Positions 1 to 64,000 of a DNA stretch of 64,000 nt are shown here, piece by piece. This stretch comes from Okamejei kenojei (taxonomy: Eukaryota). The notes beneath the pieces were generated by a model that ran no database searches, was not told the DNA's origin, and saw nothing but the letters and a program-made list of their open reading frames with translations. The stretch is taken from assembly GCA_035221665.1 (NCBI GenBank), contig CM069146.1:44702001-44766000 (forward strand), in the 5' to 3' direction. The position numbers and the translations under genes are program-made. The first letter of the stretch is position 1, and each line of letters opens with the position of its first letter.

Positions 1-129
1 AATGGTGGCGGATAGATTTCAAAAATCTGCCACGCTCGAGACAGGGGCCAAGAAACGTGTGGGTATTTTTGAACATAGCGCTCTTCATGCTTTGTAATGC
101 TGTTCATGGGAGTACCTACCGGCCTTTGT

Positions 130-520
130 GATAGGAACAGAATTAGGCCATTCAACCCATCATCTACTGTCATTCAATCATGGTTGACCTGGGAAGAACA
201 AAGGAGTACCCGACGTGGGGGGTGGAGAACAATGGACAATGGGGACCCGGCATGCTTTGTAACTTTGTTTAGCATTGTAGTTGGCTGCTATTTGTATACA
301 TTGTGTTTGCAAGTAAATAGTCTCACTGTGCCTTGTCACATGTGACAATAAAGTATTCCTATTCCTATCTCTCCCTCCTAACCCCATTCTCCTGCCTTAT
401 CCCCATAACTCCTGATACCCAAACTAATCAAGAATCTATCTATCCCAGCCTTAAAAATATCCATTGACTTGGCCTCCACAGCCTTCTGTGGCAATGAATT
501 CCACAGATTCATCACCAGGA
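130..520 (-). mobile_element. CR1 LINE 3' end fragment, interrupted by an insertion at ~186-365
   Basis: ORF 378..569(-) contains LWNSLPQKAVEAKSMDIFKAGIDRFLIS, the typical CR1 ORF2 C-terminus; the 3' tail (aattaggccattcaacccatc) at 140-160 matches other CR1 tails in the window. Confidence 0.85.
186..368 (+). mobile_element. 3' tail of a second non-LTR element inserted into the CR1 tail
   Basis: Ends in ...cacatgtgacaataaagtattcctattcctat (AATAAA plus a short tandem tail) and splits otherwise contiguous CR1 3' UTR sequence. Confidence 0.5.
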
Positions 521-778
521 AGCACTGAGATGGCAAAGGCAAGGGAGTGGGGACTGAGTTGGATGGCACCAGGGATTGTCTAGCTCCACTGAGATTGTGG
601 ATGCTTGACCCATACTACGAGTGCATGGTTATAAACTGGGTCGATCTGTCTGGCACCTGTCCTCGCTAAACTGTTCAAATATCAGGACAATGCATCTTCA
701 CATTCAGATGAATGAATTTCAACAAACGATTTTCAAAGGCATCTGGTGTTCTGACAACTACTGCCCTTGAACAAAACG

Positions 779-890
779 TGCAGATGCTGGTTTACACCAA
801 AGAGTCTCGACCTGAAACATCACCCATTCCTTCGCTCCAGAGATGCTGCCTGGCCCGCTGAGTTACTCCAGCAATTTGTGTCTATCTTGG
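779..890 (+). mobile_element. Penelope-like pLTR remnant (partial hammerhead motif) with a short inverted 5' piece
   Basis: gtctcgacctgaaacatcacccattcc...agatgctgcc...gagttactccagc matches the pLTR seen next to the GIY-YIG ORF at 30475-30700. Confidence 0.75.
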
Positions 891-913
891 ACAGCTGGAT
901 TTTGTACTTGCAA

Positions 914-1270
914 CCCAGGTCGAAATTCCCATAGAAACCAGTAGAAACCTTCTACTGGTTTCAGGATCCTAGTGGTTTCTATGGGAATTTCCAGTGGTTC
1001 AATATATGATTCCATTAGAAACCAGTAGATCCAACTGGAATGAAGACCAGAAGAAGCCAATAGAAACCAGTAGATTCTATTGGTTTTAAGAGGGGTATAA
1101 AATTCCAAAGTCAAACCAGTAGAAACCATTAGAAACCAGTACAGTGTCATGGTTTCAAGTAGGGAGTCAAACCTGTAGAAAACAGTAGAAACCTGTAGAG
1201 TCTACTGGTTTGAAATGGTGTGTTGCATACGAAGTTAAACCAGTAGAAAAACCAGTGAAGACCACTACAA
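914..1270. repeat. Subterminal repeat array (AAACCAGTAGAAACC-like motif, direct and inverted) of the CACTA element
   Basis: More than 10 variants of aaaccagtag / ctactggttt; gaaattcccatagaaacca (~922) is inverted as tggtttctatgggaatttc (~973-991). Confidence 0.85.
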
Positions 1271-1800
1271 TTTTGCATGTAAAAAAGAAAGAAATACATA
1301 AGAAATAAAAACAGGACTTTTATGCATATAATTTGCATAAATTATGATATACAGTCCAAATAATAATTATGCTATGTTTAGATTTGTAGAGTTTGTTTAT
1401 CTGTTTGTGTCATTCAAGATTGGTTTGGATCATTCCATGACGAGATCTGCAATAAAAAATGCTAAAACAGTACATTTGCCTACATAACGTGCACTTAATT
1501 AGTAATATGCACATTCATTAATTCCTAATTTGCATGACTGTTTCACATAATTCAAACATAAAATTACTCGATTTGACAATGAACACCTTCTTTTTACATA
1601 TAACAAACTTGAACAGGGATTTCTAGCCTATAAAGGACACTCAAATATAAAAAAACAATTAGTATTTGCATAATTAATTAGGAATATAAGTAAAAATGAG
1701 AGGAATAATATCAATTTGACTAGGCATTCATGTAGAGAACATAATGAACTATGTGTACACCAAATTTTGTTGCAATCGGACGATCAAACAGCCTAGATCT

Positions 1801-1951
1801 ATTTGCGTAAGTCAAAGGTGTTTTTTTTCGGTCCCTTTGGACTCGCTTAACCCTAAAAAGACTGGGGTATGGAGGCTGAAATACCCCAGTCTTTTTAGGG
1901 TTTAGCCGAGTCCAAAGGGACCGAAAAAAAAAACCTTCTACTTGCGCAAAT
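1801..1951. repeat. Long inverted repeat: ~70-bp arms, 10-nt loop
   Basis: 1801-1870 (atttgcgtaag...actggggtat) is the near-perfect reverse complement of 1881-1951 (ataccccagt...cttgcgcaaat); loop ggaggctgaa. Confidence 0.95.
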
Positions 1952-2382
1952 TTCGACTTAGACAGTACAATTAGTACATGTTTATGACCATATGGACAAG
2001 AATTTTTCTTCGACGTCGACATAGGTGAGGTTGACTGTACTAGCAAGTGTTTTTTTCGAGACATCAATATTTGCATTTAGCAACCAGAATGTTCCCCATC
2101 CTGCATCTAAGACAACATATCTTGAAAGAAACAACTTCAAAGAAGACCATTCCCAGTTGACTACACATCAAGACATATCATTCAGTGTGGCATCCTACCA
2201 AACAGTCATTGAATTCAGTTTAAAAAAAATGTTTCAAAGATCCTCTAACTTTGAAAATTCCTGAGTAGGCAGAATGGATGTAAATTTCATTTTCAGTTTA
2301 TTCTACATCCACAATTCGCATGCCAATACAGTAATGTCCCTTGGTAATCAATAAATGTTTCCATTCTCTACATGCAGAGAGT

Positions 2383-4989
2383 TCAGTTCAGGGCCACATA
2401 ATTTGGAAAGGCAGCAATGTACAGGATGCCATCCACATTCATTGACATACAATTACCCATGGCTTCTTCAGCACGGATAGCAACTATCTCTGCATATCCT
2501 GTACAGACCTTAAGATGTGACAATTTAGAATTTGATTCGTCATCTCTAAATGTTACTTCCTCTTGAAGAACTAAGCACTTTACAATCATTATACACTCGT
2601 CATCAATGAGAGGATGCTGAGTAATTCACCCACTTTACCATCAGCAAATGCCACAAGTCTGTTATTTCGAGTCATTGCCTCAGTCCTATAACCTGCAGTA
2701 CAAAACAACATTACCATCTTTTCTAAGTCTGTTGTAAACAAGAACTGAGTTGTCTTCATTTAAAACATAACCAATAGCAGAAAGAGCATCTCTCTCTTGA
2801 GGTGTGCAATACCGAGAGCAGCCTGATCCGAGAATGTGCACACCATGCATGCCATAATTTCTTTTCTATTGATGTTTAATATCTTTGCTGTAAAGGCCTT
2901 TACACGGGGTGAGATGTACTGATGTCAATGATAATGGCAACATTTGTAATGTAAGGAATTTTTGAACTACCTGCATGATGATACCACGGTTTCCTTGGAG
3001 TTGCCGTTTTATACGCCAGTTAGCAGCTTCAAATGAAAAACATGAATGTGTCCAAAGAGGACCCCACAATCGTACACTTTTTGATAAATGTGTTAGGGAG
3101 TGGATGTTGAAAGTCATCGCACCTGACCCATACAGTAATTCACAGCGACACACAAAATGAAACATGAGAATATCACTTCTTTGTAAATCAAATACTGATA
3201 CTGACTTTTGTAAAAGGAGGAAAGAAGCTTCAACAAGAATGATAAGATGTTCCCAATACACTTTAGGTAAAATACCCTTCAAACATGGCACACTGTAGAA
3301 TATTAACCAGGTGTACCACTCTGAAGCTTTCCAATATTTTCTCTCAGAAATCGGCCTTGGCGCTCTTGCAATAACACTAGGGGGCTTAATAGCCTTCATT
3401 CTATTGCTGATTATTGATACCAATCTTTGAGAACCAATGTAAAATGGGTTGACTGCTTCTGATGAAAACCATAGTTCTAAAAGCTGTCTGGCAACTCCTA
3501 GTAACAAACAGTGCATGAAATCAGGGGGAAATCCCCAACATATTGGAAAATGATGAAGATTAATGAGTGCACTTGGACCCTTCACCCCCCTTACAGTACG
3601 ATTTTCTTGAAATGACTGAATCATATCATTTAACATTTCATCATCAGTTCTGTCAGTAAAATCACAAACATCAACTGGATATTTGATCACTCTATCTATT
3701 ATCTTACCAGGATGGTAACATAAAACCACAACCACTATACCCATTGAACCTAATTGTATTTTGCATTGCAGATCGAGCAGGTGCAACTGCACAACAACAA
3801 AGTCCAAATAATTTACTACAAATGATCGCATCACCCCTTTTCCGAGACACTCCGGATTCTGATAATTTATTAGCCTCGCTGGTAAATTTTCCAAAAATAC
3901 TTGCATTTTTAGGCTCAACTTTCCCAAACCATACGCCAGCCAGTATCAAGTTCTCATACCTGAGTTTGGGTGGCAATTATTGATCATTAAATAAATTGGC
4001 CAAAGTGAGTACTTTGATGAATTAAAACTGGAATCCCATCAGAATTAAATGAGTATGAAAAATTATAATTATTGCCCAAAAGTGCATCATCATCTGCCAT
4101 CTTCTTATACATTTCTCCATCAAAAATATCTTCAATATTACCGTTCATATTGCTTGTGGCGGGTAATCTCGGTATGTGAGGTGAGGTGTAATATCTGCCC
4201 TCTCAAAGAGAGATTGAACCTGTGAGGACAAGTTGGCTGTCACAAAAAAAATCACTGTGACTGAGATCGAAACTACACATGCAGTTCTACATTGTGGACA
4301 GGATACAGGTATGTTCTCATCACTTACAGAATTAAAAGATCTTACAAATACTAAAACAAGAAAGACAGTAGAAGTGAAAACTAAGCTGAATGATATTGTT
4401 ACAAAAAAATATGTCTAAGGATAGATTTTGTTGACTGAAAGATGAATCTGCCAAAGAGAAGATTTAAGAGTTCCAAGAGATGACACACAGCTGTAGCTGA
4501 CAGACAGTGCCTCATCACAAATGACAACACCATTAGCAATGCTTCTGCTTTGGAAACATTTGATCCTTCAAAACAGAGGGTAATTCAGTGTCTCATCAAA
4601 GTCAACATGATCACTGTCATCCTCCTGCTCCGACTCGTCATCAGATAAATTAGAAGAATATTCTGGATTATCCCTATCTGCATCTTCTTCATATTCACTG
4701 TCACTTTCGCTATTACCTTCATGAACAGTGAAACTATCCTCTTGTTCGTGGCAAATTGAGGATGATCGTTACAGGCTACAACTTCAATATTACTATCCTC
4801 TCCACTTGACTCAGTTGAATGAGACCAAGTATGACAGTCTGCTGCCGTCTCTGAGTCTGCTGCTGTCTCTTGATCTACAAAATATACGTTTGCTCGCCTC
4901 CGTCGCCATTTGGTAGCTGGTGGAATGGTGTCGTTGCTGTCTGGTTCCAGGTAGACTTTCAGTCGTTTTCTACCATCCTTCACACTCAT
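2383..4989 (-). pseudogene. EnSpm/CACTA-type transposase, intronless, broken by frameshifts (~870 codons)
   Basis: Collinear pieces: MSVKDGRKRLKVYLEP (ATG 4989), LLMVLSFVMRHCLS, CPQC, DIFDGEMY..FNSDG..SLWPIY, LILAGVWFG, APAR..FNGYSGCG, PPDFMHCLLLG, RAPRPISERKYWKASEW, MTFNIHSLTHL..WGPLWTHSCFSFE, ending AFPNYVALN* at 2383. Confidence 0.9.
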
Positions 4990-6437
4990 TGCTGCAATGC
5001 ACGTATCTTGTGAGCAGAACGAATATTTCACAATTTAAATCGTGGAATCTAGGCCACATACAAACTTGCCGCGCCACTATCGACCCGCTGTTGAATATCA
5101 GTATTTTGCGGTTTATACCGGCCAGATTGGTAGGTACCGTACAGGGATTGTGCAGCTGTACGTAACGTGATTACTGCACAGAAACGATCGAATTTGTCTA
5201 CTACTATACTAAGTAAGCTGATCTGACAGATTGGTGGTGTGTTGAAAATGGCGCGGATTTAATGCATCGTGAAAAGTTTATTTTTAATAAATCGGTTAAG
5301 TATTTTTTAATATATGATATAAATAATTTGATAACCACAAAATTATTATATGAATTGAGTATGTTTATCATTTATACATCTGTAATATTTTCAAATTGTG
5401 TCGATCTTGCATAAGCCTCAAATCGGCAGGCAAAAGCTGTCAATCCACGGAGCATCGCCTGCATTAACACAATTTTGCAAGCGCAGCACCCACGGGCGGC
5501 CTGTGACAAGAGATGAATTATTTTGAAAGAACATTATTTTGTATCTAAAAGTAGGTATTGTCCATCGACTGTAACACAAGAACATCAAATGATGTAGTTA
5601 TAACAGATTGTATTTTTACATTGATTTTACATTAACCAACTTCAGCCTCAAAATGCTGCATACAAATTTGTAGCGGTCAGTAGCGGGCAGTTTATTGGTT
5701 TCTTTTTTTTTGTTTTATTGTGACATGTGATATGACATTAATAAAATCGCTGTGTGTTGCACTATTGCGAAAAACAACTATTTTTGGATCAATTGACATA
5801 GATGACCTTCAAAATGTTTATTTTACTGGTTCCTGGTGTGACAACATTTCTGACAAGCCTTCCCTGCTTTATCTCAGGGTTACTGCCGAGCAGGGGAGCT
5901 GTAATGGATTGAGACCGTTACACACCACCCTCCCCACCTCAACTAATATCACACATATAAAGAATAAAATCAATAGCTTTAATTTCCCTACCATTTTCAA
6001 CTGCCAAGCTCAGCAGGTTTTAATGGGCAGAGCCAATTCCTTTTTATTGTTTTAATTGTTTCAGGCTTACAAGTCAATCATCTGGTGGGGCAGTACTCAG
6101 ACAGCACAGGAGAGTGGGTGTTCAATGATTTGTGTAAAAGGGCAGTCAGATCAAAAACCACAATATGTATTCAATACTGGAGGAGTTTAATCTGTTACCT
6201 TCTGGTTACATTACTGTCTACACAAGGTCAAATGTTAACTTAATTATGACCAATATGAAATATAATATTGCATTCCCTTGCACCGCAGTATTGCTAAAAG
6301 GCAAATGACTCTCAGAGCACCTGCCAAACTGTAATTACCCATGTTATGATAAATACACCAAAAGATTAAAGGATTAACAGATTAATGTAGTCTTGCTGTC
6401 ACTGATTTGACTGTTAGACGGCAAAACGTGTGCGTTA

Positions 6438-7146
6438 TGGGCCTGTCCCACCAGCATGCGACTGCGTGCGGTGAGCGCGACCTAACGTGGTCGCTTGAGC
6501 CGTCCGGCCCCGCAGGGCCGGTCCCACTTTGATCGCCGGAGCCGTATGGGGTTGTGCGGAGCTGGTCCCGATATCGCGCGGGGCTCCGAAAAACTGACTG
6601 TGTTCAAAAATTCCGCACAGCAACGGCCTGCTGGCCCGCAGCCGCCTCGATGCATTACGCACCGCCTCGCATCGTGCCTCCATGACCCTCTCTATATGTG
6701 CCTCCGTGGCCCTCTGTGTGCCTCCGTGACCCTCTCTATATGTGCCTCCGTGGCCCTCTCTGTGTGCCTCCGTGGCCCTCTCTGTGTGCCTCCGTGGCCC
6801 TCTCTGTGTGCCTCCGTGGCCCTCTCTGTGTGCCTCCGTGGCCCTCTCTGTGTGCCTCCAGTGGCCCCTCTCTGGTGTGCCTCCGTCCCTCCTGTCCCCT
6901 CTGTTCTTGCGAAACTTACCACAGACTTTCGCTCCAACTTCGCGCCCACTTTGCGTCAGACTCACCCGACTGGCCTTTGCAGCCCCCGCTGCCAGTTTGG
7001 TCGCGCTCTCAGCCGCATGTCAGGCCGCACGCCTGGTTGGGACCGGCACCTGTAACGGAGATCAGACTCGACCCCGCACGACCCCCGCTTCCAGTATGGT
7101 CGCGCTTGCCGGCATTTCAGGTTCGCAGGCTCGTGGACAGGCCGCT
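6438..7146. mobile_element. PIF/Harbinger-type non-autonomous element (MITE) containing a minisatellite
   Basis: TTA then TGGGCCTGTCCCAC at 6438; degenerate reverse-complement termini at ~7033-7050 and ~7133-7146; the terminus resembles the MITEs at 59367 and 62102. Confidence 0.6.
6674..6890. repeat. 22-bp minisatellite (tgtgtgcctccgtggccctctc), about 9-10 copies
   Basis: Units start at 6761, 6783, 6805, 6827 and 6849, with variant units on both sides. Confidence 0.95.
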
Positions 7147-10100
7147 TAACAAATGCAGCACAACACAATCAAAGAACAAGGAACAACAGGACACTGCAGA
7201 TGCTGGAGCCTTGAGTAAAAAAGTCGGTTGCAGGAATTCCAGCAAATGTCAGGACAGCATTTGCGGTCAATAGTATAGAGCGGGGGTGGCTTTGGGTTTT
7301 GGGTTTGGCCTTCTTCCCTTCAGACTCTTTCAGTTCCCCTGAAGGACCAGACTCTGTGTAAATTTAGATTTGCAAAGGGAGGGGCGGTAGCTCGAAGCGA
7401 GCGAAAGATGTGTAGAATGGGCGGAGAGGAATTCAATTGAGAGAAGGAAAATCAAAGGGAACGGCAGCGGGACGGACCCAGGACACGAGAAAAGGAGGAG
7501 AGGGGGGGAGTGTTGAGTTGGGTGAGTAGGAAGATTTGAGGGTGTGAGGGGAGGTGGCGTGGCTTAGAGGGTGCGAATGGAGAATCAGGGGAGGGTGGGC
7601 GGGTGGAGGCGTACCCAACTTGCCGAGCGTAAGTGGAGGGGAAGCTCATTTATATGCCCCTTGTACTGTTTATCAATTAAATTGCATGTGTGCTCTCGCC
7701 TGTTAATTACAGCCAATTTAATAGGTCCCCCCCCACCCCCCCCCCCCCCACCCACCCCAAAATTTTTGGTGGGGGAGTGTGTCCGGGGGGGGTGTGATAT
7801 AAATGGGGTCACATTCTGCTAGTGGCAGGAATTTATAGAACATGCTTTGGCTACTTACCTCCCCCCCCCCCCCCCCCCCCCTCAATCGGTGTGGATGCAA
7901 TGTATTTGTCCAACGTTTCTTCGCATTCCCTAATTAGCACACGGTGCACTATGTTCACCCCTCCCCCCCCTCCTTATGATGCAGAACTGATGTGATTTTC
8001 AATGACTGCCTAGAGTTACGCAAAATATAGTTAAGCCATGAATTACTTTGCCCCCACCCCCCACTTTGGACGAAACGTACCCGACCGGCCAAACATCCGT
8101 TGTAGAGCAGACTTTTAAAGCATTCTTGGATATGTTGGAAAAGATACAAGGAAAATTGAAACTAAAAAAAGATTTTAAAAATAAGATGCCACGAGTTAAT
8201 ATTATTTTCAGCAAATGCTTTAAAGAGGTGTTGTCAATCTCTCTGAAAAAACGTTTGAAGAGGACACAAACACAATTATGCAGCGCTGTGGTCACTGCGA
8301 TCAAACTGAGGCAGTTGAGTGTTGTAAACTGTTCAGTGACTCAAAACTGGATTTGCAAGATAGATTACTCTAATGACAATTCTTTGAGTTAATACTACAC
8401 AGCAGTAGTTTGTACTTCATTAATTAAGTCGTGGTGTTTTTAAACAAAACATCATCAAACCACAGCCAAGCAAAAACAATAAATAAATATATAAATAAAA
8501 AGAACCTTTTACAAAATCATGTACACCCCAAATTTAGAATTACCAAGTCTGAGGAGGAAAGATTTATCCCACTCATTGGAAAATTGGTAAAATTTTCCTA
8601 TTTCCTGAAAGATGCACATTTTTGCCAGCAACCTCTAACATAGTCACAGACAATTATAGTCCATATCTTTCTTCACAGATTTTCACAGAATCCATTGATT
8701 TTGTCTAATATCCTGTCACTGTGGTTGTGTTGGGACAATTATTTACCAAGGAGCATAGCCAAAGCAGGTTACTTTACTGGCTGCCTGCAAAGTCCATTAC
8801 TCGTTGCCGAGTAACCGTGAAGCTGACAAAGAGTGTCCCCCTCAATCACAGGAGTAGCTTTTCACATAACAGTTGCCTGCTACACATCTTCCCGTCTCTG
8901 GGAGTCATGGACATAAAAATGCACATCACCCGCACTCCTTTTAGAGCACTTTAAATTTTCTTATGACACACAATCTTATTTGCCCTGGTCAACAATGAAA
9001 GCTTGTAATTGGAATTCTATGTGTAACCCTTTTCAGAGGATTTGAATTAAGTTGGAATGCTTTGAGTACTTTTATTTACAAAGATGTAAGAAAAAGTCTC
9101 AAAAAGCGGTAATAAACTGAACCTTTCAAAGGTGAGTAATAGAACAATAATATTAAATGTTGAACAGAGCAATTTCACAACTAATATTTTTGTTTCAACT
9201 CTACTCACAAATTTTCCAATTATCCATTCTCATTTTAAAGAACTAAATCTTCCAATCATGACGCCCCCAATTTTAAATCATTTAAGACTGACATGTGATT
9301 TGCAGAAATATAATCCAAATTGTGGGAAGAAATATATATATTTATTTCCTGAATGCATACAATAAATGGCACCTCTGTCAATACAAACCCATTTTTTTTT
9401 GATAAAACAGAGGATGTATATGCAAAGATGACACGAAGTGCTGGAGCTTGGCTCAGCGAGTCTCCGGCAGGCATCTCTGGGAAAGCCATGGGTTATAGGT
9501 TAGATTTCTGCGTCGGACCCTTTTGTAGAGACCAGAGTTATAACCAGTAACTGCAGTGCCTTGTTATCTACTCTTGTATTAAGCTTGTACTCTTTTCACA
9601 TTTTGACTAAGAAAGAGATAGCTTCAGAAGCTCATTTTTCGACATGCCATTCACCTCAAAAAAATGAGTTTCTGGTGCATCAATCATAGGCATATTAAAA
9701 TTAGCTACTTGGCTGGACTGCACTCATTGAAAATGATGAGTGGAAAAATCAAAAAGCGCGAAAATTATCCGAACAGTCTGCATTACGCCTTTCTCTCTCA
9801 CAGCAGATTTTGCAAGAAGAAAGGCTTCAAACTCATTATTTGTTTTGTATAATGTAAGAGATAGACAACAAAAAACACTGGAGTATACATCTGTTTTAAA
9901 CGCGCTGTACAGTTTGTGTAATTTCTCTCAATGTTCCAGTCCGGATTCCGAAGCGCGAATGAAGATGAATTTCACATTACAAGAACTTTCCAAAGCAGGA
10001 AACGCAGGTTTTTAAACCTTTTGTCTGGCCATCACTAGTTCCATTCTTTAATCTCTCAGCTTTTCCCGAAATCTTTTTCCCCCTTCTTTCGTTTTTTAAT

Positions 10101-10481
10101 CTCTTACTCATTGCTAATTTACCAGATTGCTTTTAATCAGTCACCATTAGAGGGGAGTAGGTAATGCCCAAATCTCTCATCATCAAAGAGTGTTTCTATT
10201 GTCATATGCCTGAAACGACAATGAAATTCTCACTGTGCAGCAGCCACAACAGAATGTGTAAACAGCTACAACTTAAAAACCCCCTAAGACAAAAAGTAAT
10301 GGGGGGGTGTAAAACAAACAATTAAATAACCACCATGAACATGGGTAACTTATGGTAAATTTAAAACCATCTTCGTTTTTTTTTAATGTCCATCATTTAG
10401 GCAACATGCTTGCGAGTTGTATTCACATGCTAACCTCTCTCAATTTTCTCTTCTCAAAGTACCCTGATAGTTGGTGGAAGA

Positions 10482-10608
10482 GATTGCAACCTTACGTGGT
10501 CCGCCCCCCGTGCGTACTATGCTTTCAACTCGACGTTGCACAAACGAGATGTGAATAGAACATGTTGTTCCTACTACTTAGGCGTGACGCCACACAAAAA
10601 GAAGAAGT
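10482..10608 (+). repeat. Short interspersed repeat with (aag)n tail, probably a retroposon 3' end; second copy at 49613-49690
   Basis: aatagaacatgttgttcctactactttaggcgtgacgccacacaaaaagaagaag aligns with aatagaacaagctgtcctacaactttaggctgtgcatgccatacgcaagaag. Confidence 0.55.
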
Positions 10609-11211
10609 ACCCTAGTGAATTACAATGCTTTGATCAACGATGTCTTGGTTACTCCTTTCATGGAAATTAAAGCTTCCGATGGTCAGACAGCTGCCAGTTC
10701 TCTCACAATGTGTGACTACTCCCAGATCTTTTTACGCCGATGGTGGAAATAGAATGGCAGGCTAACGTGGCATTGGGTTCAACAATCTATCAGAGACTCT
10801 CCACAACTATCACACAAACCCCCAAGCGTTTTGTACTGATTTTATGCCTTTTGACAGTCTTCCCACGAAAACATATTGAATCTGTAAACATTGATCACAC
10901 ACTTCTAGAATTTTCATTTCTTTTAACAAGTCCAGTGTGCTGGCTCGGCAAATGTTGAGTTGACACTCATTCATTGTTCAAGGAAAGCCTTCATCTTGTC
11001 TTCACTAAGGAGTTAACATGCAACTTGGACATCATTTCCATCAGGACTTATCTGGATAATCTTTTCCTTCAGGAATGCATGAAGGAATCAGACATTACCC
11101 AGGATGATCTGCCTTTTGCAGCATTTACATTCAGGTATTCTGACATTTCATCTTCACAGCAGCTCTAGCTGCTACATAGGTAGTAAGTTATCTGCCCAAT
11201 TTTTATCGTGT

Positions 11212-11335
11212 TGGAAGGAACTGCCGATATGTTTAAGTCTGAAAGATGTTGTCTCGATCTGAATACGCACCATTCTTTCTCTACATAGATTGCTGCCCGT
11301 CCTGCTGAGTTACTCCAGCATTTTTGTGATCTAAC
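11212..11335 (+). mobile_element. Degenerate Penelope-like pLTR remnant
   Basis: gtctgaaagatgttgtctcgatctgaatacgcacc...gctgagttactccagcattttt. Confidence 0.6.
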
Positions 11336-12289
11336 ATATTTTATCCTTGCCTAGTCCCCATTTAATGCATGCACCTTCGATAACTTTAAGTGTGAACACA
11401 CCCTCACCTTAATGTAATCGTCACCAATTTCAGTGATCTTAGATATAAGTCTGACAATCTGATTTATAAAAAAAAAAAATTAAAAAAACACATATCACAT
11501 AGAAACAAGACTTTTGTTCTCCAGTGTTTGAATGTACCCACTAAGTTACGCCAGACAATTTGTGGTTCAAATTGTTTAGTATTTGTTTTGAAACAACAGG
11601 ACATGAACAAGTGCGATTACTCACAACTTGAAGTCTGGTTCATAAATTACTCACACTTGGACATCACATTGACATAGACTGAATTCTTCACCCGATTTAC
11701 ATCATCGCATTACACTCCAACCCAAACGCCATTATTAGCGACGATCTTAGTACATACACTTATATAATTCCTGGAATGCACAAACATATTTTCTGTTTGG
11801 AACCCATTGCTACATTGAATAATTCATACGTTTTGTTAGCAAAAATATAGTTTGCCAATCCATTCATGCAATTCTACCAGCGCTCTGACAAAGAAGAAAT
11901 TATTCATCTTTTTTGGATTAAATAAATGAATTATTCACGTGCACTACGCCTATCTCTCCTTATAAACACTTGTTCCTTGTAAATGAATGATGAAGAGAAC
12001 TGTGGGGACTTGGAGTTCGAAACTGAGCAAATGGCGATCGTTCAATCATTTAACTAATTTTTCTTTAATGAATACTCACACACGTATGCTATAAATTGAA
12101 ACAGAGTTTGTGGAATATCCAAGATCAGTACAGTGTCGGAAACGGTGCAGGGATCGAAGGGCCAAATGGCCTCCTGCTGCACTAGTTGTCTATGTTTCAC
12201 GGCAGGGCTACTGTAAGGCGTCAAACAGTGCCAATTCTAAACGGGGCATCTCAGATTAGATTGTTTGCAGGGGGGGGGGATGTTGGTTT

Positions 12290-12530
12290 TAAACCAAAGA
12301 TATATACAAAAGAGCCGGAGTACTCACGGGGACAGGAGCATATCCGCTGGAAGAGAAAGGATGGTTGACGTTTCAAGTGAGACCCTTCTTCAGACCAAAG
12401 ATACTAGCTCCTCTAGTTATCTTTGCTTCAGACAGTTAGTGAAAAGTGAGAAACACGAGAGGATATAGATGGTGATATAGGAAGAGGTAAAGGACAATGA
12501 TGCGCGTGCGATCCGAATGATATGTACAAA
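12290..12530 (-). mobile_element. Penelope-like pLTR remnant with intact hammerhead core (12367-12393)
   Basis: Minus strand reads CTGAAGA AGGGTCTCACTT GAAAC GTC. Confidence 0.7.
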
Positions 12531-12539
12531 TATGTTTTT

Positions 12540-13152
12540 TAAAAAAACAATCGCGTCTCTTTTTCATTGTGTGGGGGTGGGATGGGGGGGGGAGGTTTCA
12601 TTTTAAACAAAAATTGCAATTTTCATGTGGGCAGGAGTGGAGAGAGGGGAGCGTGAGGGTGTGGAGCCAGCAGGGGTAGAGGGAGAGGAGGGGGGTGGGG
12701 GGACGGCGGGGGTGGGGTTGGGGGAGAGGGGTTATGGAGGGACGGAGGAGAGGTCGACTGAGGATAGGGGGAAAGGAAAGGGAGGGAGGGGGTTCGTGAG
12801 GGGAGAGAGGGAAAAGAAGGTGAAGAGGGGGAGGAGGGAGTGCTGGGGATGAGGGGGAATGGAGGAGGATAGGGGTAGGAAGAGGGATGGTGGTGATGGA
12901 GGAGGGGAGGGGAGGGAGAGGAGTGGAGGGAGGGGTGATATTTTACAGGTTATTGCCATTTTCAACTTTAAAAAACGTCACTGTCGTGCCCCCACCTGCG
13001 CGGTTGGGGGAGGGTTTGCCGTGATTCTCTTCACAATAGGGATCTCTGGCGTCACAACAGGAACCCATCATCAGTGTCTGCGCAGTTGGGGGCTACGGGT
13101 CATTGGTGGAATATTGCCTTGGGGGACGCGCCCCGCGGGTACGCACATTTCT
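12540..13152 (+). mobile_element. Purine-rich non-autonomous element, possibly Helitron-derived
   Basis: G/A-rich low-complexity core (12625-12935) followed by a GC-rich terminal stem-like sequence (ggggacgcgccccgcgggt); the terminal CTAG is not preserved, so the class is uncertain. Confidence 0.3.
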
Positions 13153-13244
13153 TAAATTGCAAAAGCCAGAAAACATTTTTGATTCAAGCTTTGGATATCA
13201 GTGGAAAGGCACTGCAATTATAGGGCCTTGGTGAGGTTGCAGCT

Positions 13245-13610
13245 GCAATATTGATTTCTCTAAATTCAAATAACCCTTACATTTCCTCCCTCCCCCCTCC
13301 CCACTCCACCATAGTTGTACAAGTTCCACTGTTCGCATCCTTGTATCTTTTTGTTATCACGTCTTCCCCAGTTTAACAATGGGCCATTATGGGCTCCATC
13401 CTTCCTTGGTCATCTGTTGCCGTCCCTGCTTTGTTTTGGCCTTTTTTTCCCTCCAGTACCCTCCCCTTTACTCTCAGTCTGAAGAAGGGTCCTGACCCAA
13501 AACATCACCCATCCTTTTTCTCCAGAGATACTGCCTGACCCACTAAGCTACTCCAGCACTTTGTGCCTATCTTTGGTGTTTACCTACATCTACAGTTCCT
13601 TTCTGCACAC
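13245..13610 (+). mobile_element. Penelope-like element 3' end and pLTR
   Basis: NIDFSKFK* (end of the GIY-YIG ORF), pyrimidine tract, then CTGAAGAAGGGTCCTGACCCAAAACATC at 13479 (CpG-decayed hammerhead). Confidence 0.75.
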
Positions 13611-13956
13611 ATCCACAGGTCAGCTTGGCTTCCCATTATTCTTGACAGAGATTTGTCAAACCCACTCCAGGACTAGACCAAATATTCTGAGTTTAACAGT
13701 GTTAAAATGAAATAGTGCTGTGCGGATTCCAGATACTAAATAAGAGCTTGTGCTTCAAAAGTCACAAATAGATGAAGCAGCAACATAGAATTTCAGGAGG
13801 GTTAAGATTATTTCTGAATTCATCACAAAACAAAGTTACATCGAGCAAAGAGCTGGGGGGGAATGCCAACACTACAAGACTTCATCCTGGATAATTTACA
13901 AGCATGACAGAACTGTCCATTTAAAAAAAACACATTATTTTCAAGTTTGCAAATTA

Positions 13957-14268
13957 TTTAGTTTAGTCCGGAGATACAGCACAGAACCAGGCCCTTCGGC
14001 CCATCGAGTCAGCACCGACCAGCAATCACCCCATAGACTAGCACTATCCTACACACGAGGGACAATTTACTATCTTACTTACAGGCCAATTAACCTATAA
14101 ACTCGCGTGTCTTTGGAGTGTGGGAGGAAACCGGAGCACCCAGAGAAAACCCACATGGTCACACGGGGAACGTACAAACTCCATACAGACAGCACCCATA
14201 GTCAGGATTGAACCTGGGTCTCTGGCACTGTAAGGCAGCAACTCTACTGCTGTGCCACCGTGTTGCCC
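13957..14268 (-). mobile_element. Full-length tRNA-derived V-SINE (HE1-like)
   Basis: Minus strand: A box tggcacagcagtag, B box ggttcaatcc, V-domain gtgggttttctctgggtgctccggtttcctcccacac, CR1-derived tail ggccgaagggcctg...ctaaactaaa. Confidence 0.9.
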
Positions 14269-15169
14269 CTTCTCGTGATTCGCCCTTTCTTCTGGAGATT
14301 ATTTCAGGCACACAAGACCTGAACCTTGGTATACTCCATCATTTCACAAAAATGCATGAATTAATAGACACTCTCATTTCCTGACCCTGCATCTTGAGAC
14401 ACTGTCCTCTAATACATTAAGTGTAAAAGTAGGACACACCAATTGCAGCATCAAGATTACCAGACCATATATTATGCAAGGGGATCATTTGGCTTCACAA
14501 TGGCATTCATCTTCAAACTCTCTTCGATTTTATTCTCCTAACAATTAAAGCCACTTTGCAACCCATCTGTTCCCATTACACCGGCATCTAGCTGATCCCT
14601 GCTGCTACACTATTCATCATGGAAAACATGATTTCAACCACAGAGTTACAAATGTTACAAGTAGTGCCAATCGATATTCTGAACAACAAGCATTGAACCA
14701 TGTCCATTTTTCACAAGGAAGGTCTACTGTTGTTTCCTTGGCCTCCTGATGAGAAACAGCAAAGCCACTTAATTAATGTTTCTGTTGTTGAACTCAGAAA
14801 CAGATATTTACTACAAAATAGTTAAGGAAATTAATAATTTCAATAGACTCGGTGAAGATTCTTTCTGTGGGGAGTAAATAATAAGAACAGATTTACTGTT
14901 TTGATGCAGAATGATGAACCTAACTCCATTCTCAATTTAACGCTTTACAGAAACCAGGTCATTCTCCCAGAGTGTGTGCCATGTAACTGGTATCCATGAC
15001 CAAGCATTGACAGTACACCATTTTAATAGGCTATGGTGCAATGACACATGAGCCTTCACTGATCCAATACTCGCATGCATTTCTAGCTAACAACAATGGA
15101 TACAACTTATGAATAGTCCTAAAGATGAGAGCAGACTTGTTAGATATAAAAGTATCGGGTGATAAAACT

Positions 15170-15403
15170 GGGCGACATAGTAACGCAGCGTCAGAGACCT
15201 GGGTCCAATCCTCACTGCGGGTGCTGTCTGCACAGAGTTTGTACATTCTCCCCGTGATCTGCGTGGGTTTTCTCCAGGGGCTCCAGATGCCTTACACACT
15301 ACAAAGATGTGTAGGTTTGTTGGCCAATTGGCTTTGGTAAAATTGTCGGCGTGGACTCAGTGGGCCAAAGGGCCTGTTTCCATGGTGATTCCCTAAACTA
15401 AAA
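15170..15403 (+). mobile_element. V-SINE (HE1-like), internally deleted
   Basis: B box gggtccaatcc, V-domain, tail gggccaaagggcctgtttcc...ctaaactaaa. Confidence 0.85.
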
Positions 15404-15577
15404 AAGTCATTTTCCAGCCATTGTAATCAACATTATTTCAATGAATAGTTTAGTTATTAGCTTAACTTAATTGATGGTTAAACTATCACTTTGTTGATAG
15501 TTTAACTTAGTAGAGTTTAATGGTTTACAGATTAAGTGTACAGATTAACAGTTTTCAGTTTATGGTTAGCAGTATAT

Positions 15578-15850
15578 CTTAGTTTGGAGCTATAACGTAA
15601 AAACAGTTCCTTTGGCCCACCAGGTCCATGCCGACCAACGATTATCCATACATTACTCCTATCCTACACACGAAGGACAATTTACAGAAGCTAATTAAGC
15701 TACAAACTTGTACATCTTTGCAGCGTAGGTGGAAACCGGAGCACACAGACAAAAACCCACGTGATCACAGGGAGAGCGTGCAAACTGCACACAGACAGCA
15801 CCTGTAGTGAGGATTAAACCAGTGTCTCTGGCGTTGTGAGGCAGCAGTAA
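15578..15850 (-). mobile_element. V-SINE (HE1-like); degenerate (tttag)n-like tail region extends to ~15445
   Basis: ggaaaccggagcac V-domain complement; collinear with the 13957-14268 copy. Confidence 0.85.
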
Positions 15851-16715
15851 CACAAGTTACTTGTCAGTGATACCTTTGTCACAAGTATTTAAAATTATGC
15901 TGCTGTTATGTGTGCTAAAATGTATGCAGTTATAAGCTTGATACATTCAATAGAATTTGTCACAGAAAGTATGATGTCAAACATATTTTTATGATCTATC
16001 ACAGGGACATCTGAACAATGGAAACTCACAAATTTTCACAAAAACTGTGAGAAAGCAAAGGCCGTCTCTTCATGTCACAACCAAAATGCATTGAATGGAT
16101 CGAGCATCTGCAAGTGGGGCAGAAACTGCTGACTACTATTGGAACTGTGCTCTTTAAACCATGTCAATTGAATCTATTGCTCTTTGCATACAAGGTTACA
16201 CTCATTTAATATTATGAACTGATCATTACAGTCCGGTTGACCTGTATTTGTACACAGCACAAAATCCATGTGTCAAAATTCATTATTCAAGTTGGCATCG
16301 GTCCCTGGTGAAGAAGATTACTCATAATAATTCTCATCGAGAAGTTTCAAACATATTCACCTTTTTCAATCTTGATTTATATATAAATATAACTGGCATT
16401 CAGAAATAAAAGCTAGAACCTTTCCTCAGGTTATTGTAATATTTAAATAACCATACAAAGACAACAGGTTTGTAATAAGAGCTGCTTATTCCAGCAGTCT
16501 CCTGCTAGAACATCTGAGCAGCCAGTTGCCAACATCGGGATACTCATTCCTCGCTGTTGCTACACATCTGTTTCTGAGCTGATGGGTTTATTCTGAGTTT
16601 CTTTGATGCAATTAATACTTGCACGTTGTAAATGCAACACAAGCAGCAGGAAATATCACAAACTTTTATCCATCCTCTCTCCAAGAATGTTTTAAATGTG
16701 CAAACATGCACTTGT

Positions 16716-16812
16716 TAGAAGATGGGTCTCAACCTGAAACGTCAACCCATTCCTTCTCTCCAGAGATGCTGCCTGTCTCACTGAGTTACTCCAGTTTTGT
16801 GTGTCTATCTTC
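16716..16812 (+). mobile_element. Penelope-like pLTR remnant
   Basis: tagaagatgggtctcaacctgaaacgtcaacccattcc...gagttactccag. Confidence 0.75.
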
Positions 16813-16954
16813 ACTTTTGTTTAGATTGTTTGTTTTCAAGCAACAAATTCTTTCCCACTAAATTTATATTTATTACTTCAATGTAAAGAATCTTAGTGCA
16901 CACAGCAAGGCTGTGAAGTGCAGTAGATAGCCAAATATCATTGCCATCAAGAAG

Positions 16955-17520
16955 CAGAAAACGGTATGAACATTGCATTCTTCAATTTCAAGTAATACCA
17001 CCCTACCCCATTTCCCTTTTTATCCCCATCTCCGTCCCTCCCACCGATATCCTTCCCTCTAGCTTTACATTTCCCTCCTCTTCTCTCCTTATCTGACGCC
17101 CTTTTGTCTCCTTTATCATTGATTCCGCCTGTCATGGACTTCATCAACTTCACCACCAATTTTCTTCCTGCACTCAAATTTACTTGGACCATCTCCGACA
17201 CCTCAACCCCCCCCCCCCCCCCCCCCCCCCAACCTCCCACAGTCTCCATCACAAGAAATAGACTATTGACTGACGTCTATTACAACCCCACTGACTCCCA
17301 CCACTATCTCAGCTACATTTCTACCCATCCGACCAATTCCTCCTTTTACCCCGCATCTGCGCCCAAGATGAGGTGTTCCATACTAGAACATCCGAGATGT
17401 CCTCATTCTTTAGAGAATGGAGGTTCCACTCTCCCATCATAGATGAGGCCCCCCACTCGTGTTTCCTCGGTACCCCGTAGCTCCGCCCTTGCTCCCCCTC
17501 CCCCCGGTTGCAACAGAGAC
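16955..17520 (+). mobile_element. Penelope-like element fragments (GIY-YIG end plus RT C-terminal region)
   Basis: NGMNIAFFNFK*, then DFINFTTNFLPALKFTWTISDTS...VSITRNRLLTDVYYNPTDSHHYLSYISTHP, a PLE RT motif 6/7-thumb region. Confidence 0.85.
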
Positions 17521-17842
17521 AGAGACTAGGAGCTTTAAGGCCTCCTCAGTCATACATCTACAGATTATGTGATAAAAGGTCTTTACTTCTACTGGGATAC
17601 GTCAATAACAAATACAATGTTAATCTTTGCTTAACATTGACATACAGTTGTTGTTCAACAAGATACAGTATTCTTCAATATATAGAATTTCATCTGTGAT
17701 TTCCCTACTGTTACACAGATTTTAAAAATATCAATTCACCCTTTATTTAGAGAAAACAATTAATGTGTGTCATCTCAAATCAATACATTTTACAGCACTG
17801 TGCACCTCACTCGCACACAGTTTAAATATCTCAAAGAACATC

Positions 17843-17958
17843 AGCCTCCTTAAAGCGCATCCCTCCTGCAAACACTGCAGAAAAAGCACTCACATTTAAT
17901 TTGCAATGAGAGTGATTTTTATGCAGTGTTTGCAGGAGGGATGCGCTTTAAGGAGGCT
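17843..17958. repeat. Hairpin: 54-bp arms with 3 mismatches, 8-nt loop
   Basis: 17843-17896 versus the reverse complement of 17905-17958; the outer 37 bp are perfect. Confidence 0.95.
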
Positions 17959-18119
17959 TTGCAGCTAATTAAGAACATTTGCAGCTTATGAACTATTGTG
18001 ATGTTGAAGTTTCAGATATAAAAGTCAATAGACATGTAGGGCTAATCGAGGACTAAATAAAAATAATTCTGGTTGCACAAGGGGCCATAGCTGAAGTACT
18101 AACTTCTGACTTTTTTGGT

Positions 18120-18433
18120 TCCTTTTATTATCACTAGCGAGGTACAGTGAAAAGCTTTTGTTGCATGCCATCCAGTCAACGGAAAGACCATATATGATTA
18201 CAACTGAGCCATCCACAGTGTACAGATACGTGACCAAAGAGTATAATGTTTAGTGCCAGAGAAAGTCCAGTAAAGACCGATTAAAGGTAGTCCGAGTCTC
18301 TAATGAGATAGATGGTGGCTCAAGACTGCTGTCGACAACTAGAGAGTGGTCCTGATCTACCATCTACCTCATTGCGACACACAAACTATCTTTAATAGGA
18401 CTTTACCTTGCACTAAATGTTATTCTCTTTATC
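18120..18433. mobile_element. Non-LTR element 3' UTR fragments in head-to-head orientation
   Basis: gtaaagaccgattaaaggtagt...aatgagatagatggt (18270-18316) is mirrored by accatctacctcatt...actatctttaataggactttac (18359-18406). Confidence 0.6.
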
Positions 18434-19635
18434 AATTTAACAAAAGAGGAAGCTGAAAAAGCTGCAGTGAAGGGAGAAAAGTGCATTTCAATTGGATAGG
18501 ATTCAAATAGATAGAGGTAATTAAATAATTGGCAGTGGTCAAATTGGAACAGTCCATTCTTAAAGGGTGCAAAGTTACTGAATTCACTTCACTATGGAAA
18601 TAGCAGCAGCACAATTGTTCAAGCCTCTTTAGATATAGAAATATATCAGATGATGAAATTGCCAGAATCCTGTTCAAAAATGGGGGGAGAAGGATAAATC
18701 ATAACTGAAGCATCAGCAGGGAAGCTTCTAGATACACAAGAGCAATATTAATTGTCACTTGTAAAAACTATACTTTATATATAGCAGTCACTAGGAAGAG
18801 GTTAAAGGTAAATTATTTTACTAAATTGATTGAGTTATTTGATTAACTGGTAGATTGTAAGGCTTCACACAGGCTTCCAATAGCGCTTAGTAAATCACCA
18901 CATTATAGATTTCTTAACACAATTGAAGGCACTGGGATTTAAGGAACAATGGAGCTGAACACAATGTAGAAAGGAAAAGAAAAGAGTCATGGAGACACAA
19001 AAGACTGCATTAGCTGAAATCTGGGCAACACAAACCGCTGGAAGAACTCAGCAGGTCAAACAGTTTATTTGGAGGTGAATGAATAGTCGATTATTTAGGT
19101 TGATCACGATTTAATCCTGCATCAGGACTGAGAAAGAGAGAAACTAGCTAATATATAGAAGGATAGAGGGAGGCTGGTACGGAGATTGGTATACGATGGT
19201 TGGAACAAGATGAAGCAGGGATTATGGGCAGATGCAAGCAGGTTGGGGAAGGTAAAGCAAGGACTAAGGGATAAGAAACTCAAGTAGATTGTGGCTGATG
19301 AGAGAAGGGGTAGAAAAGGTGAACAAAAGGAGAGAGACCCTGGGTGGACTAGTGGTCTAGGAACAGTGTTACAGTGTGGGACGTCTGTCAGGATTCCGTT
19401 TGTTTCATCCTGCAGATGTGGAAAGCTCAACTGCTGCCAAGTGTCGGCTGTGGACCGGCAGGTTAGTGGGCTGGTTCCAGGACAATCTGACCCCATGTAT
19501 TTCTTGCACCTGCTCTTGCAATATTCCAGTGCCTGGATACAGGACTTCTATGTGTCATGTTCGGAAATAAATTCATTGGCTGAAAATCCATCAATGCCTT
19601 GAACAGAGAACTTGATCAACAGCAGTTTCTAAATG

Positions 19636-20040
19636 ACAATAGATAAAAAACAATAGGTGCAGGAGTAGGCCATTCAGCCCTTCGAGCCCACACCGCCAAT
19701 CACTGTGATCATTGCTGATCATCCACAATCAGTACCCCGTTCCTGCCTTGTCACCACATCCCTTGACTCTGCTAGCCTTAAGAGCTCTATCTAACTCTCT
19801 CTTGAAAGCATCCAGAGAATTGGCCTCCATTGCCTTCGGAGACAGAGAATTTCACAGAATCACAACTCTCTAGGTGAAAAAAATGTCCACATCTCCATTC
19901 TACATGGCCAACCCACTTATTCTTAAACTGTGGCCCCTGGTTCTGGACTCCCCAAACATCGAGAACATGTTTCCTGCCTCTAGCGTGTCCAATACCTTAA
20001 TAATCTTATTTCAATAAGATACTCTCTCATCCTTCTAACT
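19636..20040 (-). mobile_element. CR1 LINE 3' fragment
   Basis: Reverse complement of the CR1 3' region at 36384-36710. Confidence 0.9.
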
Positions 20041-20890
20041 GTAATGCAATCTCGTGGACATCCATTAACCTGAATCTGCAGTAGTTTCCACTTTAAAAAA
20101 AATCAATCATTTACGTTTAACAGTTCCACAAAAATTAATGTTGTCATACTCTGAATTAATTCACTACATCAAGTCTGCAAATTAGGCAAATCCCCACAAG
20201 TATTTCTAAGAAAACATTTGATCTGAAGTATTCAACATTTGTATCCATGTTCTATATAAATTATGACAAGCATATGCAAAAAAAAGTCATTTGTGTTCTA
20301 ATTATTCTATTATTTTACCTCTTTGGGAATTTAAACATGCCAGGAGCTATATTCAATTACATAGTAAAATTTTGTGAAGTTATGTGGAAGAAAACATATT
20401 ATTTTGCTGCAAGCTACAAAACCAATTCGACGCTTAGCAGATTAAACAAGACGTTATCTGAAGCAACAGCAGTTATGCTTACCTGGAGGTGTCTAGCCTC
20501 CGGATAGTGCCATGGATGGGAAATTTAGCTAATGTGGAAATTATGAAAAAAAAATGCAAATTGATGACTTGACGATGAAATTCATTTACAAAGTTATTTA
20601 TATTAAATAGGTTGAAGCACATTAAAAAAAATCTAATGAATCTCCAAATAATCCTTTCAACCACCTCATTTCAAAATGCAAAAAAGGTCATCACATCAAA
20701 AGGATGTAAAAATGGATCTCATTATTTCAATGCAAATATGTCAAACCTCGTTAACACGCGAAACTTGATTGAAACACCAGAATTCGAATTACCACTTTGT
20801 TTAAAAAATAAGCGGTTCATAAACTTGGTATTACAAGTTGTGCACAACTGTACAACTCAAGTCAGATATTTTAAATGATGTGCCAGAACC

Positions 20891-20980
20891 CTGAAGGGTC
20901 TCGACCCAAAACGTCACCCATTCCTTCTTTCCAGAGATGCTGCCTGACCCGCTGAGCTACTCCAGCATTGTGTGTCTACC
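20891..20980 (+). mobile_element. Penelope-like pLTR remnant
   Basis: ctgaagggtctcgacccaaaacgtcacccattcc...ctccagcattgtgtgtctacc. Confidence 0.8.
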
Positions 20981-21329
20981 GTAGAAATTTGTTAACAGCT
21001 GCTGGTGCTGAACTCTCATCAATATTTGTGACTCCATATTCCACCCTGCTTCCAAAAAAAAGGGTGTTTTTCTCTCCCCATTTTCCAGGTGTTAAGGACC
21101 AGTATTTCTGGTCCGTTACTAATTGCTCTTCAAAAGGTTGCTGTGAGCCGCCTTTCCCAGCTGTTGCAGTCCTTCTGGTGAAAGCACATCTATGTTTTTT
21201 TTTTAAGACAGCAAATTTGAGGATCTTGACCCAGCCATGAAGTAACAGACATATAGTTGCAATCAGGACGGTGTGCCTGTAATTGATGATGTTTCAATAT
21301 GCCTGCTGCCGGATCCTTTTTTCATGTTA

Positions 21330-21645
21330 TTGGTGCAGAATTAGGCATTTTGGCCAATCATGTCTATACCACCATTCAACCATGGTCGATCCATCTTTCC
21401 CTCTCTCCTGCCTTCTCCCATAATGACTGACACCCGTACTGATCAAGAATCTATCAATCTCTGCCTTAAAAATATCCTACTTGGCCTCCACAGCCTTCTG
21501 TGGCAACAAATTCACCACCTCTGACTAAATAAATTCCTTCTCATCTCCTCCCTAAAGGTACGTCCTTTTATTCTATGGCTATGTCCTCTGATTCTAGACT
21601 CTCCCACGAGTGGAATCATCCTCTCCACACCCACTCTACCCACGC
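21330..21645 (-). mobile_element. CR1 LINE 3' fragment
   Basis: ORF 21512..21706(-): ERMIPLVGESRIRGHSHRIKGRTFREEMRRNLFSQR. Confidence 0.9.
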
Positions 21646-21867
21646 CTCTTTGATGGCAGTTCCTACGGATTTGGGGGCTGTTGCTGGCAGGTCCAAGTAA
21701 CTGCAATATCTTTTATAGATGATGCCACAATATTTATAGATTAAGTCAACATTGGAGGGAATGAATGTTCAGGAGGGTTGCTGGGGTATCAATCAAACAG
21801 GCTGCCTTATGCTGGATCAGTTTAAACCTCATGAGTGCTATGGGAGCAGACAGGCAAGAAGAGAGCA

Positions 21868-22152
21868 TTCAATCAGAATTAAAGGATGTTCTTTTAGGAA
21901 GGAGATGAGGAGAAATTTATTTAGTCAGAGGGTCGTGAATCTGCAGAATTCTTTGCCACAGAAGGCTGTGGAGGCCAAGTCAGCGGATATTTTTAAGGCA
22001 GAGATAGATAGATTCTTGATTAGTACAGGGGTTATGGGGAGAAGGCAGGTGAATGGGGTTAGGAAGGGGAGATAGATCAGCCATGACTGAATGGCGGAGT
22101 AGACATGATGGACCAAATGGCCGCCTTCTACTCCTGTCACATACGACCTTAT
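21868..22152 (+). mobile_element. CR1 LINE 3' fragment
   Basis: RIKGCSFRKEMRRNLFSQRVVNLQNSLPQKAVEA plus the 3' UTR. Confidence 0.9.
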
Positions 22153-22194
22153 AATCACACTCCTGGCTTGAAACAGTGGGGGAGCGTCTGTCGA

Positions 22195-22295
22195 GACAAA
22201 GGTAAACAAAAATGCTGGAGAAACTCAGCGGGTGCAGCAGCATCTATGGAGCGAAGGAAATAGGCAATGTTTCAGGCCGAAACCCGTCTTCAGAC
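22195..22295 (-). mobile_element. Penelope-like pLTR remnant with intact hammerhead core (22266-22293)
   Basis: Minus strand CTGAAGA CGGGTTTCGGCCT GAAAC ATT. Confidence 0.8.
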
Positions 22296-24147
22296 AAAGG
22301 GATGGTTTCAGGTCAGGACCCACATCCCACCAAGCTCCTCAAGCAGTTTGTGTTTTGCTCCAGATTTCTTCTTCTGCCGTCGCTTGTACTTCTGGCTTCT
22401 GACTTGCAGATGGTGGAAGAGCCTTGAAGAATGAGTAGATGAATCACTCATTCCAAGGTACTGTGCCTCTAGCTTGCTTCTAGCTACAAGAGTAACTTGG
22501 CTGACCAGTTGAGTTCCTGGTCACTGCTGAACCCACCGCATCCCCTCAACAGATTGTTGATAGTGGAGACCTCAGCAGTGGCAATGCCACCAACTGTGAA
22601 GGTTAGAAACAAGGAACTGTAAGTGCTGGTTCATGAAGGCAGGGTGCTGGAGTAACTCAGCAGATCATACAGCACAGGAGAACATGGTTAGGTGGTATTT
22701 CAGGTTGGTCGCTTTGAATTTTTTTCTCAAATGCAGGAAGAAATCTTTTCAGTAAAGCATATTAGGCAATAGTTTATAAAGTGGGTTCCAGCCAGGGAAA
22801 GGGAAAAGTGCTCATAGGAGGGTAGTTGGTAGAGATGCAAGTAAATGTTACCAACATACCACCTTGAGCACCAGAAGCAGTTCCCAGAGGTATTGCAGCA
22901 GTATATTACAAGCATCTGCTATCTGCAATGGGAGCTACTGTTGAAATTATTGATTTTCATGGCCAGGTGTCTTCTAGCAAGTTTAGGTGTTGTCCCAGAA
23001 ACATGCGCTGGGCATCAGTGGAACATTGCTGACAGTCAAAAGCAGGAAAATCAAAATGGGAGTGGGACACAGAATAAAAGAGGTCAACAACCATATGCTC
23101 AGGGTCATGCCTGGCTTTAACTTTCTGACTCATGAGATGAGAATGCTGGCTCTGAGCAACAGCTGACACTATAAACAGGCGATAAACAAACCACAGCTAT
23201 AATCCAAAACACACCCAAAATAATTCCAAGACATCCATTTAAAATATTAAAAGACATGCCAACTTCACCATCTCAATATCTTTATCATGTCATTCAGAGC
23301 ATTCTGTATGCAGTCACTTTGTTTTTTTTATGACTTTGTTTTTTTTTAAATATACAGTCTTAATGAAGAAAGAAAAGACAATTGGTCAGAATAATGACTA
23401 AATTACTACAGATAATTTAGACTATCAATTTCTCCTTTAGCTTTTCAATTACCAAAGGACCTGACAGACTTCAGGACCTTCTAAGATCAAAAAGTTCTCC
23501 ACTTCAAACTAAATGTTGCCTATCCTTAAATCTTTTGCTTTACAACTATTTGAAGATGAAGAAACGTGCATTGTTTTTTTTGGCAACTCAACTTCGACCA
23601 AGTTTTAAAGATAATAATTACTTGAGATCAAAGATTATTTATATTTTTTTACAATCCGAATATATCACAAATGCTCAAAGGGTGTATGAGATAAATTGTG
23701 CAAATAGCATGCGTGATGTTTTTGAGTGAAATGTTGCTTTTTCTCTAGCGAGAGATATTGCATCAAGAACACATTGAGCTGCAGGGAATATTCCACTGGG
23801 TACCAAAACAACACGTCAGAATTGTGAATCACCCAAGAAATGACAGCTTCCACCAGAAGAAAAGCCACGGGGCAAAATAATATTAAAAGTAAATGTTATG
23901 AAGATAGAATTTAAATCATTGATCCAGCAATTTAGATGCAGAGCTGAATAAATAATAATGCATTTCGCCGTTAAAGTTATTCAAAGACCTTATATCCAAG
24001 TACACAGCTGACCAATAAAGAATAATTTACAGATGTTGATGAAGTTTATGGTCTGTGCCAGATTGCAAACTTACATGTTACACTGGCTCCTGGGAAACCA
24101 GAGTTTGCTCTGCTAGATATCACCCGTCCTTATTATTGAAATCAGTT

Positions 24148-25170
24148 CATAAGTGACAGGAGGAGATATAGGCCATTCGGCCCATCAAGTCTACTCCTCT
24201 ATTCAATCATGGTCGATCTATCTCTCCCTCCTGGTTTGGCCGAGGGGATTGAAGGCTTTGTGGCCAGGTTTGCAGATGATACGAAAATAGGTGGAGGGGC
24301 AGGGAGCGTAGAGAAAGCAGGGACTCTGCAGCAGGACTTGGACAGGTTGGGAGAGTGGGCAGAGAAGTGGCAGATGGAACATAGTGTCGCAAAGTGTGGA
24401 GTCATGCATTTTGGTAGTAGGAATAAAGGCGTAGTCTATTTTCTAAATGGGGAGAGAACCCAGAGTTCAGAGGTGCAAAGGGACATGGAACTGCTGGTGC
24501 AGGATTTCCAAAAAGTTAATCTGCAAATTTAATCGGTAGTAAAGAAGGCAAACGCAATGCTAGCATTTATTTCGAGACGGTTTGTATACAAAAACAGGGA
24601 TGTAATGCTGAGGCTCTATCAGGCGCTGGTCAAGCCGCATTTGGAATATTGAGAGCAATTTTGGGCACCGTATCTGAGGAAGGATGTGCTGGGAGGTTAA
24701 CAAGAATGATCCCTGGAATGAGTAGGTTAACATATGACGAGCATTTGAAGGAACTGGGCCTGTACTCACTGGAGCTTAGAAGAATGAAGTGGGACCTCAT
24801 TGAAATGTACAGCATAGTGAAAGGCTTGGTTAGAGTGGATGTGGAGAGGATGTTTTCACTAGGAGAGTCTAGGACTAGAGGTCGTAGCCTCAGAAATGAA
24901 GGACGTTCTTTTAGGAAGGCGATGAGGAGGAATTTCTTTAGTCAGAAGGTGGTGAATCTGCGGAATTCTTTGCCACAGGTTGTGGAGGCAGTCAGTGGAT
25001 ATATTTAAGGCATAGTTAGATAGATTCTTGATTAGTACAGGTGTCAGACGTTACAGGGAGAGGGCAGGAGAATAGGGTTAGGAGGGAGAGATAGATCAGC
25101 CATGATTGAATGGCAGAGTAGACTCGATGGGCCTAATGACCTAATTGTGCTCCTATCACATGATCTTATG
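24148..25170 (+). mobile_element. 5'-truncated CR1 LINE (RT from the FADD motif to the 3' end) preceded by an inverted copy of a CR1 3' tail (24148-24232)
   Basis: ARFADDTKIGG..LQQDLDRLGEWAEKWQM; 24148-24232 is the reverse complement of ~25080-25165. Confidence 0.9.
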
Positions 25171-25865
25171 ATAATTTACAGGCAAGCCATCAATTACTTT
25201 TTTTTTTTTTTTTAAATCATGAAATGTTTGTATGGTGTGACATGCATTTTGCCAAGAGTCAAGAGGGCTTTATTGTCATGTCCTGAATCAGAACAATGAC
25301 ATTCTTAATTGCAGCAGCATAACAGATTTGTAAACTTAGTATTCACTAGTTAATATAAAAAGCAAAAAGTAATTCAATTAATAAAAAAAAACAATACAGT
25401 GCAAAAACAAAACAAAGCCTAAAGTCCCCAGTGCAACCCAGGAGTTTTTGCCCACCTATACATTCATTCACCCACTTTAAACCTATATCCTTCTGTGCCT
25501 TACCTGTTCAAGTGCCCATCTAAATACCTCTTAAACGTAGTGATTGTGCCTGACTTCATTATCTCTCCTGCAAACAAGATCAAGTAATCAATAACTATTT
25601 GTGTAAAGATCTGACCCCTCACTCAGTTCCCTTTTGAAACTCCCTCTTCTCACCTTCAACCAATGCCACTGTCTTTTGATATGCCTAATGTGAGGGAAAG
25701 ATCCGGACCACCTCCTTTATCTAATAATTTATATAGCCCCCTATAAGTGGACCCATAAATCCAGGGAAACCAAACCCATTTTATCCAATTTCTCCCTGTG
25801 ACTGAAGTCCTTCACTCCCTGCAACCTTTTGGTGAATCTCTTCTGCTGTCCATGCATTTCACTTC

Positions 25866-26060
25866 CCCGGGTTCTCCGGTTTCCTCCCACTCGCCAAAGA
25901 CGTATGGGTTTGTAGGTTAATTGGGATTTAAAAAATAAAAAAAAACTGTAAATTGTCCCTACTGTGGAGGATGGTGTTGGTGTGCGGGGATTGCCGCTCG
26001 ACGCAGGCACAGTGGGCCGAGGGGCCTGTTTTAGCACTGTATCTCTAAGCTAAACTAAAC
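25866..26060 (+). mobile_element. V-SINE 3' part
   Basis: ctccggtttcctcccac V-domain; tail ctaagctaaactaaac. Confidence 0.8.
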
Positions 26061-26125
26061 CAATTCAGTGTTTGACCTGGTTGAGACGCTGACTCCTGCA
26101 AAATCAGCGACATTTCAGTTTTTAA

Positions 26126-26260
26126 TTCAGAAGATGAATCCCGACCCGAAACGTTACCCATCTTTTTCTCCAGAGAGGCTGCCTGACCTGCTGAGTTACT
26201 CCAGCATTTTGTGTCTATGTTTGGCATAAACTAGCATCTTCAGTTCGTTGTTTCTACATT
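26126..26260 (+). mobile_element. Penelope-like pLTR remnant
   Basis: cagaagatgaatcccgacccgaaacgttacccatc...gagttactccagc. Confidence 0.75.
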
Positions 26261-26402
26261 CTGCCTCCAGTGTTGCTACACCACTCAGACTGCTCAACGA
26301 TAAATGTTCTGTGAATGAAAATAGCTTTTTCAATTGATCTACAATGTCTATCTTCTGGTTTGTTAAAAATAATACAAGATTTAATATATTTGTTATCATC
26401 TT

Positions 26403-29400
26403 TGGCAGATTGCAAATTACCTATTAACCTGTAACAATGCAAGGTAAATGGAAGGTGTCATTTTCCACAATAAACTGTGCACCACTCAACATATTGAACT
26501 ATTTGTACAATTTGACAGCCTAGAAATCTGTTGTGGCTTCCACTTCTAGTTCAAGGCCCGAGTAATTTTTTAAGATAGTACACTTCCATTGAAAATACAA
26601 AATTGTTGCTATGTGAGAAAGGGCTAGAATGATGGCTTCAATGCATGAAAGAGGCACACAGTATTAGGAAGCAACCATGTTCTAAGGAAATCACATCAGT
26701 TTATATTTGCCACAGAAGGCGGTTGATGAACCACTATCTGCGCAAAGGACTTGGTTCTTAAATATAAAAGCAAGTTGAAAGCAAAAATTATTAACCGAAC
26801 ACTACAAGAGTCATGATTCATCGTCAAAACTACCCTGCTCTCATAACAAAGATGCAGTCTCTAACAAAGTCAGTGCGGCGTAATGGGCCAACAGAGAATG
26901 CTGCTGCCTCTCGGCTCCAGAGACCCGTGTTCAATTCTGGCTTTGAGTGTGTCTGTGTGAAGTTACACGTGCTCTCTATACGTTTCAGTTTCTTTACACA
27001 TCTCAGAATCATAGAGACATACAGCACAGAAACAGGCCCTTCAGCCCAAGCCGACCAATCTTCGACACTAGTCCCATCTGCCTGCATTTGGCACTTATCC
27101 CTCTAAATCTATCCTACCCATATACCTGTCAAAATACTTCTTAAACATTACATTAGTAGTACCTGCCTCAACTATCTCCTCCGGCAGCTAATTCCATACA
27201 CCCGCCTCACTATGTGTGATAAAGTTACCCCTCGGGTTCCTCGTTACCTTAAAAGCTGAGATGTGTTAGTGCGTTAATTGGCTATTGTAAATTGACCCTT
27301 GGTGTGGGTAAATAACATGGAATCACAATGGAATTGAAGGCCCTGTGAGATAAGTTACAATGGATGGGAGAAGAAGGGGGCAGGAGCGGAATGTGATTCA
27401 TCACATGGAAGTAATATACAAATGCTACACATTGCATGATATCGTAAATGCACTTGAGGTAATTTATAAAGGTCAACTTCTGAAAAAGATAAATTCAAAT
27501 TTAATGAGCACATTCAATCTGCAGAAAGCACAATTTGGCCTAAGCTTTGCAATATCCTTCTTCAATTTTGCATCACATTATTAGGCGTAACATAGCCATC
27601 AACTTTCATTCAAGGTACTTGCAAAATGAGAAAGCGTTTAATTGCTAAAACCTGTAATCATATTAGAAAACTAACATTTGTAAATTAATGCAAGCTATCA
27701 CACTCCCAAATTTCTTGTACAAGAATCAACCACAAAGAATTTGCCTGTCCTTTACAAAGTCAAACAGAGAACGATGAGGCAATCAATTAAAATAAAAATT
27801 AATTTTATATACAAACACGCTTTTAGTTCCAATTGCTATTATCCTTCGATAACGCTCATTCAAATTAGTATCCAGAGTACATTCACAGTCTCATACAGTA
27901 AACAATGTTACTGCCTGTTCTGTACATGAAGCTAAACACATGAATTCAATTATATAGTCTTCTTGGGATTTAACATTTAAATCCCTTCAACATATAAATA
28001 ATGTATTATAACAACTTCTCACACGTAATAACACTTCAAATACAACAGCGATGTCAACAAATGGTTTCAAAATGAAATGTATTACCATAAATGAATAAGT
28101 GGCTTTCAAATAAGCAGTTCAGAATCTTCTGGTGAATAACAGTAGAATGAAGATTAACTTATTAAGGAATTAGTGTTTAAGAAGGAACTGCAGATGCTGG
28201 AAAATCAAAGGTAGACAAATGTGCTGGAGAAACTCAGCAGGTGTGACAGCATCTATGGAGCGAAGGAAATAGGCAACGTTTCAGGTCAAAACCCTTCTTC
28301 AGACTGATGTAGGGGTGGGGGTGGGGGAGAAGAAATTAGAAAGGAAGAGGAGGAGCCAGAGGGCTGAGGGATAGCTGAGAAGGGGAGGAGACAGCGAGGG
28401 CTACCGGAAATTGGAGAAGTCAATGTTCAAGCCGCTGGGGTGCAAACTACCCAAGCGGAATATGAGGTGCTGCTCCGCCAATTTCCGGTGGTGCTCACTC
28501 TGGCCCAGCACAGAAAGGTCGGATTCGGAATGGGAGGGGGAGTTGAAGTGCTGAGCCACCGGGAGATCAGGTTGGTTAATGCGGACCGAGCAGACGTGTT
28601 TCGGCGAAACGATTTTGCCAAGCCTACGCTTGGTCTCACCGATGTAGATAAGCTGACATCTAGAGAAGCAGATGCAATAGATGAGGTTGGAGGAGGTGGC
28701 AGATTGCAAATTACCTATTAACCTGTAACAATGCAAGGTAAATGGAAGGTGTCATTTTCCACAATAAACTGTGCACCACTCAACATATTGAACTATTTGT
28801 ACAATTTGACAGCCTAGAAATCTGTTGTGGCTTCCACTTCTAGTTCAAGGCCCGAGTAATTTTTTAAGATAGTACACTTCCATTGAAAATACAAAATTGT
28901 TGCTATGTGAGAAAGGGCTAGAATGATGGCTTCAATGCATGAAAGAGGCACACAGTATTAGGAAGCAACCATGTTCTAAGGAAATCACATCAGTTTATAT
29001 TTGCCACAGAAGGCGGTTGATGAACCACTATCTGCGCAAAGGACTTTGTTCTTAAATATAAAGCAAGTTGAAAAGCAAAATTAATAACCGAACACTACAA
29101 GAGTCATGATTCATCGTCAAAACTACCCTGCTCTCATAACAAAGATGCAGTCTCTAACAAAGTCAGTGCGGCGTAATGGGCCAACAGAGAATGCTGCTGC
29201 CTCTCGGCTCCAGAGACCCGTGTTCAATTCTGGCTTTGAGTGTGTCTGTGTGAAGTTACACGTGCTCTCTATACGTTTCAGTTTCTTTACACATCTCAGA
29301 ATCATAGAGACATACAGCACAGAAACAGGCCCTTCAGCCCAAGCCGACCAATCTATCGACACTAGTCCCATCTGCCTGCATTTGGCACTTATCCCTCTAA

Positions 29401-30992
29401 ATCTATCCTACCCATATACCTGTCAAAATACTTCTTAAACATTACATTAGTAGTACCTGCCTCAACTATCTCCTCCGGCAGCTAATTCCATACACCCGCC
29501 TCACTATGTGTGATAAAGTTACCCCTCGGGTTCCTCGTTACCTTAAAAGCTGAGATGTGTTAGTGCGTTAATTGGCTATTGTAAATTGACCCTTGGTGTG
29601 GGTAAATAACATGGAATCACAATGGAATTGAAGGCCCTGTGAGATAAGTTACAATGGATGGGAGAAGAAGGGGGCAGGAGCGGAATGTGATTCATCACAT
29701 GGAAGTAATATACAAATGCTACACATTGCATGATATCGTAAATGCACTTGAGGTAATTTATAAAGGTCAACTTCTGAAAAAGATAAATTCAAATTTAATG
29801 AGCACATTCAATCTGCAGAAAGCACAATTTGCCTAAGCTTTGCAATAATCCTTCTTCAATTTTGCATCACATTATTAGGCGTAACATAGCCATCAACTTT
29901 CATTCAAGGTACTTGCAAAATGAGAAAGCGTTTAATTGCTAAAACCTGTAATCATATTAGAAAACTAACATTTGTAAATTAATGCAAGCTATCACACTCC
30001 CAAATTTCTTGTACAAGAATCAACCACAAAGAATTTGCCTGTCCTTTACAAAGTCAAACAGAGAACGATTGAGGCAATCAATTAAAATAAAAATTAATTT
30101 TATATACAAACACGCTTTTAGTTCCAATTGCTATTATCCTTCGATAACGCTCATTCAAATTAGTATCCAGAGTACATTCACAGTCTCATACAGTAAACAA
30201 TGTTACTGCCTGTTCTGTACATGAAGCTAAACACATGAATTCAATTATATAGTCTTCTTGGGATTTAACATTTAAATCCCTTCAACATATAAATAATGTA
30301 TTATAACAACTTCTCTCACGTAATAACACTTCAAATACAACAGCGATGTCAACAAATGGTTTCAAAATGAAATGTATTACCATAAATGAATAAGTGGCTT
30401 TCAAATAAGCAGTTCAGAATCTTCTGGTGAATAACAGTAGAATGAAGATTAACTTATTAAGGAATTAGTGTTTAAGAAGGAACTGCAGATGCTGGAAAAT
30501 CAAAGGTAGACAAATGTGCTGGAGAAACTCAGCAGGTGTGACAGCATCTATGGAGCGAAGGAAATAGGCAACGTTTCAGGTCAAAACCCTTCTTCAGACT
30601 GATGTAGGGGTGGGGGTGGGGAGAAGAAATTAGAAAGGAAGAGGAGGAGCCAGAGGGCTGAGGGATAGCTGAGAAGGGGAGGAGACAGCGAGGGCTACCG
30701 GAAATTGGAGAAGTCAATGTTCAAGCCGCTGGGGTGCAAACTACCCAAGCGGAATATGAGGTGCTGCTCCGCCAATTTCCGGTGGTGCTCACTCTGGCCC
30801 AGCACAGAAAGGTCGGATTCGGAATGGGAGGGGGAGTTGAAGTGCTGAGCCACCGGGAGATCAGGTTGGTTAATGCGGACCGAGCAGACGTGTTTCGGCG
30901 AAACGATTTTGCCAAGCCTACGCTTGGTCTCACCGATGTAGATAAGCTGACATCTAGAGAAGCAGATGCAATAGATGAGGTTGGAGGAGGTG
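26403..30992. repeat. Direct tandem duplication, unit ~2294 bp (26403-28698 and 28697-30992)
   Basis: Both units start tggcagattgcaaattacc and end gaggttggaggaggtg; near-identical ORFs recur in both (27282/29576, 28440/30734). Confidence 0.97.
28180..28698 (-). mobile_element. Penelope-like element (GIY-YIG end plus pLTR, intact hammerhead core 28275-28302), truncated by the duplication junction
   Basis: SSNLIYCICFSRCQLIYIGETKRRLG...NIDFSNFR*; minus strand CTGAAGA AGGGTTTTGACCT GAAAC GTT. Confidence 0.9.
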
Positions 30993-31560
30993 CAGGTGAA
31001 CCTCTGTCGCACCTGGAACGACTGCTTGGGTCCTTGAATGGAGTTGAGGGATAAGGTAAAGCGACAAGTGTAGCTTCTCTTGCGGTTGCAAGGGAAAGTG
31101 CCCGGGAAGGGGGTGGTGCGGGAGGGAAGGAAAGAATTGACCAGGGAGTTATGGAGGGAGCGGTCTTTGCGAGTGGTGGGGTCACGTTGGAGGTGGCCCT
31201 CCGGTTCTTCCTCGACCGGAGAACCAACCAATCCCCATCTACAGATGCTCTCCTCCGCCTAGCGGCTAGTTCTCACCCATAATTTTTTGTTTGACTCCTC
31301 CCATTTCCCCCAAATACAAGGTGTAGCTCTGAGCATGCGCATGGGCCCCAGCTATGCCTGCCTCTTTGTAGGGCACCAATTTCCGGTAGCCCTTGCTGTC
31401 TCCTCCCCTTCTCAGCTCTCCCTCAGCCCTGGCTCCTCCTCTTCCTTTCTTCTCCCTGCCCCCCCCCCCCCCCACATCAGTCAGATGAAGACTTTCGACC
31501 TGAAATGTTGCCCATTTCCTTCACTCCATAGATGCTGAGTTTCTCCAGCACTTTTGTCTA
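30475..31560 (-). mobile_element. Penelope-like retroelement: GIY-YIG endonuclease region plus pLTR, with an inverted RT fragment and inverted pLTR
   Basis: ORF 30695..31231(-): PCNRKR..C...FTCTSSNLIYCI...IYIGET...HFN; plus-strand HFPQIQGVALSMRMGPSYACLFVG (RT); 31376-31560 is the reverse complement of ~30505-30708. Confidence 0.92.
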
Positions 31561-32404
31561 ATTTATTAAGGAACCAGAAATATAACTAACCTGCCTTATA
31601 CAGTTTTGTGATGCACACATGTTTAATTACCATCTCCAAAGTATCATGCATAAACTTAGCATTTATGTACTTCGGAAAATCTCCATTTAATTCCATTCAT
31701 AACTAATTTTGATGCCAGGGTTTCGGGTGGAAGACTTGTGTCATTCTGTGTATCAGAATTTCAAATAGATGTAGTGGCAACATCCAAAATACACACTTCA
31801 TGAATTATTATCTTCCACGACAAGGACCAAAACTATTTCTCAGCCATTCCACTGACGTATATGTAGAGAGTTTTCTCCATCAGGTAATAATTAGAACACA
31901 TTCCAATATCTCAGAAAACTTTTGTCAAATATGCAAAAGATAAAAACTCAATGATAATTTGTTCATAAATTTACATTCAAAATATGAATGTCACTCAGAA
32001 GAATGGATTTATCCTCCAGATATTTAGGCCGTAGGCGCTATCTAAAAGTGTGAATTATACGGGTACTGTGAGGTAAGGTTGAGAGGAATATCTACCAAGC
32101 CTTTTAACATCTTTTCTGTTAGTTGAAATGATTCCCAGCTATAACTGTTTAACTGTATATATGGACTGTATATGATCAAGGGCATATATGCTGCAGACTG
32201 TTTTTCAACATACTGAACTCCTTGCCTAAAACAACAACTTAACAACTTACTATACTCACTATAACTAAAAACACAGCCAACGGTAAAATAATTAAAACCA
32301 GAAAAGGAAGGGGTCAGAGTTGGAAGAACAGTTATCTCATGGGTTATGGGACAGGCAGAATTTTAAGAAACAGGATAGATTCAGGCAAGACAACATATAT
32401 TTAT

Positions 32405-32650
32405 AGGTTTAAGGTGAAGGGAGAAAAATATAATATTAATCTGAGGGGTAACTTTTTCATACAATGGGTGATGGGTGTATGGAACGAATGCTGGAGGAGG
32501 TCGTTGAGGCAGGGACTATTGTAATGTTTAAGAAACAATTAGACAGGCACATGGATGGGCCAAGTTTAAGTTGCGACTAATGCAGATGGGACATATTGGT
32601 CAGTGTGAGAAATTTGGGCCGAAGGGCCTGTTTCCTCGCTGAATGACTCT
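32405..32650 (+). mobile_element. Old CR1 3' fragment
   Basis: RFKVKGEKYNINLRGNFFIQWVMGVWNE and tail gggccgaagggcctgtttcc. Confidence 0.8.
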
Positions 32651-33166
32651 CTCTATGGCTCTTCAAGACCGTAACTGGTTATCAATGAACCATTCCAACA
32701 GTAGGGAGGTTCTGAAGGTTCGGCGAGGGACTGAGAGCACATTGGGTCTTCTTTGTTCACTGAGACTTGGTGCAAACATTTAGGACTGAAGTTCAGTGTT
32801 TTCAAATCTAAAAGCAGCACTTACCTAACGAAGACCACAACAATCTCCATTGCCACTCAGTGCTTCTCCCGGCCTCAACGAGGAAGAGCCCACACCTGTG
32901 CTCGGTGTTGCAACAGGTTGGCGCAAGGGTCACCGGCCACTCTGGGCGCAGCTGCTGCAACTTGCATTAAATGCAACGGGAAAGAACGGAAAACCCACCT
33001 GACTGACTCACGCACATAGCTGCACGAATAAGGTAAACAGCTCGTTACAAAGTGACGCGTACCGCCTGCTGCTTCTCAACGTAAACTACAAGGTTGTTAA
33101 AAAGAAATGTCTTTATTCACCAGAACTTCTCAACGCAAAGGTGATGATCGCTGCTAAATACATATT

Positions 33167-33250
33167 CTGAAGAAGGGTTCCGACCCCAAACGTCACCTAT
33201 TCTCTCCCTCCAGAGATGCTGCCTGCATCACCCGCATTTTGGATCTGTCT
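33167..33250 (+). mobile_element. Penelope-like pLTR remnant
   Basis: CTGAAGA AGGGTTCCGACCC CAAAC GTC; one core substitution (GAAA to CAAA). Confidence 0.8.
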
Positions 33251-33929
33251 TCGGAAATCAATTTTTAGGTTCAGATTTATATTGAAACAGACTGAAAGAA
33301 TAATAACTCGACCACAGAGACTTGTTTGGTTTTTACTGTCGTCTTCGGTTGCACTTGAAACTCGTTGATATGTGCAGCGCCAACCTTTAATAACTTTGGA
33401 CATTTATTTATACATATTAAATCGCTGTTTATCATATAACACACAGCGGATGATCATCAGCAGCAGCTCTTTATTTCCTTGGAGACTGATGTTCAAAGTC
33501 TGTAGTTAAATGGCTCGCAACGGCGCACCCCATTATAGATAATACCTAGAATTATGATTTATTTCCTCGGAGACTCTAAGCAAATTCTAAAATAAATTAA
33601 ATAATGATAATCTCCCTGATCATATGGACAATGCAATAAGACGAAACTCAAACATTAGTTCTCACTTTTATTGTTTCAATAATACTCATATGAAATACTC
33701 ATATATTACTTGGTTTTAATTTACGTTACTCTCTAGTGATTTTCTCACGTAAGCATGGCAACTAATTGAAATACTTTTCAGACACTCGTCCGTTAAAACA
33801 AAAACAGAATATCGACGCCGATGGTGTAAATGTTTGTTTCGACTGATTATTAAAATTGTCCGAAAAATGAAAACCGTCAGAATTCTCTCTCAACACTAGT
33901 TTGCAGACAACACAAAAAAAAATGGTGAG

Positions 33930-34490
33930 TTATGGATAGTGTAGCCGATTATTAATGGATACTGCAAGATGTAGATCAGTTGGAATTTGGGAGGAGAAAT
34001 GGCAGATGGAGTTTAATCCCGACAAGTGTGAGGTGTTGGATTTCAGAAGGCCAAATTCTAGAGGAAATGTATCAGCAAATGGCAGGACTTGGAGGGGTCT
34101 CAGGGCTCCAATCCATAGTACCCAAAAGTCACAAATGGATAGGACAATAAAGCAGACCACATGCTTGTCATCATTGGTCAGGACATTGAGTACAAACATG
34201 AGGAAATCATGTTGCAGCTGTTTAAAACGTTTGTAAGGTCACGTTTGGAGTGATATGCACAGGTCTGAGCATCATGCTGTAGGATAGATGTTGAGGCTTT
34301 GGGGGAGGTTGCCGAAGAGGTTCACAAAGATGTTGCTTAGATTGGATTTTATTAGCTATACTACAACGCAGTTGGAATAACGTGAATTGTTTTTATTTTC
34401 TGGAGCAGAGGCTGGGAAAATAGTAGAGTATTAAGCACGAGCAGAGTATTAGAAATGTCAAATACTAAAGGGAATTCCTTTAAGGTGAGA
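33930..34490 (+). mobile_element. Old CR1 RT fragment
   Basis: WEEKWQMEFNPDKCEVLDF. Confidence 0.8.
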
Positions 34491-34598
34491 GGGGTGAGGG
34501 GGGGGGGGGGGAGGGGTGAGGGGGGGAGGGGGGGAGGGGTGAGGGGGGGGAGGGGGGGGGGGGGGGAGGGGGGAGGGGGGGAGGGGGGGGGGGGGGGA
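34490..34598 (+). repeat. G-rich low-complexity tract
   Basis: Runs of G separated by single a or tga over about 110 bp. Confidence 0.95.
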
Positions 34599-34600
34599 GA

Positions 34601-36710
34601 CTGATGGGATTGAAGGATAGACTGATGAGATTGAAGGCTGATAAATCCCCAGGGCCTGATGGTCTGCATCCCACGGTACTTCAAGAAGTGGCTCTAGAAA
34701 TCGTGGATGCATTGGGGATAATTTCCCAATGTTCTATAGACTCAGGATCAGTTCCTGTGGATTGGAGGGTAGCTAATGTTATCCCACTTTTTAAGAAAGG
34801 CGGGAGAGAGAAAACAGGGAATTATAGGCCAGTTAGCCTGACATTGGTGGTGGGGAAGATGCTGGAGTCAATTATAAAAGATGAGATAGCTGCACAGGAC
34901 CGGTAACAGGACCGGTCCTAGTCAGCATGAATTTACGAAGGGGAAATCATGCTTGACTAATCTTCTGGAATTTTTTGAAGCTGTAACTAGGAAAATGGAC
35001 AAGGGAGAGCCAGTGGAAGCAGTGTACCTGGACTTTCAGAAAGCATTTGATAAGGTCCCACATAGGAGCTTAGTGGGAAAATTTAGGGCACATGGGATTG
35101 GGGGTAGAGTGCTCACATGGATAGAGAAGTGGTTGGTAGACAGGAAACAAAGAGTAGGGATTAACGGGTCCCTTTCAGAATGGCAGGCACTGACTAGTGG
35201 AGTACTTCAAGGCTCGGTGCTGGGTCCGCAGCTATTTACAATATACGTCAATGATTTGGATGAAGGGATTCAAAGTAACATTAGCAAATTTGCAGATGAC
35301 ACAAAGCTGGGTGGCAGTGTGAACTGTGAGGAGGATGCTATGAGAATGCAGGGTGACTTGGACAGGTTGGGGGAGTGGGCAGATGCATGGCAGATGAAGT
35401 TTAATGTGGATAAATGTGAGGTTATCCACTTTGGTAGCAAAAACAGGAAGGCAGATTACTATCTAAATGGCGTCAAGTTGGGAAAAGGTGAAGTACAACA
35501 GGATCTGGGGGTCCTTGTACATCAGTTTATGAAAGTAAGCATGCAGGTACAGCAGGCAGTGAAGAAAGCGAATGGCATGTTGGCCTTTATAACAAGAGGA
35601 ATCAAATATAGGAGCAACGAGGTCCTTCTGCAGTTGTACAGAGCCCTAGTGAGACCACACCTTAGGAATATAGGAGTATTGTGTGCAGTTTTGGTCCCCT
35701 AATTTGAGGAAGGACATTCTTGCCATTGAGGGAGTGCAACGTAGGTTTATAAGGTTACTTCCCGGGATGGCGGGACTGTCATATGCTGAGAGAATGGAGC
35801 AGCTGGGCTTGTACACTCTAGAATTTAGAAGGATGAGAGGAGATCTCATTGAAACTTATAAAATTGTTAATTTTGACAGATCTGAGATGATCTATTTTGG
35901 TAAGACAAACCAGGGCAGGACATACTAGAGGCAGGAAACATGTTCTCAATGTTGGGAGAGTCCAGAACCAGGGGCCACAGTTTAAGAATAAGCCATTTAG
36001 AATGGAGACGAGGAAACACTTTTTCTCACAGAGTGGCGAGTCTGTGGAATTCTCTGCCTCAGAGGGCAGAGGAGGGAGGTTCTCTGGATACTTTCAAGAG
36101 AGAGCTTCATGAGTGCAAAAGATTATCTGTGACCAGTGCTGGGGTCACCATTGTTCCCATTTACGTTAATGATGAGGATGAGAATGTATTTAAAGTGGTT
36201 AGTTTTATGGATGACATCAATGTTGGTAGTAGAGTGGAGAATGAGGAAAGTTGCCCAAGTTTACACAACGATATGGGCCAACTGGGGAATATGGGGAAAT
36301 GGGTCAAAGAATGGCAGGTGGAATTCAATTTTGACAAATCTGAGATTATATATTTTGGTAAGACAAACCAGGGCAGGACATGCTAGAGGCAGGAAACATG
36401 TTCCTGATGTTGGGGGAGTCCAGAACCAGGGGCCACAGTTTAAGAATAAGGAATAAGCCATTTAGAACGGAGACGAGGAAACACTTTTTCTCACAGAGAG
36501 TGGCGAGTCTGTGGAATTCTCTGCCTCAGAGGGCAGAAGAGGGAGGTTCTCTGGATACTTTCAAGCGAGAGCTAGATAGGGATCTTAAAAATAGCGGAGT
36601 CAGGGGATATGGGGAGAAGGCAGGAACGAGGTACTGATTGGGATGATCACATTGAATGGCGGTGCTGGCTCGAAGGGCCAAATGGCCTCCTCCTGCACCT
36701 ATTGTCTATT
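34601..36710 (+). mobile_element. Relatively young 5'-truncated CR1 LINE (ORF2 RT domain to 3' end) with internal rearrangement
   Basis: KSPGPDGLHP, NYRPVSLT, YLDFQKAFDKVPH, SGVLQGSVLGP, SKFADDTKL; tail gaagggccaaatggcctcctcctgcacctattgtctattg. Confidence 0.97.
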
Positions 36711-37052
36711 GAAAGTTTAAAGATGTGCAAGGGAAGTTTGTGTCCACAGAGTGGTAGGTGTATGCAAGTTATTTAACAGGTCAAATGTATATATTTTATC
36801 ACTGGTGTGAAAAACCTCGATACACCTCCTTTGGTGAGTAGTTTTAAAATGTCTCTACATGAAAGAAACGGGATCTAAATTACTACTGAACTTATCATCA
36901 GACAGCCAGACCTGGTTTAATTCAAAATAGGCATCAGGTCTACGAGCTGTAGGTGTTTTTTATTTATTTATTTATTTTTTTAGTATCGGGCTGAATATTC
37001 ACTGTCTTATTGAATATTCACTGTCCATCTTCAGAGATGAAATTGCAGCCCT

Positions 37053-37945
37053 TCATGAGTGCAAAAGATTCTGTGACCAGTGCTGGGGTCACCATTGTTC
37101 CCATTTACGTTAATGATGAGAATGCATTTAAAGTGGTTAGTTTTATGGATGACATCAAAGTTGGTAGTAGAGTGAAGAATGAGGAAAGGTGCCCAAGTTT
37201 AACAACGATATGGGCCAACTGGGGAATATGGGGAAATTGGTCAAAGAATGGCAGGTGGAATTCAATTTTGACAGATCTGAGATTATGCATTTTGGTAAGA
37301 CAAACCAGGGCAGGACATGCACACTAAATGATAGGGACCTGGAGAGCAGTTTAGGGCAGGTGGATCTAGGGGTATAGGTGCACAGATCCCTTAAAGTGGC
37401 CATACTGATAAACAGGTGGTGAAGATGATGTGTGGCTTGCTTCTTTCATCAGTAAGGGTGCTGAGTACAGGAATTGGAATGCCTTGCCAGATTTACACAA
37501 CATTGGCAAAACTACATTTGGCGTATTATATGTAGTTACGATTGTGGTATTGGAAGGATGTAATTAAGCTGTGAAGGATACAGAAAAGATTTGCCATGAT
37601 CTTACCAGGACTGAAGTTCAGAGAGGCTGAAGAGGGACATTTTTGTCCCTGGAGCATGGGAGGCCTAGGTATGACCATATAGACGTATACAAAATCATGA
37701 GATGCAGATAAGTCGAATAGCCGGTATTCTTCTCCCCTCTCACCCGCAAAAATGTCTTTACCCACAAGCAATGCATGCATGGAATGAAGTGCAAGAGGAA
37801 GCTGTGAAGGCTATAAATGGGAACAGATGCATAGATAGGACAGATTTAGAGATATGGTCCAAATGCAGGCAATTGGACTGACTCGGCTACAAAATCTGGT
37901 TGGCATGGACAAAGTTGGGCCAAATGACCCATTTCCAGGTTGTAA
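37053..37945 (+). mobile_element. Old CR1 LINE fragment (RT C-terminus to 3' end)
   Basis: SFMDDIKVG, KEWQVEFNFDRSEIMHFGKTNQGR, degenerate 3' tail. Confidence 0.85.
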
Positions 37946-40934
37946 GACTTGACTCCAAGAACCTTACTGAAATACAACTCACCTTTTCATTCCAAGAAAT
38001 GACAGCTGATAAAGAAAATACTTAAAAAATTATCAACAATTCTCCCAAAGCATGTTTTTAAAACCTTTGAGTTACATATAGGTGTTTATATGAATGCAAC
38101 AATGCAAATCTAATGACCAAGTAGTCGCAACAGACTAGCTCAAATTGTTCAGTCTTTTCAGTGACATAGCTAATTGTACAAAACTGCAGAATGAAAGTCA
38201 TGAAATAATTAACCCAAATGATGTTAAATCACATGGTGACCAGCACCAGTTAAGAACAAGTCACATGGGAACATTCCAATATTAGAGAAATTGCAATGTA
38301 ATCAAGGCTGTTTTCAAGTCTTGCATGTTTCAATTCAGAAATAGCCAGAGAAAGTGTCTTCTTAGATTTGAAAATATCAAAACCTCATATAAACATCTAA
38401 GATTAATCATGGTTTGAAGATGGCATATTAATTTGTATCCAAAGTGGGATAGGTCGTCAATGATTTAAACTGATTAAAAAAAAGTGTAATTTGGACTGCA
38501 AGCAGGAAACTTGTAACCCATTGGTAATTAAAATGGACACCCACAAAGTTATGGAGGCCAAAAATAAGTTAAGACAGTCGTGGAACACAATGGATAATTC
38601 CAATCAACGGGCCAAACAAAACTTCTCAACCACAATTGCTTTATTGAAAAGCTTTGCTGATAAGTGATACAGATATACATCTTCTGCATCATGGGCCGTC
38701 TGCCTCATTTTAACTGCAATTTCCAAACTCTGCAAGAGAACCGTTTATACTTCTCCCCTTATAAATTTTAATCAAGTTAAAACCCATCATGCCAATGTTT
38801 GCCCAATTTTTTACTTTAAACACTAGAAAGTGTTAATATCCCACATTTCTGATGCGCAACCCAGTCAACTGAAGGCATAACTTTGATTTTCCATGATTCA
38901 AATCAATTCCTGCTAATCCAGTATTAATAGGGAACCTAACTTCCACTGTTCTTAGTATTTAAGTCCCTCTCTCACCACCAGCACACATTAGGAATCTTTA
39001 ACACCACAATCAGCATCAGAGCATGAGTTGTTCTTCATCATTCACAAAGTATTTAGCAGAAATACTTGTCCAGCTGGCAAGTATTTCAAAGCATGAGGCA
39101 AATGATTATGCCTACTTTATTTGCATCAGTAAAACGTGTAACAATGTGTAATCTAGGTGTGAATAACTTCAGCTATTCGTGACTGGACGCATGAAGCCAG
39201 AGCTGCACCATAATAACAATAATAAGGTGCCAAGTGGAAAGAAGGGCATTGCACTATCCATTATTTTTCAGTATCAGGCCTTGCAATCAATGCAAAAATA
39301 AGTCAACCTTACTTTTCATTCAATTTAATAACACCTTCTCCCAAATGTCATGCTTTCCTTTTTAACCATTTCAAGTACATAAGAAATAAATTTAGGATCA
39401 GATTGTCTAATTCTTCATGTTTAAAGTTGGTTATTTTCCGATTCATGTGCAAGTGAAAATAGTACAACAATCTACAACACTCCAATTGACAAATTTGACT
39501 GAACGAGGCTGGACATGAATTATTTATTCTTGAAATACTAGTACCCATCATTTGCAGTGAATCATTGCACCATTAGTGCGTCATGATATTCCAGTCATAA
39601 GATGCATTACAGCAACTTTGACAGGCTTACATGATAGCACTTCGTCAATCTTCCATCTTGAAGGGCAAGGGCAGTAACAGTGGGGACTCCACCTTCAATT
39701 TGCCCTTCATGCCACACATCATTAAGGCTTGGACCCAATTTTGCTCCTCTCTCACTTTTGCTGTTTGAAAGCATGGAACTCCCTCCCGCAGAGCACTGTG
39801 ATATGACTGATGCATTTCAGGGCAACAGTTCACCACCACTTTAATGGCAATAAACAATGTTAGTCCCCACACATCGCATGCATATAAAAAACACAAATGA
39901 AGGATTAAAACAAAGTTAGCAAACCAGAGAATTGCCTGTTCAGCAACAGTGCAAGTCAAGTTTGAGGAAAAAGTATAGAATAAATGAAAAGCAAATTACT
40001 ATTCTTTAAACTGGATCAGATGAAGTCGTGGAAGCAAAAACTAGCAATTTAAAAAAAGATCAACTGGATAGATAAAATAGATTTCTGTCTACAGCACAAG
40101 CATGGTCAGCTACATTACCATGTTACAATATTTCATTATAACTGCGTTAGCATATATAAGTAGCTTGTTGTAGAATCTTTTCAAATGTCAATTGCCAATA
40201 TTACTGTTTCTGGAAGTGGAACATGTTTCTACAATACCATTATGGAGCGACAATTAGGTGGGTAAGAGTAAAGAGGAAATGGCTACATTCAACTTTCATT
40301 TCTATCTTTACCAACCTCTCCTGTGTTTTAAGCTTGGAAATGTGACCAACTCATCATTCCAGGTTTATTTAAGAATCTAATCTGATTGTAAAGTTGGTTA
40401 TCTGAAACATTACAAAGATAAAAAGCTAGGCTGGTGCATTTAAAAAAAAATAGAAAAACTCTGCTACTTCACCCCTTGTACAGATGCACACCTGATCAAC
40501 AGAACTACTCTGTACTGTCAGAATTCTCCCAGGCGATACGGAAAACAAGATTAAAATTCAAAAACATTTTTGCTGATCAGATTGGTAAAAAACTTGTGAA
40601 ACTATTGTTTAATTAGCAACTTAAGATGCATATTTGCAACCACAGCACTGAAGAGAAACAATGTTACAGCGCAGATGCATCCTGTAAAACTTTACATACC
40701 GCTTGGGATGAAGATTATTAATTATCTCATAAGAAAGTTAATTTAAGATCCCACAAAACTATATCTTTAGAATATTCACTTTAACAAGTGCAAAATACTA
40801 CATTCACAGGAAAGACAAGACTGCCAATCTTGCAGATTGCCAGTTACGTGCAGTCATTATGGCCTCTGGTAAACCTGTGCAAATTTTATCAACGGGAACT
40901 GGAGTGTATCTCCAGACTGTGTCCAGATATAACA

Positions 40935-40940
40935 TTTATT
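40935..40940 (-). promoter_or_regulatory. Candidate PPP4R2 polyadenylation signal (AATAAA)
   Basis: tttatt on the plus strand ~1.17 kb downstream of the stop codon, at the end of a repeat-free AU-rich stretch; alternative hexamers at 42036, 41552, 40364 and 38640. Confidence 0.45.
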
Positions 40941-42106
40941 GCTTTATATGAATACTGTATTGAAAGCCATAGCATTCAGTTTACACACAAATTATACAAT
41001 TATATAACGTGTCACAAAGGCAGTGAACAATTACAATCTACAAAATCTACTTACAGAAATTTAAAAATTCTAAATATCAAAAAGTACAGTTGCCAGAAAC
41101 AAGTACAAACTTGACAGCCAGTAATTGTGGAAGTTAGTTGAAGGATTTTGAATATACAAGCTGGAAATCAGAAAACAACACAAGTACAGATTATCATTTG
41201 TGCTTTGAGTTCTCATCTCCAAAGATGTACAACCACTGGCTGTCAATATGTAGTAGCATGTTCAAAAATATCTTTCACTTCAAAATTTTGTACAAATCAC
41301 GGTGGTTCAATGCACCCCCTAAAATTGTATTACCAGTACACAAGATCTGGCACAATACTAAATTAACAGGTTAATTGCCGCAGCTCTTCAACACAGTCAG
41401 TGGTATAAGTGTAACATTGCTGTCCGCATGCTACAAGTATTTTAACTGAAAGGGACTTAGTCAAATGTTCGCAACGTTTTAACCACTGAGCATAAATTGA
41501 GCAACTACTTCCCACCTTTTTCTGCTTGAACAGTGAATTTAAAAAAAAGCATTTATTCTGCAACCAAAACTGATTTCGAAGATTTGATGTTTCACTTTTA
41601 TGTAAACCACTTACTGTCTTTTGAGTAATAAATTCCATCAATGCAGGATCAGAAGTAAATAGAAGTGATGTATAATTGAGTTTTTTCTCTGGAATGTGTT
41701 GTAACTTGTGGTTTTTGCAGTGTTTTAAGTAAATGTATTAAAAAGTTGAAACAATGACCAAGAAATTAAATCTTGAAGTTTAAAAACTAGACAAAAATAA
41801 TTACAGTAAATGGCCTAGCTCAATGAACTGCAAAACATTGTGACAATTTATCCAGTTTAAAAACTTTCTCTAAATAAAAATCTATGCATAACCCACTGAT
41901 TTGACCAAACAAAACAAAAATGATGGGAGCAGTAGATGAGATCTAAAGGAGCTGGTTTCACAGTTCTCATCTAATACAGCTCTTCCAGGGATCAGAGAAG
42001 GACTATTCCTCCTCTTCTGGAAAACAAAGGTCCACTTTATTACATAAAATTTATACAGTGTAAAAGCAACACCTCATGGAAAATACAGCACAGATTATCT
42101 CTACTC

Positions 42107-42396
42107 TTAGTCCTGCTCCATTGGTTCTTCTGTGACATCCGCACTGTTCTCCATTGGGCTCTCAGAAGGCATTTCTGGAGTTTCGGGGGGTGTATCTGGT
42201 TTTCCTGCAGCACTGCAGTCCACACTGTTTCTAATAGTATCAGTATTATCACTGATTTCACTTTCTTCAGAAGTTAAAGTCTTGGTTAGGTCCGATTGGT
42301 CCATTTGATTTTCATCTGAAGTCTTGATGTTTTTAAATGAAACTTCAACTTTCTCTTCATCAGATTCAAACAAGGCTTTCATTTTTGCACTTGATT
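42107..42396 (-). CDS. PPP4R2: Serine/threonine-protein phosphatase 4 regulatory subunit 2, last coding exon
   Basis: Acceptor tttacag|AA; ESSAKMKALFES...ENSADVTEEPMEQD* resembles the vertebrate PPP4R2 C-terminus (DEPMEQD); TAA at 42107-42109. Confidence 0.95.
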
Positions 42397-42499
42397 CTGT
42401 AAATAAACAAAATATGATCAGAAGCCCATTCCCCAATGCTATGCAGCAATGCGCCCGTTGTGTAGGTTCCATTGTTTGATTGTTACTGTGCTGATCTCA

Positions 42500-43075
42500 C
42501 AATAATCATTTGACTTTGTTAACCTTCTGCATGGTAGACTGCTCTGAAAGATTAGATTGTATGGGATCCAGGGAGATCTTGGTAACTGGATACAGAATTG
42601 GCTTCATGATAGGAAGTAGTGGGTGGTGGTGCTGGAAGGTTTTTACTTGGACACGAGGCATGTGACCAGTGGTGTGCGTCAGGAATCAGTGCTGGGCCCA
42701 TTGCTGTTTGTAATCCAACATTTGGATGAGAATAATCAGCAAGTCTGCAGTTAACACTAAAATAGGTGGTGCTGTAGACAGTGAAGATGATTATCAAGTG
42801 TGATCTTGGTTAACTGGGCAAGTGGACTGAGGACTGGCTAATTGAGTTTAATTCATATAAGTGCAAGATGTCACATTTGGGAAGTCAAACCAGGGCAGGG
42901 CCTACAGTGAATGATAGGGCCATGGGGATTGTTATAAAGCAGAGGGATCTCAGAGTTACGAGGCCAAACTTCCCTGAAAATGGCAAAACAGGTAGATGGG
43001 CCAAAAGGACGAGCTTATACAGGAATACCTAGGTTGGCATGGACAGGTTGGGTTGAAAAACTTGTTTCCATGGTT
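42500..43075 (+). mobile_element. Old CR1 fragment (intronic, antisense to PPP4R2)
   Basis: Degenerate QGSVLGPLLF and WLIEFN motifs plus a 3' tail. Confidence 0.7.
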
Positions 43076-43464
43076 GTAGTCCATGGATATATTGTACAAT
43101 ATGGACATAGTTTTGAAGTTCATGACATTGTACATTCATATACGAGATTGTTGGAGAAAATAGAAGAAAACCGAAGGTTCTTGAGATTAAACCATTTTAA
43201 GCTCTCCCAGAAGAATAAATTAATGATTGGGTGGGGAGAAATGTTCAGCTTGATGGTGCAGACATCTCATTAGGTATGCCACGTTAAACATATTCTTAAT
43301 CTTCCCGCCAATTATGTGAAAGCATCCGAGTACAGAAAGAAAATTTGCATCTTCAAATTGGAGAGAGAACCGATGGAGTTTGGTATATAAATCTCTCAAA
43401 TATAAATTAATTGATACATTTCATTTCTTTAGTAGGGTACATCAGTATCCACTGCAACATTAGT

Positions 43465-43755
43465 GTTTAGTTTAGAGATACAGTATGGAAACAGGCCCTT
43501 GGGCCCACTGAGAGTCCATGCATAACCATTGATCACTCATACCCTGGTTCCATGTTATCTCACTTTTGCATCCTACACAGAAACCAATTTACCAACAAAC
43601 CTGCACATCTTTGGAATGTGGGAGGAAACCAGAGAACCTGGAGAAAACCCACATGTCAAAGGGAAAATGTACAAACTCTGCAGACAGCACTGGTCGTCGG
43701 GAGTGAACCTAGGTCTCTCGCGCTGTGACGAACCAACTCCACAGCTGTGCTACTG
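43465..43755 (-). mobile_element. V-SINE (HE1-like)
   Basis: gtttagtttagagatacag tail; gtgggaggaaaccagagaacc V-domain complement. Confidence 0.85.
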
Positions 43756-43944
43756 TTGTAAGATTAGTTTAAACTGCTTGCTTTGCTTTGAGGGAATGAT
43801 CCTAGTTTTACATTCCTCATTTGTATTGAAGACTGAAACAAGTGATTGTAGGGGCTTGTTGGCAGATCATTTTGCATTAGTAGAACTTTTAAGTTTTCTG
43901 CTAACCAGAATTTTACTTCATATATCCAAGGCAATATACAATAC

Positions 43945-44177
43945 CTTTTTTATCTACGTTAGCTGGATCATCTTTGGCTTCTTCCTCCTTCTCTGTATTC
44001 TCACTTTCTTCAGGCATTTCTGAGGAAGTCTCAGAATGTACAGGTTCATTTTCCTCATCTTCCGTGTCAAATTTCAGTCGTTTTACCTCAGGAGCCTCTG
44101 CTTCCATTGTGTCTTCCAAATGTTTATTTTTTGAGCAGGTACTTGGAACGTCCTCTTCATGGGATGTGGGTGATTCA
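43945..44177 (-). CDS. PPP4R2: PPP4R2 coding exon (233 bp)
   Basis: tgatcag|T ... AAAG|gtatt; ESPTSHEEDVPSTCSKNKHLEDTMEAEAPEVKRLKFD; splice phases fit both neighbours. Confidence 0.93.
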
Positions 44178-44329
44178 CTGATCAAAATTTTTAAAAATGC
44201 ATTAGATGCAACAATTTGGCACACAACAGTGTTAATGGTGTAGATCCCTTGTCAAATACAGGGTGCTAACTTTCTATCTTTGATCTTGTGCACTTGTCAG
44301 TTTCCAAGTTGTTAGACATATCGAACATT

Positions 44330-45540
44330 GCAGCAGGAACCTGATCAAGTGCATCCCAATTCATGTAGGAAGCAAATTGCTCGGGCCCTGCAGAGATATT
44401 TATATAATTGTTAGCCAAAGCTGAGGTGTCGGAAGACTGGGAGATGGCAGCAATGTTTTTTTAATTTTAGAAAGGCTGCAAGGCCAAGTCAGGGAACTAT
44501 AGGCCAGCGAGCCTGATATCAGTGGCGGCAGAATTACTGGAGGGAATTCTGATGGACTTGATCTACCGGCATTTGAAAATGTAGTGACTGATTTGGGATA
44601 ATCAGCATGACTGTGTGTGTGGAAAATTGAGTCTTAAGAATTTGTTTTTTTCAATATGATGAAGGTGACTGACAAGGGCAAGGGAGTAGACACTGACTAT
44701 ATGGTCTTTCGCAAGGCCTTTGACAAGGTCCCATGAGGGATCCAGGGTGAGCTAGTCAATTGAATACAGAAGAGCGGAGAGAATTACAAATTGGAAACCT
44801 GGGACCAGTGCTGGGATCTGTACCAGATCACATTAGTGGCAAGATAAGTAAATTTATAGCTAACAAAGTAGTGTTATAGTTGACGGCGAGGAAGGTCGTC
44901 AAAGCTTACAACAGGATCTAGATCAACTGGGAAAGTGGCAAAGGAATGCAAGGTGGAATTGAATTCAGACATGTGAAGTGATGCCTTTTGGCAAGTTAAA
45001 CCAGAGCAAGGCAGTGAATGTTAGGGGTCCGAGAGTATTGTACAACAGCCTAAGAGTACGTTCATAGTCCCTTGAAGTAGCAACACAGGTGGATAGGAAG
45101 GTGAAGAAATAAATGTGCATAGCACGCTTGCCTCAACTGGGGCATTGGGTACAAGAGTTGCAACATCATGTTACAGTTGTGCACGATATCGGTACAGGAG
45201 GATCGTGTACAGTTACGGTTATTATGCTATAGGATGTGATTAAGCTAGAGAGGATGCAGAAACGATTCACTAGGATGTTTGTGGGATTGTAGGGTTTGCG
45301 TTGTAAGTAGGGATTGGATATACGCAATGTTCTTCCTGCAGTGATGGAAACAGAGGGTGTGACCTTAGACGTTTATAAAATCATGAGGGACGTTTAAAAG
45401 ACATTTGGACAAGTGCATGGATAGGAAAGGTTTTGAAAGACAAGGGCCAAAAATGCCAATAGGTCTACCTCAGTTGGATACCTTGGTTGGCAAGGATGAG
45501 TTGGACCAAAGGGCCTGTCTCCATGCTGTCCAACTCTAGG
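44330..45540 (+). mobile_element. Old CR1 LINE fragment (intronic)
   Basis: Degenerate PEDW, GNYRPASL, FRKAFDKVP, LQQDLDQLGKW motifs and 3' tail ggaccaaagggcctgtctcc. Confidence 0.85.
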
Positions 45541-45983
45541 ACTCAACTCATTTCCCCAACACCTATATCCAATGACTTTCATTGGCACCAGGTAAACATT
45601 TTCACATTCTCAATATCAAATCATATTCTCTCTAGTCTCATACAATCCTCACATTCGCACTCCATAAATCTTGAAATACAATTTTATTTCTTCAACTGTT
45701 ATTTCGTCAGCTCAAATTTTCTCCTTAAATCTCTCTGCCTTGTTGCATTTTCTCTCTCTTTGAGATCATCATTAAGACTCCCTGCTTTGACCAAGCTTTT
45801 GCCAGTCATCTAGCATCTTGAGCTTGGTTGAAATTTTATTCAATAACATGAAGCACCCAAGAAAAGATGACTTGCTTACAACAGAAATTTACATTGGATC
45901 TTGACATATGCATCACTTTAAAACTTTCCCTTGAACTTTTATATAAAGATTACAAACTCTATTCAAAGAGTTAGGTGATATAC

Positions 45984-46124
45984 CTATGAGACTTGTCCTC
46001 TGTTTGTTGTACATTTATTTCTCTATCAGAGCTGTTCGGCAAACCGTTTGTTGTTAAAGGACTTGATAATGAAACCTTTGATCGACTCAGAGGTCTTGGA
46101 GTACCGGGACCATTGATATTAGAT
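45984..46124 (-). CDS. PPP4R2: PPP4R2 coding exon (141 bp)
   Basis: ttcag|A ... AG|gtatat; [46 protein letters not shown]. Confidence 0.95.
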
Positions 46125-46816
46125 CTGAAATTAAAATAAGTACTAAGCATAAGGAATTACAAGGATCACTGTTTTAAAAAAAAAATCCATTCTGAAATTA
46201 AAAGTTAAACATGCATACTAAATTTAACCCCTTTTGATAATTCCTTTTAAGGACATTTTTACTCTGCATTCAGTTTACAGAAACATGTGCTAAAATTGAA
46301 TTATCGAAATGGGGCTAAATTTATTGCTCTGCATTCAGTGGCAAAAACAGTCTACTATATGCATTGCTTCAATGCAACAAACTGCTGTCAATTCATATCT
46401 CAGAGCTATGATACCACCAGAGGGTTCCATGTTTTCATGCCTTTTAGATGAGAAATAATCGGAAATTATAAACAAATTAAATACCTCAGGGTACGTAAAA
46501 CTAATCCTGCTGCGAGGAAGATTACGGTCGACTCCATTTTTCTCACTGAGGATGGAGTTTACCGGCTTCAAAGAACATGGCAACCCAAAACACTAAGCAA
46601 AATTATCAATGGAACCAAGAAATGAGATTTCGAAATGCAAATAAACATCTGAACGCATAAAAACATCAATTGCATTACCCACTGAAATCCAAAGTTATTT
46701 TACAGCAAATGCTGTGAATAATCTCACCCTCCTGCACAAAAAAAATTACATTTCCTTTCATTTTTCAAATAAAAATCACTTAAAAGATTCACAAAACAAA
46801 GCAGACTATGGCTCAC

Positions 46817-46897
46817 CTGTCTGTGTAACCAGTGTGGCTTCCTGACAGCATGATGCCATTCACACGATTCAAACTATTTGAGCTAAAGTTGTATTTC
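46817..46897 (-). CDS. PPP4R2: PPP4R2 coding exon (81 bp)
   Basis: ttcag|G ... AG|gtgagc; KYNFSSNSLNRVNGIMLSGSHTGYTD. Confidence 0.93.
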
Positions 46898-46997
46898 CTG
46901 AAGAAAATCAGGGAAAATTCAATTATTTGAAGCATTAAACAATTCTTGGAATATAATTATACTGTAAATTTGTTTTAATTTTTTTTATTGTACTTAC

Positions 46998-47035
46998 TCT
47001 GTTGAGGGATACACACAGCTGACAACCATAACGTT
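46998..47035 (-). CDS. PPP4R2: PPP4R2 coding exon (38 bp)
   Basis: tgcag|AAC ... GA|gtaagt; NVMVVSCVYPST. Confidence 0.95.
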
Positions 47036-47179
47036 CTGCAAATTTACAAAGTAGAAGTATGCATGATTTAAGGAAATATTTCTGCACCTAATAGCTTGCT
47101 ATATCATAAATCCATGCATTTCATTAATTTCAAAACATTTCAGCAACAAGTAATAGGTATGATTTTAAACTGGATATCA

Positions 47180-47320
47180 TAGAAACATAGAAAATAGGTG
47201 CAGGAGTAGGTCCTATGAGCCCACACCACCATTCAATATGATCATGGCTGATCATCCAAAATCAGTACCCCTTTCCTGCTTTCTCCCCATATCCCTTGAT
47301 TCCGTTAGCCCAAAGAGCTA
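47180..47320 (-). mobile_element. CR1 3' tail
   Basis: atagaaacatagaaaataggtgcaggagtagg... is the reverse complement of the CR1 tail. Confidence 0.8.
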
Positions 47321-48113
47321 ATATCTATCAGATATTAATAGACAAAGTACATCCAGTCTTTACCATTTACTCCATTTGGGATCAAATGTTCTGTAGAATG
47401 ATAAATGGGAAGAACCAAATGCCTTTCCAATGCAAAATAAATCACCCAATATCAAGATGTGACACAGTATCACAAATCTAGATTGATTGAGAGATTAGCA
47501 CATCATGGAAAGTATGTATTCATATGGATAAAGTATTTGATAACCAATAGGCCACGTCAATTATATTTGACATGTCACTGGAAGCAATCTTGTGACAAAG
47601 TTAAAAGTTAGTTTGGAGGGGGGCACAAAATGGTAGAATGCAAAGATGTTCCCCCAATAATTTGGACTGTAGCCTCAGCTTTTCACCAAATATGATTGAC
47701 ATTTCTCATAAATGCATGGAATGCCCAAAACTGGAAATGAAAGTACGTTATATTATGACACCAAGTGTTAAGGAATATAGCTCGACCAGGTAAATCACTT
47801 CAACTGCCACAGATGGAGTTCTGTGGAAAAGAATTAAATCACCCACATTGAACCCAAGATTCACTGTTGGCAATATAGAAAGTAGGTTTGGATTTCTCTG
47901 TACACAGTTAGATACGGCTGACAAGGAGGCAAGGTACCAAGTTATTCAACACAGGATCCTCAGCCAGACCTAATCTGTCCAGAGAGATGGAAAATATAAT
48001 TCCAATCCTTAATCTTTGAATTACTTAGGACTTGGTGGTATAATTAAAAGTGGATGCTTGTGGGTTAAATAGTTAGTATCAAAGTTAAAATCAATTTCTC
48101 ATTTCTTGGTTAC

Positions 48114-48207
48114 CTTTTCAATTCCTCTGAGAAATTTATCTGTACCAGAGTAATTCTTCTTCGGATCAATAAGCAGCTCACATAGACGCTGAATTGTGAA
48201 GGGAATA
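48114..48207 (-). CDS. PPP4R2: PPP4R2 coding exon (94 bp)
   Basis: tacag|T ... AAG|gtaacc; IPFTIQRLCELLIDPKKNYSGTDKFLRGIEK, the conserved PPP4R2 domain. Confidence 0.97.
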
Positions 48208-49612
48208 CTGTAGACGTAAACAAATACATTATCCATTAACTGGAGCATGCCCGGAAAATTAATAAAAGCACATGGAGGAGCATTTGGAGGCCCGGATACA
48301 GCACAATAGAGGGAATATAAAGTTTGCAGAACTATCAGTTAAATTTCTTTTTGAGAGCCCAATTTCTCATGCTTTTATTTCCAAACTTGCCTCTTCTCTC
48401 ACATGCTACTCCGTCAAACTATAAAAGTGATATAACAACCAAGATATAAGCAGACCTAACAAGAAGGGAAAGTAATTGCACGTCTACAACAAAGTGCCAA
48501 TTGTGTCCAAGATTGGTGCATGGTTACAAACTGTTGCTCGGTGACTTTAATCAGCCTGTTATACATTATCAGCATGACTGCAGCAATACACTCCCACCAG
48601 AGATTTAAGGTTATGCACTCAGATCAGTTCAGCATAGCATTATAGCATGTAAATCATTGACAATCTGATGTAACACACTGCAGTACAGTCATTACAGGTA
48701 GTCTTCAAATCAATCTACGTGCTGCCCAAAGACAAAATCCACGTTTTAATTACAGACCAGTGATCATCACATTCGCCACTTTCAGAAGGTTGACGGTTTC
48801 AATACCATTTTCAGAGACATAAATCTAGGCTGGCAGTCTTGTGTTATTCTGATTTGTTATACATATCTTACTGTTAACACATCAAAACCAAGCTCTGTGC
48901 ACCCTATGTTAAAAGCAAGTTCACAGTCTAGGGTAAACAGGCACAGTTACTGCCTCAAGTGGACAAAAGTAAAATGAAGGGGATTGAATTTATCTGTATT
49001 TACAATTATTTGAAGCCTTAAAGTTTTGGAACACACCTAGGTGATTCTGTAAACAACTGGCAAAGATGCACAGTATAAATAAGGTGTCCTTATATTTTAC
49101 AAGAAAAAAAATAATCCCATATGCCTTATTAATTAATTAATTGATCCAGCTCAATATAGAGCTCTATAGGAAGTCACAGCTGATAAAAATCAAAAAGCCA
49201 TGCTTTAAATAACTCCACAACCAGTACAAGCATTTAACCTTTTCAGAATGTGCTGAATGGAAACATTTCAAGATCTTGTTGCAGCAGTCCAAAAATAAAC
49301 TGAAGCCCATCCATTCATGAAACATTGCGAATCTTAAACTTTGTAAGCAAAACATTATTAGAATACTCAGCCTTTTCTAGAAAAAGAGAAAGCAATGTGT
49401 ATTTTACAATCAGCCTTTAGAATAGAAAGTGGAACACACAGCACATGATGAGTGAAACTGATAACATTTCAGAATAACATCCTTTCTTAAGGGTGAGAAA
49501 AACAGTGATACATTTGAGGGGCAAAATCTGTGGTGGAATGGAATACGAGAGAGCAAATGGCAGAATTAATCAAGGCACATGACAAAAGGGGTGGGTGGAG
49601 AGCAAGTGAATG

Positions 49613-49690
49613 TGTGCACAATGAAATAAGATCAAATAGAACAAGCTGTCCTACAACTTTAGGCTGTGCATGCCATACGCAAGAAGACGA
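49613..49690 (+). repeat. Short interspersed repeat, same family as 10482-10608
   Basis: gtgcacaatgaaataagatcaaatagaacaagctgtcctacaactttaggctgtgcatgccatacgcaagaag. Confidence 0.55.
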
Positions 49691-52600
49691 CTGATAGCTC
49701 TAGGGAAGATTTAAGTGAGAAGTGCTGTGGGACCACAGCAGAGTACAGAAGGTTGCAATGTCACATTAGATGGCAGTTCAGGTGGCAGATTACTTGCAGA
49801 GGAGACTAGCGAGGAGTATAACAGTATATTAAGTGAAAGCGATAGAGAAATTGTTACTTCAGTACAGTGCCTTGTAACTGTAGTGCAGTATTGTAATGCA
49901 CCTTTTGTCGCAACACAGTATATTTCCCATATTTAGGCAAAATGGGAATTGCAGAATTGAAAATTATTTTGTGTAACACTAATTAAGTTTAAACTCTTAG
50001 AATAGAAAATTTACAGAACCCCTCTGAACTTCAACCATATGAAGAATAAATTGTTTGTTTGCCTTAAAGTTTGGTGCACAAATGCAACAATTATTTCAGC
50101 AATTACGTGCGAGAAAATGTGTACTGAATGTTTCAAAACTGAAGTAACAACCTGCAGTGGAGGAATTCAAATCATAGTTGCTAACACATACATTATACCG
50201 TCATGTAATTTTGAACTGCTCAGATTCCAAATGGAAAACTATAGTAATAGTCACACTGGTAACCAGATACTCCTCTGCTGCTGCTGCACCTGTTGGCTCA
50301 TTAAGAAGCCACCTTACAGCTGAGCATGTAAAACATCATAGTGACTCATACTGTAATAATCAATTGTGACAAGTCAGTTAAGTGGGTCAGTTTATAAAAG
50401 GGAATCCAGTTTCCAAAACAATCACCGATCGTTGGGTGTTAATAGTGTTACATGAATGGACTAACGCTGACTCAGTGGTTCAGTAGCGGTTGATGAAACA
50501 GCTGAACATATCAGCTAATGCAGCCGAAAAATGGATGCTTCAAAATTACACATTTCTGTGGCCAGAAAATTGAGAATGTTTACAAATATGTACATGGCTC
50601 AAAGAAATATAAAAGTAAACTACTGCCATATCTACACAATGCCAGCATTTGGAAAATAAAAGAGTTTATTTAAGAAACACATGAGTAAAGGGTGTCACTT
50701 CAGATGAAGCAGGATAAATTAAAGGGGTGCATAGTAAAATGCACAATGACAGATGCACAAAGTGGATGGATTCAAAGTTCCACAAGCTCCTATTTTCTCT
50801 ACTGCAACATCAGTTAACACCTGCCAGACGAAAACTGATGCCATAGTGGTGTTATATTGCATGCGTAAACCAACACTAGTCTTCGGAATAAATACACAAT
50901 ATAATTTAAACTGCGATGTATTTAACGTCGAAAAAAAGAGAAATGTGAAATACTTTAGTATTTCCATACAATCATATATAGAAACAACACATTAAATAAA
51001 AGGCAGCCAAAGCAACTACTTTTTGTGATACTCTATAACAATTAGGGCTAAATGGCAATGAATATAGCATTGGTTAATTGTGCAGAATCAAAGATGACAT
51101 ACATAGCATTTTGTTTGCTGTCAAATATCATAATTGATAGCGTAATTTGGCCAGACTACCATTTGGCAGTAAGCAGTTTAATGCTATCACCAATGCAGTA
51201 GGAAACAAGTGATTTACAGATGTTTTGCATACTCCAGCACAATTATCTCTGCAAAAACAAAAAAAGATGCAAACTTAGAGAGAGATCCAGGCTGAGTTGG
51301 TTGAAGAGAGAGTGGGCTAAATTGATCAGATTGCACAAAACATAATTTTATTTCTCATATTGCACTGAACACCTGTGTAGTGCATCTTCAATTGCAATGC
51401 CACTACACAAAAAAAATGGAACAAGGCCAACCAAAAGTTGGGAAACCAATACACAAATTTGATCATTACGTTTTAGATCCGTGGGCAGGGAATCAAGGAC
51501 AAATGGGCTAAAGCAATTTGGTCAGAGGTCAACCACAAAATTATGAACAGCAGCAGAATGGGTTTGAGGGGCTCAATGGTCAACTTTGGAGGGAATATTT
51601 TTTGTATCAGATACTGCTGTGTAATCCGTTGCTCTAAATGGTGTCTGCAGCGATCAGCTGTTTCCAGTAACTGACCCGTTGTTGGGTCTAATGGACTGAG
51701 TGACAGATCTGTCACTCCTCTGTCGCACTACTCCATCCGGAGTAAAGTGTGCAACTTGCATAACTTATCTTTAACCTCTTTATATCAGAGGCATTTAACA
51801 ATGTTCAGGTAGTTTAATACCTTTGGAAGGAGAGGTCTGGGTCCCAGCCTACCATCCTTGACAAAGAGCAACATACACCAGCACTATATCTTGAATAATA
51901 CCTTCCAGGTTTGTGGTTTAGCTCAAATTAATTCTGTATCTGGCCACTTCAGCAGAGGCAAACAGTATAATCCTACCATGAATGGAAGCTCTACAGCTAC
52001 TGCTTTCAAATTGCATCCATCATATAATATTTTAACTTTTCAATGTTTATGTATAGCTTGACTGAGCCTGTGGATATCAACATTGTTTCCCTATCTGCAA
52101 AAAAACTAAAATATACTGAGAATGTTGAAGAGAGGTTATTTTACATAGAATGTCAGCAAATTGGGCATTTCTTCACTGGAATAAATGCAATGGAGAATTC
52201 AGGATTAACCTTTGAGAATGTGGTTGGAATATAAACTACACGGTTCAGATGAAAAATACTGGTGCATATAAAGAGAAGCTAGATAATATGAAGTTATCGA
52301 TGGAAACAGCAGAAGTTCAAAGAGTGGCGAGCGTTCTGGAGCACAAACATGCCATAAACCTATTTATTAAAGCAGTCTGTTTCTATGTAATAAATGTGCA
52401 ACATTATGTTGCAACTTTTGTATGGAACACCCAAATCACCCTTAAAATGTAAATAGGGTGAATTTGTCAAAAAGGAACTGGATGATCAGGATTTTGCTTT
52501 AAATTATCGACTCTGGACGCAGTATTGAAACTGATGACAAATAGAGCAAAAACAATTGTACCCACCTTTGTGGGAACAGTTGCAACAAGACATTTGGACA

Positions 52601-53244
52601 TATACAGGAATAGGAACCGTTAAAAGGGTTGTGGGCCAAACGCAGGCAATGTGGACAAGCTCAGACAGACATCTTGGACGAGTTTGGCCAAAGAGACTGT
52701 TTCTGTGCCGTTTAACTCTGACTAATTTACATGTTCACCAACTACCGGATGCCCAGAATCTGTCACACAGTAATGCCATGAGACTACTTCAGTTGAGAAG
52801 AATTAAGGCAAAAACAGTGGCACGCCATCATGCCTCTACTCTCTGCATTTGTGCACATCATCTATCCACTCACCCGAATGTGTTACTTTTGCAGGAAGAT
52901 GAGAATATCATAATACAAGCAGTTGGTGCAGTTCTTGTTTTCAGTTCTTCAAATTAGGGGAACTCACTGAATTGCTGTGCCATAATTTTGATAATGTGAT
53001 TAAGATTTTAAAAATGGAACAGTAACCCACTCATCACTAAATATGTAATTTCCTTATACTTTTTAAACATTGCAGGAAGATGAATTAATGTGTGATCATT
53101 TTATCATTTATATTATTCACAAAATTTAAGTCTGAAGACTTTAAAAATGCTGATAAACAACCCAAATAGCAATAAATATTTATAAGAAGCCTAGATGTTA
53201 GCAGAATCTTATTTCAGTCACCCTGGAAAGTAAAGAGCATAGAG

Positions 53245-53260
53245 TGCTCTCTAGTGGCAG
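53245..53260 (-). promoter_or_regulatory. Candidate CTCF site
   Basis: Minus strand ctgCCACTAGAGAGCA versus the core CCACYAGRGGGCR; motif match only. Confidence 0.35.
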
Positions 53261-54540
53261 GATGTAGGTATCAAATCACAGCAACTAAAGATTTCTGGAC
53301 ACAAGGAGCAATGGCTTATTATTAGTCTTCTTGCAACAGCTTTAAGAATCTTCCACTGAACTGCAAGGCTGTCATTTTTATTTTTATTGCGTTGAAGCTG
53401 AAAGAAATTCTGGTGAAGGCAATAATATGGGTGAACGTAATGGCAACATTTAGTAAATTATATTGATTTCTGACAATCCATCACATACTTGGAAAGGTAG
53501 CCAACTATTTCTAGCATTATAATTTTTTGTAAAACTTTCTTGCTATTGTGTACAAATATAAAAATTAAAATCAAACAGAGTCACCAATGTCTGAATAAAA
53601 GCTTGAGATCATTCACCACTGTTAATAACCTTGCAGGGTTATTTTGCTAGAATCATTAAGTTAGAAGAGAGGTGGGAACTTCAAGGTATATGCTGCAAAG
53701 TAAAGTGCAAAACAGGCTATGAATGGCAAGGTGTATGTGAGTTTAGAAGCCTAAACAGGCTATGAAGAGGAAACAAATACATGCCTTTGGTCATGTTTAA
53801 TTTAACGAAAGATATCTACTAAATGAGGTCAATGAACCTGGTCACCAATAGACATTTACATGAAGGATATTGTAGCTAGTACTGATCTGTCATTAAAAAA
53901 AAGCCAAGAATAGCAGCTCAACTTTCAAACTTTCAAAGTTTTCAGATGTTAGCTAACATTAGCAAACAAGAGTGGGTTAATCTTCTGTTACCATTTTCTT
54001 TGTATTACATTAAAACTTTTAAAATGAAATTGTTTTAATGGTTCATCATTAAATCATTTTAATGGTTTCTATCACAATTATTGGATAAAAGCAAAACTAG
54101 TCATTATATGAAATGCGTGAATTATCCTGTTAAAATAACACCAGACATGACATCACTGGAAAATTTTAAATCTAGAAATCTCATAGTCATTTTAGAAGGA
54201 GCAATGTAACATATTTTTAATGCCCAGAGTAATCATGGATAGCTTTGGACAATTAATAGTGGGGCACCAAGTGAACCTGAGATCAGGTAAAACTCAAGCC
54301 AGACTTCATTCTCAACTAATAGTGTCATAATTACACAAATACAAACAGCAATGGGAATCCTCCCTCATCTCCCTAATAAAAGAACACATAACAACACACA
54401 CTGCTATTAATTCATTCCAACTGCAGTTTCACCCTTGGACAGAGGAGGGAGCAGGGCAATGCGTTTTGTCATCACAAAAAATGTTGTAAATTCAGCTTTT
54501 GTTTACTGTACTAATTTAATTTAGTTTATTATAACATATA

Positions 54541-56075
54541 CAGTGCCCTCCATAATGTTTGGGTTAAAAACCCATCATTTATTTATTTGCCTGTACTTCA
54601 CAATTTGAGATTTGTAATAGAAATAATCACATGTGGTTAAAGTGCACATTGTCAGATTTTAATAAAGGCCATTTTATACATTTTGGTTTCACCATGTAGA
54701 AATACATAGTCCCCCCATTTCAGGGCACCATAATGTTTGGGACACAGCAATGTCATGTAAATGAAAGTAGTCATGTTTAGTATTTTGTTGCATATCCTTT
54801 GCATGCAATGACTGCTTGAAGTCTGCGATTCATGGACATCACCAGTTGTTGGGTGTCTTCTTTGGTGATGTTCTGCCAGGCCTGTATTGCAGTCATCTTT
54901 AGCTTATGCTTGTTTTGGGGGCTAGTCCCCTTCAGTTTTCTCTTCAGCATATAAAAGGTATGCTCAATTGTGTTCAGATCGGGTGATTGACTTGGCCACT
55001 CAAGAATTGACAATTTTTAGTGTTGAAAAACTTCTTTGTTGCTTTAACAGTATATTTGGGATCATTGTCTTGCTGTAGTATGAACAACCAGTCAATGAGT
55101 TTTGAGGCGTTTGTTTGAACTTGAGCAGATAGGATGTGTCTATACACCAGAATCAATTATGCTGCTACCATCTGCAGTTGTATCATCAATGAAGATAAGT
55201 GAGCCAGTACCTTTAGCAGCCATACATGCCTAGGCCATAATACCCCCACCACTGTGTTTCACAGATGAGGTGGTATGCTTTGGATCTTGGGCAGTTCCTT
55301 CTCTCCTCCATACTTTGCTTTTGCCATCACTCTGATACAAGTTAATCTTCATCTCATCTGTCCACAAGACCTTTTTCCAGAACTGTGGTTGTTCTTTTAA
55401 GTAATTCTTGGCAAACTGTAACTTGGCCATAGAATGTTTGCAGCTAACCAGTGATTTGCATCTTGCAGTGTAGCCTTTGTATTTCTGTTCATGACGTCTT
55501 CTGTGGACAGTGGTCATTGACAAATCCACACCTGAAGTGTGTTTCTGATCTGTCAGACAGATGTTTGGGGATTCCTTGGCCTGCCAGTCCCTTTGCGATT
55601 AGTAAGCTCACCAATGCTCTCTTTCTTCTTAATGATGTTCCAAACAGTTGATTTTGGTAAGCCTAAAGTTTGGCTGATGTCTCTAACAGTTTCATAATGG
55701 CTTCTTTGACTTACATTGGCAAAACTTTGGTCCTCACGTTGATAAACAGCAATAAATGTTTCCAAATGTGATGAAAAGACTAGGTGCTGAGAGCTCTCTT
55801 GCATTGAGGAGGCAATTAAACATACCAGAGTAATTTCAAACGCCTGTGAAGCCATGTATCCCAAACATTATGGTGCCCTGAAATGGGGGGGGCTATGTAT
55901 AAAAAACACAGCTGTAATTTCTACATGGTGAAACCAAAATGTATTAAAATCCCCTTTAATAAAATCTGACAATGTGCACTTTAACCGCATGATTTGTGTC
56001 TATTACAAATCTTAAATTGTGGAGCAGTGGCAAATAAATGATGAGTCTTTGTCCCAAACATTATGGAGGGCACTG
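54541..56075 (-). mobile_element. Tc1 DNA transposon of the IR/DR type, full termini, disrupted transposase
   Basis: TA|CAGTGCCCTCCATAATGTTTGGG ... CCCAAACATTATGGAGGGCACTG|CA; ~205-218-bp TIRs with inner direct repeats (54550, 54728); KKVLWTDE, QQDNDPKYT and WPSQSPDLNTIE catalytic motifs. Confidence 0.97.
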
Positions 56076-56554
56076 CAAGGTTTCAGCTCATTCACTCCCA
56101 GGTTCAACTGGCACTCTATTATGAATTGATGCTCTTCTATACAATCCATTTGTTCATGGCAAAAGGACAATTATTTAAGTGGCCGGCTGGGAAACACTTT
56201 GATTAATACCGTGAATGGGGGCAGGATTTTGAATAACTGAATTCAACTTCCATGGAGCACAAAACAGAATTTGGCTAAGTGAGGAATATGGTCTGCTATG
56301 CCCCTGGTGCCGAGGCCACTGAAAAGCCATGAAAATGATCTGGGATGGGTGCATAGATGAACAGCAGAGATCTCAAACCATTTTGGGATTGACACGGGTG
56401 AAATCCTGCAGACATGAGTACCCACAGTGCCAGTGAATAGAAAATTAGATGAACATGGCTGAAAGATGTGCAAGGAAGAGGTTTGAGGGTCAGGCAGAAC
56501 AATTTTGAACATAGTAGGGCTTAAGAGACCAGACAGGGTCAGAACTAACATCCT

Positions 56555-57160
56555 CACAAAACACAAAGTGCTGGAGAAACTTGAGCAACATCGGTGGAGG
56601 GAATGAACAGCAGATGTTTTGGGTCAAAACACTTCTTCCCAAAGTTACCTCCATAGCTGTTGACCTGCTAAGTTCCTCCAGCACTTTGTGTTGTGTTCAG
56701 GATTTCAGGATCTGTAGTTTGTCTCCAAACATCCTCAAACGAGTTTGTTTGTGCTGTCAGAGACTCTTCAGGCTGATTGCAGTAGGAAGTAGAAAGATGG
56801 AAGAGAGGTGGGGGCATAACAAAACCTGTCAAGTGATAGATGGATACATGCGAGAGGGGTTTGATTGCTAGATGGGTGTAGTAAGTGACAAAGGCTACAG
56901 GTGAAAAGGGGACAAAAGAGTGTCAGGAAAGGAGAAGAGGAGAGAAATGCAAAACCAGAAGGAGAGATATAGATGAAAGGAGACAGGTGAGAGGGTGGAG
57001 AAGAGGGACTAAAAGGGAAATGAGGGACTCGAGGATGGGAGATGCATTTACGAAGGAAGAGGGAAAATGAGCATTGTGATGGGGAGGGGAGGAGATAGTG
57101 GAATTGGGGGTGCACTGGGGAAGCACATGAAAGAGTCAGACAGTATTACTTCAAATCAGA
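56555..57160 (-). mobile_element. Penelope-like pLTR remnants including a small fold-back (56561-56691)
   Basis: acacaaagtgctggag / ctccagcactttgtgt inverted pair; purine-rich pLTR body similar to the complement of 16990-17120. Confidence 0.6.
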
Positions 57161-59366
57161 GAATACACTGCTGAAATCAAAGGTTTGCAAAGGTAAAGAC
57201 TTATTAATATGTTCCAAGATGGATTCTTAACTTACATAAAGTTGATCTTGAACAAAACAACTAAATGGAATAGAAATACATTTAAAGTTTGCAAAGGAAG
57301 CCATTAAAATCTCCAATGACCTTTTAAGAATCCATCTTGGAAAGTATTAATTAATTTTTATTACTGTGCAACAGTAGATACAGACAAATCTTTAACAAAG
57401 TCCACAGTGAATGAGATACGGCCGTGGGTTTGTTGGGTGTTAGTTGTTCCTTGATGCCAATCAACATGTTGCAAAACATTTTTGTAAAAGAATACCAAGC
57501 AGTAAATGTCGACGACTAAAGATGGCACAGGTTTGTGTACAGTGCTTCACTCAAGCAAGAGACACAGATGGAAGTGTATCCTTTCATGCTGTTTGAAGCA
57601 ATCCGTGGAATTTGGCAGGAACAAAAGGCGATACGATGCTACACAGTAAGGCAAGAGACGATGACCTTTGGCTTATTGGGTCAACAGGAAGACATGCAGG
57701 AGTGGGGGAAGGGAGGGGGTTGTAGAACTAATAGGGCAGTGCCCAGCTGTAAATATATTTTAAGCTTGGAGGTTCGAGAGGACAGCCACATGAACCTGAC
57801 AGACATTTTGGGGCTAATTAGTCAGTGCTAATAGATCCTTCTGAACAATACATGTCACCATAATTGGGCATTCAGAAATGCTTTCCAGCAAAGCTCCAGA
57901 CACTTGATTTACTAGAGTCCAGGTAAACATTCAGCTTTCAGCCATGCTGTCATGCCCAGGATAAAGTGCTCAATGTCTCAGAGCAAGAATACATGTAACC
58001 AATCCGTATCATTGAATAGCAAATTCACTTCCTTGGAAAAGTGAATGTGGAAAACTCTGCATAAAGATGCATATTTTTAACTGGAGGAATTCACAGATTG
58101 TGTAGAATTACAGTACAGTAACTAACCAGTGCATATATGTTTTTTTTTAACTATCAAAGTCTATCATTATCATCTAATCTGTCATATGTTTATGTGTTAA
58201 CGAAGAAACTGCAGATGCTGGAGAATCGAGGGTTACACAAAATGCTGGAGAAACTCAGCGGGTGCCATATGTTTATATAGCTTTCCCTTAAATGCATCTA
58301 CATTACTCAACTGAACCCATCTCACTCTGGAATTATACATTTTCACCCCATTCCTTACGGAGTTAATACATTCCCAGAAGAAATTCCTTCTGAATTCTCC
58401 ATTTGACTTCTGAGCAACAAGTTTATATTGATCAACTCTTTTTTTCTGTCCCAAGTGAAAAGGAACCATCTATTTTAATAAAAACCTTTCATAATTGAGG
58501 ACCTCCATAACTGAAGACGCCCTGAGATTTGTATTTGATAAAATACCAAATGTATCTATTCTGAAGCATGTAATTTAATAATTCTGTTAACGGGTTTGAA
58601 TTTCTTGCACACTCACTCCCATACCTTTACATATGTTGCATAACTGTATATGGCAATTGGAGCACCGTCAAAGCAAAATTTCATTCAGGATTTAGCAGAA
58701 CCTGTTTTGATGTTTGTTCACATATTGCCTATTCATCTGTTCATGCTTCAGCTGAGCAGGAGAGGCAATGGGCAGACTCTTCCTGCACTTGCTCTGCCAG
58801 CTGTGGCTCCTGTCTGCTCTCATGTGTCCCCAAGGTGGAAGCCCGATCTCATTGCTCTGCTGCATCTTGGTGTCAGGTGACAAGAGGAGTGGGAGAAGGG
58901 AGGGGTGGTTATACAGGTGGTACACAATCGAAGCCCATTGCTGGAGCACCTTGACAGGCTATGACAACTATTTTTAAATGTTTCAAATGGATGCATATTT
59001 AATAAAAAATATTGCAAATTAAAAATAAGCGTAAAACTTTACTCACCTTGCGCTTCCCTTGCAAATCGACATGTGGAAAATCCCATTCTATGTCTGGTCA
59101 GACCTGACGTAGGATCAGAGAAATGTCTCCCAGAAATGATGCTGTGACAGACAGGACCGTCTGCCACTCACTACAACTCAGGTTGGGGACCCTCACTAAT
59201 CTGGGACTTGCTCGTTGGAAATCTGTTCAAAACAATCCCGAGCCAGGAAGATTCATCTCCATGTCTCTCTAACCGTATCCATTTACAAATGTGTAAACAA
59301 CCAAGTTCTGTGCCCTTATTTCACTTGTTATAAAAGATAGTTTCATTTTGCATGCAAGAAGTGTAA

Positions 59367-59643
59367 TGCCCCTGTCCCACTTAGGAAACCTGAACGGAAA
59401 CCTCTGAAGAAGTTACACCACACCCAATGTTTCCGTGAGGTTCCCGGAGGTTTTTGATAGTCTCCCTAATGGTCGAAAGTGGTTTCCGTTTTAAAAATCG
59501 GTAATTTTTTTAGTCGAAGCCGGTTGTGATGCTAGTTGAAGGTGGTTGCCGGAGGACAAAAACCCCCGGGAACCGCACGGAAACCTTGGGTGGGGCGCAA
59601 AGTCTCCAGAGGTTCCGTTCAGGTTTCCTAAGTGGGACGGGCA
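59367..59643. mobile_element. PIF/Harbinger-type MITE (277 bp)
   Basis: TAA|TGCCCCTGTCCCACTTAGGAAACCTGAACGGAA ... TTCCGTTCAGGTTTCCTAAGTGGGACGGGCA|TTA; TWA flanks. Confidence 0.9.
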
Positions 59644-61292
59644 TTAGATAACTATTTACCACTCATAACAAAATGTTTCATGCAGGGAATATATATTGTT
59701 TCTTGGAGAAAATTTGAAAGTATCTTGCTTATTTTCAAAAATTTAAGTATCTTTAAAAGTGAATAGATTGGTTGTCTAAAATATAAATACATGTAAACAA
59801 CTTTGATATGCACCAAGCATGAATTGCCCATCATTTTCCATTTTTTTTCCAGGTTTTTTTTGTCACACATGATGCCATAGACCTCGAAAACTGCTAATGC
59901 GATACTCTTGTTCTGCAATGAAGTGCATTGCAGAACAAGAGTACTGTTCTGCACGTCTTGTTTTCTGTGATGTGCTTTAACGGCTTGGATTAAATCTAAT
60001 GTCATGATTAAGTTTGCCAATAATTCCAGAAGTGACAACTGGGAACAAAGTTCAATATGACAGGAATAAAACTAGAGTAAACAAATTTATCCCAATTGCA
60101 GGATACAGATTACCAGTAAAATCAGGACTGATAGGTGCCAGGTCCTGGAAGATTCAACTCCTTTCCTTGGTTGTTTGACTGAACTATCAGCCTGTAATTT
60201 TCACCACCAAGTTGATAAAAGAGCAGCAGGTGAATTGAAACACCACTAGTTTTAAGTTGTAGAAACAAGGAACTGCTGGTTTACAAAGAAAAAGTGCTGG
60301 AGTAACTCAGCAATTCACACAGCATCCTTGGAGGATACAAAGTGGAAGACACCCCTTCCTTGTAAGTTCCCTTCCAGGCTATGGACAATGCTCATTTGGA
60401 AATATGTCACCAATCCTTCATCACTAGTTGTACATCCTGGAACTCCCTACACAACAGCATTGTGCAGAGAATCTGAGATTAAAAAAGGTGGCTTTCCACA
60501 ACCTATGCTTGAGTTATTAGGGGTGGGTAATTGATACTGACCTTGCCAGTAATGCACAGATTCTAAAAAGTGAATGTGAAAATGTTGAGGAACTACATGG
60601 CTACAGAGCCCAGAACGCAGTAATACTAATAGTTGGGGTTAAGGCAGCATAAGGATGGTTTAATCTGCTGAGGCACATACGTTAAGGAAGTAAATTAAAC
60701 TTGACAACCTAGTTAAACTAGTTATAATACTGTGGACAGTTCTGGCCACCTCACTACATAAAGAATGTGACAGTGGAGGGAGAGCAGTACATTACATGGA
60801 TGTTGACAGGGCAGGAGAGGTGGGCTAGGCTGTAGTTCTATTCTTTAAAACAAAGGAGACTTGAGTTTTAACATGTTATTGTCCTTGTCCTAAATAATTG
60901 TCCTTGATAGCATTAATTGGGTGGACTCATTGACAAGGCAGAGGGGTACTTTAACTGGGAGATTCAGGTAGAAGGTAGAAGCTGGTTGGAAGTTGGGCGG
61001 AAAGCAGAGGAAAATAAAAGTCAAAATATATTGGAGGTCCAGAAATCACCACTGCAAAGATGAATGCAAACAGCACAATTTTGTAATGTGTCACTGAGCT
61101 ACTTCTGAATTTATCTAAAATTAAGGAACTCAACAGAAAATCTTGGTTAAAAATGTGGTTTGATATTAGATTAAGGAATAGAGGTAAAACTATTTCTGTC
61201 AATACTAAATTGATATTACGCTGCAATAGCCATCCTCACATGCAAATAGTTTTAAAAATTAACATTAAAAAAGTCATTGCTCATCAACTTAC

Positions 61293-61463
61293 CCCGTGAA
61301 ACCATTAACAATTTTAAGAATTCGGTCCTTCATTTCTTCATAAGGAACATATTCCACATTCGGATTAGGTGGAGCTCTCGGTTCAGGAGCAGAAGCTCTG
61401 AAGTCATCCATGACTTTTTCCAATTTAAATACAAAGTAGCATTTAAACTGTGACCAGGGAATC
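61293..61463 (-). CDS. PPP4R2: PPP4R2 coding exon (171 bp); most 5' exon in the window
   Basis: tttcag|G ... GG|gtaagt; [57 protein letters not shown]. Confidence 0.97.
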
Positions 61464-62101
61464 CTGAAATCACAACCCATAAAAAAAAATGAACACATGT
61501 AAAATGATGCTATTCTAAATTAATAGAAGTGAAATCAAATTAAAGAACAGCATATACTGAAAAACATTTCAAGTATAACATTATTTTTAAATTAAACTGA
61601 AAAATGACTGTAGACTTTTCTGTTAACATGCAAATTATCCTAAATATTGTGATCTGTAAACTTCACCCAACTGCAGTGCTCTCCAGTAACACGGTCTCCT
61701 GTAATCTTTGTCATTTTTAGACTTGACCTTTATAAAAATACAGTGAACACGTTTTCTTTTTATTAATATTGTATGCATCCACTTCTTATACCAATTTTGT
61801 TGCCACGCCTGACAGTCTTAGCATTCCACATACATGTCTACCTGCCATTTTATAGCAACTTCTAATAAACACTGTTGTTCATTAAATCTGTCGCAGTAAC
61901 AAGGGATGGTCAACCATAAAAACCTCTGCCATTAGCTGAAGACCAAAGTTGGAGGTTCGGCCACAACGTAATCAGTCAAGGTTTATGTTTCACTCGGGGT
62001 GATAAGGTTAGTCCAACAACATTTGTTGGCATCTGTTATGTTACCAGCAGGTAAATAAGCAAGCAGCAATAGTTTCCTTGACAGATTATCTAACGTCATT
62101 A

Positions 62102-62831
62102 TGCTCCTATCCCACTTAGGAAACCTGAACGGAAACCTCTGGTGACCTTGCGCCCCCACCCAAGGTTTCCATGAGTCGCCAGAAGTTTTGGTCACTCGCC
62201 TGAAAAGCCTCGACCGAAGCGTGAGCTGCATCTACTGACCAAAGATCCTACAGGATCTATGCTACCGACCACACACACTCTCTCTCACACACACTCTCAT
62301 CGCGAAGGTGGGGGCCAGGGACGCGGAGGAGCACTGTCTGCGCGATGAAGAGGAAGGTAAACGGCTGCCAGAGCATGGTAAGTCCTTCAGAGGGAGGGAG
62401 GGTGGGGAGGGGGGAGGTGGGGAGGGGGGAGGGGGAGAAAGTTTTAAGAAGTTTAATTAAGTTAGTGGGCATTTTACCTTCCGGCGGATCTTCTAGGTCC
62501 TGAAAATAAAAGATCCTATAGGATCTTTGCTGAAAACTCCAATGAGCCAATCAAAATGGCCGGTCAATGAAGGAGATTGCCTTTGACTGCCTGTAAGTAA
62601 ATAGCGACCCTACTCCACTGGCTTCGACCAAACGGTAACCTATTTTTAGTCGAGGCTGGTTTTGATTTTGTTGAAATAAGCGCAGGAACATAGAAGAAGC
62701 CTCGACCACACGGAAACCACTTTCGACCATTAGGGAGAGTGACCAAAAGCTCCGGGAACCTCACGGAAACCTTGGGTGGGGGGCAAGGTCACCAGAGGTT
62801 TCCGTTCAGGTTTCCTAAGGGGGACGGGGCA
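62102..62831. mobile_element. PIF/Harbinger-type MITE (730 bp), same family as 59367-59643
   Basis: TTA target-site duplication on both sides; ~100-bp TIRs cccacttaggaaacctgaacggaaacctctggtgaccttg / caaggtcaccagaggtttccgttcaggtttcctaag. Confidence 0.92.
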
Positions 62832-63869
62832 TTATTAGATTCAAACTCTTAATTCATCTTGACATAGAAAACCATAAAGAGTTCAATTCAATTGCATAAG
62901 CACATACAAGGTAAATGCATTTGCATTGCAAACAATTTACTGTGAATATCTTTAAAGTGTGATACATCTAGATTGAGCAACTGTTACTATGGTGCATCAA
63001 AACAATATTAAAATAGGAGCAGGATCGCCCAAATGATATGCTGCAGATACAAAGATTGCAATTCATGTTTCGCAACATTCTAGTTGAAGCTTCCTGGTTG
63101 TTCCAGGTTATTTCTGTCCTATTGCACAATGCAACTGGGAGTACAATTTGACATTCGGCTGATCACGGCAGTTCAAACTGCTTGACAGATGTCAGCATAC
63201 TATGTCTGCATCTTCACTACCGAAAATACAATGTTATGTTTATTCATTAAATGCATACTCAACATGTGGCTTATTTAAAGCTTTTGAGAGCTATGACTGA
63301 GAGAAAAAGCTTGATGTCAGAACTTGCCTTCATAAGAAAGTGATGGTTTTAGTTAAACAGGGTAAAAATTAGCATTTGCAAAAATTTAGTGTTTGGTTAT
63401 GGATTCTACCTCACAAGAATTTGTTTGTATTTTAAATTAATAATTTAGATACCGATGTTTGGAAAGCAGTACCTAAATTTGCAAATAAAGATGGTTATGT
63501 ATTCAGATTCAAGATCACAACAGCAAAGTTATCGAAATTGCCAAAACAAAAAGTGCAATTTATGCATTTCCATAATGTACACTTTCATCAGAACACATAC
63601 ATAACAAAGGAGCATAAACAGCACTAGTAAGCCAAGTTGTTCATCATTCCTGCTCCGCCATTCATTAAGAACACGGCCTTTTCTTCAGCCTTGCTTCCAA
63701 TATTAATCTCATATCCCTCTGCACTTGAAAACCTACACTTCTGTAAATCAAAATATGACCATTCCTGATCCATCTATCACTTGCCAGCTCTTGCCCCAAC
63801 ACTTCCCCTCATCTCTTTCTTTACAAGCCCTCTCCTCTAAAGTCTTGAGTTGCAGTCTAAAGAGTCCTT

Positions 63870-64000
63870 CCTGCGACTCAAACACCCAGAAACAAAGAAA
63901 ATTGCAAAAAGTGGTGAACACCGCACAGTCCATCACGGGTACTGACCTCTTCATTAATGAAGGGATCTACAAGACTCACTGCGTCAAAAAGAAGCCAGCA
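63870..64000 (+). mobile_element. Rex1/Babar-type LINE RT C-terminal fragment (runs off the window)
   Basis: RKLQKVVNTAQSITGTDLFINEGIYKTHCVKK resembles the Rex1 LQRVVKTAQ.ITG..LP...IY..RC motif. Confidence 0.7.

Follow-up and report, generated by a model that had tools for sequence, protein, structure and literature searches.

Minimal hammerhead ribozymes in the pLTRs of metazoan Penelope-like elements (PLEs) were described by Cervera and de la Pena in 2014 (PMC4209133); in the parts of that paper available to us, single motifs were regarded as probably truncated PLEs and their breakpoints were not mapped. The repeat module analyzed here, from a 64-kb stretch of Okamejei kenojei DNA (the window), shares with these motifs the type I layout, the absence of loop 3, a palindromic 15.2-16.2 pair, G10.1-C11.1 and one additional base before stem II, as well as a mostly single and dispersed occurrence with some opposite-strand pairs and an affiliation to Neptune elements, there of fishes. 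It differs in that stem I is 2 bp long and a fixed copy start coincides with the 5' strand of this stem.

In PAc, an Anolis element of the Poseidon clade studied in vitro by Frangieh et al. in 2024 (PMC11167929), reverse transcription (RT) begins at either of two internal positions, which delimit the tail, both DNA strands are extended, and the RNA template is uncut, with no reads at the hammerhead cut; the copies described below would resemble PAc in these respects. Unlike PAc, whose ATG lies in stem II, our element has a Neptune-type linker and an ATG 162 nt after C3, and the main text on PAc reports neither a fixed genomic 5' end nor a pairing of short and tailed arms. Inverted-pLTR insertions, for which self-priming on an antisense template has been proposed (PMC3846280), likewise have head-to-head arms, a one-sided tail (30-40 bp there), partial tandems and target duplications (PMC8557442, PMC3846280), whereas many such insertions here are pLTR alone and the one-sided tail could be counted (108/125).

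The Penelope element of D. virilis starts transcription inside the pLTR from a TATA-less internal promoter (PMC2377424), an arrangement that our element probably shares. In D. virilis, however, a 75-nt intron lies between start and hammerhead, beginning 46 nt after the start. The D. virilis start lies ~120 nt upstream and the intron runs to helix I (PMC2377424, PMC4209133), which counts against a start next to the hammerhead here, whereas we found no evidence of an intron in our element. Animal non-LTR retrozymes (bioRxiv 10.64898/2026.07.22.740005) are also non-coding, PLE pLTR-derived and equipped with type I hammerheads, but they are tandem, with at least two consecutive hammerhead units, and the copies here are dispersed and single or inverted. 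Finally, in full-length L1 (PMC11702581), an extra G at the fixed 5' end marks the capped RNA and microhomology is found at more truncated ends; our copies are similar, although the enzyme class is another and the product measures 95-135 nt and shows a weaker G excess.

Modules in the window and their parent element

A module profile made from 58 genomic copies gave 19 matches in the window and 0 matches in each of 20 doublet-shuffled versions of it. The module was present at all 12 sites given in a preliminary description of this DNA and at seven others (9409, 19028, 22605, 56561, 56618, 58194 and 60264). The 12 sites had been taken for dispersed copies, but they represent only 10 insertions because 28275 duplicates 30570, and 30570(-) and 31481(+) form one inverted insertion. 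Genome-wide we estimate ~1.1 million module copies, and the module makes up ~4% of the DNA sampled. The features of the window are as follows, with starts given relative to the CUGA box.

800..899, plus: module, start ~+6, without CUGA box (sequence and profile match)
9409..9524, minus: old module copy, start ~+4 (profile match)
11236..11327, plus: decayed module, start at the hot spot (~-3), short 3' end (profile match)
12279..12396, minus: module at the hot-spot start, GG before TCTGA; both boxes at 12393-12371, ACGU, GUC
13475..13609, plus: tailed module, upstream pyrimidine-rich 3' UTR, mutated GAAA box (profile match)
16717..16813, plus: module, start ~+1, short 3' end (profile match)
19028..19102, minus: old partial module (profile match)
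20893..21009, plus: module with damaged CUGA box (profile match)
22197..22295, minus: family-B module, start -2; both boxes at 22293-22270, 15.2-16.2 pair broken
22605..22706, minus: old partial module (profile match)
26127..26254, plus: tailed module, start ~-1 (profile match)
26403..30992, strand not applicable: tandem duplication of a 2.29-kb unit (26403-28698 / 28697-30992)
28172..28700, minus: copy of the 30570 arm with endonuclease 3' end, UTR, hammerhead 28302-28279 (GUU) and tail
30467..31190, minus: tailed arm with ORF 3' end, stop at 30695, UTR, hammerhead 30597-30574 and tail
31200..31375, plus: decayed RT-region fragment, located at the inversion junction; its MGPSYACLFVG motif is shared with long copies
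31376..31563, plus: short-ended arm of the 30467-31563 insertion, UTR and module
33165..33255, plus: module, start ~-2, mutated GAAA box (profile match)
56561..56730, both strands: old head-to-head pair, 56561-56638 minus with short end and 56618-56730 plus, tailed
58194..58265, minus: module 3' piece without hammerhead; 11-bp target duplication at 58183 and 58266
60264..60337, minus: old 3' piece of module (profile match)

The pair at 56561..56730 lies outside the range first described (779..33250).

Both arms of the inverted insertion lie between the two copies of an 11-bp target duplication (30454 and 31563). The two 2.29-kb units of the tandem align with 2288 identities, 3 mismatches and 9 gap columns, and the tandem is either a recent duplication or an assembly artefact. 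Many copies had been said to have no coding sequence, which does not hold for 28275 and 30570: both run into the end of the ORF, and the arm at 30467..31190 retains a CxxxxxxxC-type Zn linker, from which one Cys is lost, and a GIY-YIG motif. The 177-aa ORF piece from the window had no Pfam match, and a PDB search with the endonuclease piece gave no match.

Judged by sequence, the modules are the pLTR/leader of Neptune-type PLEs. The proposed Penelope pLTR origin was borne out by long copies, in which the module occurs both before the ORF and after its stop codon in the partial-tandem arrangement of a pLTR, serving as the 3' terminus of the element and as the leader ahead of the ORF; among 30 loci recovered with the 5' part of the ORF, 17 had a plus-strand module directly 5' of it. 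Long copies encode YLRYIDD and IYIGETKR in a single frame, that is, an RT followed by a C-terminal GIY-YIG endonuclease (EN) as in EN+ PLEs, although the Pfam matches (GIY-YIG, E = 0.0013; RVT_1, E = 0.038) are both below curated cut-offs. Between the two domains lies a Zn-finger-like linker (CNRKKCNTC, CNRKRCYTC). A linker of the form CX2-5CxxC marks the Neptune clade, and Nematis is credited with such a linker too (PMC8557442). An optional tail and inverted 5' copies, as in EN+ PLEs, are represented here by the two 3' ends and the head-to-head pairs.

The hammerhead motif

The predicted minimal type I layout with a 2-bp stem I and palindromic ACGU agrees with our motif comparison, and the hammerhead is the already published minimal motif, not a new ribozyme family. 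Copies contain CUGANGA, stem II with G10.1-C11.1, GAAA and an NUH triplet, which is GUU in family B. A hammerhead descriptor gave 28 matches in 864 kb, every one within module matches, and 0 matches in 5 shuffles of the same 864 kb. Both core boxes are intact in 93/197 spanning copies and, as originally noted, in the window copies 12367, 22266, 28275 and 30570; of these four only 12367 has GUC; the triplet is GUU in 28275 and 30570, and the 15.2-16.2 pair is gone from 22266. An Rfam scan of the window yielded four matches, all far under gathering scores, and no hammerhead match at E<=1. Stem pairing occupied 95.8% of cells in 12 hand-picked copies versus 9-49% when the stems were slid, and the same copies contain 1 two-sided change, with 266/500 shuffles scoring equally high. 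Minimum-energy folds predicted for monomer and dimer differ from the catalytic fold. Lunse et al. are said to have described cleavage as a dimer in 2017. An HDV-like ribozyme setting the 5' end was considered and rejected: the window had no Rfam match to one, by eye there was no P3 and no GG in J1/4, and the L3-like stretch varies among subfamilies.

Ends of the copies

Copies were expected to begin almost exactly at the ribozyme, and in the young family C they do so far above chance: 58 of 118 at-risk copies start at -4..+2 of the CUGA box, where ~2.1 would be expected (at-risk copies are those reaching that point, with breakpoints from gapped alignment at 3% divergence). An evenly spaced subset of family C alone gave 14/26. 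The start point is unchanged across subfamilies that are 3-14% diverged and differ in their upstream UTRs, and is also used by copies that bear the ORF start (6/25, p=5e-6). The remaining 19/25 of the latter and about half of family C extend upstream past this hot spot, the stop rate there being 24% in ORF-start-bearing copies versus 49% in family C (p=0.027). Starts are spread over 7 nt, so that +1 cannot be pinned. A low-complexity artefact, with a UTR present but unalignable, was excluded for family C by its 3% divergence and the gapped alignment; a pyrimidine check indicates that it may raise the counts of solo copies in old families.

Breakpoints plotted against the NUH site are thus non-random, but the pile-up lies ~30 nt upstream of the predicted cut and the whole core is kept, which speaks against the suggestion that ribozyme processing sets the 5' end. 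Genome-wide counts of starts showed no excess at the cut over a control position (294 vs 300), true junctions were verified for 19/30 at the cut versus 12/30 at the control (p=0.12), and starts at +27..+29 numbered 2/144 in a sample that under-represents them. Four contigs assembled from public runs, three of which may be DNA, cover a long family-C copy with no pile-up of starts or ends, contigs being blind to RNA ends; the joint AG|TCTG was absent among the 15 contig joints listed, of 27.

An additional G precedes G(-2) in 15/18 solo copies (0.29 expected), a sample in which at least one inverted arm, L112, had been overlooked and several G's fall inside the target duplication (L261, L272, L284, L286). 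Genome-wide the excess is moderate, with 3271 G versus 3442 C/T at this position (0.49), or ~0.44 once inverted and extended copies are removed. A single or double G separates the target duplication from the element in L193, L279, L281 and L283. Among 30 unselected copies with a target duplication, extra bases were found in 10/12 starting at or before -2 and in 8/18 starting later (p=0.058); the duplication abuts or overlaps the module in 12/30, and the added bases are not common to copies.

At the 3' side, copies end at one of two points ~35 nt apart, ~+90-95 or ~+126-130. Target duplications are 10-25 bp long. Among the loci examined there were 151 head-to-head pairs, and in 108/125 inverted pairs a short arm is joined to a tailed one.

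Subfamilies

Independent SINE- or retrozyme-like amplification, which had also been proposed, finds no counterpart in the subfamilies: among 521 clustered copies there was no large short-only subfamily, at the coarse resolution of clustering ~100 nt. All seven clusters of at least 27 copies mix solo, inverted and extended copies, so that each contains short together with ORF-linked or UTR-linked members, and six have endonuclease-linked members. The copies are dispersed, single or inverted, and have target duplications, and the window contains no tandem module array; starts show no clear excess at the cleavage site. A few short head-to-tail runs of modules exist outside the window (e.g. C2:137651884-137652103). 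No downstream flank was seen to be carried along with the module except by a DNA transposon. In L155 and L206 the module is followed by CpG-rich sequence, which was considered as a promoter but is part of a DNA-transposon-like carrier.

Origin of the fixed ends

We hypothesize that the modules are probably insertion by-products of a Neptune-type PLE whose RT primes inside uncut RNA and runs off its likely capped 5' end. Synthesis would begin at two internal sites, 90-130 nt into the uncut RNA, by analogy with the in vitro behavior of Anolis PAc (PMC11167929), and would yield modules with a 5' end fixed 2-3 nt ahead of the hammerhead core and a 3' end at one of two points. Each cut DNA strand may use one priming site, which would produce the inverted pairs. 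The start is probably fixed because the element RNA would begin there, at a putative capped transcription start favored by the moderate excess of extra G, and the copying enzyme would run off this end; Pol II may start at YCAGTCT, an initiator match of which only ~3 positions are independent of the hammerhead. Upstream-initiated RNA or jumps are also needed because half of family C and 19/25 ORF-start-bearing copies pass the hot spot; read-through RNA, or a jump of the enzyme to the identical 3' pLTR, could give rise to such copies. In the stubs the hammerhead would be a passenger, one that at most clips the first 30 nt of the mRNA, putatively as a dimer or with protein assistance.

The same 5' point could be a stall or template exit on a longer RNA, at bound element protein or a leader fold, with by-products otherwise alike. 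The passage of the hot spot by many copies would suit this idea, and the PAc protein binds the region and helps its hammerhead (PMC11167929), but the point is constant while upstream UTRs differ between subfamilies, extra G's or other added bases are not predicted, and in the model nothing upstream of -3 would pair after 3'-strand unwinding; we regard a stall as unlikely. It is quite improbable that a 3' splice site (pyrimidine tract, CTRAC, YAG|TCTG) marks the point and that copies come from spliced or intron-processed RNA. Nearly every extended copy, whatever its subfamily, has YCAG, in many cases preceded by CTGAC or CTAAC, and the D. virilis Penelope intron ends at helix I (PMC4209133). 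However, target duplications abut or overlap the module in 12/30 copies with unshared added bases, none of the loci examined joins the donor-like site at the ATG to the module, the branch-like motif precedes the AG by only 2-7 nt, and pyrimidines are abundant along the entire sense strand.

Short copies could otherwise be a SINE-like family with its own internal promoter, amplified independently of full-length masters. They outnumber extended copies in older subfamilies (for example 31 to 7 in the even sample's largest cluster), a stub that retains the start site could be transcribed, and non-autonomous PLE partners are known in Chlamydomonas (PMC8557442); the mixed composition of 7/7 large clusters, endonuclease-linked members in 6/7 and the lack of co-carried downstream flank, the DNA transposon excepted, make this improbable. 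The retrozyme-like RNA with a cleavage-set end, as initially suggested, is largely refuted and now seems very improbable. The motif is retained across subfamilies, and the excess of true junctions at the cut, while not significant, leaves room for a class of ~1% of the family; but copies begin 30 nt upstream of the cut, neither the genome-wide counts nor those at +27..+29 show an excess, tandem arrays are absent from the window, and hammerhead mutants leave PAc insertion in vitro unaltered (PMC11167929).

Implications for Penelope-like elements

A more speculative extension of run-off from a capped leader, which we consider rather unlikely, is that hammerhead and tail together form a retrovirus-like R region with dual priming and integration or transfer of strong-stop-like cDNA. 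A dimeric Penelope enzyme would prime from both cut strands, using two positions within the capped leader of a single RNA; the resulting cDNAs would either be integrated, giving solo and inverted stubs, or be transferred to the identical 3' pLTR, from which longer copies and partial tandems would arise. The start site would simply leave no more of stem I than 2 bp, and the hammerhead could act as a dimer-gated decapping switch that stub transcripts could trigger in trans. If true, one mechanism would account for the one-sided tail, for inverted pLTRs and for the regeneration of the pLTR.

Our results bear on how PLEs regenerate their pLTRs, on the one-sided tail and inverted copies, and on the role of the hammerhead. 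In vitro reconstitution has so far covered one PLE, and an estimated million or so natural insertions with fixed ends allow sharp predictions on PLE insertion: run-off from an internally primed template predicts that the RNA would start at -2/-3, that there would be two priming sites, one per strand, and that the template would be uncut.

Module copies in the window and the genome

The preliminary description listed 12 sites for the hammerhead-bearing module, and a module is present at every one of them, but they represent 10 insertions because site 28275 lies within a 2.29-kb tandem duplication of site 30570, and 30570 and 31481 form the two arms of a single insertion, flanked by an 11-bp target duplication. 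Likewise, the four copies said to keep both core boxes do carry them but count as three, 28275 being the duplicate of 30570; among these, 12367 alone has GUC plus an intact ACGU. The near-identical duplication itself (window 26403-30992) has its junction inside an ORF fragment of a Penelope-like element (PLE), and several of the differences between its units are single-base gaps, so it is possibly an assembly artefact.

Searches with a profile made from 58 genomic copies gave 19 matches in the window versus 0 in 20 shuffles, and 333 matches in 80 stretches of 10 kb each, drawn from the 24 largest contigs at even spacing and not by random sampling. Extrapolation from these 333 matches to the 2.76-Gb assembly gives about 1.1 million module copies (bootstrap 0.96-1.33 million). 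The module occupies 4% of the sampled bases, and a 43-nt word specific to one family is found 33,438 times in the genome. The window also contains these elements:

1801-1951 and 17843-17958, two long MITE-like hairpins with 59- and 54-nt arms
2866-3945, minus strand, open frame of 359 codons that weakly matches DUF4218 (E=0.07)
6674-6886, minisatellite, 9.5 copies of a 22-bp unit
16996-17442, plus strand, decayed PLE RT fragment (FTWTISD, DVYYNPTDSH), ~180 bp from the 16717 module
24140-25008 and 34890-36386, LINE RT remnants

Of the four weak Rfam matches in the window, three are accounted for by the hairpins. We take the open frame to be probably a CACTA-like transposase remnant, and the LINE remnants are presumably CR1-like.

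Element identity and hammerhead

The 30570 arm runs into a reading frame that encodes a Cys linker and the sequence IYIGETKR, and longer copies also contain the RT core; Pfam support for these domains is weak. Near-full-length copies run from a UTR piece through the hammerhead, the tail and a short leader to an ATG at +162 and the ORF (positions counted from the first C of CUGANGA as 0). Given this order, the module is both the pLTR end and the leader of a PLE, probably of Neptune type by its linker motif.

The hammerhead agrees with the published minimal type, and a descriptor found 28 matches in 864 kb, every one within a module match, and 0 in 5 shuffles. Its stem pairs are retained, covariation is not significant, and the predicted folds differ from the catalytic fold. 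The ~9% diverged subfamily B (window 28275/30570 and sampled loci L033-L060) has GUU as its cleavage triplet throughout, together with a loop II of UUCG, which suggests a relaxed need for fast cleavage. In 7 of 521 clustered copies (cluster 33), a shared 12-nt deletion between two ACC repeats has removed the GAAA box and cleavage triplet, reflecting either recurrent slippage or a ribozyme-less sublineage.

Fixed 5' ends and the predicted cut

We mapped 5' ends in 144 copies of subfamily C (3% divergence; the even sample supplied 30, loci chosen by the 43-mer the other 114) aligned to one long copy. Among the 118 reaching +2, 58 begin at a hot spot, -4 to +2, where the background rate upstream would give 2.1; the even-sample subset alone gives 14/26. 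Some rows of this map represent both arms of a single event or repeats carried along by transposons, which leaves the picture unchanged. Older subfamilies share the start point, the class of copies with the module alone (solo) being less certain there. The claim that copies begin at the ribozyme with non-random breakpoints is thus borne out, and the random breakpoints that would have counted against an end set by the ribozyme were not seen.

Ribozyme processing, which had been proposed to set this end, would predict starts at +28, the predicted cut lying between +27 and +28. Because the 43-mer-chosen set under-samples such starts, the cut was tested genome-wide with matched patterns, which gave no enrichment (294 matches at +28 versus 300 at +25), so this prediction was not borne out. 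True junctions were found at 19/30 loci for +28 versus 12/30 for +25 (p=0.12), and many of the inspected +28 loci are fold-backs. A retrozyme reading was rejected since the starts do not lie at the cut, where no more than roughly 1% of the family begins. The modules are very probably by-products whose end is not set by the ribozyme.

Cause of the fixed start

The start site reads YCAGTCT and resembles an initiator motif, a weak indication of a transcription start. Among 99 solo copies with intact TCTGA, 18 end at G(-2), with a G preceding in 15/18 versus 0.29 expected, and 14 end at A(-3), with a G preceding in 7 (p=0.054). Genome-wide, the base before G(-2) is G in 3271 cases versus C/T in 3442; since a G share of ~0.44 remains once inverted and extended copies are taken out (60 loci inspected), the surplus of extra G is genuine, though moderate. 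Thirty unselected copies starting at -5 to +3 are flanked by target duplications of 10-25 bp; added bases occur in 10/12 of those starting at or before -2 versus 8/18 starting later, and the copies lacking them show microhomology. A study of L1 describes such a pattern for insertions that extend to the capped end of the RNA (PMC11702581).

The 38 aligned rows with an ORF start include one duplicate and so stand for 37 copies, of which 25 reach +2. Six of the 25 begin at the hot spot, so the fixed point lies on ORF-bearing RNA; the other 19 continue upstream, so longer templates or jumps are common. We favour a fixed 5' point that would be a capped RNA start, and on these sequence patterns such a start is the probable cause. 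That a stall, rather than an RNA end, fixes the point seems rather unlikely. A splice acceptor has a precedent in D. virilis (PMC2377424, PMC4209133), but neither a shared first exon nor a spliced junction was found in the loci examined, and we consider it improbable.

3' ends, inverted pairs and amplification

Subfamily-C 3' ends fall at about +90-95 or +126-130, and the tail of the PLE makes up the difference. We found 151 head-to-head pairs; among the 125 open to classification, 108 have one short arm and one with the tail, versus at most half under independence. This pairing fits the Anolis PAc enzyme, for which extension of both strands, two start sites bounding the tail and an uncut RNA template have been described (PMC11167929). 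At three loci (L155, L206, L214) an inverted module pair lies within a small element bounded by terminal inverted repeats, which means that a DNA transposon copies some of the stubs; at L180, L128 and L119, short stubs sit inside other copies of their own PLE family.

Clustering of the 521 copies gave 7 clusters with at least 27 members. Solo, inverted and upstream-extended members occur in 7/7 and endonuclease-linked members in 6/7. This mixing of short and extended copies in every large cluster speaks against the suggested independent SINE- or retrozyme-like amplification. Stubs appear to accompany each wave of the autonomous element, and secondary amplification at fine scale may occur. At G000:C2:137651884-137652103, four pattern matches follow one another at a spacing of 63-64 bp, and in all four a purine replaces the cleavage-site C; they are possibly a small tandem array of a post-cleavage unit.

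Both the element class and the ribozyme type are already known. Chlamydomonas PLE insertions have a median of 128 bp, attributed to truncation (PMC9977147). The literature searched, which left aside subscription journals, Repbase notes and supplements, yielded no report of a 5' start fixed at the edge of the hammerhead or of the short-plus-tail rule. These copies remain of interest because they form an extensive natural archive of PLE reverse transcription in which the ends are fixed.
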